DNA of 63,366 bases, filler included, from Octopus bimaculoides (GCF_001194135.2; 11 parts of 10 records of this genome joined end to end with filler, not necessarily neighbours in it), one strand, 5' to 3'. Positions 1 through 63,366 are shown, counted from the first letter of the whole stretch. Notes: generated by a model not told the origin, from the sequence alone. A program made the numbers and translations.

Positions 1-33
1 GCGTGTGTTTGTGTGTGTGTGTGTGTGTGTATA

Positions 34-266
34 CAGTAATCACTCGCCATATCACGGTTCTTCTATCGCCTTTCACCTGTCGTGGTTCACCTACCGCGGT
101 TTATTATTTAAGCTTACGTCGACTTCTCCGTGGTTTTGTTTTGCATTTACAATAGAATAAGTATATGCAAATTATACAAATAATAAAAAAAAATTACACT
201 ACACCACTGTTATTGCTTCTCGAACGATTTTGAAACGTAACACCCGCGATAGTCGAGGTATCGCTG
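34..266. mobile_element. Tc1/mariner (pogo/Tigger-type) MITE, degenerate TIRs
   Basis: TA then CAGTAATCACTCGCCATATCACGG at 34; reverse complement of right end (243-266) reads CAGCGATACCTCGACTATCGCGG; no ORF. Confidence 0.45.
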
Positions 267-384
267 TCTTTGTCTCTTATCATTTAATTTGTACATTTGT
301 TACCTTCAAATTTTTACGGAATACGCACATACTGGGTCACTGGGTGGAAGGGTTTAATTGAACAAATCACCCCAAGCACTTAAT

Positions 385-570
385 TTCATTAAGTCTGCTA
401 CTTATTCTATCGGGATCTTTCAGCCGAACTGCTAGTTTATTGGAACGTACGATGGTGGTTGAGGACGACGGTGGCCATTGTAGTAGATACTCGTTCAAGG
501 TGCTATGGACTGGAATTGAACCTGAAACCGTGTGGTTGTGGAGCAATCCTCTTACCACCAAGCTACGCAA
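385..570 (-). mobile_element. SINE family A (tRNA-derived, CORE-like), internally deleted copy
   Basis: Minus strand matches head (GGTAAG...AACCACACGGTTTCAGGTTCAATTCC) and tail (GTTCGGC...GATAGAATAAGTA) of copies at 13950 and 42365. Confidence 0.65.
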
Positions 571-614
571 TTATACATGTGTGCATATACAGATGAGAGA
601 TCGCTATCCATTAC

Positions 615-760
615 AAATTCTTTATTTTCACTCCTTGTTTCTTTCTGTGTTCCTTTCTCTGACAGAGCGTAGGCTCGAAACGCTAAAGACTTTTTCACTT
701 CCCGAGAGTTAAACTAGTACATCTCTTTGTTGTCTACACTACCTGTCTTTGTCTTTTTTT
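615..760 (+). mobile_element. Short repeat carrying a degenerate hammerhead-like motif (possible PLE-derived non-autonomous element)
   Basis: CTGACA-GAGC-GTAG-GCTC-GAAA-CG-CT-AAAGA at 659-689; perfect 4-bp stem II, core lacks GA and cleavage triplet is mutated. Confidence 0.4.
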
Positions 761-799
761 TTTTTTTTTTTTTTTTTTTAATTCTCCCTACATAATTCT

Positions 800-1010
800 C
801 CCTTTGAAATACAGGTACAACAGAAACAGGAACAGTGAGAGAAAGTTGTGATGAAAGAATACAGCAGGGTTCGTCACCACTCCTTGCCGGAGCCTCGTGG
901 CGCTTTAGGTGTTTTCGCTCAATAAACACTCACAAAGCCCGGTCTTGGAATCGAAGTCGCGATCCTACGACTGCGAGTCCGCTGCCCTCACCAGTAGGCC
1001 ATTTCTCCAT
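800..1010 (-). mobile_element. SINE family C (tRNA-derived head)
   Basis: Minus strand TGGCCTACTGGTGAGGGCAGCGGACTCGCAGTCGTAGGATCGCGACTTCGATTCC with A/B boxes; body matches 31254 and 56162. Confidence 0.8.
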
Positions 1011-1908
1011 GTATATGTGTGTGTGTTTGTCATTAAATTAATTTCAAATGTATGTAGACTACCACCTCAGTTCACCCAAAGTGAATGAAGCCTGGAATCA
1101 AGAATCAGGTGAGTATTCCAAACAAGTAAGATATAGCATATTTTTTTTTATATCGAAACGTCAGAGCATCGTATAATATTTGCGTCTCAGTATCCCAGTC
1201 TATTTTTCTTGGAGCGTGATTCCATACTAAAACAAAGACATAATTTTCTCAGATGTCCAACAGTGAGAAATGTTTAGATTGAATTCGGAAACCACTCTCA
1301 AAATATTAAATGGACATAGAAACTTATTGAAAGAGAGGAATTATTGGCATAAAGTCTGAATCCAAATAACAAAATATAACTGTGAGAATTACTAATTTTC
1401 GAAATGTTTAGTAACATAAAACCTTGCATTTCCCAGTGTTAGGAAAGAAACCTGGGAAAATTGGGAAATGGTTTATTAAAACTGTTGAGAACATATAACT
1501 GTTGATGCAAGAGCATCTCAGCAACGTATCAAGGAACGATATTATATTTCTCCTCCAGTACAAAATGTATGTATTCAGCTGATGACTTCTATTGTTCATC
1601 ACAAACTGTTTTACAGCATTCATTCATAAATTTACACACTTTGACCGCCTGTAATGTTCAAGCCAGTACCTAACAGTTTGAGAGAAAATAGCAGAAACAT
1701 TTCTCATGTCAATAATAGGTGAAAGCAATTTTCATAATAGACTCTTGAATTTATCCACTAAAAAGAAAACTATACAAACACAAGAGAGAAGTAATTTTGG
1801 TTTCGTCTTTATCTGACACTTATGTATTATTTGAATTATTTCCTCTTTCTTGGTCCCACAGAAAGGACATAGTTTCATAATCCTAGCATCCATATTAATT
1901 CGTTCTAT

Positions 1909-1910
<2 letters not shown>

Positions 1911-2006
<96 letters not shown>

Positions 2007-2015
2007 TGTATGTAC
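1911..2015. repeat. (TA)n then (TATG)n compound microsatellite
   Basis: Direct reading. Confidence 0.95.
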
Positions 2016-2392
2016 GTATGTATCTATATATAGCTATGGAAGCAATGACGGAACGTGAAAGTGAAAACAAAAACAGAAAATGCAATTTAAGAATATTACA
2101 TTTCAATCTATAAAACTGGAAGATGACTACTAAGAGCTTTTCAATCAATGTTGATCTGAGTTTAACCATTATCAGAAACAGTGCGAAGGAAAAGATTATT
2201 CACACCATCTTGAATCAAACATATCAAGGGCTCTATCTTTCAAATCTATTCTAAACTTTATTTCTAACCCTGGGAATCTTAGTAGTCAATAAGCGACCAT
2301 GGTATGGATGAAATAAAATGAAATCACTTTTCAACGGTTTAAGACTGCCATTTGTAAAAGCAACGGCAGATATTTATATAATCATTTCTGCT

Positions 2393-2597
2393 GGTGGCAT
2401 AGAGCCTCAAATTTGTGGGGAGGGAATAGCCGATTACATTGATCCCAGTGTTTCACTGGTACTTAATTTATCGACCCCGAAAAATCGAATAGCAAAGTCG
2501 ACCTCGGTAGCATTTGAACTCAGAACGTAAAGGCAGACGAAATGCCGCTAAGCATTTCGCTCGGCGTGCTAACGATTCTGCCAGCTCGCCGCCTTTC
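2393..2597 (-). mobile_element. SINE family B
   Basis: Minus strand GGCGGCGAGCTGGCAGAATCGTTAGCACGCCGAGCGAAATGCTTAGC...GTTCTGAGTTCAAAT...GGTCGACTTTGC...GGGGTCGATAAATTAAGTACCAG; many copies in window. Confidence 0.85.
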
Positions 2598-3245
2598 AGA
2601 TAGTTTAAATAATGGTGGAAATATACTGGCAAATCTAAAGATTCTACTTGAATATTCAAACGTAAATCCGATCAATCGAAAATTATGAATGCTAACTATG
2701 CTTGTGCTGGCAAAGAGGTTCAGCCTATAAACCAACCACAAGCCTAATCTCATAATTATTATAATTCACGGTCCTTTAATTCTATTTTAAAAGAAAGCAC
2801 CTATGTAATCAAGTCAATTAATTTCTGGAAATTTATTTCATGAGCTTTGTTGCATAGCGACGTCGAATCACGGTTAGCTACACATCAACAGAATGAAAAA
2901 AGGATTCGTATGAATAAAAAGAGGCGCTGAATGTTTCGTCCATGTGATTAGTGTGATCGTAGTTTTTTTTTAGTTTGTTTAACTCGAATCTTCTCCTGCA
3001 ATACACGATCAGCTATTAGCAGTGTAGGTACGAATTAGAGATGTTTCATTTAGCTTTGATTATCCGTAGTAGTGATGGCCGCACCCCAACTAATATTCGT
3101 TTCGTTTGAAAAAAAACTTTCCAGAGAACCTACCAGTGCTCCGGAGTCATAACAGTATTGGTTCGCTGTTGTCATTAGCCAGCTCCAAAAACTCAGTACC
3201 ATTTTCAAAATGCTTACTTCACGAATTCGTTTATCAATACACTGG

Positions 3246-3298
<53 letters not shown>

Positions 3299-3347
3299 GA
3301 ATGAGTGGGTTGATGGACGGATGGATGGATAGGTAAATAGATATATA

Positions 3348-3430
<83 letters not shown>
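3246..3430. repeat. (GATA)n, (TA)n, (GA)n compound microsatellite
   Basis: Direct reading. Confidence 0.95.
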
Positions 3431-3433
<3 letters not shown>

Positions 3434-3694
3434 AATACATACGCAGAAACATACATACATGCATGCATACAAACATACATACATCCAAGACCTATGAGAG
3501 GTGAATACAGTTATTGAAGCACTTGCTATCCTCAGGTATACGGCCGTATCACACATTTCTTAACATCGTAATAATCTCAGCATGGAAGAAACTATGTTTA
3601 TAATTTTGCATTAATATGCATGCTTGGTACTATTCATTACAATTGTGTATTTTCAAAATCTCTGAACGAGAAACATTCAGTAACTGTACCCCAG

Positions 3695-4098
3695 AGTAAA
3701 GATATTTGCCAACATAATGTGGCAATCAATGGTTACGACGAATGTTACTGCTATTTAACCACAGGAAACATCGTCACCAGCTGGCTGTCGACACACTGTT
3801 TCCGTCCTTATATTTTCAAACAAGGCAGTTAAGTGTCCCCGCTCAGTTCTAAAACAATATATGTGTACCAATGATTTCTGGGTTATTTCTGTGCTGATGA
3901 AGCGAAATAACCTAGAAACCATTGGTGCACACATATTGCTTTAGAGCTGAGCGGGGACACTTAACTGCCTTGTTTGAAAATATAAGGACGGAGATAGTGT
4001 GTCGACATACAGATGGAGATGATGTTTTCTGGGGTTAAATAACAGTAACATTCATCCTAACAATGACTGCCACATTATGTTGGTAAATAATCTTTACT
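3695..4098. repeat. ~400-bp foldback (long inverted repeat), probably a palindromic non-autonomous element
   Basis: Arms ~3695-3889 and ~3904-4098 are reverse complements with scattered mismatches; 14-nt loop; 42-bp piece recurs at 6695-6736. Confidence 0.9.
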
Positions 4099-4837
4099 GT
4101 ATATTTTCAAATCCATACAAATAAAGCTAGCTGGTCAGATGACAAGAACATCATGGATACAGCATCCATTTAACTCTAAGTATTCATACAAATGTTGTTG
4201 TACTTGGGGATGGTCATATTGCCAGTTTAGCCAATAAAAACACACGCACTGTATATTTGGTGTTAATTTACTTCAGCTTTATATTACATCTGTTTCAACA
4301 CACGATTTCACATCAAAAATCTTGCAAAACAAATATGTAAATGGAATATTCATACAAAGTTTTCTCTTTATTAATCACATAAAATTATCTTGGTTTGGTG
4401 AATAAAAACAAGATATTTTCTTTCATATCAATTAAGGCGGTAGATGTAGATTAAAGGAATTCAACATATTTAATGTTAGCAAATCAGGAAGGATTAAAAG
4501 GAGAGCGTAAGTTGTTAAGGTAAATATAAAAAAAAATATATTATATAATGTATAAAATAAAAGTAAAAATATAAATAAATTACTGGCGAACAGAGAGATG
4601 GAGATATATGAAGATTAAACCAAGAGATTGTATTGAACAACAATGAACTACAAATAGTGTTATTAGGTCAAAGAACTTCATTAACATAATACTGACCTAT
4701 AAATTTTAATCATATTTTCCAACCACACTTTGAAATTCCTTCTAGCCCATTGAACTATAGCAAAACTTAAATCCTACACACACATACCGAGAAGCAACTG
4801 CACAGAAGCATGAAGATAATTATCTTTTCTACTGAAG

Positions 4838-5300
4838 GTGCAAGGCCTTGAAATTTGTTGGGAGGAAACTAGTTGATTACACCGACTCCAGTGTTTCATT
4901 GGTATTTTATCGACCCTGAAAGGATGAAAGGCAAAGTCGACCTTGGCGGAATTGAACTCAGAACGTAGAGGCAGACAAATTACTGCTATACATTTCGCCT
5001 GGCGTGGTAATGTCTCTTATTTCTTTATTGCCCACAAGGGGCTAAATATAGAGGGGACAAACAAGGGCAGACGAGGGGATTAAGTCCATTTCATCGGCCC
5101 CAGTGCGTAACTGGTACTTAATTTATCGACCCCGAAAGGATGAAAGGTAAAGTCGACCTCGGCGGAATTTGAACTCAGAACGTAACGGCAGANNNNNNNN
5201 NNTCGACCTCGGCGGAATTTGAACTCAGAACGTAACGGCAGACGAAATACTGCTAAGCATTTCGCCCGGCGTGCTAACGTTTCTGCCAGCTCGCCGCCTT
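4838..5300 (-). mobile_element. Two adjacent SINE family B copies
   Basis: Two successive matches to family B (about 4838-5010 and 5012-5300); the second contains a duplicated segment around a 10-N gap. Confidence 0.8.
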
Positions 5301-5413
5301 AAGCACATCCATACACACGTACACACTCACACCCATGTGTATACGTACAGACTGCACAGAGACATACTTTTGCGTGTTTATGAATATAGGTAAAAATACA
5401 TACACACACACAT

Positions 5414-5444
<31 letters not shown>

Positions 5445-6541
5445 CATACATAATACATGTACACATATTTATAAATACATATACAAGCATGTGTAAATAT
5501 ACGAATACATATATGTGTGTGTGCGCGCGCGTGTGTATATGTGTATTTCTTGGACAGTATTAAGTTATACAGGAAGCCCATACACTGTTATATTTTGCTA
5601 TTGTCCAATAAATGTCTGTGTTAAAGCTGAGGTTGTGTTGACCACAGATTCACTTATGGTCTCATTATTTCGTCTTATTGATAATTGCAATGATGACATG
5701 GTGAGGATTGTGATGGTGCGTCGAAGAAAGCAATGAAAGAAAATGACATGGGTTAATGGTGATTATTTGACAATAAATTCTTTCCTTCAAATATTCTGTG
5801 GATATTTATAATTTGTTATTTGTTAGAGTTTTGTTTTACAAAAAGCCGCTTTGCACGTGCGACGACGTATCGTCTCAACAATTCTTAGAATACAATATAT
5901 CTAAGCTGTGATGATACCTTAGATATAAATATTATTTCTACTTAAAACATAATCGTAAGAAATTTATTCATCGTGAATTTTCTTTTTCTCTTAAAACAGT
6001 AACGTAATCTATTTCTTAAGTGAATAGCTAAAATGTTTTGAAAATATTGAGGAGTGGCGAGTGGCGATTGATATTACTGACTACACAATGCATTAAAATA
6101 TACCATTGTTTCTAAATCCTCTTATATTGGTAAATTACAAATACACTGCAATTGCATTACTAATATAATAAGAAAATATTCCAGATAATTAAAAACATCC
6201 ATATAAATTTGTTTTGTTTCTTATGATGCTTTTCTGCCATGAATGCTTCCAACGTTGACAAAAATATGCTGATGCTTACAATATATTAAACCTGTTGGAT
6301 ACATATAACCTATTTTCATTGGCTTTGAAGTGGTTGTTTTGATACGGTATCGTATTAAATCAATGATGTACTACAGTGTCAAATGGTCCTTGACGTCTAC
6401 ATTCTCTTTATCAAACGTCATTCGCCATTTCATTATAAAGTTCTGTAGGAACGAATCGTTTCTAGTCAAGTCGATGTCAATCACACGATGTTTCTAGTCC
6501 GTTTCATTCATTTCATAATTCTGTTTAGTCTTTCTCAATAG

Positions 6542-6575
6542 GGTGCGTATCTTCTTATTCACAATCAATGGACAG
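6542..6575 (+). CDS. Candidate small exon (unknown gene)
   Basis: Acceptor TTCTGTTTAGTCTTTCTCAATAG, donor CAG|GTACTG; open frames GAYLLIHNQWT or VRIFLFTINGQ; no homology recognised. Confidence 0.25.
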
Positions 6576-6694
6576 GTACTGCGCAGCCTCCCACGGGCGA
6601 AGAGGAAGACACTTTGTTTATAATTCCCCGATATTACAAGAAATTCTCCATTAGTATGACATATTCATAATGTAATTGTTATTCAAAGTGATTT

Positions 6695-6736
6695 ATCATT
6701 GGTACACAGATATTGTTTTAGAACTGAGCGGGGGAC
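6695..6736. repeat. Fragment of the 3695-4098 foldback family
   Basis: 41/42 identical to the reverse complement of 3834-3875. Confidence 0.85.
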
Positions 6737-7299
6737 AATTTCTGTGTAAGTATAACGTGTGGTATAACTTACAGCGATATTCTCACGCTATCTGATATGG
6801 AATGTACGGTAATCGATTGACTGCCAGCTTCAGTCATTGTAATTCGACCATGCTGGGGAAAACGTCGATACAAAGACTTCTTCAAACCTAGTATGAAAAA
6901 TGTAAGAATTATAATAAAACTACAAATTTATAATTTCCAGGAATCATGTAGACAAAATTGCTCAATGTGTCTATCCATTTTGTAGAGAATCCAAAAAAAA
7001 AAACGCACTCAATTGAAGCACGACTCAAAGGAAATATATACGTCGGTAAGCCTTTCAAATACTCTACTTGTTAGTGAGTTACTTATTTCTAAGGTTGTTA
7101 ATACTAACCACTTAAGGGGGCATGAATCAGCGTAAGTTTCACTCTTTGAACATACATGTTTGTTTATCATCTTTTAAATATCTTCTTGCAAGAGATCTTA
7201 AGAGAGTATTTGCACAAGTCTATTTCTTATAATTGAGAATTGCATCAAAGGAGACATATTTCTGTGAACGTTTCTCGTCACCCACTCGGTCAGTTTGAT

Positions 7300-7800
7300 A
7301 TTGTGTCTCTGCAGCTCATTACTAAACAAGAACGAAAGTCACAGGGGCGTGTCCGAGTGAAGTCGACCCCTGATCTCGGTGGTTGTAACAAATATTCAAA
7401 CTGTACACCCTGTAATACTTTTAGCTATCCGGAGCCGCACGCGCGCTACTCTGAAGATATCATCGTGTAACCTCTGAACCACATTCTGTGATACGGGCTG
7501 AAGCCTGGAACCAACCCCGTGAATGATGAATTTTCAGTAGGTGCGGTTCATCAGTTCGTGTCGATAACGTCCCTGCCCTTTCTACACACCGTCCGTCGCT
7601 ACTACTGGTTGCACGCTTCGATGCGGCCCTCAGCTCTAGCCGAAGAGCCTGTCTACTCGCGGCGGCGTTCCGCGCCGTCATCGACACCTTCCCTGCTGGC
7701 CCAGAGAACACGAGGAAACCCGATCGGTTACCGGAAACCAATACTTCGATTTTCTCTCCTGAGATCTGACTGTTTTCAACAATGGGTAAAGCATTTTGTC
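7300..7800. other. CpG/GC-rich island; candidate exon or regulatory region
   Basis: Markedly higher GC and CpG than flanks; three overlapping 80-113 codon open frames, none recognised. Confidence 0.4.
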
Positions 7801-8890
7801 CTCATGATGTATACATCAAGAGAAGGATATTGAGGGAATGCTTCAATAGATTCAGTCCTAGTCTCCATAGATTGCTGCATCGGTGAATCAAAGCGTTGAT
7901 GAATTAAAAATGTTTTAGTTTCACTTGATTACAGATTTTGAAAGCAAATTTTGGCCTAAAAGGACGGTGTTAGAGCCAACATTCCACACATCTCCCTGTC
8001 GCGATATTGTTTTGGAGGAAGTGTCCGTGTGTGGATATGTGGGGCCTTTACGCGAGTTTGTACATACTTCTTTAGTTCTTTAAAATCTATACTTTTGTAT
8101 TTGTATATGGTGACATGCATATGTGTGCGCATGTACCAGATACACAAAGAAAGACAGATTTTTAAAAACTGAATAAATATGTACATAATCGCATACACAC
8201 ACGTACACCAACGCGCTCACACATACATATACACTATCAAACATTCACGATAAAAAAAGGAAAATCAATTGTCAACCATCAAAAACGATGGCCAACGTAG
8301 AACCTTCATTTTTATCTACACAGGATAAAGTCCAGCGAACAAGGAATGCAGTTGTCGAGCGTAACAAAACCTGCAGTCTGAATACATTTTCTTTGAAATT
8401 CGTAGGAGCAAAATATACGACGCATGCAAAGTAGCAGCTTTAACATGCACAAACATGGCATATACCAACGATTTTAAATTACGGCTAATTATACTGAATA
8501 TAACAAGTGAAGCACACGGACATGTCACACATTGTGAATTCTGAACACCTTAAGAAAAATACAATTAAACGCTTTATAAATAATTACTTGAAATTGTTCA
8601 ACTTCAAAAGTCTCCCATGAAATTCTGCACAGAATAGAAAAAATGCTAATGACTAAATTAAGTTCATCCCGTAAATATTATCAACTTCACTCGCAATATG
8701 TACATCACTGAAACTACCTTGGAACCCAATTAACAGTAATTAAAAGAATAAGGTGACCATGTTTGTATCTTGCACTCTGTTTTCCAGTTTGTTCCCTCAT
8801 AATTTTTCTTTATCACACTACAACACAATGCACCACACATTTTAAAGTTTATGTTAATTTCACCATCCATATTTTCTATTCTTTATATCT

Positions 8891-8975
<85 letters not shown>

Positions 8976-9530
8976 TTTCCATCATTCCTCTTGTTTTAAT
9001 CTATTTTCTACCTACCTTCTTTCCACTCTAATTATCCTAAAAAGCCTTTACGTCTTCCCATGATTCTAATCTACGAATCACTTGATTATACTGTGACTCG
9101 TTTCCTTAAGGACCAACTCTAAATTATTCTCTCATTTACTTCAGGCATTAAATGTCGCACAATAGTCACTGGTTCGTTGCGATTTCTTTTCTCTTATTTA
9201 ATATCTTTCTTACCTTTGTCCTGTATTTTGCTAGTTTTCGTCTTACGAGTTAGTTTTCGTTGAATATAATATATAGATGTTTTCCTGTCTTGGAAAAGTA
9301 CTGGGCATGTCAAAGCTAGTGTACAGTTCTCAGGATTAAAGCGTCGAAGATACCGTCAACTTTAGTCAACAGCTAATGAAAGATTATAGTAACCTCGTTT
9401 TGTTTTTTGTTTTTTTATTTGTTTTTATCGAACTTGTGCATTTTATGAACTATGTGTTTTTTTCAGGACGCACACACACATACAAACATTTAGGCATATA
9501 ATGGCTCACTTAAATATGTGGTCATATAAA

Positions 9531-9612
<82 letters not shown>

Positions 9613-10170
9613 GTGTGTGAATGTAATGACTCAATAAAATGTGCAGCGGTTGAATACATGTCTACAAAACACGGTGTGATACTGTAGATTAGACGCTGGA
9701 TGAGGTGCTTGGTCAACTATATCGCTTTATAGACATCAGTTTCTCTATTTCAGGCCACTAAATGTAGTGACGTAAATACTCCAATTACAAGGAACCCAAA
9801 GTGTAAATGATTGAAAAATATTTCTTCATTTGTTACGAAATTCTATACGCCTTTATATGAATTTTATTTTGGGCCTTTTAAGTACAATAGCCGTCGTCCC
9901 TATGAACCAGCAGTATTCACAAATCGCGAATCTAAAATTACGGATGGAAAACACAAAAGAGAGTTATTTAATTTTAATTTCACATGTACATTATATTTAT
10001 CCAATACATATGATTAACGTTTAACAATTAAAATTACATTTCTATGTTCTTATATTGCCTTTTCTCTAAATTTTTGATACGATGACTTATTTATTGTACA
10101 GTGATATATTCCGACTAATGTCCTCCTTATCTTTGCTAGAGCCATGGAGGGATTGTTATCAATGGAGTTC

Positions 10171-10192
10171 CGACCACCTATAGGTTGGTCGA

Positions 10193-10289
<97 letters not shown>
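10171..10289 (+). repeat. Stem-loop plus (GAT)n tail, probable LINE/SINE 3' terminus
   Basis: CGACCA-CCT-AT-AGG-T-TGGTCG hairpin at 10171-10191 directly before (GAT)n 10195-10289. Confidence 0.45.
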
Positions 10290-13200
10290 CAGTCATATCG
10301 CTTTGATCGTACGTCTTTCTTTCTTTCGCCTTTGTCATACTCCGTATCGTTTTCAGAATTTCGGACCGAATAATTTATTAAACAAATGCGGGTACTTTTC
10401 TCTAACAAATTTCTTCTCCATCGGTGCTGTACCAGTTTCTTTTGATGATACCAATTAGAGAAATACATTTATTGCTTGATTAAATCGGGGACACGTCCAT
10501 TTGTAAACTTCTAAATCAAACACTTGATGCTAAAACAACATTTTTATTCACTCAGTTATATTGATATATAGCGGTTCTCTACACATTATATTTTCTGGTT
10601 TTGTACTATTTAGATTAATATGCTCATTTTAATAGGGGTACCCGTTTCTTTTCAGCAACATATTCATTTAGAATCAAAACCATTGTGTTCTGTTTGTTAA
10701 TGTTAGTGATTCAACAAAACTGCATCGACTGATTTCAGCAATGAGAGCTAAAGTATGTCTTGAAGATTTGGTAGAGCAGTGGCCTCTTAGGTTAGTTCAC
10801 TATTCTACTGAAAATGTATATTATGTGTTTCAACTGTGCGGGTCACATTTTATGTTATCAGGGATACTAAGGAAATTAGAAAACATATTCAGAATCAGTG
10901 AGTACAGACTAGCAACTAGTTATTGTATTTACTTTGTCATACACACCATTCATCATTATTTAATCGAATTTATATTATTCTAAAACATTACGTTTTCACA
11001 GAAAAGACATCTAATTTCGAATAAAAAGTTTGAATAAAATATGACAGATACAATATAATTTGAGATATTCTTTGAATTAAATGAGAACTGAACATATTTC
11101 TAGTATATTCCTTGTTTTGTAACTTTTAAATTAAATTTTCTTCCTCGAATATTATATTTTGTAGGTTGCCATTATGAAGTGAAACGAAAAGAAGAATAAA
11201 ATTCCTATATATCAGATAATGATTAAAAGTGAAATATGAACCAAAAAATGAAGACTGGAAAATAGTTTCCCTGCAGATATAGGTCTTTATTTAAAAAATA
11301 TAATTAAAATTATGTTTTAGATAATATTTTCCCACTTTTAGATTCTTGAATAGATGTAAAATTTGCCTGAAGAGAAACAACACTTCAGACGCGAAATTAG
11401 AAATACCGAATATCAGTTTTTAATCGGATTCTTTGAACTAAGGTAGACTTAGTTACTTTTGGGGATGAAGACGTTAATATATTTTTGTCAGATTTTGATT
11501 AAAGGAATTTCATGTATTTCACTCCGAACGACGTCTGCAGAAGTTCATTTTGCGCAAATGTTTTTAAGCGAATGTTCATTCATTAAACTGGAAAATGGGT
11601 TTCGGATGTAGCCTTCGTCCAATTTGAAAACGTATCGTTTCAAAGCTTAAAATGTATCATCGAAAATATCAATCACAAATGTTGACGTCATAGAATACGG
11701 GTCAAAATATCTTAGAAACATAATTTACAATGTCATTGTGAAGTAAAATAACGGAGATTTTTATCTCTTGATTTTATTATGTGTAGATGTCAGGAATATT
11801 TCATGTTAATAAGCTACAAAATTTAAAACGTTATATTTAAAATTTTTAAAAGGCCTAACTCATTATTATATTTTAGTCATATTAGTCTCCACTTATATAC
11901 TTAATATTTATATTCTTTCTAATGTTACACCATTTTCTATGCATCATACTCATAAATAGTGGAAGGCAGTTTGTAAAATATTTCGGAATATTAGACTTAC
12001 TGCAATGCTTATAAATTATTTCTGTACTACGTGTATATTTCCGTGTTAAGAACTCTTTTTACTGCCTTAACGGTTTCAACGTGTATATATATATATATAT
12101 ATATATATNNNNNNNNNNNNNNNNNNNNNNNNNNNNNNNNNNNNNNNNNNNNNNNNNNNNNNNNNNNNNNNNNNNNNNNNNNNNNNNNNNNNNNNNNNNN
12201 NNNNNNNNNNNNNNNNNNNNNNNNNNNNNNNNNNNNNNNNNNNNNNNNNNNNNNNNNNNNNNNNNNNNNNNNNNNNNNNNNNNNNNNNNNNNNNNNNNNN
12301 NNNNNNNNNNNNNNNNNNNNNNNNNNNNNNNNNNNNNNNNNNNNNNNNNNNNNNNNNNNNNNNNNNNNNNNNNNNNNNNNNNNNNNNNNNNNNNNNNNNN
12401 NNNNNNNNNNNNNNNNNNNNNNNNNNNNNNNNNNNNNNNNNNNNNNNNNNNNNNNNNNNNNNNNNNNNNNNNNNNNNNNNNNNNNNNNNNNNNNNNNNNN
12501 NNNNNNNNNNNNNNNNNNNNNNNNNNNNNNNNNNNNNNNNNNNNNNNNNNNNNNNNNNNNNNNNNNNNNNNNNNNNNNNNNNNNNNNNNNNNNNNNNNNN
12601 NNNNNNNNNNNNNNNNNNNNNNNNNNNNNNNNNNNNNNNNNNNNNNNNNNNNNNNNNNNNNNNNNNNNNNNNNNNNNNNNNNNNNNNNNNNNNNNNNNNN
12701 NNNNNNNNNNNNNNNNNNNNNNNNNNNNNNNNNNNNNNNNNNNNNNNNNNNNNNNNNNNNNNNNNNNNNNNNNNNNNNNNNNNNNNNNNNNNNNNNNNNN
12801 NNNNNNNNNNNNNNNNNNNNNNNNNNNNNNNNNNNNNNNNNNNNNNNNNNNNNNNNNNNNNNNNNNNNNNNNNNNNNNNNNNNNNNNNNNNNNNNNNNNN
12901 NNNNNNNNNNNNNNNNNNNNNNNNNNNNNNNNNNNAAATTAACTACCAACAATAATTGGTAAGCTAACTTAAAAAATCATCACCAAAATAGCAGAAAAAA
13001 ACGACAGTAATTGTGAAATTTTTTCGCCATGAACGGTTTGTGTTTTTAAACGGAATGTATTTTTTCTGACGTTATATCTGTTCCTGAATGATGTGTAAAG
13101 AAATTTTGATTTAAGCATCTTAATGAATTTTTTATACTGAAATATATATTGAAGAAGATAAATATGTTCTTTTGAATTTATACGTTTTTGCGTCGTAACT

Positions 13201-13447
13201 CCTTTATTATTATTAATATATATATATGTATATATATATCTTTATTTTTATTCTTATTTTTAATGAAGATATCTTAGAATTTGTATAATTAATTTGGATC
13301 CGTTAATAATAATAAAAAGAAAAATAGCCTGAGGACGCACTGGTGGATTTATGTATTGGGTATAGCCTGGTAAACAAACCAACAGGGCAGAAATACGTGT
13401 AGCGTTGATTAATATTATCTTCTTTGCCGACAAAGTAATAACAGGTA

Positions 13448-13723
13448 AGTTATATACATTATTTACATTATCTACATTTGACGGATATTCGTCCTCATCT
13501 TGTTTGTTGTTAACACAACGTTTCGGCTGATATACCCTCCAGCCTTCGTCAGGTGTCTTGGGGAAATTTCGAACCTGGGTTCTCATTCCTATCGATGTTA
13601 CTATTATTATTATTATTATTAATATTATATATTATTATTATTATTAATCAGGTCGCTGCCGTGAATCGAACTCGGAACCTTGGGGTTAGTAGCCCGCGCT
13701 CTTAACCACTACGCCATATGCCC
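13448..13723 (-). mobile_element. tRNA-headed SINE containing a hammerhead ribozyme
   Basis: Minus strand: tRNA-like head 13723-13651 (A box TGGCGTAGTGG, B box GTTCGATTC), (AAT)n spacer, HHR at 13557-13512, (AATGTA/GATAATGT) tail repeats. Confidence 0.75.
13512..13557 (-). ncRNA. Type I hammerhead ribozyme (minimal, dimer-type stem III)
   Basis: GACAC-CUGACGA-A-GGCUG-GAGGGUAUAU-CAGCC-GAAA-CG-UU-GUGUU: stem I GACAC/GUGUU, 5-bp stem II, palindromic ACGU stem III, GUU cleavage triplet. Confidence 0.85.
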
Positions 13724-13949
13724 GTATATATATATTTTTAAAAATATGTTTAAATAATTTTTAATTGATTCTAATGTACTTTATTTTATTGTACGTTATA
13801 GTAGGCTTTAAAATTATCATAATATTAGATTAGTATTTTGGATATAACTTTCTATGTGTCCTCCAGAAAATAAGGTTGTCCTGAAATTGAAGTTATCGTC
13901 TTATTGGTAAAATCCCAAATTTGTAATAATATTATATCTATATATATAT

Positions 13950-14192
13950 TCTTTATTTGTTTCAGTCATTTGACTGCGGCCATGCTGGAGCACCGCCTTT
14001 AATCGAACAAATCGACCACAGGTCTTATTCTTTGTAAGCCATAAGCCTATTACTTGTCCTGTCGGTATCCTTTGCCGAACTGCTATGCTACAGGGACGTA
14101 AACACACCAGCATCGGTTGTCAAGCGATGATGGGAGGACGAACACAGACACACAAATATATACATATATATATATATGTATATATATATATG

Positions 14193-14228
<36 letters not shown>

Positions 14229-14421
14229 AGTGTGTGTGTGTGTATGTGTGTGTGTATGTGTGTACGACGGGCTTCTTTCAGTTTCCGTCTACCAAATCCA
14301 CGCACAAGGCTTTGGTCGGCCTGAGGCTATAGTAGAAAACACTTGCCCAAGGTGCCACGTAGTAGGACTGAACACGGAAACATGTGGTTGTCAAGCAAGC
14401 TACTTACCACACAGCCCCTCC
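13950..14421 (-). mobile_element. SINE family A, near full length
   Basis: Head GGCTGTGTGGTAAGTAGCTTGC, CORE-like ACCTTGGGCAAGTGT, internal (TA/TG)n, tail GGCGGTGCTCCAGCATGGCCGCAGTCAAATGACTGAAACAA. Confidence 0.9.
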
Positions 14422-14546
14422 TATATATATATATATATATATATATNNNNNNNNNNNNNNNNNNNNNNNNNNNNNNNNNNNNNNNNNNNNTTAATTAATT
14501 AANNNNNNNNNNNNNNNNNNNNNNNNNNNNNNNNNNNNNNNNNNNN

Positions 14547-14607
<61 letters not shown>

Positions 14608-15064
14608 GACATACGCGCATACACTCGTAAAAGAGATAACAAACGAGTTCTAGTTACTGTAATTTGGAGTCAAATGACAGTAATAATAATAAAGATAGTA
14701 ATAATTGCAGCGAACATTGAGGTTAAAGGTTAGTCGATTAAAAAAAACTGACCCTAGTTGACCTCGGTCGGTTTTGGATTGAGAACCCCCCAAAAAATGA
14801 AATAAAATATTCCTGGAACAAATACAATATATAGTACATTGAGCTTTATTTGATCTAGCAAGCAGGGCCTCATATCAGTGAGGTGTGGGTGCGTCGGTGC
14901 GTATTGATGCCGTCGAGAGGTAGGCCCTGAAACGGCGCGCATTCTCTCCTTGCTGGCTTCCGCTATGCGGAGCTTTCAACTCATAGCACTTGCATGTGCA
15001 AGTTGTTTGCGAAACATGTATGAGGGGTCTCAAACGTTTCCGTGAACCTACAATAATCCTTCCT

Positions 15065-15275
15065 ACTCTAGGCACAAGGCCTGAAATTATATGGGAGGAG
15101 CCAGTCGATTAGATCGAAACCAGTACGCAATTTGTACCTAATTTATTGACCCCCCCGAAAGGATGAAAAGCAAAGTCGACCTCGGCGGAATTTGAACACA
15201 GAGCGTAACGGTAGACGAAATACTGTCAAGCATTCGGCACGGCGTGCTAACGATTCTACCACCACGCTGCCTTAC
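15065..15275 (-). mobile_element. SINE family B
   Basis: Matches the 2393 and 5012 copies. Confidence 0.8.
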
Positions 15276-15493
15276 GCGAACTTACCATAATAGTAGTAAT
15301 AATTTTTTTTCCATTTTTTTTTTGTACACGGCCAGCAATTTTGAAGAGAGGGTACAAATCGATTACCTTGATTCCAGTAGGTGTCCCCTCTCACCAAACT
15401 TCAAACCTTGTGCCTTTAGTAGAAAGAATTATTATTAATATCATCATCATCATCATTATTATTATTAATATCATTATCATTATTATTGTTATT

Positions 15494-15815
15494 GGCGAGC
15501 TCGCAGAATGGTAAGACGGCGAGCTGGCAGAATCGTTAGCATGCCGAGCGAAATGTTTAGCGGCATTTCGTCCGTCTTCATGATCTGAGTTCAAATTCCA
15601 CCGAGGTCGATTTTGGCTTTCATCTTTTCGGCCTACCACCGTTTCGCCTAGCTTTACATTCTGGGCCGAAATGTCAGTCACCCGGGGTCGACTTTGCCTT
15701 CCAACCTTTTGTGATCGACGAAATAAGCACCCGTTGAACATCGAGGTCCATGTCATAGACTTACAGACTTACACTCTCTCCCGAAATTGCTGGCCTTGTG
15801 CTGAAATTTGAAACC
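15494..15815 (+). mobile_element. SINE family B, rearranged (duplicated head, interrupted body)
   Basis: GGCGAGCTCGCAGAAT and GGCGAGCTGGCAGAAT in tandem; GGTCGACTTTGCCTT resumes near 15686. Confidence 0.7.
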
Positions 15816-16130
15816 AATATTTTAATACATTTTTATATATATCTTTCTTCCTTTCTCAAAATCTCATTTACATTATACATATATCGCCATATTTATTTAT
15901 TTATCCCGAGCCCTTTGTCGCTGTATCGCCGTCTTCCTTCTTTCCTTCCTTCCTTCCTTTCTTTCTTTATTTCTTTCTTTCTGTATTTCTTTCTTTCTTT
16001 CTTTCTTTCTTTCTTTATTTCTTTCTTTCTTAGAGGTAAAGGAGACGGCAGAAGGGTTTCTTGCAATAATTGACAGTTTTCCCACATCTTTTAGTGTACA
16101 CCATCCTTGTATTTGCTTGTCTGCCCATTC

Positions 16131-16175
<45 letters not shown>

Positions 16176-16262
16176 GACACACACACACACACACACGCAC
16201 ACATACATACAGAAATGTATACATATATTTATATATGTGTATTATGTATGTATGTGCGAATG

Positions 16263-16306
<44 letters not shown>

Positions 16307-16444
16307 AGTGATCGTATGTGTGCGTGTGTTTTGTGTGCGTGTTCATACACTTGAAACCTAGATATGTTTTTAAATACATTAATGTCCTTCGGTACACTGA
16401 ATTTTCAAGATGCCATGCTGTGTTCGGTTTAAAAAGAGGGTCTG

Positions 16445-16504
<60 letters not shown>

Positions 16505-16610
16505 CACACAAACACACACGCACACATACACATATATACATACATATGGTCTTTTTTATATATGTGTTTGTGCGTGTACGTGTTTTGTGTCTGTATGTGA
16601 ATATATCTAT

Positions 16611-16653
<43 letters not shown>

Positions 16654-16782
16654 NNNNNNNNNNNNNNNNNNNNNNNNNNNNNNNNNNNNNNNNNNNNTTA
16701 ATTAATTAANNNNNNNNNNNNNNNNNNNNNNNNNNNNNNNNNNNNNNNNNNNNATATATATATATAGATAGATAGATAGATA

Positions 16783-17204
16783 TGTAGGGAAGTGGTTATA
16801 CACCATTAGGTGTACACCGTTTCCGTACATTAAATTTCTAGAAGAAACAACGGAATGCAGATTCTGAACAACATAACAATATTTATTTACAGTGGAATTC
16901 AGTTCACGCTTGGAGGGAATTCGGTAGCTCGTCGCCCTCGGTTACTGAGACGTCTCCTGAATGATTTCCGTAGTTATTTGTGAAGCTCTGGTGCTGACAT
17001 GTGAGAGAGCTCTGTTGGACATCTTGGCTCGACGGAGATCAGTCAACGAAGAGCCTGAGAAAAGGCGCCAAAGCTGGGTGTCGAACTCTACGCATGCGCA
17101 TGAGACTCATCCTGTATTCCTTCCGGAACTAGTCCCTGCGCATGCGTGGATAAAACTCCGGACATTGAACATATAACAGTCGTCTGCTATAAGTTGTCAC
17201 TACA
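16783..17204 (-). mobile_element. Solo LTR (422 bp), probably Ty3/Gypsy type
   Basis: Termini TGTAG...CTACA, 4-bp GATA duplication (16779-82, 17205-08), AATAAA on minus at 16882-87, no internal ORF. Confidence 0.8.
17091..17146. promoter_or_regulatory. Two NRF1-like (GCGCATGCG) sites flanking an ETS-like TTCCGGAA inside the LTR U3
   Basis: CGCATGCGCA 17091-17100, TTCCGGAA 17121-17128, TGCGCATGCG 17137-17146; function inferred from motif only. Confidence 0.45.
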
Positions 17205-17284
17205 GATAGATAGATATCTTTTATCTTTTACTTACAACCATGCTGGTTGTAAAGCAACGGTGAAGGACAAACGCAGGCATAAAG

Positions 17285-17661
17285 ACACACAAGTATAGAT
17301 ATCATCAACTTTATTGATAGGGTCTCTTGGGATGTTGGTGAAGGATTCTTGTTGATTGTCAGCAATGAACTTGGACTTATTATGATTAACAACTCGTCCA
17401 CCATCATGTGCAACTAATTATAGGCTGTGAAATAATAGGGTGGCATTTGATATTGTGTCAGAGAGCAAGGTTAAATCATCTGCATAGTCTACATCACTTC
17501 TTTTTTTGAGCTGGATGACCAATCGATCTTCTTTTCACAAGTGGGAAATGGAGGCTGTTTAGTTTGTAAAGTGATGTTCTAAGGACATAATCCAGAATGA
17601 TCCTGAAGAGGAAGGGTACCAGTGTGTCCCCACTGGAGTACTGCGGCTTTTATGTCAAAGA
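17285..17661 (-). pseudogene. RTE-clade RT fragment (inverted 5' part)
   Basis: Minus translation FFDIKAAVLQ/GDTLVPFLF...DYADDLTLLSDT...VDD with frameshifts and stops. Confidence 0.8.
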
Positions 17662-18010
17662 AACTTGTTAAGAGCAGACTTAAACATATCTTGGAGAACT
17701 CATCCTACCAAGAAACAGCTGTATGGAGATCTCCTGCCTGTTTTCACCAGTATAAGGAAAAGGCACTTGTGTTTAGTGAGACATTGCTGGAGAGCTAAAA
17801 CAAAAGCTGACCAACTGCTATGGATGCCAAAGCAGGGCTGTACTTGAGCTGGTCGTCCAAATGCGACATATGTAGATAACTCAACCGGAACACTAGATAT
17901 CTCCCTGAAGATCTACTGCAACTAATGCAGCACAGAAATTGATGGCATGTGCAAGTCCGAAATGTCTGAGCAAGCTTGACCAGATGATGATAATGACAAC
18001 AATGACGACG
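17662..18010 (+). pseudogene. RTE-clade LINE 3' end with (TGA)n-like tail
   Basis: LRADLNISWRTHPTKKQLYGDL...RHCWRA...LLWMP...GRP: typical RTE ORF C-terminus, followed by GATGATGATAATGAC. Confidence 0.8.
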
Positions 18011-18123
18011 ATGCACTGACACATACACACACACAAACACACACACACATCATTTGATTCATGAGAGCATGGAAAAGTGATCATTAAAATGGTGATGATG
18101 GTGATGCTGATGATATATGCAAT

Positions 18124-18278
18124 AGGCTTCTTTCGGTTTCTGGCTACCAAATCCCTTCACAAGACTTTGGTCTGCTTAGGGTTATATTAGATGACACTTA
18201 CCCAAGATGCTATGCAATGGAACTGAACCTAAAACAACGTGGTTGAGAAGTAAATTTCTTAACAATACAGCTATGCTG
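18124..18278 (-). mobile_element. SINE family A head, decayed
   Basis: Similarity to 14270-14421. Confidence 0.6.
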
Positions 18279-19997
18279 ACATCTATTTGTTTAGAATTAC
18301 AATTGTATATCAATAATTCCTTGGACTCTATGAATAAACTGCTTAGCTAATGGTAATAAGAATTGTGGAAAAGAAATGGCATGCTGTTTGCCTCAATTTA
18401 CCAGGATGTAAAGTCTGTAACAGTTCATTATATCTGAAGACTCCCCAGTTGGATGTTTGAGATTGGACCTATATATAATAGCTAGAACATCCTTTGCAAC
18501 AAAGTCACATGCAAATATTTAGAATTGGTAGAACCATCCAATACAATCCATGCAAACATGAAAGAAAATAATATGCAGTAGACTTTGACTACTAACTGGA
18601 ATTTGAAGAATGTGTTTATAAAGATACAATAGTTCATGCCATTAGAAAAATCACTGGTATTAGAAGAATGTGTTTATAAAGTTTCATGCAGTGATGCATT
18701 GACCAGAAATTAATCTGAGGTTTTGTATGCTTCAGTAAATAAATTTGTATTTAAATTTCTTATCTTCTTAAACAGAATGTGCAATTTACACTAATATAAA
18801 ACCATAGGATGAAAGAACTATAGAAATATAAAATTAAAAAATGCTTTCTATCTATAAAGTTCTCACTAGTAATTGCATTATCATTGAATAGACTTAAAAT
18901 TCTTCACAGAATTGTTTTAAATTATTTCACTCTGTCAAATTTGTTCAGAAAGCTATGAAGCAAAAATAAATTCTTGCTATCTTTTACTTTCCTCCAATAC
19001 TATTCTAGTTAAGATAACTGCAATAGAACTTAAATAGTTTTCTGCACTTCTATTTTATACATCAAATCGATCTATAATCTGAATATTGGCTTGCAAGACA
19101 AAAGCACGCTTGAAAGATCGCTAAACATTATCTGCTTTGTGGTCTGCACAAGAGGCCTTGCTTCACGTTTGGTCGCCTATTTGGCTAGTTCAAATACATA
19201 GCTGACATTCATCAAATCTCCTATGAATTTATTTGGCATCACTTGGTACCTAATTAACCTGGGACTTTCAATTTTAATAAAATGAAAGACAGTAGATATG
19301 ATACATCGGGGAGACCATTCTTAGAGCCTGAATTAAACTAATCAACCAAGCTTTACAAATAGTAACTGACAATTCTCTTTAGTAAATATATTTTTTCTTT
19401 GTTTGTTTCCCTTTTTGTAAAGATTAAAACTTTTCTTTGCTTCAAAATGTTTACTTCAAACAATGATTCACTACAAAGAATTTATTCTATATCTTCTGCT
19501 ATCCATTTTTGTTCCCATGATATTATCAGAAAGGACTAAAGTCAGTTAATGAAATCTTTTCTTCTCAGCATCAAAATAGTGCTATCACCAACCAAACTAA
19601 AATTGGCAGTTTGATAGAATACTATAAACATTATGGACCTAACAGGACTCTTATTTATCCGTACTATGAAATTAATGAAAGATCACACTTTTGAAGGATA
19701 GGCTACAAGATTATCACAGGTTATTTTCACAGAGATTCATACCAGCTTTCAAGCTAAATAGATTGAAGCAAACATATTATTATGTCATGAATATATATAG
19801 TTATATTAATTCAGTGATGTAAATCCGCACATCTAAAGGCCTATAACTGTGAACATGTTGCAACCATAAATTCTTAGACTCAAACTCTAACTATACACTT
19901 ATATTTCTTCTTTATATTTTTCATGACATTACTCTGCCCAGTTCCCCTGCATGATGCTACAATTAGGGATATTTTCTAGAAATGTTTGTATATTAGG

Positions 19998-20172
19998 TGA
20001 AGACATGCCTTTGTGGTAAGAAGCTTGTTTTCTAGTCACATGGTTCCAGTTTCAGTCCCACCACTTAGTACCTTGGACAAGTGTCTTCTACTATAGCCTC
20101 TAGCTGACCAAAACCTTGTGAGTAGATTTGGTTGACAGAAACTGAAAAAGCCCATCATATATACATATATGT

Positions 20173-20203
<31 letters not shown>

Positions 20204-20415
20204 CGTGTGTGCATGCATGTGTGTATGTGTGTGTGTGTGTCTGTCTGTCCCACCAGCACTGCTTGACAACCAGTGTTGGTGTGTTTATGTCCCTGTAACT
20301 TAGTGGTTGAGCTAAAGAGACTGACAGAATAAGTACTAGGCTTAAATAAATAAGTCCTAGGTTTGATTTGTTCAGCTAAAACCCTTCAAGGTGGTGCCCC
20401 AGCTTGGCCGCAGTC
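19998..20415 (+). mobile_element. SINE family A
   Basis: Head, internal (TG)n and tail all recognisable. Confidence 0.85.
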
Positions 20416-20639
20416 ATTGTTGCTTAGCTCTAGACAAGCAAAGCCATATCAAACCATAATCAGTCTGCTTTCTATTTTAAGGCATCCTTTTTAAGGCATT
20501 CTTTCTTTTTTGCTTTAAGATGGGAAAGGTGTAATTTGAGGAAAATTTTGTTGATATTCTTAGCACATGGAATGATTATGTAGAAGTTCTTTCACTTCTG
20601 GTCAAAGAAGGAGACAAAGTAACGTAACTTCTATAAACC

Positions 20640-21045
20640 ATGCCACATAATGGCTGTGTGGTAAGAAGTTTGCTTCCCAATCACATGGTTCTAGGTTCAG
20701 TCCCACTGCATAGCACCTTGCGCAAGTGTCTTCTACAGTAGCCGGAGGGCGATCCAAACCTTGTCTGTGGAATTAGTGGATGGAAACTGAAAGAAGCTTG
20801 TTGTATACATATATTTATATATTCGTGTGTGGGTGTGTTTATATGTCCTCCGCCCCACTGCTTGACAACCAGTGTTGATGAGTTTACATCCCCATATCTT
20901 AGCTGTTCAACAAAAGAGACTAACACAATAAGTACCAAGCTTGAAACGAAAATAAGTACTGGGATCAATTAGTTTGACTAAAACATTCCCCAAGGTGGTG
21001 CCCCAGCATGGTCGCAGTCTAATGATTGAAACAATGAAAAATATA
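20640..21045 (+). mobile_element. SINE family A
   Basis: GGCTGTGTGGTAAGAAGTTTGC...GGTGGTGCCCCAGCATGGTCGCAGTC. Confidence 0.85.
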
Positions 21046-21505
21046 AAAAAAGGATAATGTTCAAGGCTAAATCTAAATACTCACCTTTCCTATAGCAACA
21101 ACACAACCAGCAGTCTAAGTTTATAGTAATTCCTTAATAATGCCAATTCAATAATTTTCATCTGATTTTAGTATTAAAATAAAAGAATTTTACCATTCTA
21201 GACATTGTTGGATGAATTTGTAACGTTTTGTTTCTTCTCTTGACAGATATTGACAAATGTGATATCAAATCTACTAAAAATAAACTGATTCCCCATGAGT
21301 CACACATGTTTGTTTTATGGTTCTATGGCAATGGTTCAGAGCAAGTTGTATTCTGTTTTAGAATAAAGGAGGGAAAAAAATATTCTAATCAATATTTCAG
21401 GAGAAAACAAATCAAGTCTGGTAGTTTCTAGGTCATAGTTAATGTTGATCCGCTTGTTGACAAGGAAGTTTCTGCACTGTGTGTGTGTACATGTGTATGC
21501 AACAC

Positions 21506-21587
<82 letters not shown>

Positions 21588-22005
21588 GATTATATTTTTT
21601 TTGCAAAGTCAGAAACACTGTAACCAGTGTTTTCAAGAATAATCTAAAAATAACACAGGCAGGTAAATATGTTATCTTTTTTTCTCAAATATTTTTTGAG
21701 CTTAAAAGTGGAAGAAGCACATATGACCACTTTCAGGGCCTTTAAAACTGGTGTCAAAGAAGGGAACAAAATATCTTCAACCTGGAGAACTGGTCCAAAT
21801 TGTTACAAGATTAATTCCACTAAAAGCATCTAAATACCAGGTTATGGTGTTAAACTGAATAGCAGATTAAGCCAACTATCTAAACTCAGGAGTGATCTTG
21901 AATGCAGTCTTTTATACAGTTTCTGTCAATTTAACTTCAGTCATGAGACTTTGCAATGGGATCAAACTTAAAATCACATGGTTATGAAATAAATTTATCT
22001 ACTAT

Positions 22006-22159
22006 GCAGGCGTGGCTGTGTGGTAAGAAGCTTGCTTTCCAACCACATAGTTTTGGGTGCAGTCCCACTGTGTGACACTGTAAGAAAATGTATTCTACTA
22101 TACGCTCAGGCAGACCAAAGTCTTGTGAGTGGATATGGTATACAGAAACTAAAAGAAGC

Positions 22160-22163
<4 letters not shown>
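22006..22163 (+). mobile_element. SINE family A head (runs into gap)
   Basis: GCAGGCGTGGCTGTGTGGTAAGAAGCTTGC...GAAACTAAAAGAAGCCC. Confidence 0.8.
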
Positions 22164-22203
<40 letters not shown>

Positions 22204-22547
22204 NNNNNNNNNNNNNNNNNNNNNNNNNNNNNNNNNNNNNNNNNNNNTTAATTAATTAANNNNNNNNNNNNNNNNNNNNNNNNNNNNNNNNNNNNNNNNN
22301 NNNTTAAAACAAATAAATTGTATAGTTATTCAAAAGTAATTACATACGTGAGATCTTTGAATACGAAAATTTGGATTAAAAAGAGAAATTCCGTTTTGTA
22401 ATAAACTAATTTGTGCGGGTGTATGGATGGATGCCTGGATTATCTTTATGTATGTGTGTCAGTATGTGTATATATGGATGTATCTGTGTATACATCGGTG
22501 CATATGTATATATACGCAATTGTATACACCTACCTACCTACCTACCC

Positions 22548-22586
<39 letters not shown>

Positions 22587-22596
22587 CAACCATCTG

Positions 22597-22654
<58 letters not shown>

Positions 22655-22682
22655 CAACAATCTGTCTGTCTGTGTGTGTGTG

Positions 22683-22734
<52 letters not shown>

Positions 22735-22865
22735 CCTGTCTGTCTGTCTCTCTTGTTTATATAGACAAGCAAGTGCGTGTGTATACATGAAATATATATA
22801 TTCCTATATGTAAATATGAGTACGTGTGTATATTTTATAAATAACGAATATTCGTATGTAGACAT

Positions 22866-22902
<37 letters not shown>

Positions 22903-23895
22903 TATGTGTGTGTCTGCATGAGTAGGTATATATGTCTGTATATAAATATATATCTGTAAGGCTATACAGGTATGCACACGCCTTCATTCATATATATATG
23001 CATATATATATATATATATATATANNNNNNNNNNNNNNNNNNNNNNNNNNNNNNNNNNNNNNNNNNNNNNNNNNNNNNNNNNNNNNNNNNNNNNNNNNNN
23101 NNNNNNNNNNNNNNNNNNNNNNNNNNNNNNNNNNNNNNNNNNNNNNNNNNNNNNNNNNNNNNNNNNNNNNNNNNNNNNNNNNNNNNNNNNNNNNNNNNNN
23201 NNNNNNNNNNNNNNNNNNNNNNNNNNNNNNNNNNNNNNNNNNNNNNNNNNNNNNNNNNNNNNNNNNNNNNNNNNNNNNNNNNNNNNNNNNNNNNNNNNNN
23301 NNNNNNNNNNNNNNNNNNNNNNNNNNNNNNNNNNNNNNNNNNNNNNNNNNNNNNNNNNNNNNNNNNNNNNNNNNNNNNNNNNNNNNNNNNNNNNNNNNNN
23401 NNNNNNNNNNNNNNNNNNNNNNNNNNNNNNNNNNNNNNNNNNNNNNNNNNNNNNNNNNNNNNNNNNNNNNNNNNNNNNNNNNNNNNNNNNNNNNNNNNNN
23501 NNNNNNNNNNNNNNNNNNNNNNNNNNNNNNNNNNNNNNNNNNNNNNNNNNNNNNNNNNNNNNNNNNNNNNNNNNNNNNNNNNNNNNNNNNNNNNNNNNNN
23601 NNNNNNNNNNNNNNNNNNNNNNNNNNNNNNNNNNNNNNNNNNNNNNNNNNNNNNNNNNNNNNNNNNNNNNNNNNNNNNNNNNNNNNNNNNNNNNNNNNNN
23701 NNNNNNNNNNNNNNNNNNNNNNNNNNNNNNNNNNNNNNNNNNNNNNNNNNNNNNNNNNNNNNNNNNNNNNNNNNNNNNNNNNNNNNNNNNNNNNNNNNNN
23801 NNNNNNNNNNNNNNNNNNNNNNNNNNNNNNNNNNNNNNNNNNNNNNNNNNNNNNNNNNNNNNNNNNNNNNNNNNNNNNNNNNNNNNNNNNNNNNN

Positions 23896-23953
<58 letters not shown>

Positions 23954-24280
23954 TATGTATATGTATATGTATATACACATAGTTACACACACACATATTT
24001 ACATTTGTGTGTGCATGCGTGCGTATATAGCTGTATCTATGAATATATTTATATATATAATTCAAAGAGAGTTAGAGGTTGTGAATATGTACATATGTAT
24101 ATATATTCGCATAATTGTTTAAAATATATAAATAGACATAATATAATGTCTAGCAGTTGATGCATACTACATCTGGATCCACTCCATTTTCTTCTTGCCG
24201 TATATATATATATACATACGGCAAGAAGAAAATATATATAATTGAAAGAGAGACACAAATATATGCATACATATATACAC

Positions 24281-24390
24281 GGTGCGGTAAATCTGCTTCC
24301 CAACTACGTGGTTCTGGTTTCAGGAGTGGGCAAGTGTCTTTTCTTATAACTACGGGCCGACTAAAGCCTTCTGAGTGCATTTAGTTCCTT
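24281..24390 (+). mobile_element. SINE family A head, partial
   Basis: GGGCAAGTGTCTT...GGGCCGACTAAAGCCTT. Confidence 0.6.
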
Positions 24391-24394
24391 AATA

Positions 24395-24575
24395 AGGGTT
24401 AAGGATGTTGAACGAAACACCTATGTTTCCAAGGGTGAATTATCCAAACCCGAAAGAATTCCCCTCAATACATGGCTATGATGCTCCCCTACTACTTTCT
24501 GCTCGTGATCAGAGATGCACATATCGTCAGCCATTAAGGGACATTCTCAACTGGTTAAGGTCAAACAACTGACAG
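24395..24575. repeat. Dispersed repeat shared with 31040-31186
   Basis: GGTGAATTAT...AAAGAATTCC...ACATGGCTATGATGCTCCCC...GTGATCAG...CTCAACTG in both copies. Confidence 0.75.
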
Positions 24576-24734
24576 AAGCACGAAGCAAAACTAGTCTTCG
24601 CCGCCCACTCAACCCCCCCCCTCCAAAAAAAACAGTCAATGATCCAGAAGCACTCGAGGAAACTGCGTCCTCAACTTGTTCCATTTACTCAAAGGTTTAC
24701 AAGGCACCAGCAGGCCTCAAGAGGCACATTCACG

Positions 24735-25155
24735 AGCTTGCTTTCTCATGTCAAGCACACTGCGTAACAGCTGGAATGGCTGCAATCGCCTGTCTCACGT
24801 AAGTTTGTAACAGCACGCAGGATCACCTTTTGTGATGGTGCCTGTCACTTTCCAAAATGCTGTCGGAATTTTCTTTGGGTTGCGGCGATGGGCCTTTGGC
24901 TGGTGATGTATGCTTCGACCACGTATGCAATTTCTTTTGGAGTCCACGATATTATGTGGGCCACCAACACCAACTACCTGTAAGAAATAGTAAAATGTTA
25001 GATGTGTTGATCTCCTATCACTTATGTTATGTAATTAATATATCAGTTATGTAATTAATATACCAGTTATGTAATTGATATACTTGGCACTCTGTCATTT
25101 TTATAATCCAAGATACTAGCATTTAAGATGTGTCCCATCATTATGGCCCACCCTG
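24735..25155 (-). mobile_element. Tc1/mariner remnant: left end and N-terminal HTH (DUF4817-like)
   Basis: TA-CAGGGTGGGCCA terminus at 25155; minus translation SWTPKEIAYVVEAYITSQRPIAATQRKFRQHFG...APSQKVILRAVTNLRETG (one frameshift). Confidence 0.7.
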
Positions 25156-26769
25156 TATATATGGGAAGATGAAAAGATTTTTCTCTACGTGGTGGATTGT
25201 TGTGAAAAATATTAAAAGTCGGAAAAGGCACTGAAATTTTATGTTGGACAAAATATGTACGTAATTTTTTATGAAATGAACTATTTAGTCGACCGGTTTC
25301 GCTTGTGCTAATCATTGCTAATAGGTTAGGGTTAAAGCTACACATTGATACTATCATAAGAAGTGTTCAATTCATGTTAATAGGAGGTGCATGTGTATCA
25401 TATTTAATGTATACACATGATTGACAGACAGGTAACTGCAGTGTTTGTTCTGAGAAAACATCCGTTAAGGACTTGCAGTGTTAAAAATACCATAAATATC
25501 ACATAGAGATGAAAATTCATCCCAGTAGCAGCCAGCGAGAATGCAAGATATAATTCGGCCGTTTGGGGCCTTTTCATCGGTGTATACTCAAATAGCAAAT
25601 AGCTACTCGGTAGAATAAAAATTTTGGATACGCAATTTATACAATATTTAATTAAAACAACCCTCTATGTATCAAACTTAATGTATATACATTATTGATA
25701 GGCAAGTAACTGCTGTATTTTTCCCGAGGTAATATTCCTTATGGACTTACTGTCTTAAAGACACAAATATCAGAAATGAAGGTTCGTCTCAGCAGTGGGC
25801 AGCGAGGACATTCCAACCTTAGGACCCCTTTCAACGACACGTCCTTGTAATCATTCACCTGTTTGGACAAGAATTCGTTGTCTCTGACATAAGAAAAATG
25901 GAATGAACTGGGATAAACAAAATAACCACCCCCTTCCCCCATCACAATCAGCACCGACAATGTTATATATATACCTTTATACACACACACATGTAAATAT
26001 GTATGTATATGTGTGTATATATATATNNNNNNNNNNNNNNNNNNNNNNNNNNNNNNNNNNNNNNNNNNNNNNNNNNNNNNNNNNNNNNNNNNNNNNNNNN
26101 NNNNNNNNNNNNNNNNNNNNNNNNNNNNNNNNNNNNNNNNNNNNNNNNNNNNNNNNNNNNNNNNNNNNNNNNNNNNNNNNNNNNNNNNNNNNNNNNNNNN
26201 NNNNNNNNNNNNNNNNNNNNNNNNNNNNNNNNNNNNNNNNNNNNNNNNNNNNNNNNNNNNNNNNNNNNNNNNNNNNNNNNNNNNATACACACATATATAT
26301 ATACATATATATACATACACGTGTGTGTGTGTGTGTGTGTGTATCCCTTAATCTTTTTATACCCGGTTCAGCTTCGTGGTTTTAATATATTTCCAACGAC
26401 CACCCGTCGTTTGAACGAAAGAGAGAGAGAGAGAGAAAGAAACGGGTGGACATACGAACTGAAAGAGACGAAAACGGGTACATGAAAAGTGAAATAATAA
26501 AGGTGCATTGTAGGTAATTGTGCTAGCATTAAGGGTATTAGGACGGAAACGGGGTAGATTGGTGGTACTGGGAGGGGAGTAATGGTGATTGTGGTGGGGG
26601 TTGGTTTCACAGGGTCAGGGTGAAGGGATTAGTCGGTTTTCTTATTGGACAAGGGGTGAGAGAGGTGGTACGGGTGGGTTAAGTATTGGGTCGGTTATTT
26701 TTGTATTAGTCTTTGGCGCTAGAGGTCACTACTAGCCGACGTTCTACAAATACACAAAGCTACAATTTG

Positions 26770-26939
26770 CATACATTTCCATAAGTGTCTGTGTGAATAT
26801 ATGTGTGCGTGTGTGTAAATATGTGTGAATGTGTGTGTGTGTGAATATATGTGTGTGTGTATGGCTGTGTGTGTGTGTGACTATCTGTGAATGTGTGTGT
26901 GTGAATATATGTGTGAATTGTGTGTGAGTGTGAATATGT

Positions 26940-26970
<31 letters not shown>

Positions 26971-27085
26971 AATATATGTGTCAATGTGTTGTGTATGTGT
27001 GTGAATGTGTGTGTGTGTGTGACTATCTGTGAATGTGTGTGTGTGTGAATATATGTGTGAATTGTGTGTGTGAGTGTGAATATGT

Positions 27086-27116
<31 letters not shown>

Positions 27117-27320
27117 AATATATGTGTCAATGTGTTGTGTATGTGTGTGGCTGTGTGTGTGTGTGAATGTGTGTGTGTGTGTGTGAATATATGTGTGAAT
27201 TGTGTGTGTGAGTGTGAATATGTGTCGATGTGTGTGTGTGTGTGAATATGTGTGTCAATATATGTATGTGTAGGTGTGTGTACGCTTGTGAATATATGTG
27301 TGTACGAGTGTGTGTGTGTG
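26770..27320. repeat. (TG)-derived higher-order tandem repeat, ~140-bp period
   Basis: GTGAATATATGTGTGAATTGTGTG recurs at 26901, 27045 and 27183. Confidence 0.8.
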
Positions 27321-27321
27321 A

Positions 27322-27466
27322 AGCGAGTGGCTTAATGGTTCGGGCATTGAACTCATGGTCGTAAGGTCGTGAGTTCAATTCCGGGCGATGCGTTGTGTCC
27401 TTGAGCAAGATACTTCATTTCAAGTTGCTCCAGTCCACTCAGCTGGCAAAAATGAGTAGTACCTGT
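27322..27466 (+). mobile_element. SINE family D (tRNA head plus CORE-like domain), runs into gap
   Basis: GTGGCTTAATGG A box, GAGTTCAATTCC B box, GTGTCCTTGAGCAAGATACTT. Confidence 0.75.
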
Positions 27467-27566
27467 NNNNNNNNNNNNNNNNNNNNNNNNNNNNNNNNNN
27501 NNNNNNNNNNTTAATTAATTAANNNNNNNNNNNNNNNNNNNNNNNNNNNNNNNNNNNNNNNNNNNN

Positions 27567-28125
27567 GCTGTAGTTTATAACTGGGACAGCTAAAGTGTTG
27601 ATACCCATTATCTTGTTTTTAGCATTGAGCTCTGTTTTTAGTATTGATCTAACTCGTCTATACTACTCTTTCTTTATTTTTTCTTTCATTTGTGTATGTT
27701 GTATCCTATCTAGTTCATTGACTCCTAAATACTTGTATGGTTGGCTTTCGTCTAGTTCTCTTATTTCATTGGCTTTATCTAGTGTTATATTGCTACTTTT
27801 AACTAATTTTCCTCTTTTCAGGGTTGCTTTGGCACATTTTCCTAATCCGAAATTCATATCTATTTCTTTGGTCAAGCTGTGTACTGTCTGTAGTAATGTT
27901 CCTAGCTCTCTGTCGTTTTTAGCATATAATTTTAGGTCATCCATATATAGAAGGTGGCTGACTGTTTTTCCGTAGCATTTGTAACCGCATCCAGTTCTAT
28001 TTAGCAATTCAGTTAAAGGTGTGAGTACCAGGCAGAACAGGAGTGGAGAGAGCATGTCTCCCTGAAATATTCCTCTTCTAATGGGGATGGCTTTCGTTTT
28101 CACAACTCCCTCTTTTGTTTGGAGC
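27567..28125 (-). pseudogene. R4/Dong-clade non-LTR retrotransposon RT fragment, 5'-truncated
   Basis: RRGIFQGDMLSPLLFCL...SHLLYMDDLKLYAK...YKYLGV...E*YRRVRSILKTELNAKNKIMGINTLAVPVINYS; one in-frame stop; 3' part in gap. Confidence 0.85.

Positions 28126-28187
<62 letters not shown>
28126..28187. repeat. (TTA)n array abutting the Dong 5' junction
   Basis: Direct reading. Confidence 0.95.
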
Positions 28188-28188
<1 letters not shown>

Positions 28189-28565
28189 CCGACGGAATGA
28201 AGTTGTTTCTCTCCTCGTAAGTTAGTGGTCTCTTTTTGAGCAGTAATCTTAAAATAATTGCTTCAAAATTAATTTAATAAGTAAACAAATACGGTGAAAC
28301 CAGCATTGTTGTAGGCATAGAAGAGGAGGAGAGAGGTTTTTGAAATAGAGAGGTGCAAGATGCCGTACTGTCTTCAGCCTACTACTACTCACAAATAGAA
28401 GGGGATGCAAGTACACATGTTCCAATGCCCGCACACGAAATTGCAGACACGTCAAAAAATAATGCCAACAACTTTAGCGATATCACAAACTACGAAGCTG
28501 AATTCCCTCCAATTCAATGGAATACTCAAAAAAGCGCTCAGAGCAGCAGTATCAAGACCACTTAA

Positions 28566-28870
28566 GGCGGTGAGCTGGCAGAAATTTAGCGCACCGGGCG
28601 AAATGCTTAGCGGTTTTTCGTCTGACACTACGTTCTGAGTTCAAATTCCCCCGAGGTTGACTTTGCCTTTTATCCTTTCAGGGCTGATTAAATAAGTACC
28701 ATTTACGCACTGGGGTCGATATAATCGACTAACTCCGTTTGTCTGTCCTTGTTTGACCCCTCTGTGTGTAGCCCCTTATGGGCAGTAAAGAAATAAGGAA
28801 CGTTAGCACACCGGGCAAAATGCTTAGCGGTATTTCATTTGTCTTTCAGTTCTGAGTTCAATTCATTCTG
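28566..28870 (+). mobile_element. SINE family B, full length plus partial second head
   Basis: GGCGGTGAGCTGGCAGAAAT...GTTCTGAGTTCAAATTCC...GGGGTCGATATAATCGACT...CAGTAAAGAAATAAG. Confidence 0.85.
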
Positions 28871-29166
28871 AGTTCATGCCCATCCTTTCATCCGCATTAT
28901 TTGTTGCAAGGAGACTAAAGGTTCTCATCGGCATCTAAAATGCTGTCATTTAATTTTTCTTCTGTTTTGTTAAAATTATTCTTTTGAATTGTCTACACAC
29001 GCACCCAGGTTGTAATAACGCATTGTTCCAAGAGTGAATAAAACATTCGCAAACGTGAGAGAATGAGCCCTTAGATATTAACATGGACCCCCATATATGG
29101 ATTGTAATGTTGTAGGGGCCCACTTGCCATCGGGCAACCTGTCTAGTCCGCCACTGCATACATACA

Positions 29167-29208
<42 letters not shown>

Positions 29209-29551
29209 NNNNNNNNNNNNNNNNNNNNNNNNNNNNNNNNNNNNNNNNNNNNNNNNNNNNNNNNNNNNNNNNNNNNNNNNNNNNNNNNNNNNNNNNNNNN
29301 NNNNNNNNNNNNNNNNNNNNNNNNNNNNNNNNNNNNNNNNNNNNNNNNNNNNNNNNNNNNNNNNNNNNNNNNNNNNNNNNNNNNNNNNNNNNNNNNNNNN
29401 NNNNNNNNNNNNNNNNNNNNNNNNNNNNNNNNNNNNNNNNNNNNNNNNNNNNNNNNNNNNNNNNNNNNNNNNNNNNNNNNNNNNNNNNNNNNNNNNNNNN
29501 NNNNNNNNNNNNNNNNNNNNNNNNNNNNNNNNNNNNNNNNNNNNNNNNNNN

Positions 29552-29720
29552 GAAACTGTTAAATTGAAACACTGTAAGACTGGAAATATTTATAACTATT
29601 ATTAAATATATATACATATATAAACTATTAAATGTGAAAGAATAAAAGTGAAACTGTTAAATTGAAACACTGTAAGACTGGAAATATTTATAACTATTAT
29701 TAAATATATATACATAGTTA
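29552..29720 (+). repeat. Direct tandem duplication, 98-bp period
   Basis: 67-bp identical block at 29552 and 29650; first copy adjoins a gap. Confidence 0.7.
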
Positions 29721-30063
29721 TATACACATATATATGCACATATATATATATGCATACACACACATAGTGGAACTATTAAAATTGGAGCAATAAAAGTGAA
29801 ACGTTTAAATGTGAAACAATATAAATGGAAAGTATTAAAAGTGGAATAATATAAACGTGCAATTATTTATAAATGTTACACCGTGGTATGTTTCACTTCT
29901 ATTCGTCGAGTTTTAAGGCGTAATACGAAACCAGTGTCAATGCTGCATTGTGTTAATTCAAAAAACATTACACGTTGACACTCATGGGATGTCATTGCTT
30001 TGTAAAATTAGATTTGACTTGATTGAGCCGTTTCCGAATGCAATGGGAACAGAGCAACGAAGG

Positions 30064-30071
30064 ATTATCTT

Positions 30072-30167
<96 letters not shown>
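30064..30167. repeat. (TTA)n array at the 3' end of the second Dong copy
   Basis: Direct reading. Confidence 0.95.
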
Positions 30168-30847
30168 TTCTTTATCATTTCTTTCAATTCTGCTTCTTTA
30201 TCTCTCCGAGTATTTTCCTGAAACCTAGGGCAAAGAAACGCAGACTATTGAAATAAACACACCAGGTTGTTCATTAACAAAATTACGTGGTACAGAAGGG
30301 TGGAAGAAAGACAGAGAAAAAGGTAAAAAAATAAAAATAATAAAAATGGAAACGAAGAAGATAAGGGGAAAGAAAATTCACAACGGCAATGCTGTTCTTA
30401 ATACTTGTGACGTACTAGTTAAGACAATCTTTTGCATTTCCTGCATGGATGGTAAAGCAGGGGGTCATTGTTAACAAACCTTCTGTTCGATTTTGATCAT
30501 TCCAAGTGCACCTACAATCATTGGTATTGTAGCCGTCTTGAGATGCTACATATTTTCGATTTCGATTACCAAATATTTATATTTTCTGAACATATCAAAT
30601 TCTTTTGCCGAGATATTATGGTCACAGGGTATGTTGATGTCAATCAATGAACAGACTTTATTGTTTTGGTCTTTCCCAACAATATTTGGTTTATTTGATG
30701 ATTCGGTCTGTACACTCTGTGAAGTCTTAAAGAATCGTCAAATTTTCTCCCTCAGATACAGCCTCAGAGTGCTGCTTATACCATTTGTCAGCAGTTTTGA
30801 TCTTATGATACCGACACATTATCCAATGTAGATATTGGCCAACTCTG
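30168..30847 (-). pseudogene. R4/Dong-clade 3' fragment: restriction-like endonuclease domain and 3' UTR
   Basis: RVGQYLHWIMCRYHKIKTADKWYK...EGENLTIL*DF...TDR...NKPNIV...CSLIDINIPCDHNISAKEFD...KY...IEIENM*HLKTATIPMIVGALGMIK...VLRTAL; stop at 30378; then (AAT)n. Confidence 0.8.
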
Positions 30848-31186
30848 TACCCATCTTGACTACCCGTCTGATATGGGTACACCTGGCACATGCAACACAT
30901 CATATGTGCGCGACATGGTGATCTCATATTAAGATAAACAGCGCATGACCTTGTACGTGGCACCCAGTTAGTAGTTTCTTCAGGTCCAGTAATTCATCCC
31001 ACTGAAAAGGTCCTTGAATAAGGTTTGTTTATAGATAATGAATGAAAAACTCCTTTATCCAGGTGAATTATTCAACCCCCAAAGAATTCCTCTCAACACA
31101 TGGCTATGATGCTCCCCCACTATTTCAGTTGGTGATCAGTGGCTCACTAAGTGACGTGCTCAACTGCTTAAGATGAAACAAGTGAC
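30848..31186 (-). repeat. Dispersed repeat fused 5' of the Dong REL fragment, partly shared with 24395-24575
   Basis: Sequence similarity; flanked by (TTA)n 31189-31251. Confidence 0.6.
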
Positions 31187-31188
31187 AA

Positions 31189-31219
<31 letters not shown>

Positions 31220-31253
31220 ATTATTATTATTATATTACTACTACTATTATTGT

Positions 31254-31540
31254 GGGGGCGCAATAGCCCTGTGGTTAGGGCAGCCGACTAGCGGCCGGAA
31301 GATCGCAGTTTCGATTCCCAGACCGATTTGTGTTTATTGAGCGAAAACACATAAAGCCCCACGAGACTCTGGCGACCCTTTTGTATTCTTTCGCCCCAAC
31401 TTCCTCTCACTCTTTCTTCCCGTTTCTTGGATAACGCTGCGATGGACTGGCGTCCCGTCCAGCTGGGGGAGAACACATACGCCATGGAAACTGGGAAACC
31501 AGGACTATGAGCCTGGTTAGGCTTTAAAAAGGGCACATAA
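31254..31540 (+). mobile_element. SINE family C
   Basis: GGCGCAATAGCCCTGTGGTTAGGGCAGCCGAC...GTTTCGATTCCCAGACCG; tail GGACTGGCGTCCCGTCCAG...GGAAACTGGGAAACC. Confidence 0.8.
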
Positions 31541-32214
31541 TAAGAAAAAAACTATTATTATTATAATTATTATTATTATTATCATCATCATCACCACCAC
31601 CACCACTACCTCCATCATCATCATCATCACCATCATCGTTATTATTACTATTTCAAAGAGATTAATGTTGAGCCTGTGATTTCGTAATTTAATTCCACGC
31701 GCCGTGTGTAATTTCTAGAGTGGTGCAGATCTGGGTTAATGCAAGGGTATATATATTTTTTTGTATGAAAGATAATAAGAAATGAGTCTTTTGCTCAAGG
31801 ATGAAAATGAAGCAAGCTTCTTCAATACTGCAAAACATATAACAAGCGCCAGTAATATACCTAAACGTATAAGCTACATCTATAGTTTGGAGCGATCATT
31901 TGTTTTGCTATTCTATTGGCGTAAATGTAGCATATATGTGTGTAAACGTCAGTATGTGCACGTATATTTATGTACATATATATGGATATATCTAGATAGC
32001 TATCCAGAGAGAGAGAGAGAGAGAGAAAGACAGGCAGGCACACAGAGAGAGATAGAGAGAAAAATAGAGATAGATAGATAGATAGACTGAAGCATGAACT
32101 TTTATAATCCTTATTTCGCTACCTAACTGATCGTCTAGCAGGAATATCCGAGCAGTTATTGAACAAATCATTGATTTTACATAAATGCAACACACACGCG
32201 CGCACACATTTAAA

Positions 32215-32274
<60 letters not shown>

Positions 32275-35200
32275 CGTATATGTTTCTGTTAACTTTTCAT
32301 TAGTTACATTGAAAGGAAATTGTTCCAAGGCAGACCTATAATCTATTAGAGACTTAATCGATCCCACTATATAATTATTCGGTATGGAGGTATTGATTCC
32401 TGAAGGATGAAAAGCGAAATTCTACCCCCATCAACTACTATTTTAGCTGCGAACACTAGTATAAGAATTTAATAGAGATATGCATTTTGGCCGAAAATCT
32501 CTTGTCTTAACCTATTTCTTGCTGCTTTGATGCAATGCTTATAATCATATGGGAAACGACTATTTGATTTTCCATATATCGAGCGAGTGACGTGATCTCT
32601 ATACTGAATGCCCCGAGCAATTGGCTTTCGTTGTTCTTGCTGTCGTTGCTTAATTTTCATGTCCCCAATAGTCGAAGAAACCTACGATTGAAGTCATTCC
32701 ATGTTGAAGTCACTTGAATTTTTTTTTCTGTCATACCCAATGTAACCTAAACAACCTCAATCGACTCGTCTTTAAACATGCTTATTTTCAACACTTAACA
32801 TGATTTAGCTGGTATTTCTAGCCGTTTGAGCGAAAGTTAGTAAACTGGTAGTAAAGGTGATTTTTATACCCAGGTCGAATCAACGAACTCCACTTATGAC
32901 TATTAATGGCATCATTATGGTTGTGTCGAAATGTATTATGCAAGTGTAAATATACACACAAGCACACACACACACGTAATAATGCCTGCCTGCGCCGTGG
33001 CATCCTTTACAGGTAATTCTTTTTTATCATAACCAGGGAAGCCGAGACGGTAACAGTGAGCTCTTTAAGACGTTGAATTTACTCTTACGTGGTTTCTATT
33101 TTGCCATCCAGCTAGGTTAGTAACCAGAGTTTGTTTCGATGCAAGTTATATACAAAATCATTTTAAGATTAACATGAAGGAGTACAAATACATTTTTCTA
33201 CAGCACATATTAACTTATACAAGGAAAAGTTTAACAGTGAATTTGATAGTTCATCTTCTTGACCTTCATCAGGCAGTCTGATGTTGGTGAGCTAGATGAG
33301 TCTCCGAAGCCAATATTAATCTTTCCCTTCTAAAATTTATTCTGCACACATGCACGTGTGTGTGTCAGTGTGTATGCGTTTGTGTATATGTCTGTCTATC
33401 TGTCGGTCTGTGTGTATGTATGTTTGTTTCTGTTATGTACACCTTGTCGTTGAGAGATGAGACATATGTGTGTCAAGTTTGCTTTCAGGTAATAAAGACT
33501 TCGTTTTATTTGCCACACATAAGTCGTATTTCATATACACCTAAGATCGAAAACACTATTAACTGTTGTATCATTTGTTGAGTTATTAAGTTATGCTACC
33601 ACGACAGGAAACATATATGTGTTTTGCTCACACTATATTTACTGCAGTGTACTCTATCCTGGATGTTCAATTTCAGATCTTCTTCACAGCACCTGCTACT
33701 GGATAAAATTTTCCTATTGCCAATTCTTACAGGGTAATATTATTGTTGATCCAATCTGACCATATTTTGCTCCATGTTACATCTGCCATGATCATCGACT
33801 CATTTTGTGTTCCAATGTATGACACAATCAAGGGGTGATATAGTTAATGATGTCATTGGCCATGATTTGGAGCAATCCCTTCCTAAAATACTGCAGAGGC
33901 AGCTGGGGAGAAGAGCTCTTTTGGCTCGTCCATTGTGAAAACAGGAAGCGTGTGTCTCCTCCCAATGTAGAATATTTGATGTGAAGTATTTGTTAGTTCT
34001 GCTCCTAATTCACGTTTAGACTACTACAATATGCGCTGTGTGCTTCTCCAGGTATAATATCTCACCTTTTGTTTTCTTGCCAATAGTTGTGAGTAGTTCT
34101 GGAATACTCAATTCTGGTTTACAAAATTTTACCACTATTTGAATCTCTCTTCAAATGTTGGACATTATGCTCTTCTTTTGGGATAGGACACTGGCAACAT
34201 ACGTCGCTATGATGTTTGTGTTTACATTCGTTGCGATGCACTTATACATACTGTCTCGGTGTTGTTAAAATGTAGGATTTCTTTTAATACTTCTATAGAA
34301 TTATGTCTCGCATTGGATTTAAAATAGTGAAGCATAGTATGCTTGCAAATAATATTCACAATGTAATCTGCAGGAAGTGTTGCTTTGAAATATACATCAA
34401 GTCATATCAAAACAACCATGTAGTTACACCAGTCAAGGAATACTGGTAGAATGTTCCATTAACAACAGGAATTCTGGGCAAAGATAACAGATCTGATATT
34501 GTTCTGTGAGGAAACAAAATCTTGCTCCGATGTAGAGATCAGCCTACCCATCGTGTGTGAGTGTACCATCAAAAGTCCAAGCAAAAGAGAATGTTTATGG
34601 TGAGTTAATGCCAAACTTAGAGCTCCTGTATCCTAAATATATATTTTCTTTTTGTAGTTATTATTATAGGTGCATTAGCCTACGTACCTACAAATTTACA
34701 GAATAACTTAGCAATTGTAGGTTTTTCGATGACACTGACACGCATTCTCTAAATCTAAACTATTAGTGGCACACGGAAAAATTTTAAGACATTCTGCCTG
34801 AAATACATTAGATGAATAGGCGAACACACTTGTGTATATGCATTGTCAGTTCAATCAACACACCAAATCAACTACAAATTTACGAACACCGGGAATTCAC
34901 TTTAACTCGAAAAACCTTGCTGCTTTGTTAGAGGCCATATTGAACTCTCTTCATAAGAACTTAAATAAGAATCAAATCAAACGCTTACATATACACACAT
35001 ATGCATTTCATAAAAAGTAAAAACTTTCATTTTTTAAACTTTGGATCAATCAAGATACTTGTGTCATTAGTAATTAGTGTTATAGTAAATGTTTTTTAAG
35101 CGTGTACATTATGCAATAAGTCTCACATAAATATTATACGACAAATTTATTGCAATTTACATCCGTAGTTAATAGGAATTTTGTGTTCAGCTAATAGAAG

Positions 35201-35599
35201 ATAATATATCTTATAGCAAGTTTCGCCAGCTCTGTAGAGCAAAATATATTTCATATGGAATAAAAGTCAATATTATTTAGATTGTAATGATATCCGTATA
35301 TTTACGGCTGGATATAACAAGGATAGATTAGTTAATTTACTCTAATTAGATAGTATTTTTTATTGCTGAGTTGTAAAAGGAGAGCATATATAAAATATTT
35401 TAGGGGTCTAAGTTGGGCAAGATGAAGTAAAAAACACTTATAGTACGATCGTAGTCTAGGCCAAAATGATTGCGTGTGTGCGTCGCTGAAGTTATCCAAT
35501 AGCCATAAGGAGGTATTAAAACAGGGGAACGGTTACGATTGTCGTCCAAACATTTTCTTTCTTTTAAACTATAGTCTAGGGCCGAGTGAGCGTATTGTA

Positions 35600-36499
35600 G
35601 CTGATATCTGACATCTCACCAAATTTAAAATTTATGTATATATGTGTTAACTACACGTATGATTCGAATGCTGGTCTGTTGAAAAAAAACTGTTCCACAA
35701 AAACTGTTCGCCGGGAGTTACATAAAGCCGGATTTTACGAGAGAGTTGCAATCAGAGAACCGCTATTTCCCCCACCCCCACCCCCCGAAAAAAAAACTTG
35801 CAAACCGTTTAGAGTAGAGTAAAAGCCTACGTCTCTAGAACAGTGGAAGACTGTTATTTTCTTGGACGAGTCATCGTTTACCTTATTTTCGACCACCGGC
35901 CGAGTATATTGTACGGAGACAGCCAAAAGACGCATTTAACCCAGACTGTCTTCTTCCAACTGTTAAACATAGAGCAGGAGGATCTGCGATGATCTGGGGC
36001 GCTATATCTTGGAAATCCACCAGCCCAATGCTTTCCCGTTATGGCAGAATTAATAGTGAAGACTATTTAAGCATTTTCTCTCATAAAATTCATCCTAAGT
36101 TTGCGGAACTGTTTCCAGAGGGAAACGCAATCTTTCAGGATGATAATGCTCCAATTCACACAGCTAAACTTGTTGCTGAATGGCACGAGAAACATTCTAG
36201 TGTAGTTGAACATTTTATCTGGCCAACACAGTCACTAGCTCACAATATTTTAGAACATTTACGGTGTATTTTAGAGAAACAAGTAAGGAGTCGACATCCT
36301 TCACCATCGTCACTCCAAGAACTGAAGATTGTTTTAACTGAACAATGGACAGAAATTCCTTTGGAACCAATTCAAACTTTGTACGAGTCAATACCTCGTA
36401 GAATTCAAGCTGTAATTACTGCCAAAGGAGGTCCTACTCCATATTAAAATAAATTTGTTTGAACTTTTAAGTTTTTTTTTCCATTATTTTGTCCAACCC

Positions 36500-36502
<3 letters not shown>
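35600..36502 (+). mobile_element. Tc1-like transposon (DD36E spacing), degraded, right TIR retained
   Basis: WKTVIFLDESS...MIWGAISW...FQDDNAPIHT-...-WPTQSLAHNILE (36 residues between D and E)...AVITAKGGPTPY; right end CCATTATTTTGTCCAACCCCTG-TA. Confidence 0.85.
35989..36447 (+). pseudogene. Tc1 DDE transposase C-terminal open frame (152 aa)
   Basis: ORF track; upstream part frameshifted. Confidence 0.85.
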
Positions 36503-36535
<33 letters not shown>

Positions 36536-36636
36536 NNNNNNNNNNNNNNNNNNNNNNNNNNNNNNNNNNNNNNNNNNNNTTAATTAATTAANNNNNNNNN
36601 NNNNNNNNNNNNNNNNNNNNNNNNNNNNNNNNNNNG

Positions 36637-36838
36637 GACCGAACGTGTAATGTGGAAAGGTCTTGATAGGTGCCCATTGACGCGAACTATCGAACGGATG
36701 CCTTTGTACAAAGCAGCCATCCAGCCGCGGAAAATGGGACCGAAGCCGGCCGCTGTGAGGACAGCTTCCAAGTATTGATGGTCTACCCTATCGAAAGCTT
36801 TGGATTGATCCAAATTGATCAGGGCCCCACCCATGCCA
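36637..36838 (-). pseudogene. Tx1/L1-clade RT fragment, 5'-truncated
   Basis: GALINLDQSKAFDRVDHQYLEAVLTAAGFGPIFRGWMAALY...VNGHLSRPFHITRSV, then gap. Confidence 0.85.
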
Positions 36839-36849
36839 TAGATAGATAC

Positions 36850-37125
36850 ATTTCTTTTCTTAGCCACACAGGGCTCAACAAAGATGGGACAAATACAATG
36901 TAGAGCTTTTCTTTTTGGGAGGGGGAAGGGGGAAAAGTAGGGGGTGTCGATCAAAAGGGATCGTAGGAAGGAAAAAAGGGGGGAGTTCGATCAAAAGGGA
37001 TGGAGGAAAAAAATCGGATCAATAGGGTTCGTGTATCACAGTAATGTTCTCGTGTAAAAAGAGGAGGACAGTTTAGGTTTAGCTGTGGAATGAAAAGCCT
37101 ACGGAAAAGACCACGGTAACCTTGA
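36850..37125 (-). mobile_element. Probable LINE 3' UTR (Tx1-like) lying directly upstream of the RT fragment
   Basis: Pyrimidine-rich body with repeated CCCTTTTGATCGA, ends AAGAAAAGAAAT then TATCTATCTAT; assignment to Tx1 is inference. Confidence 0.45.
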
Positions 37126-37141
37126 TCAATATTGTCATTGT

Positions 37142-37191
<50 letters not shown>

Positions 37192-37849
37192 CGCAAGTAT
37201 GTAGAAGCTGTCTACGGCATATCCTAACAAAAACAAATATACTTATTCGCTCATGTGCATGCTCATCTACACATTCATGCAGTTTTGCTGAATACTGAAG
37301 TCCAAACCAAATTCATAGTCCATCGCCATCTTTAATTCTTCTCCATGTTCGTTCCGTCCTTGCTCTTCAACCTCTTCGCATCCACCCATCTATCCATCCA
37401 TTTCGCGCGCATTCGTACACTATTTCTAATCATCACTGCGTGCTCACCCACCATAAAATACTTGATTCAGTAATTCGAGTGTGCATGTAGTAGCTTTTAT
37501 TACATGAGTCATAGCCCTCATCCTATTAGGGCCAAAAATCTGTCTCACAGTTGTGACTGCGAAGCTTTTGACAACAACCTTCAATGTGGGCCGAATTTCC
37601 TCCCGGATATTGAAACTGTGGTCAAAATAAAGAAAGCGGAGAAGTTATAAACAAGCGAACCTCAAATTCACACACACACCCTTTTCTCCTCTACGTATAG
37701 ACATTGCAGTTGTATATATTTCATACATGACACATACATACATATATATATACACATGTGCATTCTTTCTTTAGCATACATACGCATGTTGCCTACACAT
37801 ACATTTCACACATATTGAGATCCTCGCTCATGCACACACACACGCATAC

Positions 37850-38197
37850 ACACAAACAAGCCACACATATACACACACACAAACACACACATACGTGTAC
37901 ACACATTCATGCACACACGCATTTTAAACACACCATTACACAATAATTCTCGCATACATGCACGCATGCTCACTACATACATCACACTGATACATACACA
38001 CCACCACACAAACACACTCACACACACATTCATACACACACAAACACACATTCACAAACATAGACGCATTTTAAACATACCATTACACAATAATTCTCGC
38101 ATACATGCACACATACTCGCTACATACATCACACACATACACACACATACACATGTACAACACACACATACACACACGCGTGCATGCACCACACACA

Positions 38198-38250
<53 letters not shown>
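37850..38250. repeat. (CA)-derived repeat with 147-bp internal duplication
   Basis: ACGCATTTTAAACA...CATTACACAATAATTCTCGCATACATGCAC at 37917 and 38064. Confidence 0.8.
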
Positions 38251-38251
<1 letters not shown>

Positions 38252-38351
38252 NNNNNNNNNNNNNNNNNNNNNNNNNNNNNNNNNNNNNNNNNNNNTTAAT
38301 TAATTAANNNNNNNNNNNNNNNNNNNNNNNNNNNNNNNNNNNNNNNNNNNN

Positions 38352-39933
38352 CCGGAGAGAAAGGCCACTGTACACAAGAACAAAATCCCAAAGGAGAGGT
38401 AAATTCTTATGAGACGGCATACGAGAGTTTCAAATCGCCTAAACAAACAAATTGAAAGCAGTGAAAGGTCCCGCCTGAAAATACAACTGCTGGAGACTGA
38501 AAAAATCTGCAACTCTCCCATGAAAAAGAAAGAGCAGACAAAGAAGTCTGGGCTATAGACAATAGAAAATCTAACCCCAGAGCTTTCTACAAGTTTGCCA
38601 AAGAAACAGCCTCAGTGCACTGCAGGATAGGGCCACTCCTCGAAAAAGATGGTACACTCATAGGAAACCCAATGAGGATAAGTGAATTACTAAATGAGCA
38701 ATTGAAAAGTATTTTCACTCCACCCCTAGGGCACTTTCAAGTCAGCAATCCAACTGACTTTTTTACCACTGCAGATATAAAAAGAGGCAATGATGATTGA
38801 CAACATCAATATAAAGGAAGACGATGTAATAAGGTATATAGATGAAATGAACCCAAACTCAGCTACTGGCACACATGGATTCCCAGCAATCTTTCTAAAA
38901 GTATGTAAGCAAGTCTTAGCAAGACCACTGCAGTCCCTCTTTCAGAGCTTAAGAAAACTGAAGGAGGGTAAAATATGCCCTATTCATAAAGGAGGTAGCA
39001 GAGCAGAGGCCAAGAACTACAGACCTATCTTTCTGACCTCGCACATCAGCAAGGTCATGGAGCGAATAGTCAGAAGAAAACTAATCGCCTTCCTTGCTGC
39101 CTGACACCCAACATGGTTTCCAACAAGGAAGAAGCTTCCTGACTTAGCTCTTACAACACTATGACTGGGTGCTGAAACAGCTGCTCAACCACTCAAATGT
39201 CGAAGTGATATATATCGACTTTGCAAAGGCCTTTGATAAAGTCGATCATGGAATGATATGTCACAAGTTGCGTGATCTCAGCATAGTTGGAAAATTGGGA
39301 ATATGGCTTCATGACTTTCTGAAGGATAGAAGTCAGGTGATAGTAGCCAATGGGGCCACCTCCAATGACATGCAAATAGTGAGCAGTGTTCTGCAAGGCA
39401 CTGTTATGGGACCACTACTGTTCAAAATGGCCCTCTCAGACATGCCCTCAGCCACACACAGCCACGATCACAAGTTATGCAGATGATACAAAAGTCTCAC
39501 AGGTAATACAGAACCCTGGATGTGAGCTGGATGAAATATACAAGTGTGCTGAAAAGAATAGCATGCAATTTAATGCTGAAAAGTTTCAAGACTTGTGCTA
39601 TCAGCATGCAAAACGAAATGCAATACCCATTAAATACACTGGACCTGGAAGGATTGCAATCCCAGAGGCACAGTCAGTGCGAGACTTAGGCATTTACATG
39701 AGTAATGATGCATCCTTTCTTGTGCATGTTGCTAAATTGGCAATGAAATGCAGGTGGCTGACTGAATGGATTCTTAGAAATTTTAGAACAAGAGATCAGG
39801 AAACTATGATGGTCCTCTGGAGGACACTTGTCCTAAGCCACTTTGACTATTGCTCTCAGCTATGTTCACCAACCAGTGTCAAATTAATCTCAGAACTTGA
39901 GGCAATCTAATGAAGCTACACAAAGAAGATAGC
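38352..39933 (+). pseudogene. CR1-clade LINE ORF2 (RT) fragment, multiply frameshifted
   Basis: NYRPIFLTSHISKVMERIV, QHGF, YIDFAKAFDKVDH, QGTVMGPLLF, YADDTK, QFNAEK, VRDLGI, DYCSQL. Confidence 0.9.
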
Positions 39934-40572
39934 CTCGCCCGTATGTTTTTGCTTCGCTAAATTTTTTCTTTGAGAAATTTTCAGTGATCTTCTTCTAGCA
40001 CATTAGCAGTCCATTTAGTGGTCTCTTTTATATATACATACATATACAATAATCCTTTTGAGATCTCAGAAAAATTTTTTTCTGAATCTTTTGATTCTTT
40101 TAATGTGCTGGTTTCCTGGTATTAAATTGATATTAATTAATATCCAATTTTTTACCCTACTATTTTAATTAACCATAATCACGTTCTCAAAGTTGGTAAA
40201 TTTGATGCAGAAATTATTTTCTGCAGAAATATTTCGCATTTTGCGCACCAAAACTTAAGACTTTTGAATATTTCTCTATATAATTAATAGAACCATGTGC
40301 ACGTTTTTCACTCGTTGGGGAACAGCTAGTACACGATTCTAAGAATTATATTTCTATGGCAGTCCGTACTGAGGAGAAACAGATATTTTTGGTAAGAAAG
40401 TATTGATTTCGAAACCATGGTCTACAGATAACCTTATATTCATTTCTATAATTTTCACTCGTCTCGCCTCTATGTTTTTGCTTAGCTAAATTTTGTCTTT
40501 GAGAAATTTTCCGTGATTTTCTTCTAGCACATTAGCAGTCCACTTAGTGGTCTCTTTTATATACATACATAT
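39934..40572 (+). repeat. Penelope-like pseudo-LTR region: partial tandem direct repeats
   Basis: ~110-bp direct repeat at 39934-40045 and 40463-40572 directly upstream of the PLE ORF, with an HHR between the copies. Confidence 0.75.
40363..40428 (+). ncRNA. Type I hammerhead ribozyme in the PLE pseudo-LTR
   Basis: UCCGUA-CUGAGGA-GAAA...UUUC-GAAA-CCAUGG-UC-UACAGA: stem II GAAA/UUUC, palindromic ACCAUGGU stem III, GUC triplet, stem I 5/6 paired. Confidence 0.8.
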
Positions 40573-40586
40573 ATGGCTAACCTTCT

Positions 40587-41916
40587 TTGATAACAAGAAT
40601 GATCAACAAAAACACAAGGATTCAACTTCGGATTTTAAAAAAACTATTCAAATCCAAAAACTACCTACCACCAAACCCGAAATTAAAACAATTTGAAGAT
40701 CTTTGGTCAATAGTGAAAGATGTGAAGTTCCATAAATCACCATTAAGAAATAATCACCTCAGATACCTCAACAACATAATGAAAGAAATCAATAACATTG
40801 ATGGAATACTAGTTAAGTCCGATAAAACAGGAAACATGTATAAATTATCCAAGGAACATTATAACGAATTACTCAAAAGAGAAATAGAAAAAAACTGCCG
40901 AATCACAAGTAAAACAGCACTTAGGAAAGCTAACCTGGAAGCAAAACAAATCATGGAGAAATATAACTTACAAAAGAGGACTGAACCTTTGAACCCTAAG
41001 CAACCTCGATTTGTTTTAAAGGACCACAAGAAAAACTTTTGGAGTAGTCCCAAATTATGTCTTATCTGCCCATCTAAATCGGACATAGATATTCTCAGTA
41101 AAAACATACTAGACAAATATATACCTACTTTAGTCAAAAAATTAAAACTTTGTTTGTGGTCAAACTCATTACAAGTAGTAGATTGGTTTCGTAACATTAA
41201 TGACAAACATAACACTAAATTTATCCAGTTTGATATATCTTACTTTTATTCCTCAATTAACCCCATTATATTAAACAAAGCACTCTGGTTTGCTCACAAT
41301 AAGGCGGGTCTTTCTAGAGAGGAAATTAAAGTTGTTACAGCAGCCAGAAATTCTATTATTAAATTCAATAATAAACTATGGACACGTAAGGACACTCCAG
41401 ATGGATTTGACGTCCCTATGGGAAGCTCCGACTCAGCACAAATAGTTGACCTGGTCTGCACATACATTCTATATGAATTAGAAGACCAATTCCCAAACAT
41501 TAAGGGTGGTCTATACCGGGACGATTGTTTACTTTATCTAAATAATACCACAAACCAAAAAATACAAAAAGTTAAAAATAGACTAGCCAGATTTTTCAGT
41601 AGAATGGGTTTTAGTATAACCTTTGAAGACGAAACATCCATAGCCAATTTCCTAGATGTAACTCTAGACCTACACGCAAAAACCTTCTTCCCTTACCACA
41701 AACCCTCCACTAACCTTAAATACATTAGGAAATTCAGTAATCATCCTAATTCGGTAACAAGAAATTTAGTTAGGAACATTTCACTTAGATTATCAAATTT
41801 ATCCACAAATGAAAATATTTTCAATAAGGAAGCTGACTTTTACAACTCTGCTTTATTAAAAGCAGGATATAGAGAAAAAGTTAGTTATATTAATTCCACT
41901 TATGAAATCGATACCC
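40587..41916 (+). CDS. Penelope-like element reverse transcriptase (likely Naiad-type); C-terminus/GIY-YIG lost in gap
   Basis: 443 stop-free codons; SDKTGN, LKDHK, FIQFDISYFYSSI, FDVPMGSSD, GLYRDD, NFLDVTLDL, SNHP motifs. Confidence 0.9.
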
Positions 41917-42104
41917 NNNNNNNNNNNNNNNNNNNNNNNNNNNNNNNNNNNNNNNNNNNNTTAATTAATTAANNNNNNNNNNNNNNNNNNNNNNNNNNNN
42001 NNNNNNNNNNNNNNNNTATATACATATATACATACGGACATGTAAATATCTGTGTGTCTGCGTGTCTGTATCAAAGCTCCTTTCCCATTCATACTGGATT
42101 ATAC

Positions 42105-42295
42105 GGGTTTCCTGTATTCTCTCGCGTGCATACATTCACCCTGAGCCGGACGTCGGTCCGTGAGAGGATTACTCAATTTTAACAACTGAGTGGACTGGAC
42201 CAACGTGAAATGATATGCTTTGCTGAAGATCACATCACGAATCGCCGGACACATAAATCGAAACCATGATTGCAATAGTTTAATCACTAAGCTTC
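42105..42295 (-). mobile_element. SINE family D, decayed
   Basis: Minus strand GCTTAGTGATTAA...GTGATCTTCAGCAAAGC...TCCAGTCCACTCAG matches 27322-27466. Confidence 0.65.
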
Positions 42296-42318
42296 ATGCC
42301 TACACACACACACACACA

Positions 42319-42364
<46 letters not shown>

Positions 42365-42365
<1 letters not shown>

Positions 42366-42968
42366 GCGTAGGAGTGGCTGTGTGGTAAGTAGCTTGCTTA
42401 CCAACCACATGGTCCCGGGTTCAGTCCCACTGCGTGGCATCTTGGGCAAGTGTCTTCNNNNNNNNNNNNNNNNNNNNNNNNNNNNNNNNNNNNNNNNNNN
42501 NNNNNNNNNNNNNNNNNNNNNNNNNNNNNNNNNNNNNNNNNNNNNNNNNNNNNNNNNNNNNNNNNNNNNNNNNNNNNNNNNNNNNNNNNNNNNNNNNNNN
42601 NNNNNNNNNNNNNNNNNNNNNNNNNNNNNNNNNNNNNNNNNNNNNNNNNNNNNNNNNNNNNNNNNNNNNNNNNNNNNNNNNNNNNNNNNNNNNNNNNNNN
42701 NNNNNNNNNNNNNNNNNNNNNNNNNNNNNNNNNNTGTGTGTGTGTGTGTGTATATGTTTGTATGTGTGTGTTTGTCCCCCCTATCATCGCTTGACAACCG
42801 ATGCTGGTGTGTTTATGTCTCCGTAACTTAGCGGTTCGGCAATAGAGATCGATAGAATAAGTACTAGGCTTCTAAAGAATAAGTCCTGGGGGTCGATTTG
42901 CTCGACTAAAGGCGGTGCTCCAGCATGGCCGCAGTCAAAAGACTGAAACAAGTAAAAGAGTAAAAGAG
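42365..42968 (+). mobile_element. SINE family A, full length with internal gap
   Basis: GGCGTAGGAGTGGCTGTGTGGTAAG head; tail ...GCAGTCAAAAGACTGAAACAAGTAAAAGAGTAAAAGAG. Confidence 0.9.
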
Positions 42969-43786
42969 TATAGATATACATATATATGCGCGTGTGTGTG
43001 TGCTAGTATATGTGTATATATGTATGTATATATGTATGTGCGTGCGTGTTTGTGTATGTGTGTATACTAATAGCAACGCACACAAATGACATCATTATTT
43101 GTCGTTACGGTTCTATTTATTATGTGTCTTGGTTAATGCATTTACGTTTGCGATTCAAAGTAGAGACCTCTCAATGGTAAATACTTTGATTTAGCCAGTA
43201 TTTCTTGTGCGAAGCTTTTGGTAGTCTTCGTTCACTAGTAATTATTTGTTGATGTATCTTTCACATAACGTTTTGATCTTCACAGAAAAGAAATAAACTG
43301 TTTATTAGAGTCCATGTGTCGAATGCGAAGAAGGTAATGTTCTTTGGCTTCGTTATATCAGATGTCATTTGAAGAAGATTCACACCACTCGAATTAATAT
43401 GATACAAAAAGCGTTTGTTTTGTGAATTGATGTTGTAGTGGTATATATTTATTTGTATATTATCTGTCAGTGTCTTTTTCATAGGCGTGTTTCAACAATC
43501 GTTGGTTAGGCTGGTAAACATCTTCAATTATTTATATCGATTCTTTATTTTCTGAGTTCAAATCCCGCTGAAGTCACATTTTCCTTTCATGGTTTCGATA
43601 TCTTAAAACAAAGTACTAACCAAACGCTGGTCGATGCTGCAACCTAAAGCAGCCTTTCATAATTACATCGCCTGGCACCTAAATTAAGTGGCTTAGTGGT
43701 TAGGAGAACTTACTTTTTCACTCAACCTGATAGTGTCCTTTTCTAGTCGTGCTGATAACAGTCTCTCTATCTATCTCTCTCTCTCC

Positions 43787-43854
<68 letters not shown>

Positions 43855-43981
43855 NNNNNNNNNNNNNNNNNNNNNNNNNNNNNNNNNNNNNNNNNNNNTT
43901 AATTAATTAANNNNNNNNNNNNNNNNNNNNNNNNNNNNNNNNNNNNNNNNNNNNATATATATATATATATATATGTATGTA

Positions 43982-44030
<49 letters not shown>

Positions 44031-44960
44031 TAAAGAGAGCGATAGAGAAAGAGAGAGAGAGTATGTGTGCTTGTGTGTGCTTTTGTGCTCGTTTTGTGAA
44101 GATGTGTCTGAGAAGTTGTAAACTGTAAACTACATTTTCCTAAAATTTGAGTTTGGCGTTGCATAAACCAATATGTATACAGTGACGTCATTATATAATT
44201 TTATTAGCCTTGCTTATTATTATTCTAATCCGTAAAGAGGAACTGTTTTAACGGGTGGTGTACAAAAATTATATGAATGATTGCTTTTGTCATTTGAAGA
44301 GACAGGATAGATCAACAAATAACTACAGAATCAAATGACGACAGAAGCAACATGAGCCGAGTAGACGCCATGAGTAATATAGTAAACATCAGTCATCATT
44401 CATATATCATTCTAGTTGTTCTATCTACACCACCACTGCTACTCCATTGGTATTACTACTAACTCAACCACTGTCATCTGTCCAACTTGTCAGTGATTAT
44501 GTGAGAATAAGATTCATCTATTGAAAATATGAAAAACACGAACGGAATTAATCTACAATGAAATCAAAGTGAAGAATATAATGAATGGACAAACTGATAT
44601 AAAAACATACACAATGACTCACACACACGCACACATATACATTTGTGTGTAACTTTTTTGTATGATTCGTGGTGTGTGTATGTGTGTGTGTTTGTGTGTG
44701 TGCGCGCGCGTGTGTGTGTGTGTTGTGTGTATGTCTATTCGTCAGTAATTGATGATTCATTTTGTCACTCCTTCCAAGTCTTTTGCTCAAGTTTTGGTGG
44801 TCGAATAAAGAAAGGCAGACGTGAAAATATACGTAGCGATTAGGAAGATCACCAACTTCAACGAACTAATAAACTCTAAAATATATGAGCACGTTTTATT
44901 CCTTTTATACGTATGTAAGTGTATAAATGTGTAAATGAACAATGACACACGCCAGCGCAC

Positions 44961-45004
<44 letters not shown>

Positions 45005-45072
45005 TTACACACACACACACAAAGACACACATGATGATATTTTTGTATAAGATGATTTTACCGATATTTCAG

Positions 45073-45184
45073 GTTCTTAGCCGAACCTCAGCTACCAGAT
45101 GGTGTATCACTGGAGGAGTATTTCGATACTTACGGCATATTTCGACATGGCGTGTTACTAACTTCCTGTTTCACTAAACGACTG
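45073..45184 (+). CDS. Candidate coding exon (unknown gene)
   Basis: ATATTTCAG acceptor, CTG|GTTTGT donor; FLAEPQLPDGVSLEEYFDTYGIFRHGVLLTSCFTKRL; no homology recognised. Confidence 0.3.
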
Positions 45185-46441
45185 GTTTGTTTTTTAGATA
45201 TCTGACAGATCATGATTTTTACATCAGCCCAGTTAATCACGTGAACAATTTTCATTTTCTAAATAAATTTTGATGTCATTTTGTATTTCCAGTTCAGATT
45301 ATCCGTAGATTCTTTTAGAATAAGATATCCTATGGTCGTATATATTTCATCTTGCTTGCTTCCATTCCTGGACAGGGATACTACGTAGTAACAATGACCC
45401 TGTTATTGTTAAAACTGTCAACTTTACATGCAATATATCACTAGGTAGGGGTTATGTAGCGGCTTTTAAAACTTCCTTCACTCACATTAATGTAGGTGTT
45501 TTCTCTTAAGCATTTAACTCGGTCTTCATAAACGACTGTTTTTCTTGGAAGTTTACTGATGTGTGAAAATAACTCTACGCTTCCAGTTGTATTATTTTTC
45601 AGGTACATTAAGCTATTTTGATAAGGTTACTTATAATGATACAACCAACACTGTTAGTACAGCTGTGGCCGACCTTCACATTATCTTTATTAAATTCTTT
45701 ATTGAATTGGTAATGTGGGAACGATTTATCAACTGCTGATAAGTATTCGTTAATGTTTGATCACAGATTTCAGTGATCAAAAGAATATCAATCTACATTA
45801 TGTTCCTATTCCGTTTTGAATATATCCAGAATCAGGAGGTTTTCACAGCTAAGTGAAAGTGCAGTCATATAAACCCCGCAACCAGTTGTAATTGAAGACA
45901 AGCAATATTAGAGTTACTTGGTTTCATAGCAACATGAATAAAAACAAATGCAGGTTTCTTCAATTTTCCATTAATGACTACCAGTTAATTTCTGTAACTG
46001 TACGCAACACGACAATGCAATTGGTGCAGGAATTTTTTTTCCTTTTAAGCCTGGTCTTGCTTGAGTGAAGAATATATGGACAGTGCTGCTCAACCAGAAC
46101 CCATAGGATCCTGGGGGATCCATAAAAAAATTTGTTGTTAAAGTTTTATGTGTTATAAATTGTAAAATACACAAAATATTGTAACGAATTTTTTACACAA
46201 CTTCTAATATTTAAGCATAAAACTTAGTAGGATTGTTTTATGTATCGAATGACAACAATGGGGTAGTAGAGTAAAATATGAATCAAAGGCAAAAATATGG
46301 TTGGGTACCACTGATATAGAATATTGATTCAATGTCAGTATGAGAAGCTTTGAAGGGGTTGAGGAACGCAATTCGGTTGGGTGATATACTCTGCACAAAT
46401 TCAAAAATAAAATTACAAATATAGGAGGGCTGACTGTATAG

Positions 46442-46607
46442 AAATGGTGACTTGGCATTTCTGTACAACACTAATCGGCAACAATTATATAACATTTGGG
46501 TGGACCTGGTAAGTTTATTTCAGGTACCTTGTCAAAATATTACGATGACCTCTACAATACGCTTAGTTGACATCCAAGATGTTTCGTTTACCTTACAGAA
46601 AGCCATG
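46442..46607 (+). CDS. Candidate coding exon with alternative splice sites
   Basis: Open frame NGDLAFLYNTNRQQLYNIWVDL|VSLFQ|VPCQNITMTSTIRLVDIQDVSFTLQKAM; donors GTAAGT at 46509 and GTATGT at 46608. Confidence 0.25.
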
Positions 46608-47013
46608 GTATGTATATATGTATATTTGTTCAGTATATAAGCAAACCTGTGTCCCTATCTGCTGTGTGTTGTTGTTTGTTTACATGGGAGGACAGCAATC
46701 AGTAATGTCGAAACACAAAAACTGGTGATATTCGGTAGTTAATGTAAGGTAGTTTACTATAAATAGCTTACCTAAGAGCGTCAGTTTAAATTTTCCTGGT
46801 TCCTATATATGAAAACGTGTGAGACATTCACGTCTGGGATTCAGGATTAACTGTAGTTTCTCTTTTTTTTCTTTTCAGCTAATTAGGCCTGCTAAAATTA
46901 GGTACGCATTAAACGCCTGTGCACTTTCTATGCTCGAACGTACGATATATATGATGGTTGCTAACTCGATTTCGAGTAGAACCATTGCCTGATTTATATA
47001 CATACATACATGC

Positions 47014-47109
<96 letters not shown>

Positions 47110-47217
47110 TTTTATTGGTTTCAGCTATGCAGCTGCGGTCATGCTGGAGCACCACCAGGATAAAAGTATATATATATTTGCATTGAGAATCATTTCCCAT
47201 TGCCAACCTGGGGTTGT

Positions 47218-47262
47218 CACATGCTGATGACGGGTCAATACCCAGAAACTCGGGTCCATGTG
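47218..47262 (+). ncRNA. Type I hammerhead ribozyme, stand-alone
   Basis: CACAUG-CUGAUGA-C-GGGU-CAAU-ACCC-A-GAAA-C-UCGG-G-UC-CAUGUG: perfect 6-bp stem I, 4-bp stem II, GUC triplet. Confidence 0.85.
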
Positions 47263-47667
47263 TATCACGTGAGGCTGGAGATGGAAACGATGACTTCCCT
47301 TTGCAAATACTAATAGGGCACAGATAGTGTGTCAATAGCCATAAGATGTCTTCCTGGGGCTACAAGCTACCGTAGCATCAACTCTTAAGGGTTAGCCACA
47401 TTTAGGTGGCAAATATACTTCACGATAGATATATATATATATATATATAAGTTCAAAAAAAGGAAGAAGAAGACAAAAAAACAACAACAAAAAAACAACA
47501 ACAAAAAAACAACAACGTGAGGACGTGATACAGATCGTGTTATTAGGTGCTCGGGAAAAGAAAGAAAGAGAATATGACGTTTCGAGTGGAGCTCTTCGTC
47601 GGAAACAAAGAAAGTCCAAAGAAGGGAAAAACGGAGGAAGAAAAAATCGCCACCGATATCCACAAGG

Positions 47668-47710
<43 letters not shown>

Positions 47711-47839
47711 NNNNNNNNNNNNNNNNNNNNNNNNNNNNNNNNNNNNNNNNNNNNTTAATTAATTAANNNNNNNNNNNNNNNNNNNNNNNNNNNNNNNNNN
47801 NNNNNNNNNNGGTTGGTTGGCTGGTTGGTTGGTGGTGGT

Positions 47840-49560
47840 TACGTGTCGTAATGATGACGATGCTGAAGAAGTTGGATGGTGATGTATTATATGGTGGTGG
47901 TGCGTTTATGCTGTTGTTGTTGTTGTTGTGGTGGTGGTGGTGGTGGTGGTGCCGCCACCGCCGCCGCCACCGCTGCTGCTGCTGCTGCTAGTGTATAATG
48001 CTATTGCAGTGCGAAGCTATGTGTTGTTATAGGACGTTGTTGTGAGGTGACTGTGGATTTTGTGCAGCGTTGTTTGTTGTGAAGTGGTATGTCATATGGA
48101 GGTGCTGTTGGTAAATGGTGGAGGAGTCGTGTGGTGGCGCTATTAATGTGTGGTGGTGCAGTCTCGTGGTGGAGTTTTTTTGTTTTGTAGAGTTGCCGTG
48201 AGGTAATGGGATGCTCTGTGGCGATGTTGATATGCCGTGATAGTACTGGTGGTGGTGGTGNNNNNNNNNNNNNNNNNNNNNNNNNNNNNNNNNNNNNNNN
48301 NNNNNNNNNNNNNNNNNNNNNNNNNNNNNNNNNNNNNNNNNNNNNNNNNNNNNNNNNNNNNNNNNNNNNNNNNNNNNNNNNNNNNNNNNNNNNNNNNNNN
48401 NNNNNNNNNNNNNNNNNNNNNNNNNNNNNNNNNNNNNNNNNNNNNNNNNNNNNNNNNNNNNNNNNNNNNNNNNNNNNNNNNNNNNNNNNNNNNNNNNNNN
48501 NNNNNNNNNNNNNNNNNNNNNNNNNNNNNNNNNNNNNNNNNNNNNNNNNNNNNNNNNNNNNNNNNNNNNNNNNNNNNNNNNNNNNNNNNNNNNNNNNNNN
48601 NNNNNNNNNNNNNNNNNNNNNNNNNNNNNNNNNNNNNNNNNNNNNNNNNNNNNNNNNNNNNNNNNNNNNNNNNNNNNNNNNNNNNNNNNNNNNNNNNNNN
48701 NNNNNNNNNNNNNNNNNNNNNNNNNNNNNNNNNNNNNNNNNNNNNNNNNNNNNNNNNNNNNNNNNNNNNNNNNNNNNNNNNNNNNNNNNNNNNNNNNNNN
48801 NNNNNNNNNNNNNNNNNNNNNNNNNNNNNNNNNNNNNNNNNNNNNNNNNNNNNNNNNNNNNNNNNNNNNNNNNNNNNNNNNNNNNNNNNNNNNNNNNNNN
48901 NNNNNNNNNNNNNNNNNNNNNNNNNNNNNNNNNNNNNNNNNNNNNNNNNNNNNNNNNNNNNNNNNNNNNNNNNNNNNNNNNNNNNNNNNNNNNNNNNNNN
49001 NNNNNNNNNNNNNNNNNNNNNNNNNNNNNNNNNNNNNNNNNNNNNNNNNNNNNNNNNNNNNNNNNNNNNNNNNNNNNNNNNNNNNNNNNNNNNNNNNNNN
49101 NNNNNNNNNNNNNNNNNNNNNNNNNNNNNNNNNNNNNNNNNNNNNNNNNNNNNNNNNNNNNNNNNNNNNNNNNNNNNNNNNNNNNNNNNNNNNNNNNNNN
49201 NNNNNNNNNNNNNNNNNNNNNNNNNGGTGGTGGTGGTGGTGATAGTGGTGGTGGAGGTCGTGGTGGTGACGGTATATGACAGAATGGAGCTGGAGTGTGC
49301 TGGTTCAGGGGGAGAGAGAACGGTGTAAGGGTGCAGGAGATGATTGGAAGGTTGCTGATTACGTGCGATGGTATGGAAATTATCACAATGGTGATAGTAC
49401 TGGATGGTTCTGGCAATGGTTGTCGCTGATGTTGTTATTTACTCCAGGTGAGCTTGGATCCAGAAGATTCATAATCAAAGGCTATCAAGCCATGATTATC
49501 CTGCTTATCGATCTACAGGAAAGTCAAACCAACATTACCTAAGTTTAGAAGGCAACGTGC

Positions 49561-49617
<57 letters not shown>

Positions 49618-50170
49618 GTGAGAGGGAGAGAGATTTGGCTGCTATTTCTACAACATTACACAGCAAGGTACAGGCTACCGTATGGAAGTGTTAAGCTAGG
49701 TGGTAGTTACTGGAGGAGGTGGTGTAGATAATAGTGGTAGTGATGGTGATGATAGTGCTCGGTGGGTGTGTAGTTACGGTGGTGGGGGTCATAAAATGGA
49801 AGTAGTTGGTGNNNNNNNNNNNNNNNNNNNNNNNNNNNNNNNNNNNNNNNNNNNNNNNNNNNNNNNNNNNNNNNNNNNNNNNNNNNNNNNNNNNNNNNNN
49901 NNNNNNNNNNNNNNNNNNNNNNNNNNNNNNNNNNNNNNNNNNNNNNNNNNNNNNNNNNNNNNNNNNNNNNNNNNNNNNNNNNNNNNNNNNNNNNNNNNNN
50001 NNNNNNNNNNNNNNNNNNNNNNNNNNNNNNNNNNNNNNNATGGTGGTATGATGGTGTTAATGATATGGTGGTAATGATGGTGCTATTCATAGTGGTGATG
50101 GTGGTCTAGTGCTGGTGGTAGAGAAGGTGGACGGGGTGGTGGAATTGTCTGGTGGTTAATTTTGCTGGTC
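47840..50170. repeat. (GGT)n/(GTT)n low-complexity region largely in gaps
   Basis: Direct reading. Confidence 0.85.
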
Positions 50171-50625
50171 ATAGAATGACGTTTGTGTGTGTAGCGGGGA
50201 GTATTATGAGATGGGGGTAGTGAAAGAATGGTTGGCAACGAAGTGGGGAGAAGCGGAATGAATGGTAGTAAATTTTGGAAAAAGGCATGGTACTTCAGGA
50301 AGAATAAGAAAGCGAAACCTAAACAGAAATAGAGTAAAATGGAAGAAAGGAGAAGGGAGAGAAAAGAAGGAAGTGTAATGAAAAGAAAAAAGAGAAAATG
50401 ACTGTAACAGAGAGATCAAAGGAAGGTCTGATAGAAAGAGAGAGAGAGAGCATGCATGTATGGATGCACGTATCTAATAAACCTTAGAACGCTAGAGAAG
50501 TGAGACGCAAGAGTAAGATGTAATTCCATATGGTAGCAGCTGTCCTTATTCATTTTCGCTTAAAAATGAATTATGAAACGGCTGTAACCATACGTTCAAA
50601 TGTATATATTATCGTTTACTCGTTT

Positions 50626-50945
50626 CGGTCAATATACTGTGCCCATGCAGGCATACCGTGGAAGTAAACAATCCAACACTGATAGTTTAGCGGTGGTGGG
50701 AGGCAAACACATACATAAAGACACATTCATACATACATACATACATACATACATACATACATACATACATACATACATACATAATGTATGCGTGTGTCTT
50801 CTCTAGGTTTCCGTCTACCAAATCTATTTACAAAGCTTTATTCGACCCGTGGTTTATAGTAGAAGATATTTGTCTAAGGTGCTACGCAGTGAAACTGAAC
50901 CCGAAACCATGTGCTTGGGAAGCAACATTCTTACCACGCAGCGGT
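50626..50945 (-). mobile_element. SINE family A, deleted and decayed
   Basis: GTTTCCGTCTACCAAATC...GAACCCGAAACCATGTGCTTGGGAAGCAAC...CTTACCAC. Confidence 0.7.
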
Positions 50946-51250
50946 ATTAACGTTACCATCTCACTACCACTTCATGTTTGTCTCTTACACAACTTTGTCC
51001 TCCCCTTCTCTGATATCAACCACATTCACAATGCCACCGCATTTCCCTCACACTAACACTCTTACACCCTTTTCACTTTATCAAAAGTTAGCCAAAACCC
51101 TAATATTTTCATTGAAATCCAATTAGCCTATAATTGAACTGGATGTTAGCTTAATATATATGCAAAGTTTCGTCAAGATACGTTCACTGGAATAGGCAGT
51201 AAGATGGCAACAGACAGAGACAAACAAATATTGACATTTATGTATTATAT
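50946..51250 (+). mobile_element. Possible non-autonomous Helitron/Helentron-like element
   Basis: 3' part GCAAAGTTTCGTCAAGATACGTTCACTGG...ACAGACAGAGACAAACAAA...ACATTTATGTATTATA resembles DINE/Lep1-type ends (recalled pattern, not searched). Confidence 0.35.
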
Positions 51251-52833
51251 ATATATATATATATATATATNNNNNNNNNNNNNNNNNNNNNNNNNNNNNN
51301 NNNNNNNNNNNNNNNNNNNNNNNNNNNNNNNNNNNNNNNNNNNNNNNNNNNNNNNNNNNNNNNNNNNNNNNNNNNNNNNNNNNNNNNNNNNNNNNNNNNN
51401 NNNNNNNNNNNNNNNNNNNNNNNNNNNNNNNNNNNNNNNNNNNNNNNNNNNNNNNNNNNNNNNNNNNNNNNNNNNNNNNNNNNNNNNNNNNNNNNNNNNN
51501 NNNNNNNNNNNNNNNNNNNNNNNNNNNNNNNNNNNNNNNNNNNNNNNNNNNNNNNNNNNNNNNNNNNNNNNNNNNNNNNNNNNNNNNNNNNNNNNNNNNN
51601 NNNNNNNNNNNNNNNNNNNNNNNNNNNNNNNNNNNNNNNNNNNNNNNNNNNNNNNNNNNNNNNNNNNNNNNNNNNNNNNNNNNNNNNNNNNNNNNNNNNN
51701 NNNNNNNNNNNNNNNNNNNNNNNNNNNNNNNNNNNNNNNNNNNNNNNNNNNNNNNNNNNNNNNNNNNNNNNNNNNNNNNNNNNNNNNNNNNNNNNNNNNN
51801 NNNNNNNNNNNNNNTATATATATATATACACATACAGACACACACATAGAAATAGATAGATGCCTACATTTCCTAAAGTGCGGCGTACACACTAAGGTGA
51901 TGTAATTCCCAGTATAATAGTAGTTATCCCCAAAAAAACACATTTGATGCATGGATTGTAATGTTGGAACTAATTCACAGTTCACTGCTATGTACCGAAC
52001 TAATATCAGGTTTTCGCAATATATTATATTTCCCCCTTTGTGTGTGTGCCTTTGTGTATGTATTTTTATACATACATACACACACACATATAAAATTACA
52101 ATACTGGTATATATACATATACATATGCATATATATATATGTACATGTACATATATCTATACATAAGNNNNNNNNNNNNNNNNNNNNNNNNNNNNNNNNN
52201 NNNNNNNNNNNNNNNNNNNNNNNNNNNNNNNNNNNNNNNNNNNNNNNNNNNNNNNNNNNNNNNNNNNNNNNNNNNNNNNNNNNNNNNNNNNNNNNNNNNN
52301 NNNNNNNNNNNNNNNNNNNNNNNNNNNNNNNNNNNNNNNNNNNNNNNNNNNNNNNNNNNNNNNNNNNNNNNNNNNNNNNNNNNNNNNNNNNNNNNNNNNN
52401 NNNNNNNNNNNNNNNNNNNNNNNNNNNNNNNNNNNNNNNNNNNNNNNNNNNNNNNNNNNNNNNNNNNNNNNNNNNNNNNNNNNNNNNNNNNNNNNNNNNN
52501 NNNNNNNNNNNNNNNNNNNNNNNNNNNNNNNNNNNNNNNNNNNNNNNNNNNNNNNNNNNNNNNNNNNNNNNNNNNNNNNNNNNNNNNNNNNNNNNNNNNN
52601 NNNNNNNNNNNNNNNNNNNNNNNNNNNNNNNNNNNNNNNNNNNNNNNNNNNNNNNNNNNNNNNNNNNNNNNNNNNNNNNNNNNNNNNNNNNNNNNNNNNN
52701 NNNNNNNNNNNNNNNNNNNNNNNNNNNNNNNNNNNNNNNNNNNNNNNNNNNNNNNNNNNNNNNNNNNNNNNNNNNNNNNNNNNNNNNNNNNNNNNNNNNN
52801 NNNNNNNNNNNNNNNNNNNNNNNNNNNNNNNNN

Positions 52834-52881
<48 letters not shown>

Positions 52882-52899
52882 TTTATGTATGTATGTATG

Positions 52900-53128
52900 C
52901 ATGTATGTATGAATATGTTTGTGCGTCTGTGTTTGTCCTCCCCAACATCGCTTGACAACCGATGCTGGTGTGTTTGTGTCTGCGTATCTTAGCGGTTCGA
53001 CCCAAGACACCGACAAAATAAGTACTAGGCTCACAAAGAATAAGTCCTGGTGTCGATTTGCTCGACTGAAGGCTGTTCTTCAACATGGCCGCAGTCAAAT
53101 GACTGGAACAAGTAAACGAATAAAAGAA
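52900..53128 (+). mobile_element. SINE family A 3' half
   Basis: CTTGACAACCGATGCTGGTGTGTTT...GGCCGCAGTCAAATGACTGGAACAAG. Confidence 0.85.
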
Positions 53129-53260
53129 TAATGTCTTGAATGGACATAACTCCCCTCCTTTAAATGGCTAGTTGTAAATTTCATTTGTCACCTTCAATAA
53201 ATTATGGCCATCACATTATACTAAACTGTTCCTTAATTTTTTTTTCTTTTCTAACCACAG

Positions 53261-53340
53261 AATTCCATCCATGGCGCACATCACCGTTTCTCCCACCCCT
53301 CTTTTCTTAGAACGTCACCCATCAACAGTAGGATACGCTG
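53261..53340 (+). CDS. Candidate 80-bp exon (unknown gene)
   Basis: Long polypyrimidine tract, CTAAC branch site, CACAG acceptor, CTG|GTGAGG donor; IPSMAHITVSPTPLFLERHPSTVGYA (phase 1/1). Confidence 0.5.
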
Positions 53341-53957
53341 GTGAGGTTTTATGGCTATTGATCGGGCTATAAAATTCAGTCAAATGGCACACGTACACTC
53401 CCATATACATACATACATATACACGTATATCCTTGTATGTGCACGTACATATCCGTATACTCATACACATAGCAGAAGGCACTAACACACGGACGCAAGT
53501 AAGGCGCGCGCTTTCTCTTCTTCACACGTATATGTGATGTGAATTAAAGTATCTTGTTCCATTTCATGCTCATTTTATATCTATAGATACACACAGACAC
53601 ACAAACACACACACACACACACACACAAATTTTACTTGTTTCAGTCATTTGATAGCGGCCATGCTGGGGTACATCCTTGAAATATTTTAGTCGAACAAAC
53701 CCCATCCTTTTGTGTAGAAAATTTTTATATACTCAGTTTCGCACCTTTAATGACAAGACTGAGGAGTTTCCTATCTTGGCGGTGCCTGCGAAAGACGCAG
53801 AGAATCGGACCTCAAGCATACAAAACGACACAGAATGGACATACGAATGTTTTGAAAAATGTGATTTAAGAAGATGGACAAAAACGAAACGAGCAAAACA
53901 CGGCCTTGCGATCAAAAGGCAAGAACGGTGGGTAACATACATGTATATACATATTTT

Positions 53958-54594
53958 GGATCTATTTTAAAACGGGGGCGCCAGTTTTCATTTATGTTTT
54001 ATGTAGTGTTTTTGGTACGGAAAGACTTTCAAACTTCGTATACTTATCTATTTTGTGTTATAGAACAGAAAAATATTTTTGTATTCGAATTTATTTCATG
54101 AAAAAAATTGTCTTATTTCGATAATTTCTACTAATCACTGACGTCTATTCAGTTGAAAACAGTTAGCGCTGTAACGGTGTATATCGTATTANNNNNNNNN
54201 NNNTAACCGTAACCCTAACCCTAAAACTAACCCTAACTCGAGAATCCGAACTCTAAAATTGTTACACACATAGATACGCACAGCGTAATTTATTATATAA
54301 ACAATATATGCGTATAAATTACGATTAAACCGGATGAAATATGTCACAGGGAATAACATTTTTATGACCGCCCAGCAGTAACTTTATTGAGCTGAATAGA
54401 CGTCAGTGATTGGTTGAAATTACAGAAATATGACAACTTTCACATGGAATAACTTGCGAATTCCTTTTTTTTGTTAAGAAGACTAAGAGTAAAAGATGTT
54501 TTATATGACACATTCTACCAGTGTCCCAAGTTTCAAAGTGTTTCGTTAGTGTTTCGTTAAGAAAATACTGGCGCCCCCGTTTTAAAATAGATCC
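53958..54594. mobile_element. MITE with 28-bp perfect TIRs and 8-bp TSD (Merlin-like)
   Basis: TIR GGATCTATTTTAAAACGGGGGCGCCAGT (53958-85 / 54567-94); TSD CATATTTT on both sides; inner 19-bp IR 54134-52 / 54392-410. Confidence 0.9.
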
Positions 54595-54664
54595 CATATT
54601 TTGACCAGTGGTGTATAACACCATCTGATGGTCTGGTCAATATTGTGATACTCTGATATATATA

Positions 54665-54752
54665 TACTCTTTTACTTGCTTCAGTCATTTGACTGTGGCC
54701 ATGCTGGAGCACCACCTTTAGTCGAGCAAATCGACCCCAGGACTTATTCTTT
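54665..54752 (-). mobile_element. SINE family A 3' tail fragment
   Basis: TTTTACTTGCTTCAGTCATTTGACTGTGGCCATGCTGGAGCACC; similar tail-only pieces at 47109-47158 and 53632-53690. Confidence 0.8.
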
Positions 54753-56161
54753 CAGAATATTAAAAAATAACGATGAAAGAGAAAAGGTTTTCAAATGTAA
54801 AATTGAAGACTTACAAAACACTAAACCAGTAGATATACAAGTAGTCAGACAAACAGAGCGACAAACAGACGGACAGGCAGATCGGCAATCAATCAGGCAA
54901 GCAGTCAAACTGGCTGAAGGAAAGGACAGATATAAATAAATATACAAATAACTTTATAAATAAATAAATAAGCTTAAAACCGAACAAGAAATAATAAAAA
55001 AAAATAAACGAAATAAATATAGAAAATAAGATAAGGCGGCAACCATGGTATGTCTTTGATGTTTTCTTTTTTATTTCTCCTTTTTAATATTGTTTTTGTT
55101 GGTCAATTTTATTTTTGTTTATTGTTTTGTATTTTTAGGTTGTATTTTTACTTAGTCCTTCCCTTTCTTGACCTCTTCGCCACTCATTTTGACCCCACCT
55201 TATCTNNNNNNNNNNNNNNNNNNNNNNNNNNNNNNNNNNNNNNNNNNNNNNNNNNNNNNNNNNNNNNNNNNNNNNNNNNNNNNNNNNNNNNNNNNNNNNN
55301 NNNNNNNNNNNNNNNNNNNNNNNNNNNNNNNNNNNNNNNNNNNNNNNNNNNNNNNNNNNNNNNNNNNNNNNNNNNNNNNNNNNNNNNNNNNNNNNNNNNN
55401 NNNNNNNNNNNNNNNNNNNNNNNNNNNNNNNNNNNNNNNNNNNNNNNNNNNNNNNNNNNNNNNNNNNNNNNNNNNNNNNNNNNNNNNNNNNNNNNNNNNN
55501 NNNNNNNNNNNNNNNNNNNNNNNNNNNNNNNNNNNNNNNNNNNNNNNNNNNNNNNNNNNNNNNNNNNNNNNNNNNNNNNNNNNNNNNNNNNNNNNNNNNN
55601 NNNNNNNNNNNNNNNNNNNNNNNNNNNNNNNNNNNNNNNNNNNNNNNNNNNNNNNNNNNNNNNNNNNNNNNNNNNNNNNNNNNNNNNNNNNNNNNNNNNN
55701 NNNNNNNNNNNNNNNNNNNNNNNNNNNNNNNNNNNNNNNNNNNNNNNNNNNNNNNNNNNNNNNNNNNNNNNNNNNNNNNNNNNNNNNNNNNNNNNNNNNN
55801 NNNNNNNNNNNNNNNNNNNNNNNNNNNNNNNNNNNNNNNNNNNNNNNNNNNNNNNNNNNNNNNNNNNNNNNNNNNNNNNNNNNNNNNNNNNNNNNNNNNN
55901 NNNNNNNNNNNNNNNNNNNNNNNNNNNNNNNNNNNNNNNNNNNNNNNNNNNNNNNNNNNNNNNNNNNNNNNNNNNNNNNNNNNNNNNNNNNNNNNNNNNN
56001 NNNNNNNNNNNNNNNNNNNNNNNNNNNNNNNNNNNNNNNNNNNNNNNNNNNNNNNNNNNNAAACAGGATTTGGAAGCTGTCATTTTGTGCGTGACAGCAC
56101 ATGTTGTCAACTTTAAACAAATGAAATATTGGTGGAATTCGAGCAGATCCATATTCAAAGG

Positions 56162-56400
56162 TGGAGGCGCAATGGCCCAGTGGTTAGGGCAGCGGACTCG
56201 CGGTCATAGGATCGCGGTTTCAATTTCCAGACAGGGCGTTGTGAGTGTTTATTGAGCGAAAACACCTAAAGCTCCACGAGGCTCCGGCAAGGGAAGGTGG
56301 CGAACCCTGCTGTACTCTTTCACTACAACTTTCTCTCACTCTTACTTCCTGTTTCTGTTGTGCCTATAATTCAAAGGGTCAGCCTTGTCACACTGTGTCA
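56162..56400 (+). mobile_element. SINE family C
   Basis: GGCGCAATGGCCCAGTGGTTAGGGCAGCGGACTCGCGGTCATAGGATCGCGGTTTC. Confidence 0.85.
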
Positions 56401-58012
56401 CGCGCGCACGCACACAAACACACACACACATACGCTTATATGCAAGTACATACGTTTGTACATGTGCATACTTGTATGTGTTTATGTACATAAGAGGTCT
56501 GATCAATATGTACTGTTGCTATAATAACGAAGCTAAAGCATCTGAATGACTCGCACACTTGGTTGCATCTCATACACTCCTCTCCATACCATTTCTGCAA
56601 CATTGTGTAGGCCTCTTATTAGATATCACCATGACAACTTTCTCAGTCATGGTCAATGCAACAATCACACGCTACACACCTTCCTTCCAAACACTGCTGC
56701 AAACAGCGGAAGTGAGCTAGAATGTTAAAACATANNNNNNNNNNACACTGCTGCAAACAGCGGAAGTGAGCTAGAATGTTAAAACATAGTGCGCATGCAC
56801 AGCAAAGTTTATGGTTAATCTGTGCCAAGGGGTTTTACTCTGCATCCTTTAGCTTCATTATTATGGCAACAGTCCGGGTACTTATTGATCAGTCCTCGTA
56901 TACACACACACATACACACACACATATATACTTTATACATACGTTGTTTCTGACCACACACACTCCTATATACAAATGTATGTCTGTAATGATGTATGTG
57001 TGCGTAGCCTTGGCTATGTCAAGATGGATTTTTATGTATTCTTCTTCCCTCTTGGATTTTAAATGTTGCATCAATTATAATATGTCTATTCTACTGTAAT
57101 TTTCTACATTTTTGTGCAGCTGAAGATTGCTCTACATATTGCATTTAATGTAACGCTCGCATTACTTAAATAAATGGAGTAGCATGAAACGTGCGTACTG
57201 CAGTCATCTTTAAAATCCGTGTTGCTTATTTTGATATATNNNNNNNNNNNNNNNNNNNNNNNNNNNNNNNNNNNNNNNNNNNNNNNNNNNNNNNNNNNNN
57301 NNNNNNNNNNNNNNNNNNNNNNNNNNNNNNNNNNNNNNNNNNNNNNNNNNNNNNNNNNNNNNNNNNNNNNNNNNNNTATATATATATATATATTTATATA
57401 TATACATATATACATTAATACGTACATACATAAGACAGTAGACAACACTTTTGATACAAACATGTACAGCATCTCAGTTGTTTATTTACAGCAGATGTTA
57501 GTTCAAGCATCTTATACAGATTTATAATTATTATATTACTATGAGATAGAAACTTAAGTAATAATGTCTTCGCTGCCTTGGTTACGAGTTAGATACGAGA
57601 TAGTCAAACATACAGATAGTCAAACCTATATATATGTATTTGTTTGTCACAGAGTGAGTGGGGAAAGGGGGAGGAGAGAGTTTGTTTGATAAAGAAAGAA
57701 AGAGGGATAGATAGAGTAGTTGACAATGTGAAACTATATGCAAATATTTGTATACATAATTACATATGTATATATGTGTGTGCGTGATATATATATGCAG
57801 GTATATATGTATAAAGATTATAAGGATGTCGTATCTATATGTGTGTAGAATCTATAAGTAGGTACACACATACATTCACACACACACACATATATGTATT
57901 TATATGTACGTGTGTGAATACACACATGCATACACACACAAACGCACACATATGCATGCATGAATGAGCGTGTACTATCCGTATCACGTCCTCACTTTGT
58001 TGTTTTTTTGAA

Positions 58013-58043
<31 letters not shown>

Positions 58044-60242
58044 NNNNNNNNNNATATATATTCATACATACACATATATGTATGTATATATATATACATA
58101 TATAGATATATGTGTGTGTGTGTGTGTATGTAGGAAAGAATTAAGTAAAGATTGGTGTCAAATGGTCGAACATGGTCTGGAAACGTTGATCTTGTTATCT
58201 TATGTTCTTCAAATGTAACGTTACGATTCAGAATATTATAGCATTTTCTTCCTTATTTTTTCTTTTTCTTTTTTTTTTTTCAAGTTTTACTGCGTATTCT
58301 GTTTGATCACTTTGTAAAATTTCTGATTGTTCTTGTTTACTTTGTTGTTGTTGTTGTTCTTGCTGTTTTCGCTTTTCCTGTTCTTGTTCATGTAATTTCT
58401 GCTACTTTCCTACTGACATTTGTACTTTCAAAATGGTGATTCCCCACGGTATATGTATATGTGTGCATACGTTTATGTACATATGCATGAATACGTTAGC
58501 GTAAGATGTACGCACATTCACTTATAAATACTTATACATGCACATATACACATACTTATATATTGAAGATAAATATACACAAATACATACATACGTATCA
58601 AAACGCATATATACATACATGCTTACGTGAATATGCAATTATATATAGATATGTTTGCGCGTATGTAGGTGCCTATACTTAGGTTTTTACATCCATTCTC
58701 TGTGTTGTTTATTTTAAGTACATGTCACGTTCAATAAACAAATCTCATTAGTAAGTCTAAGTTACATACATGAGATATCTCTACGTTGATATCTATGTGT
58801 AGATGATTGATACTACATACACTGCTACGTGTGGATAATATAATATGCTATAATATTATATATACATGTATATATATATATTTGTGTGTGGGTTGGTGTT
58901 TGTGTGTGTGTGTGTGTATGTCTGTGTGTTTATAAATAGATAGACAGATGCATATTCATATACATATATATGTATGTATATATGCATCTATATATCCATA
59001 TACCTANNNNNNNNNNNNNNNNNNNNNNNNNNNNNNNNNNNNNNNNNNNNNNNNNNNNNNNNNNNNNNNNNNNNNNNNNNNNNNNNNNNNNNNNNNNNNN
59101 NNNNNNNNNNNNNNNNNNNNNNNNNNNNNNNNNNNNNNNNNNNNNNNNNNNNNNNNNNNNNNNNNNNNNNNNNNNNNNNNNNNNNNNNNNNNNNNNNNNN
59201 NNNNNNNNNNNNNNNNNNNNNNNNNNNNNNNNNNNNNNNNNNNNNNNNNNNNNNNNNNNNNNNNNNNNNNNNNNNNNNNNNNNNNNNNNNNNNNNNNNNN
59301 NNNNNNNNNNNNNNNNNNNNNNNNNNNNNNNNNNNNNNNNNNNNNNNNNNNNNNNNNNNNNNNNNNNNNNNNNNNNNNNNNNNNNNNNNNNNNNNNNNNN
59401 NNNNNNNNNNNNNNNNNNNNNNNNNNNNNNNNNNNNNNNNNNNNNNNNNNNNNNNNNNNATATATATATATATATACAATATATATGTGTGTCTGTGTGT
59501 ATATATGATATTGCATATCTGTATATAATATTATACATATATAGAATATCATTCATACATACACACCTACATACGTACATAGATGCATGCATACATACAT
59601 GCATACATACATGCATACATACATACATACATACATACATACATGAAGTGGAAAGATTGATACGGGAGTTTCTTGTCATTAATCACGTGCATCTTTCCAC
59701 TCCTTGCACCGCACCCACGGGAGCGTAACTCGATATCTCCCGGCTAACATACTGGCAATATCCACCCATCACAACAGCTCATGATATATGCTGGCGTATC
59801 CTCACTGAGATACTGATGCAACAATGGACCGCGTTAACTTCCACGCTGATTCCCTTCGATCATAAACGCTTGACGGCAAGGACGACAACAATGATGACGG
59901 TGATCGCGGCCATGTTTGTGGTGGTAATGCTGGTAATGTTGGTGGTGGTCGTCGTCGTGGACTGGTTGTGGAGGTGATTTTAGTGGTGGTGATGGTGGTA
60001 GTAGCCCTGGTGATGGTGGTGGGGGGAGTGGAGGTGGTGGTCGTAGTGATGTTGGTGAAGATGTTGTTCTTGATGATGCGGATGAGGATGATGATGGTGG
60101 TGATGATAATGACGATGACGCCAATGACGACGCCTTAGCTGCAGTCGTGGAGATGTTAATGCCTTTTCCCGTGTTTTTGACGATGATGATAATAATAATG
60201 ACGATGATGATGATGATGAAGACGATGACGACGACGAGGACG

Positions 60243-60285
<43 letters not shown>

Positions 60286-61225
60286 NNNNNNNNNNNNNNN
60301 NNNNNNNNNNNNNNNNNNNNNNNNNNNNNNNNNNNNNNNNNNNNNNNNNNNNNNNNNNNNNNNNNNNNNNNNNNNNNNNNNNNNNNNNNNNNNNNNNNNN
60401 NNNNNNNNNNNNNNNNNNNNNNNNNNNNNNNNNNNNNNNNNNNNNNNNNNNNNNNNNNNNNNNNNNNNNNNNNNNNNNNNNNNNNNNNNNNNNNNNNNNN
60501 NNNNNNNNNNNNNNNNNNNNNNNNNNNNNNNNNNNNNNNNNNNNNNNNNNNNNNNNNNNNNNNNNNNNNNNNNNNNNNNNNNNNNNNNNNNNNNNNNNNN
60601 NNNNNNNNNNNNNNNNNNNNNNNNNNNNNNNNNNNNNNNNNNNNNNNNNNNNNNNNNNNNNNNNNNNNNNNNNNNNNNNNNNNNNNNNNNNNNNNNNNNN
60701 NNNNNNNNNNNNNNNNNNNNNNNNNNNNGTGTGTGAGTGTGTGTGTGTGTGAGTGTGTATTTATGTATGTATGTATGTATACTACTTGCGATCTCCTGGT
60801 CTTGTTTATCCTTTCCCTAATGGTTTGTATATTCATCTGGAAAATATAAAAATTTCTAATTAGATGCGTAGAAAGGAGATCCGAAACTTGGATGGTGGTG
60901 GTCGTTTGCGGAATATAGCTATAATTAATTATATAGAACAGTTATTGATGAACCATGAACCAAGCATTTATTGAAAATAGCAAACAAACAAATAGAAGTA
61001 CAGAATGACAGCGTGTTATTATTCCAGTACCAAACAGAAGAAAGAAAAACAGTCACAAAAAAAAAAAAGAAATGAAACCTCGACCGAAAATCCCGTTATT
61101 AGGCAGCTCCCTCCTTACCAAAGACCTTTATTTACTGCGGCAACAATGTTTCAATTACATCACGTCAAATTTGCGAAGAAAACACATCAACAACTGCATG
61201 ATAATAATAAGATTATAATAACCAG

Positions 61226-61279
61226 ACAAATCCCCTTCATCCCCAATTGCATATGATGAATTTTTCGAGGGAGATAAGG
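61226..61279 (+). CDS. Candidate 54-bp symmetric exon (unknown gene)
   Basis: ACCAG acceptor (weak tract), AGG|GTGAGA donor; (D)KSPSSPIAYDEFFEGDK(G), phase 1/1, compatible with 53261-53340. Confidence 0.35.
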
Positions 61280-61611
61280 GTGAGATTTGGTATCCCCTCC
61301 TATCCTTCCCATAGTCTGCCTGAAACGAACACAAGAAATCTGTTGCTTTAAACCACCATTGGCCGTGTGTGTATTGTGTGTTGGCACTCCGTCGCTTACG
61401 ACGTCGAGGGTTCCAGTTGATNNNNNNNNNNNNNNNNNNNNNNNNNNNNNNNNNNNNNNNNNNNNNNNNNNNNNNNNNNNNNNNNNNNNNNNNNNNNNNN
61501 NNNNNNNNNNNNNNNNNNNNNGAATACTGTAATTATATGAAAAACATCAATAATAATGCTAATAATAATAACTATTATTATTCTCTAATTTTCGACACAA
61601 GAGAAGCAATT

Positions 61612-61775
61612 ATGAGAGGAAGGTAAATCGGTTACACCGGTCCCAGTGTTCAGCTGGCTATTTATTTTATCGACCCCGAAAGAATGAATAGCAATGTTTA
61701 ACCTCGACGGCATTTGAACTCGGAACGTTAAGCATTTATCTGGATGAGCTAACGACACTTGCCAACAGGCTGCCA
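61612..61775 (-). mobile_element. SINE family B, decayed
   Basis: TATTTTATCGACCCCGAAAGAATG...CCTCGACGGCATTTGAACTCGGAACG. Confidence 0.7.
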
Positions 61776-61828
61776 TGTTTCTTTTATAAATAGTAAATAG
61801 CACAAATATTGACATCAGCAGCAGCAAC

Positions 61829-61868
<40 letters not shown>

Positions 61869-62127
61869 TGTATATGTATCTCTCCATCTCTCTCTGTATA
61901 TATATGTATATATTCATATATAATATATACATATATGCACACACACATATAGATATATATATTTAGAGAGAGGCGGGGGGTAATGTTTACGGCCACTTCA
62001 ACATGACTGTTCTGTAGGAGCCGACGTTACTACCGTTTTGAACGCCAGGACTGATTAACATTACTTCTCCGTATAGTTACTACTTTCGTCACTTAACAGA
62101 GATTTTCTAATTAGCTATTTTGCCTGT

Positions 62128-62165
<38 letters not shown>

Positions 62166-62265
62166 NNNNNNNNNNNNNNNNNNNNNNNNNNNNNNNNNNN
62201 NNNNNNNNNTTAATTAATTAANNNNNNNNNNNNNNNNNNNNNNNNNNNNNNNNNNNNNNNNNNNN

Positions 62266-62710
62266 GACTACTGACCGAGACCTTTGGAAATGTGCTGTGC
62301 GTGAGAAGACCCGGCAAGCCAAGTGAGATCGTTGCCAGGGCCCCTGGACTGGCTCTTGTGCAGGTGGCACATAAGATGTACCATCCTGAGCGTGACCGTT
62401 GCCAGTACCACCTGACTGGACTTTGTAGGGTTTTCAGGCGAGATCGTTGCCAGTGCCCCTGGACTGGCTCTTGTGCGGGTGGCACATAAAAGACACCATT
62501 TCGAGCATGGCCGTTGTCGTGCGGGTGACACGTAAAAGCACTCACTACACTCTCTGAGTGGTTGGCGTTAGGAAGGGCATCCAGCTGTAGAAACTCTGCC
62601 AAATTAGATTGGAGCCTGGTGTTGCCATCCGGTTTCACCAGTCCTCAGTCAAATCGTCCAACCCATGCTAGCATGGAAAGCGGACGTTAAACGATGATGA
62701 TGATGATGAT
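62266..62710 (+). mobile_element. SINE/LINE-derived family E 3' part with internal ~120-bp duplication and RTE-type (GAT)n tail
   Basis: GAGATCGTTGCCAG.GCCCCTGGACTGGCTCTTGTGC repeated; ends GGTTGGCGTTAGGAAGGGCATCCAGC...GGACGTTAAACGATGATGATG. Confidence 0.7.
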
Positions 62711-63331
62711 ACACACAAACACAAAGAGATTGAGTGAAATTACATAGAGTTATATAGGTGTGAGCAACTTCCCTTAACAAATAGGTGGAATTTTGTCAAT
62801 CTCCTCCCCTTTAAAATAAGCTGCAGACAAAATACTAAGTAAATGTAACCATCCAAAATACTTTAAGGTGATGCTATAGCATGGCTATCAAAATATTATA
62901 AAAATTATGTAGTTTGCTCAGAAATATACTTATTCTTTAGTAATGAGTTTTTCATCAATAGTATTAGGTTATTTATATTCATTTACAATTTAAATTACAC
63001 TATTAAACAGCAGCTTTTGTTGCCCCAGGTGTATAATAATGTTAATTTTTATTTTATAGGTATTTAAATGTTTTATTTGTTTGCAACTAAATTATTCATA
63101 CTGAATTTAACAAATAATATCATAGGACAAGCACCAGAAGTGATTATATTTATGTAAAAAGAGAAAAAAATATCAATATTTTTGCTGTTACAAGTTTGCA
63201 TATGCACTTCAAATATTCATTGTCACCCATAATAATTTAAACTTCGCAACATTACTGTTCAGTTTTAGCTCTTATGCACAATATTTCACCAGTATTAAAA
63301 ATTGCCCCATATCATATATCATCATCATCAT

Positions 63332-63366
<35 letters not shown>

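Follow-up and report, generated by a model that had tools for sequence, protein, structure and literature searches.

Hammerhead ribozymes in the ends of Penelope-like elements (PLEs), solo hammerhead stubs and hammerhead-bearing retrozymes have all been described, and Hydra elements are known from octopus. The Hydra clade of PLEs with a C-terminal endonuclease, as set out in the accessible part of Craig et al. (2021, PMC8557442), includes Hydra-1_Obim from Octopus bimaculoides. In the available text of Cervera and de la Pena (2014, PMC4209133), the features of minimal PLE hammerheads are listed and solo copies out of truncated PLEs are already described. Among metazoan non-LTR retrozymes solo monomers are common, and mobilisation dependent on PLEs has been proposed in print in 2020 (Cervera and de la Pena, PMC7229834) and in 2026 (Li, Clavereau, Pollet, bioRxiv 10.64898/2026.07.22.740005); PLE-driven retrozyme mobility is the standing hypothesis, and the idea is not new. 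The accessible part of the 2026 preprint samples no molluscs. In vitro, insertion could do without the hammerhead in one PLE; in print, trans-mobilisation has yet to be tested directly and what the ribozyme does has yet to be settled.

The stretch of O. bimaculoides DNA analysed here (the window, 63,366 nt) consists of 11 pieces set apart by ten N44-TTAATTAATTAA-N44 spacers, so that the span 654-41916, presented in the preliminary description as one candidate system, is not one locus. Among the hammerheads, which we name by position, 40363 alone lies on the same piece as a reverse transcriptase (RT). We consider it probable that the window holds a broken Hydra-clade PLE with a sense hammerhead just upstream, together with three other hammerhead-bearing families, which likely descend from several different PLE lineages as 5'-truncated ends or as derivatives without genes (Table 1). 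This reading starts from features observed directly, namely the motifs, the RT type, the position of the hammerhead, the fold-back layout and the TA-run flanks. The other hammerhead repeats carry PLE-type marks of their own: insertion at TA runs, an inverted 5'-truncated copy and palindromic stem III. Insertion into (TA)n is seen in the loose ends at 40152-40171 and in the 47218 and 57114 elements, which adjoin TA runs.

Table 1. Positions of the hammerhead, Penelope-like and associated features in the window
Feature	Position	Strand	Particulars
Possible decayed hammerhead	654..689	+	4-bp hairpin before GAAA only; fold z +1.0
Fold-back, 404 nt, from two 5'-truncated 47218-family copies placed head to head	3695..4098	.	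arms 86% complementary; homology to 47218
Fragment of the 3894/47218 family, 39 nt, begins at stem III	6695..6733	+	97% identical to 3837-3875
Minimal PLE-type hammerhead (13512)	13510..13559	-	A inserted before stem II, G-C closure, 6-bp stem II, ACGU palindrome in stem III, GUU; predicted cut after 13517
tRNA-like head	13651..13723	-	A box 13716-13706, B box 13671-13663; 5' of (AAT)n run and 13512 hammerhead, same strand
Partial tandem of non-coding end	39934..40573	+	self-BLAST: 39934-40046 recurs at 40463-40573, 92%
Type I hammerhead (40363), palindromic stem III ACCAUGGU, long stem II	40362..40429	+	35 nt between core boxes; predicted cut after 40422
RW-motif region, remnant of the RT open frame	40574..40646	+	translation, profile; frame differs from RT; weak alone, E 0.049
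Open frame, RT and thumb of Hydra-clade PLE	40581..41916	+	first ATG 40599; motifs, profile, fold
Second Hydra-clade element, heavily decayed	45450..46620	3' part -, RT part +	head-to-head pieces; five profile matches, E 1e-5 to 0.03; tblastn
Solo non-coding element, about 246 nt, between two TA runs (47218)	47180..47425	+	hammerhead 47217-47263, predicted cut after 47256; terminal hairpin
Fourth type I hammerhead, well-formed (57114)	57114..57203	+	59 nt between core boxes; stem II base UUGC/GCAU, Hydra-type; predicted cut after 57197

The open frame encodes an RT that is telomerase-like and belongs to the Hydra clade. It carries the motifs DKT, FDVPMG, YRDD and NFLDVTLD, and it matches positions 67-484 of 714 in a profile built from 41 full-length relatives (E 2e-118), colinearly and without a long insertion, an N-terminal nuclease or a fingers insertion. 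Searches of Pfam (RVT_1) and of PDB sequences did not recognise an RT, but fold comparison did: the top five Foldseek matches of the AlphaFold model (pLDDT 81.5) are all telomerase RT (E 3e-9 to 3e-8). The change of DKG to DKT, read in the window as SDKTG, is shared by most relatives, with DKT in 34, DKS in seven and DKG in none of the 41. The copy is nevertheless damaged at both ends. The RWK motif is present in 31 of 41 relatives, and the W of the window copy lies in another frame; the frame breaks near 40637 and the upstream frame stops at about 40514. Two contigs carry a normal F-I-N-Q-V-R-W just 5' of the RT frame (loose end at 40582) and read V-R-W-I. At the other end the frame is cut by the spacer at 41917, and the linker and GIY-YIG nuclease part, represented in the relatives by CxCX5C (39/41) and Y[IV]G (35/41), are missing. 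A profile search of 40047-40361 found no C-terminal coding remnants. The window copy thus lacks a complete single frame with RT and nuclease and, with its 5' end broken and its 3' end cut, is not established as autonomous, the term used in the preliminary description. We also considered 40463-40573 as a coding N-terminus and rejected it, given the weak profile match (E 0.049), stops in both repeat copies and the differing sequence of other contigs.

Type I hammerheads also lie in short non-coding units, namely 47180-47425, 3695-4098 and the 57114 region, and the first two of these are related. The flanks and stems of the hammerheads had been described as unrelated to one another; an alignment of 3894 with 47218 covers about 220 nt, with 140 of 193 columns identical (about 72%) and a score of 127.5 against a shuffle maximum of 80. 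Five of the six stem I pairs are kept between them, three through two-sided change, and on these grounds we treat them as one family. In the centre of its fold-back member, on the right arm, lies a decayed hammerhead (3888-3933) whose cleavage triplet reads GUG and whose stem II is weakened; the left arm has only the 3' half of a hammerhead (GUA). The arrangement agrees with the inverted, 5'-truncated layout described for PLEs. The homology to 47218 led us to reject the reading that 3729-4064 is a DNA-transposon MITE whose core arose by chance.

It is possible, at somewhat less than even odds, that the 47218/3894 family represents a genuine non-LTR retrozyme: tandem arrays elsewhere would be transcribed, cut and closed into circles that serve a PLE RT as templates, leaving solo and fold-back offspring in the window. 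The family is non-coding, its stem I shows covariation between two copies that share about 72% of their sequence, and up to about 75 nt lie 5' of the cut site, as copying across a circle junction would leave. However, uncut linear RNA accounts equally for that extension, and no tandem unit is present in the window, where no hammerhead stands in tandem with a second one; the name 'retrozyme system' given to these repeats earlier finds no support in the window. This reading overlaps with a PLE-derived origin of the stubs, and the two differ in the RNA intermediate.

The 13512 hammerhead is of another kind. It fits the published list for minimal PLE hammerheads (PMC4209133, in the part available), with an extra base between 9 and 10.1, G10.1-C11.1, palindromic 15.2-16.2, a short helix I and a long helix II. 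The type is rare among the Hydra relatives, where a 2-nt stem III spacer occurs in one of 51 cores. Its pattern found no match in viral contigs. The tRNA-like head beside it is one of two A/B-box pairs in the window; it scores 14.3 bits (E 1.1) against Rfam tRNA, below the gathering score, and ARAGORN at default settings reports no tRNA there (a relaxed run, with 74 matches, is not discriminating). The candidate SINE, 13723-13460, has one copy in the window, at which neither a target duplication nor an inverted end was found. We tentatively suggest that 13512 may be a tRNA-promoter SINE with a Penelope terminal repeat as its tail, and therefore carried by a Penelope enzyme and not by a LINE. 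Taken with the TA-targeted 47218/3894 and 57114 elements, it would make this genome host to several RNA parasites of unrelated sequence, which end structure would assign to distinct PLE helpers. If true, such families would form a ready panel for tests of trans-mobilisation and of RNA recognition by PLE RTs.

The hammerhead next to the RT was compared with those of relatives, in which 63 hammerhead matches fall in 50 of 78 loci, all 63 in sense orientation, 31 before and 32 after the open frame. As the preliminary description stated, 40363 lies directly upstream of the RT frame, on the sense strand and 205 nt before the first RT-family residue (W). Its stem II region, at 35 nt, exceeds the 10-29 nt of the relatives, one doubtful match at 35 aside. 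In other contigs stem III is shorter yet still palindromic with the fold kept, and at 40390 94-97% of contig depth has C in place of U, so that a U.G pair in the long arm becomes C-G. Among the relatives 13 of 14 pairs covary, a count that is partly circular because the rows were selected for pairing. We think it likely that 40363 is the own end of the RT frame.

Less likely, in our judgement, is that 40363 belongs to an abundant non-coding, TA-ended repeat inserted beside an unrelated 5'-truncated RT fragment. W stands unusually near the hammerhead (205 nt versus 243-354 in 24 relatives) and TA-rich sequence joins the two; the hammerhead could then stand at the head of a stub of its own, next to a truncated frame. 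Just 5' of W other contigs diverge. The GCTC..GAGC hairpin that 37 of 46 relative cores have 36-56 nt past the cut is absent at that place from all elements of the window. Relative contig depth is 858-13,477 in the bins of the open frame, 18,674 in the hammerhead bin and 249,152 in the end region; 40092-40152 is very abundant, and the depth profile and loose ends, which at 40152-40171 enter TA repeats in DNA and RNA runs alike, show other copies continuing from there into (TA)n. A rise in depth toward the end, with copies running into (TA)n, is what is expected of 5'-truncated copies. Against a separate repeat, the strand and side of the hammerhead are right, the partial tandem has the layout described for pseudo-LTRs, and the bin immediately 5' of the hammerhead has a depth similar to that of the frame (2,931). 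Over the 40363 region, one RNA run (6%, depth 3-8, uninformative) listed neither a pile of cleaved ends nor a back-joint at the predicted cut. No RNA data set was listed as containing the PLE stretch, a result that says nothing about its expression.

It seems to us improbable that the RT at 40581 acts autonomously and mobilises every hammerhead family in trans. RT and families do co-occur in one genome, the frame is open over 439 codons with an intact YRDD, and Hydra-like marks appear at 57114 and 47218 (stem II base, TA flanks). However, the N-terminal part lies in another frame or is lost, the nuclease is not seen, the pieces of the window are not contiguous, and the minimal 13512 motif is of a type rare among the relatives. 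The families also have no end sequence in common: among 21 pairs compared, only two exceed shuffles, 3894 with 47218 and the region of 40363 with the repeat upstream of it, and we found no sequence that the RT-linked end has in common with the other hammerhead families in the window or with the 78 relative loci. To these other families no parent frame is linked.

We regard the hammerhead motifs, four well-formed and one worn, as real parts of short repeats whose cutting is predicted from sequence. The three well-formed type I cores reported earlier (40363 and 47218 with GUC, 13512 with GUU) were recovered by a descriptor scan, under which 200 dinucleotide shuffles gave one core in seven cases and more than one in none (mean 0.035). 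Allowing a wider stem II added a fourth, the overlooked 57114 (GUA), which is also the top match of our Hydra hammerhead model R1 (30.5 bits, E 3e-6) and is followed after 42 nt by an N gap flanked by TA runs. Of two degenerate cores proposed, 3894 stands as a decayed hammerhead, with its matching GAAA at 3915-3918 and not at 3904-3907. The other, 654-689, is not confirmed: its core has one surplus base, its stem I pairs poorly, and it is absent from the descriptor scans and from the 11 covariance-model matches in the window. That the cores are chance matches within AT-rich repeats is extremely improbable, with four found against 0.095 expected (shuffle maximum two; none of 200 reaches three), compensatory changes and a position that agrees with relatives, set against fold energies no better than shuffles (z-scores near zero), R1 scores for 40363, 47218, 13512 and 3894 (E 0.3-4) no higher than those of probable chance matches, and no Rfam hammerhead family in two focused scans or among the 150 of 230 matches listed, which are microRNA-type and microsatellite-driven. 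Chance, if it applies at all, may be restricted to 654-689.

As to mechanism, and following published PLE work, the PLE protein of an intact copy elsewhere would nick AT-rich DNA. Reverse transcription would then begin at an RNA structure near the element end and mostly stop early, leaving short hammerhead-keeping stubs, often next to an inverted second stub. The hammerheads would cleave transcripts that are long or tandem, and would likely do so as dimers joined by the palindromic stem III; in three of the four cores self-pairing of the stem III segments amounts to -8.8 to -11.2 kcal/mol, and the active fold lies 5-9 kcal/mol above the best monomer fold. Judging from window copies that reach 5' of the cut site, insertion can probably do without cutting.

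To the described systems the window adds new families, two hammerheads with long arms (35 and 59 nt between core boxes) and a candidate repeat with a tRNA-like head and a Penelope tail. It provides templates for a trans-mobilisation test, without an intact enzyme.

Compared with the available accounts of known systems, 13651-13510 is like the Schistosoma Sm-alpha / Sj-alpha SINE-like elements as a suspected tRNA-related hammerhead repeat (Copeland et al. 2009, PMC2770079); it differs in a ribozyme of minimal PLE type and in a link between head and ribozyme that is seen in one copy. The short non-coding units with type I hammerheads resemble metazoan non-LTR retrozymes (PMC7229834), but the window, known here from sequence, shows no tandem units that each carry a hammerhead. 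With the minimal hammerheads of metazoan PLE terminal repeats (PMC4209133), 13512 shares the extra base, G10.1-C11.1, short stem I, palindromic 15.2-16.2 and solo occurrence; unlike them it has a tRNA-like head upstream and no linked parent frame, and its helix II has 6 bp versus 7-8 in the S. mansoni families. Relative to the published Hydra clade, the window copy is broken and has no downstream hairpin; its RT family differs from Hydra-1_Obim in motif blocks compared by eye, and six short window motifs were not found in the searched part of the PMC8557442 supplement. Common to both are DKT, a divergent RT block, colinear RT and thumb, TA-run ends and a canonical hammerhead with palindromic stem III, in the window likely that of the frame itself, and the stem III of 40363 resembles that of the published Hydra-1_Obim.

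The hammerhead-bearing repeats of the window are real, ordinary members of already known kinds. What is established here is the presence of the hammerhead motifs, the type of the reverse transcriptase (RT) and the layout. Ten spacers (N44-TTAATTAATTAA-N44) split the window into 11 pieces; each spacer is 100 nt long, the ten sites run from 14447 to 62265, and stops occur in every frame. The spacers are probably artificial joins between unrelated pieces, so adjacency across a spacer would not be genuine. Motifs are named below by their start positions.

Pieces and further features of the window
Feature	Position	Strand	Remark
Piece	1-14446		carries 654, 3894, 13512
Piece	38352-41916		carries 40363 and RT
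Piece	43955-47710		carries 47218
Piece	47811-62165		carries 57114
tRNA-like Pol III head	13651-13723	-	A/B-box pair, one of two in window
Second A/B-box pair	27328-27381	+	
RT fragment, LINE-type	27663-28262	-	
RT fragment, LINE-type	36580-36990	-	
RT fragment, LINE-type	38781-39910	+	stops just 5' of the Penelope partial tandem
DDE_3 (Tc1/mariner-type) transposase fragment	35839-36447	+	E 6e-7
Second, old Hydra-clade element	45450-46620		head-to-head fragments; ~560 nt from the 47218 element

A descriptor scan recovered exactly the three type I cores named by the preliminary description, while 193 of 200 shuffles held zero cores and 7 held one. Once a longer stem II was permitted, a core at 57114-57203 was gained, and 182, 17 and 1 of 200 shuffles held zero, one and two cores. 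This well-formed plus-strand hammerhead had been overlooked; its core boxes are 59 nt apart, against a maximum of 35 nt among 51 cores from relatives (metagenome loci with Hydra-clade Penelope-like elements, PLEs). Of 11 matches in the window to a covariance model trained on 41 hammerheads from these relatives, 57114 ranked first (E 3e-6), with 13512, 47218, 3894 and 40363 at E 0.3-4 among six probable chance matches; the hammerhead previously proposed at 654 was absent from all 11. No hammerhead family was among the matches listed in Rfam scans of the window, and the motifs folded no better than shuffles. The case for hammerheads is made by the core with its three stems, by position and by covariation.

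Pfam gave no RT match for frame 40581-41916, yet the top five structural matches of its model (pLDDT 81.5) were all telomerase RTs, and its RT marks are the Hydra marks reported by Craig et al. Among 41 full-length relatives, RWK was seen in 31, DKT in 34, DKG in 0, the linker in 39 and Y[IV]G in 35. The sole named relative is an Octopus sinensis protein (64% identity, 97 residues), by which the window, animal DNA made up of repeats, is likely from an octopus. The first 97 residues of this protein, P0021, are a Hydra-type RT thumb, and its name, 'myb-like protein I', is likely a mis-annotation. Hydra-1_Obim, an octopus element in the supplement of Craig et al., was judged by eye to belong to a different family from the window RT. 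The element had been called an autonomous PLE, but the window copy is broken: the RT profile match begins only at position 67, the W-motif stretch is in a different frame with a stop 5' of it, and the 3' end of the ORF is cut off by a spacer. A base missing at 40637 is a minority state (2, 1 and 2 contigs, 2-19% of depth), and a normal F-I-N-Q-V-R-W stands 5' of 40582 in two contigs.

The hammerhead does lie 5' of the PLE RT ORF as first described, the 40363 core being 205 nt before the W motif in the same piece. The region is a partial tandem (39934-40046 recurs at 40463-40573) with a single hammerhead, and contigs from three DNA runs span all 30 bins. In run X1, summed depth rose from 858-13,477 over the ORF to 18,674 in the hammerhead bin and 249,152 in 40064-40130; it was 175 in 40237-40255. 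From ~40152 other copies continue into (TA)n. This depth gradient, which is not a copy number, is consistent with many short 3' stubs for each copy that has the ORF. The short core at 40092-40152, which has a (TA)n end, is much more widely shared among contigs and RNA reads than the sequence on either side, where both neighbours have diverged, and is likely the common end of sister subfamilies. Within 40 of ~400 variant rows, 40390 is C in most copies, turning a U.G of the long arm into C-G, and stem III is shorter with its palindrome kept in at least 12 contigs. One RNA run, of which 6% was read (331 reads, 249 of them <90% alike), listed neither a pile-up of ends nor a back-joint at the cut; with a depth of 3-8, this carries little weight.

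Across the 78 relative loci sampled, we found 63 hammerhead matches in 50, all on the sense strand (31 5' and 32 3' of the ORF), a few of which belong to neighbouring elements. Core-to-RWK distance was 243-354 nt in 24 of the 31 upstream matches, compared with 205 in the window; in the seven left out, RWK was not called or the core was a second, more distant one. A palindromic stem III was near-universal, and stems covaried at 13 of 14 pairs against 0 of 500 shuffles, in part because the rows had been picked for their pairing. A GCTC..GAGC hairpin lies 36-56 nt 3' of the cut in 37 of 46 cores with sufficient flank (shuffle mean 0.35). It is missing at the equivalent place in every window element, which argues against a simple Hydra identity of the element tails. 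As GCTC-loop-GAGCAC it occurs in L001, L003, L005, L007, L078 and other loci, often with a second copy just 5' of the start codon, and is a candidate signal for the RT.

The flanks of the hammerheads had been thought unrelated, but 3894 and 47218 belong to one family: ~220 nt of 47218 can be aligned to the right-hand arm of the fold-back at 3695-4098 (score 131.5 vs a maximum of 66 in 1000 shuffles; identity 140/193 columns). In stem I, 5 of 6 pairs are kept, three via two-sided change, in a comparison of two sequences only. The right arm has GUG as its cut triplet, which is not cleavable under the NUH rule, and the left arm has GUA without the 5' core. Both arms share their 3' endpoint with 47218 and break close to the hammerhead, an arrangement reported for PLE copies that are inverted and 5'-truncated. 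TA runs flank 47218 on both sides. All copies except the 39-nt 6695 fragment extend ~20-75 nt 5' of the predicted cut, so that the template would have been uncut or circular RNA.

The 13512 motif conforms to the minimal PLE hammerhead as presented by Cervera and de la Pena 2014. It is directly preceded, on the same strand, by a tRNA-like head and an (AAT)n run; the head has both an A box and a B box, and its Rfam tRNA match is weak (E 1.1). No tRNA-headed, PLE-tailed octopus repeat was found in the literature, most subscription papers excepted. Minimal hammerheads like 13512, with the extra A, a GGC..GCC stem II and a stem III that contains CG, also occur at L004:2080-2130 and L027:312-355, near Hydra elements of other marine animals.

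A Poseidon PLE protein is reported to nick AT-rich DNA and to begin reverse transcription within its own RNA, and hammerhead mutants inserted equally well (PMC11167929). We suggest that the window repeats could have arisen by this published PLE route, with intact helpers elsewhere; that the hammerheads differ in type points to at least two lineages of helper. Stem III self-pairing (-11.2, -8.9 and -8.8 kcal/mol for 40363, 47218 and 57114) and a costly active monomer fold (5.0, 4.9 and 9.4 kcal/mol, respectively) fit predicted cutting as dimers. Minimal hammerheads are described as cutting weakly, as dimers (Cervera and de la Pena 2014), and Li et al. 2026, whose stated sample of 35 genomes holds zero molluscs, report cutting in only 1 of 9 dimers. 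The Sm-alpha repeat of schistosomes, as described, is a precedent for a SINE-like repeat with a hammerhead. PLEs have been put forward as the strong candidate helper of retrozymes (Cervera and de la Pena 2020), and Li et al. 2026 make the case that retrozymes derive from PLEs and are non-autonomous.
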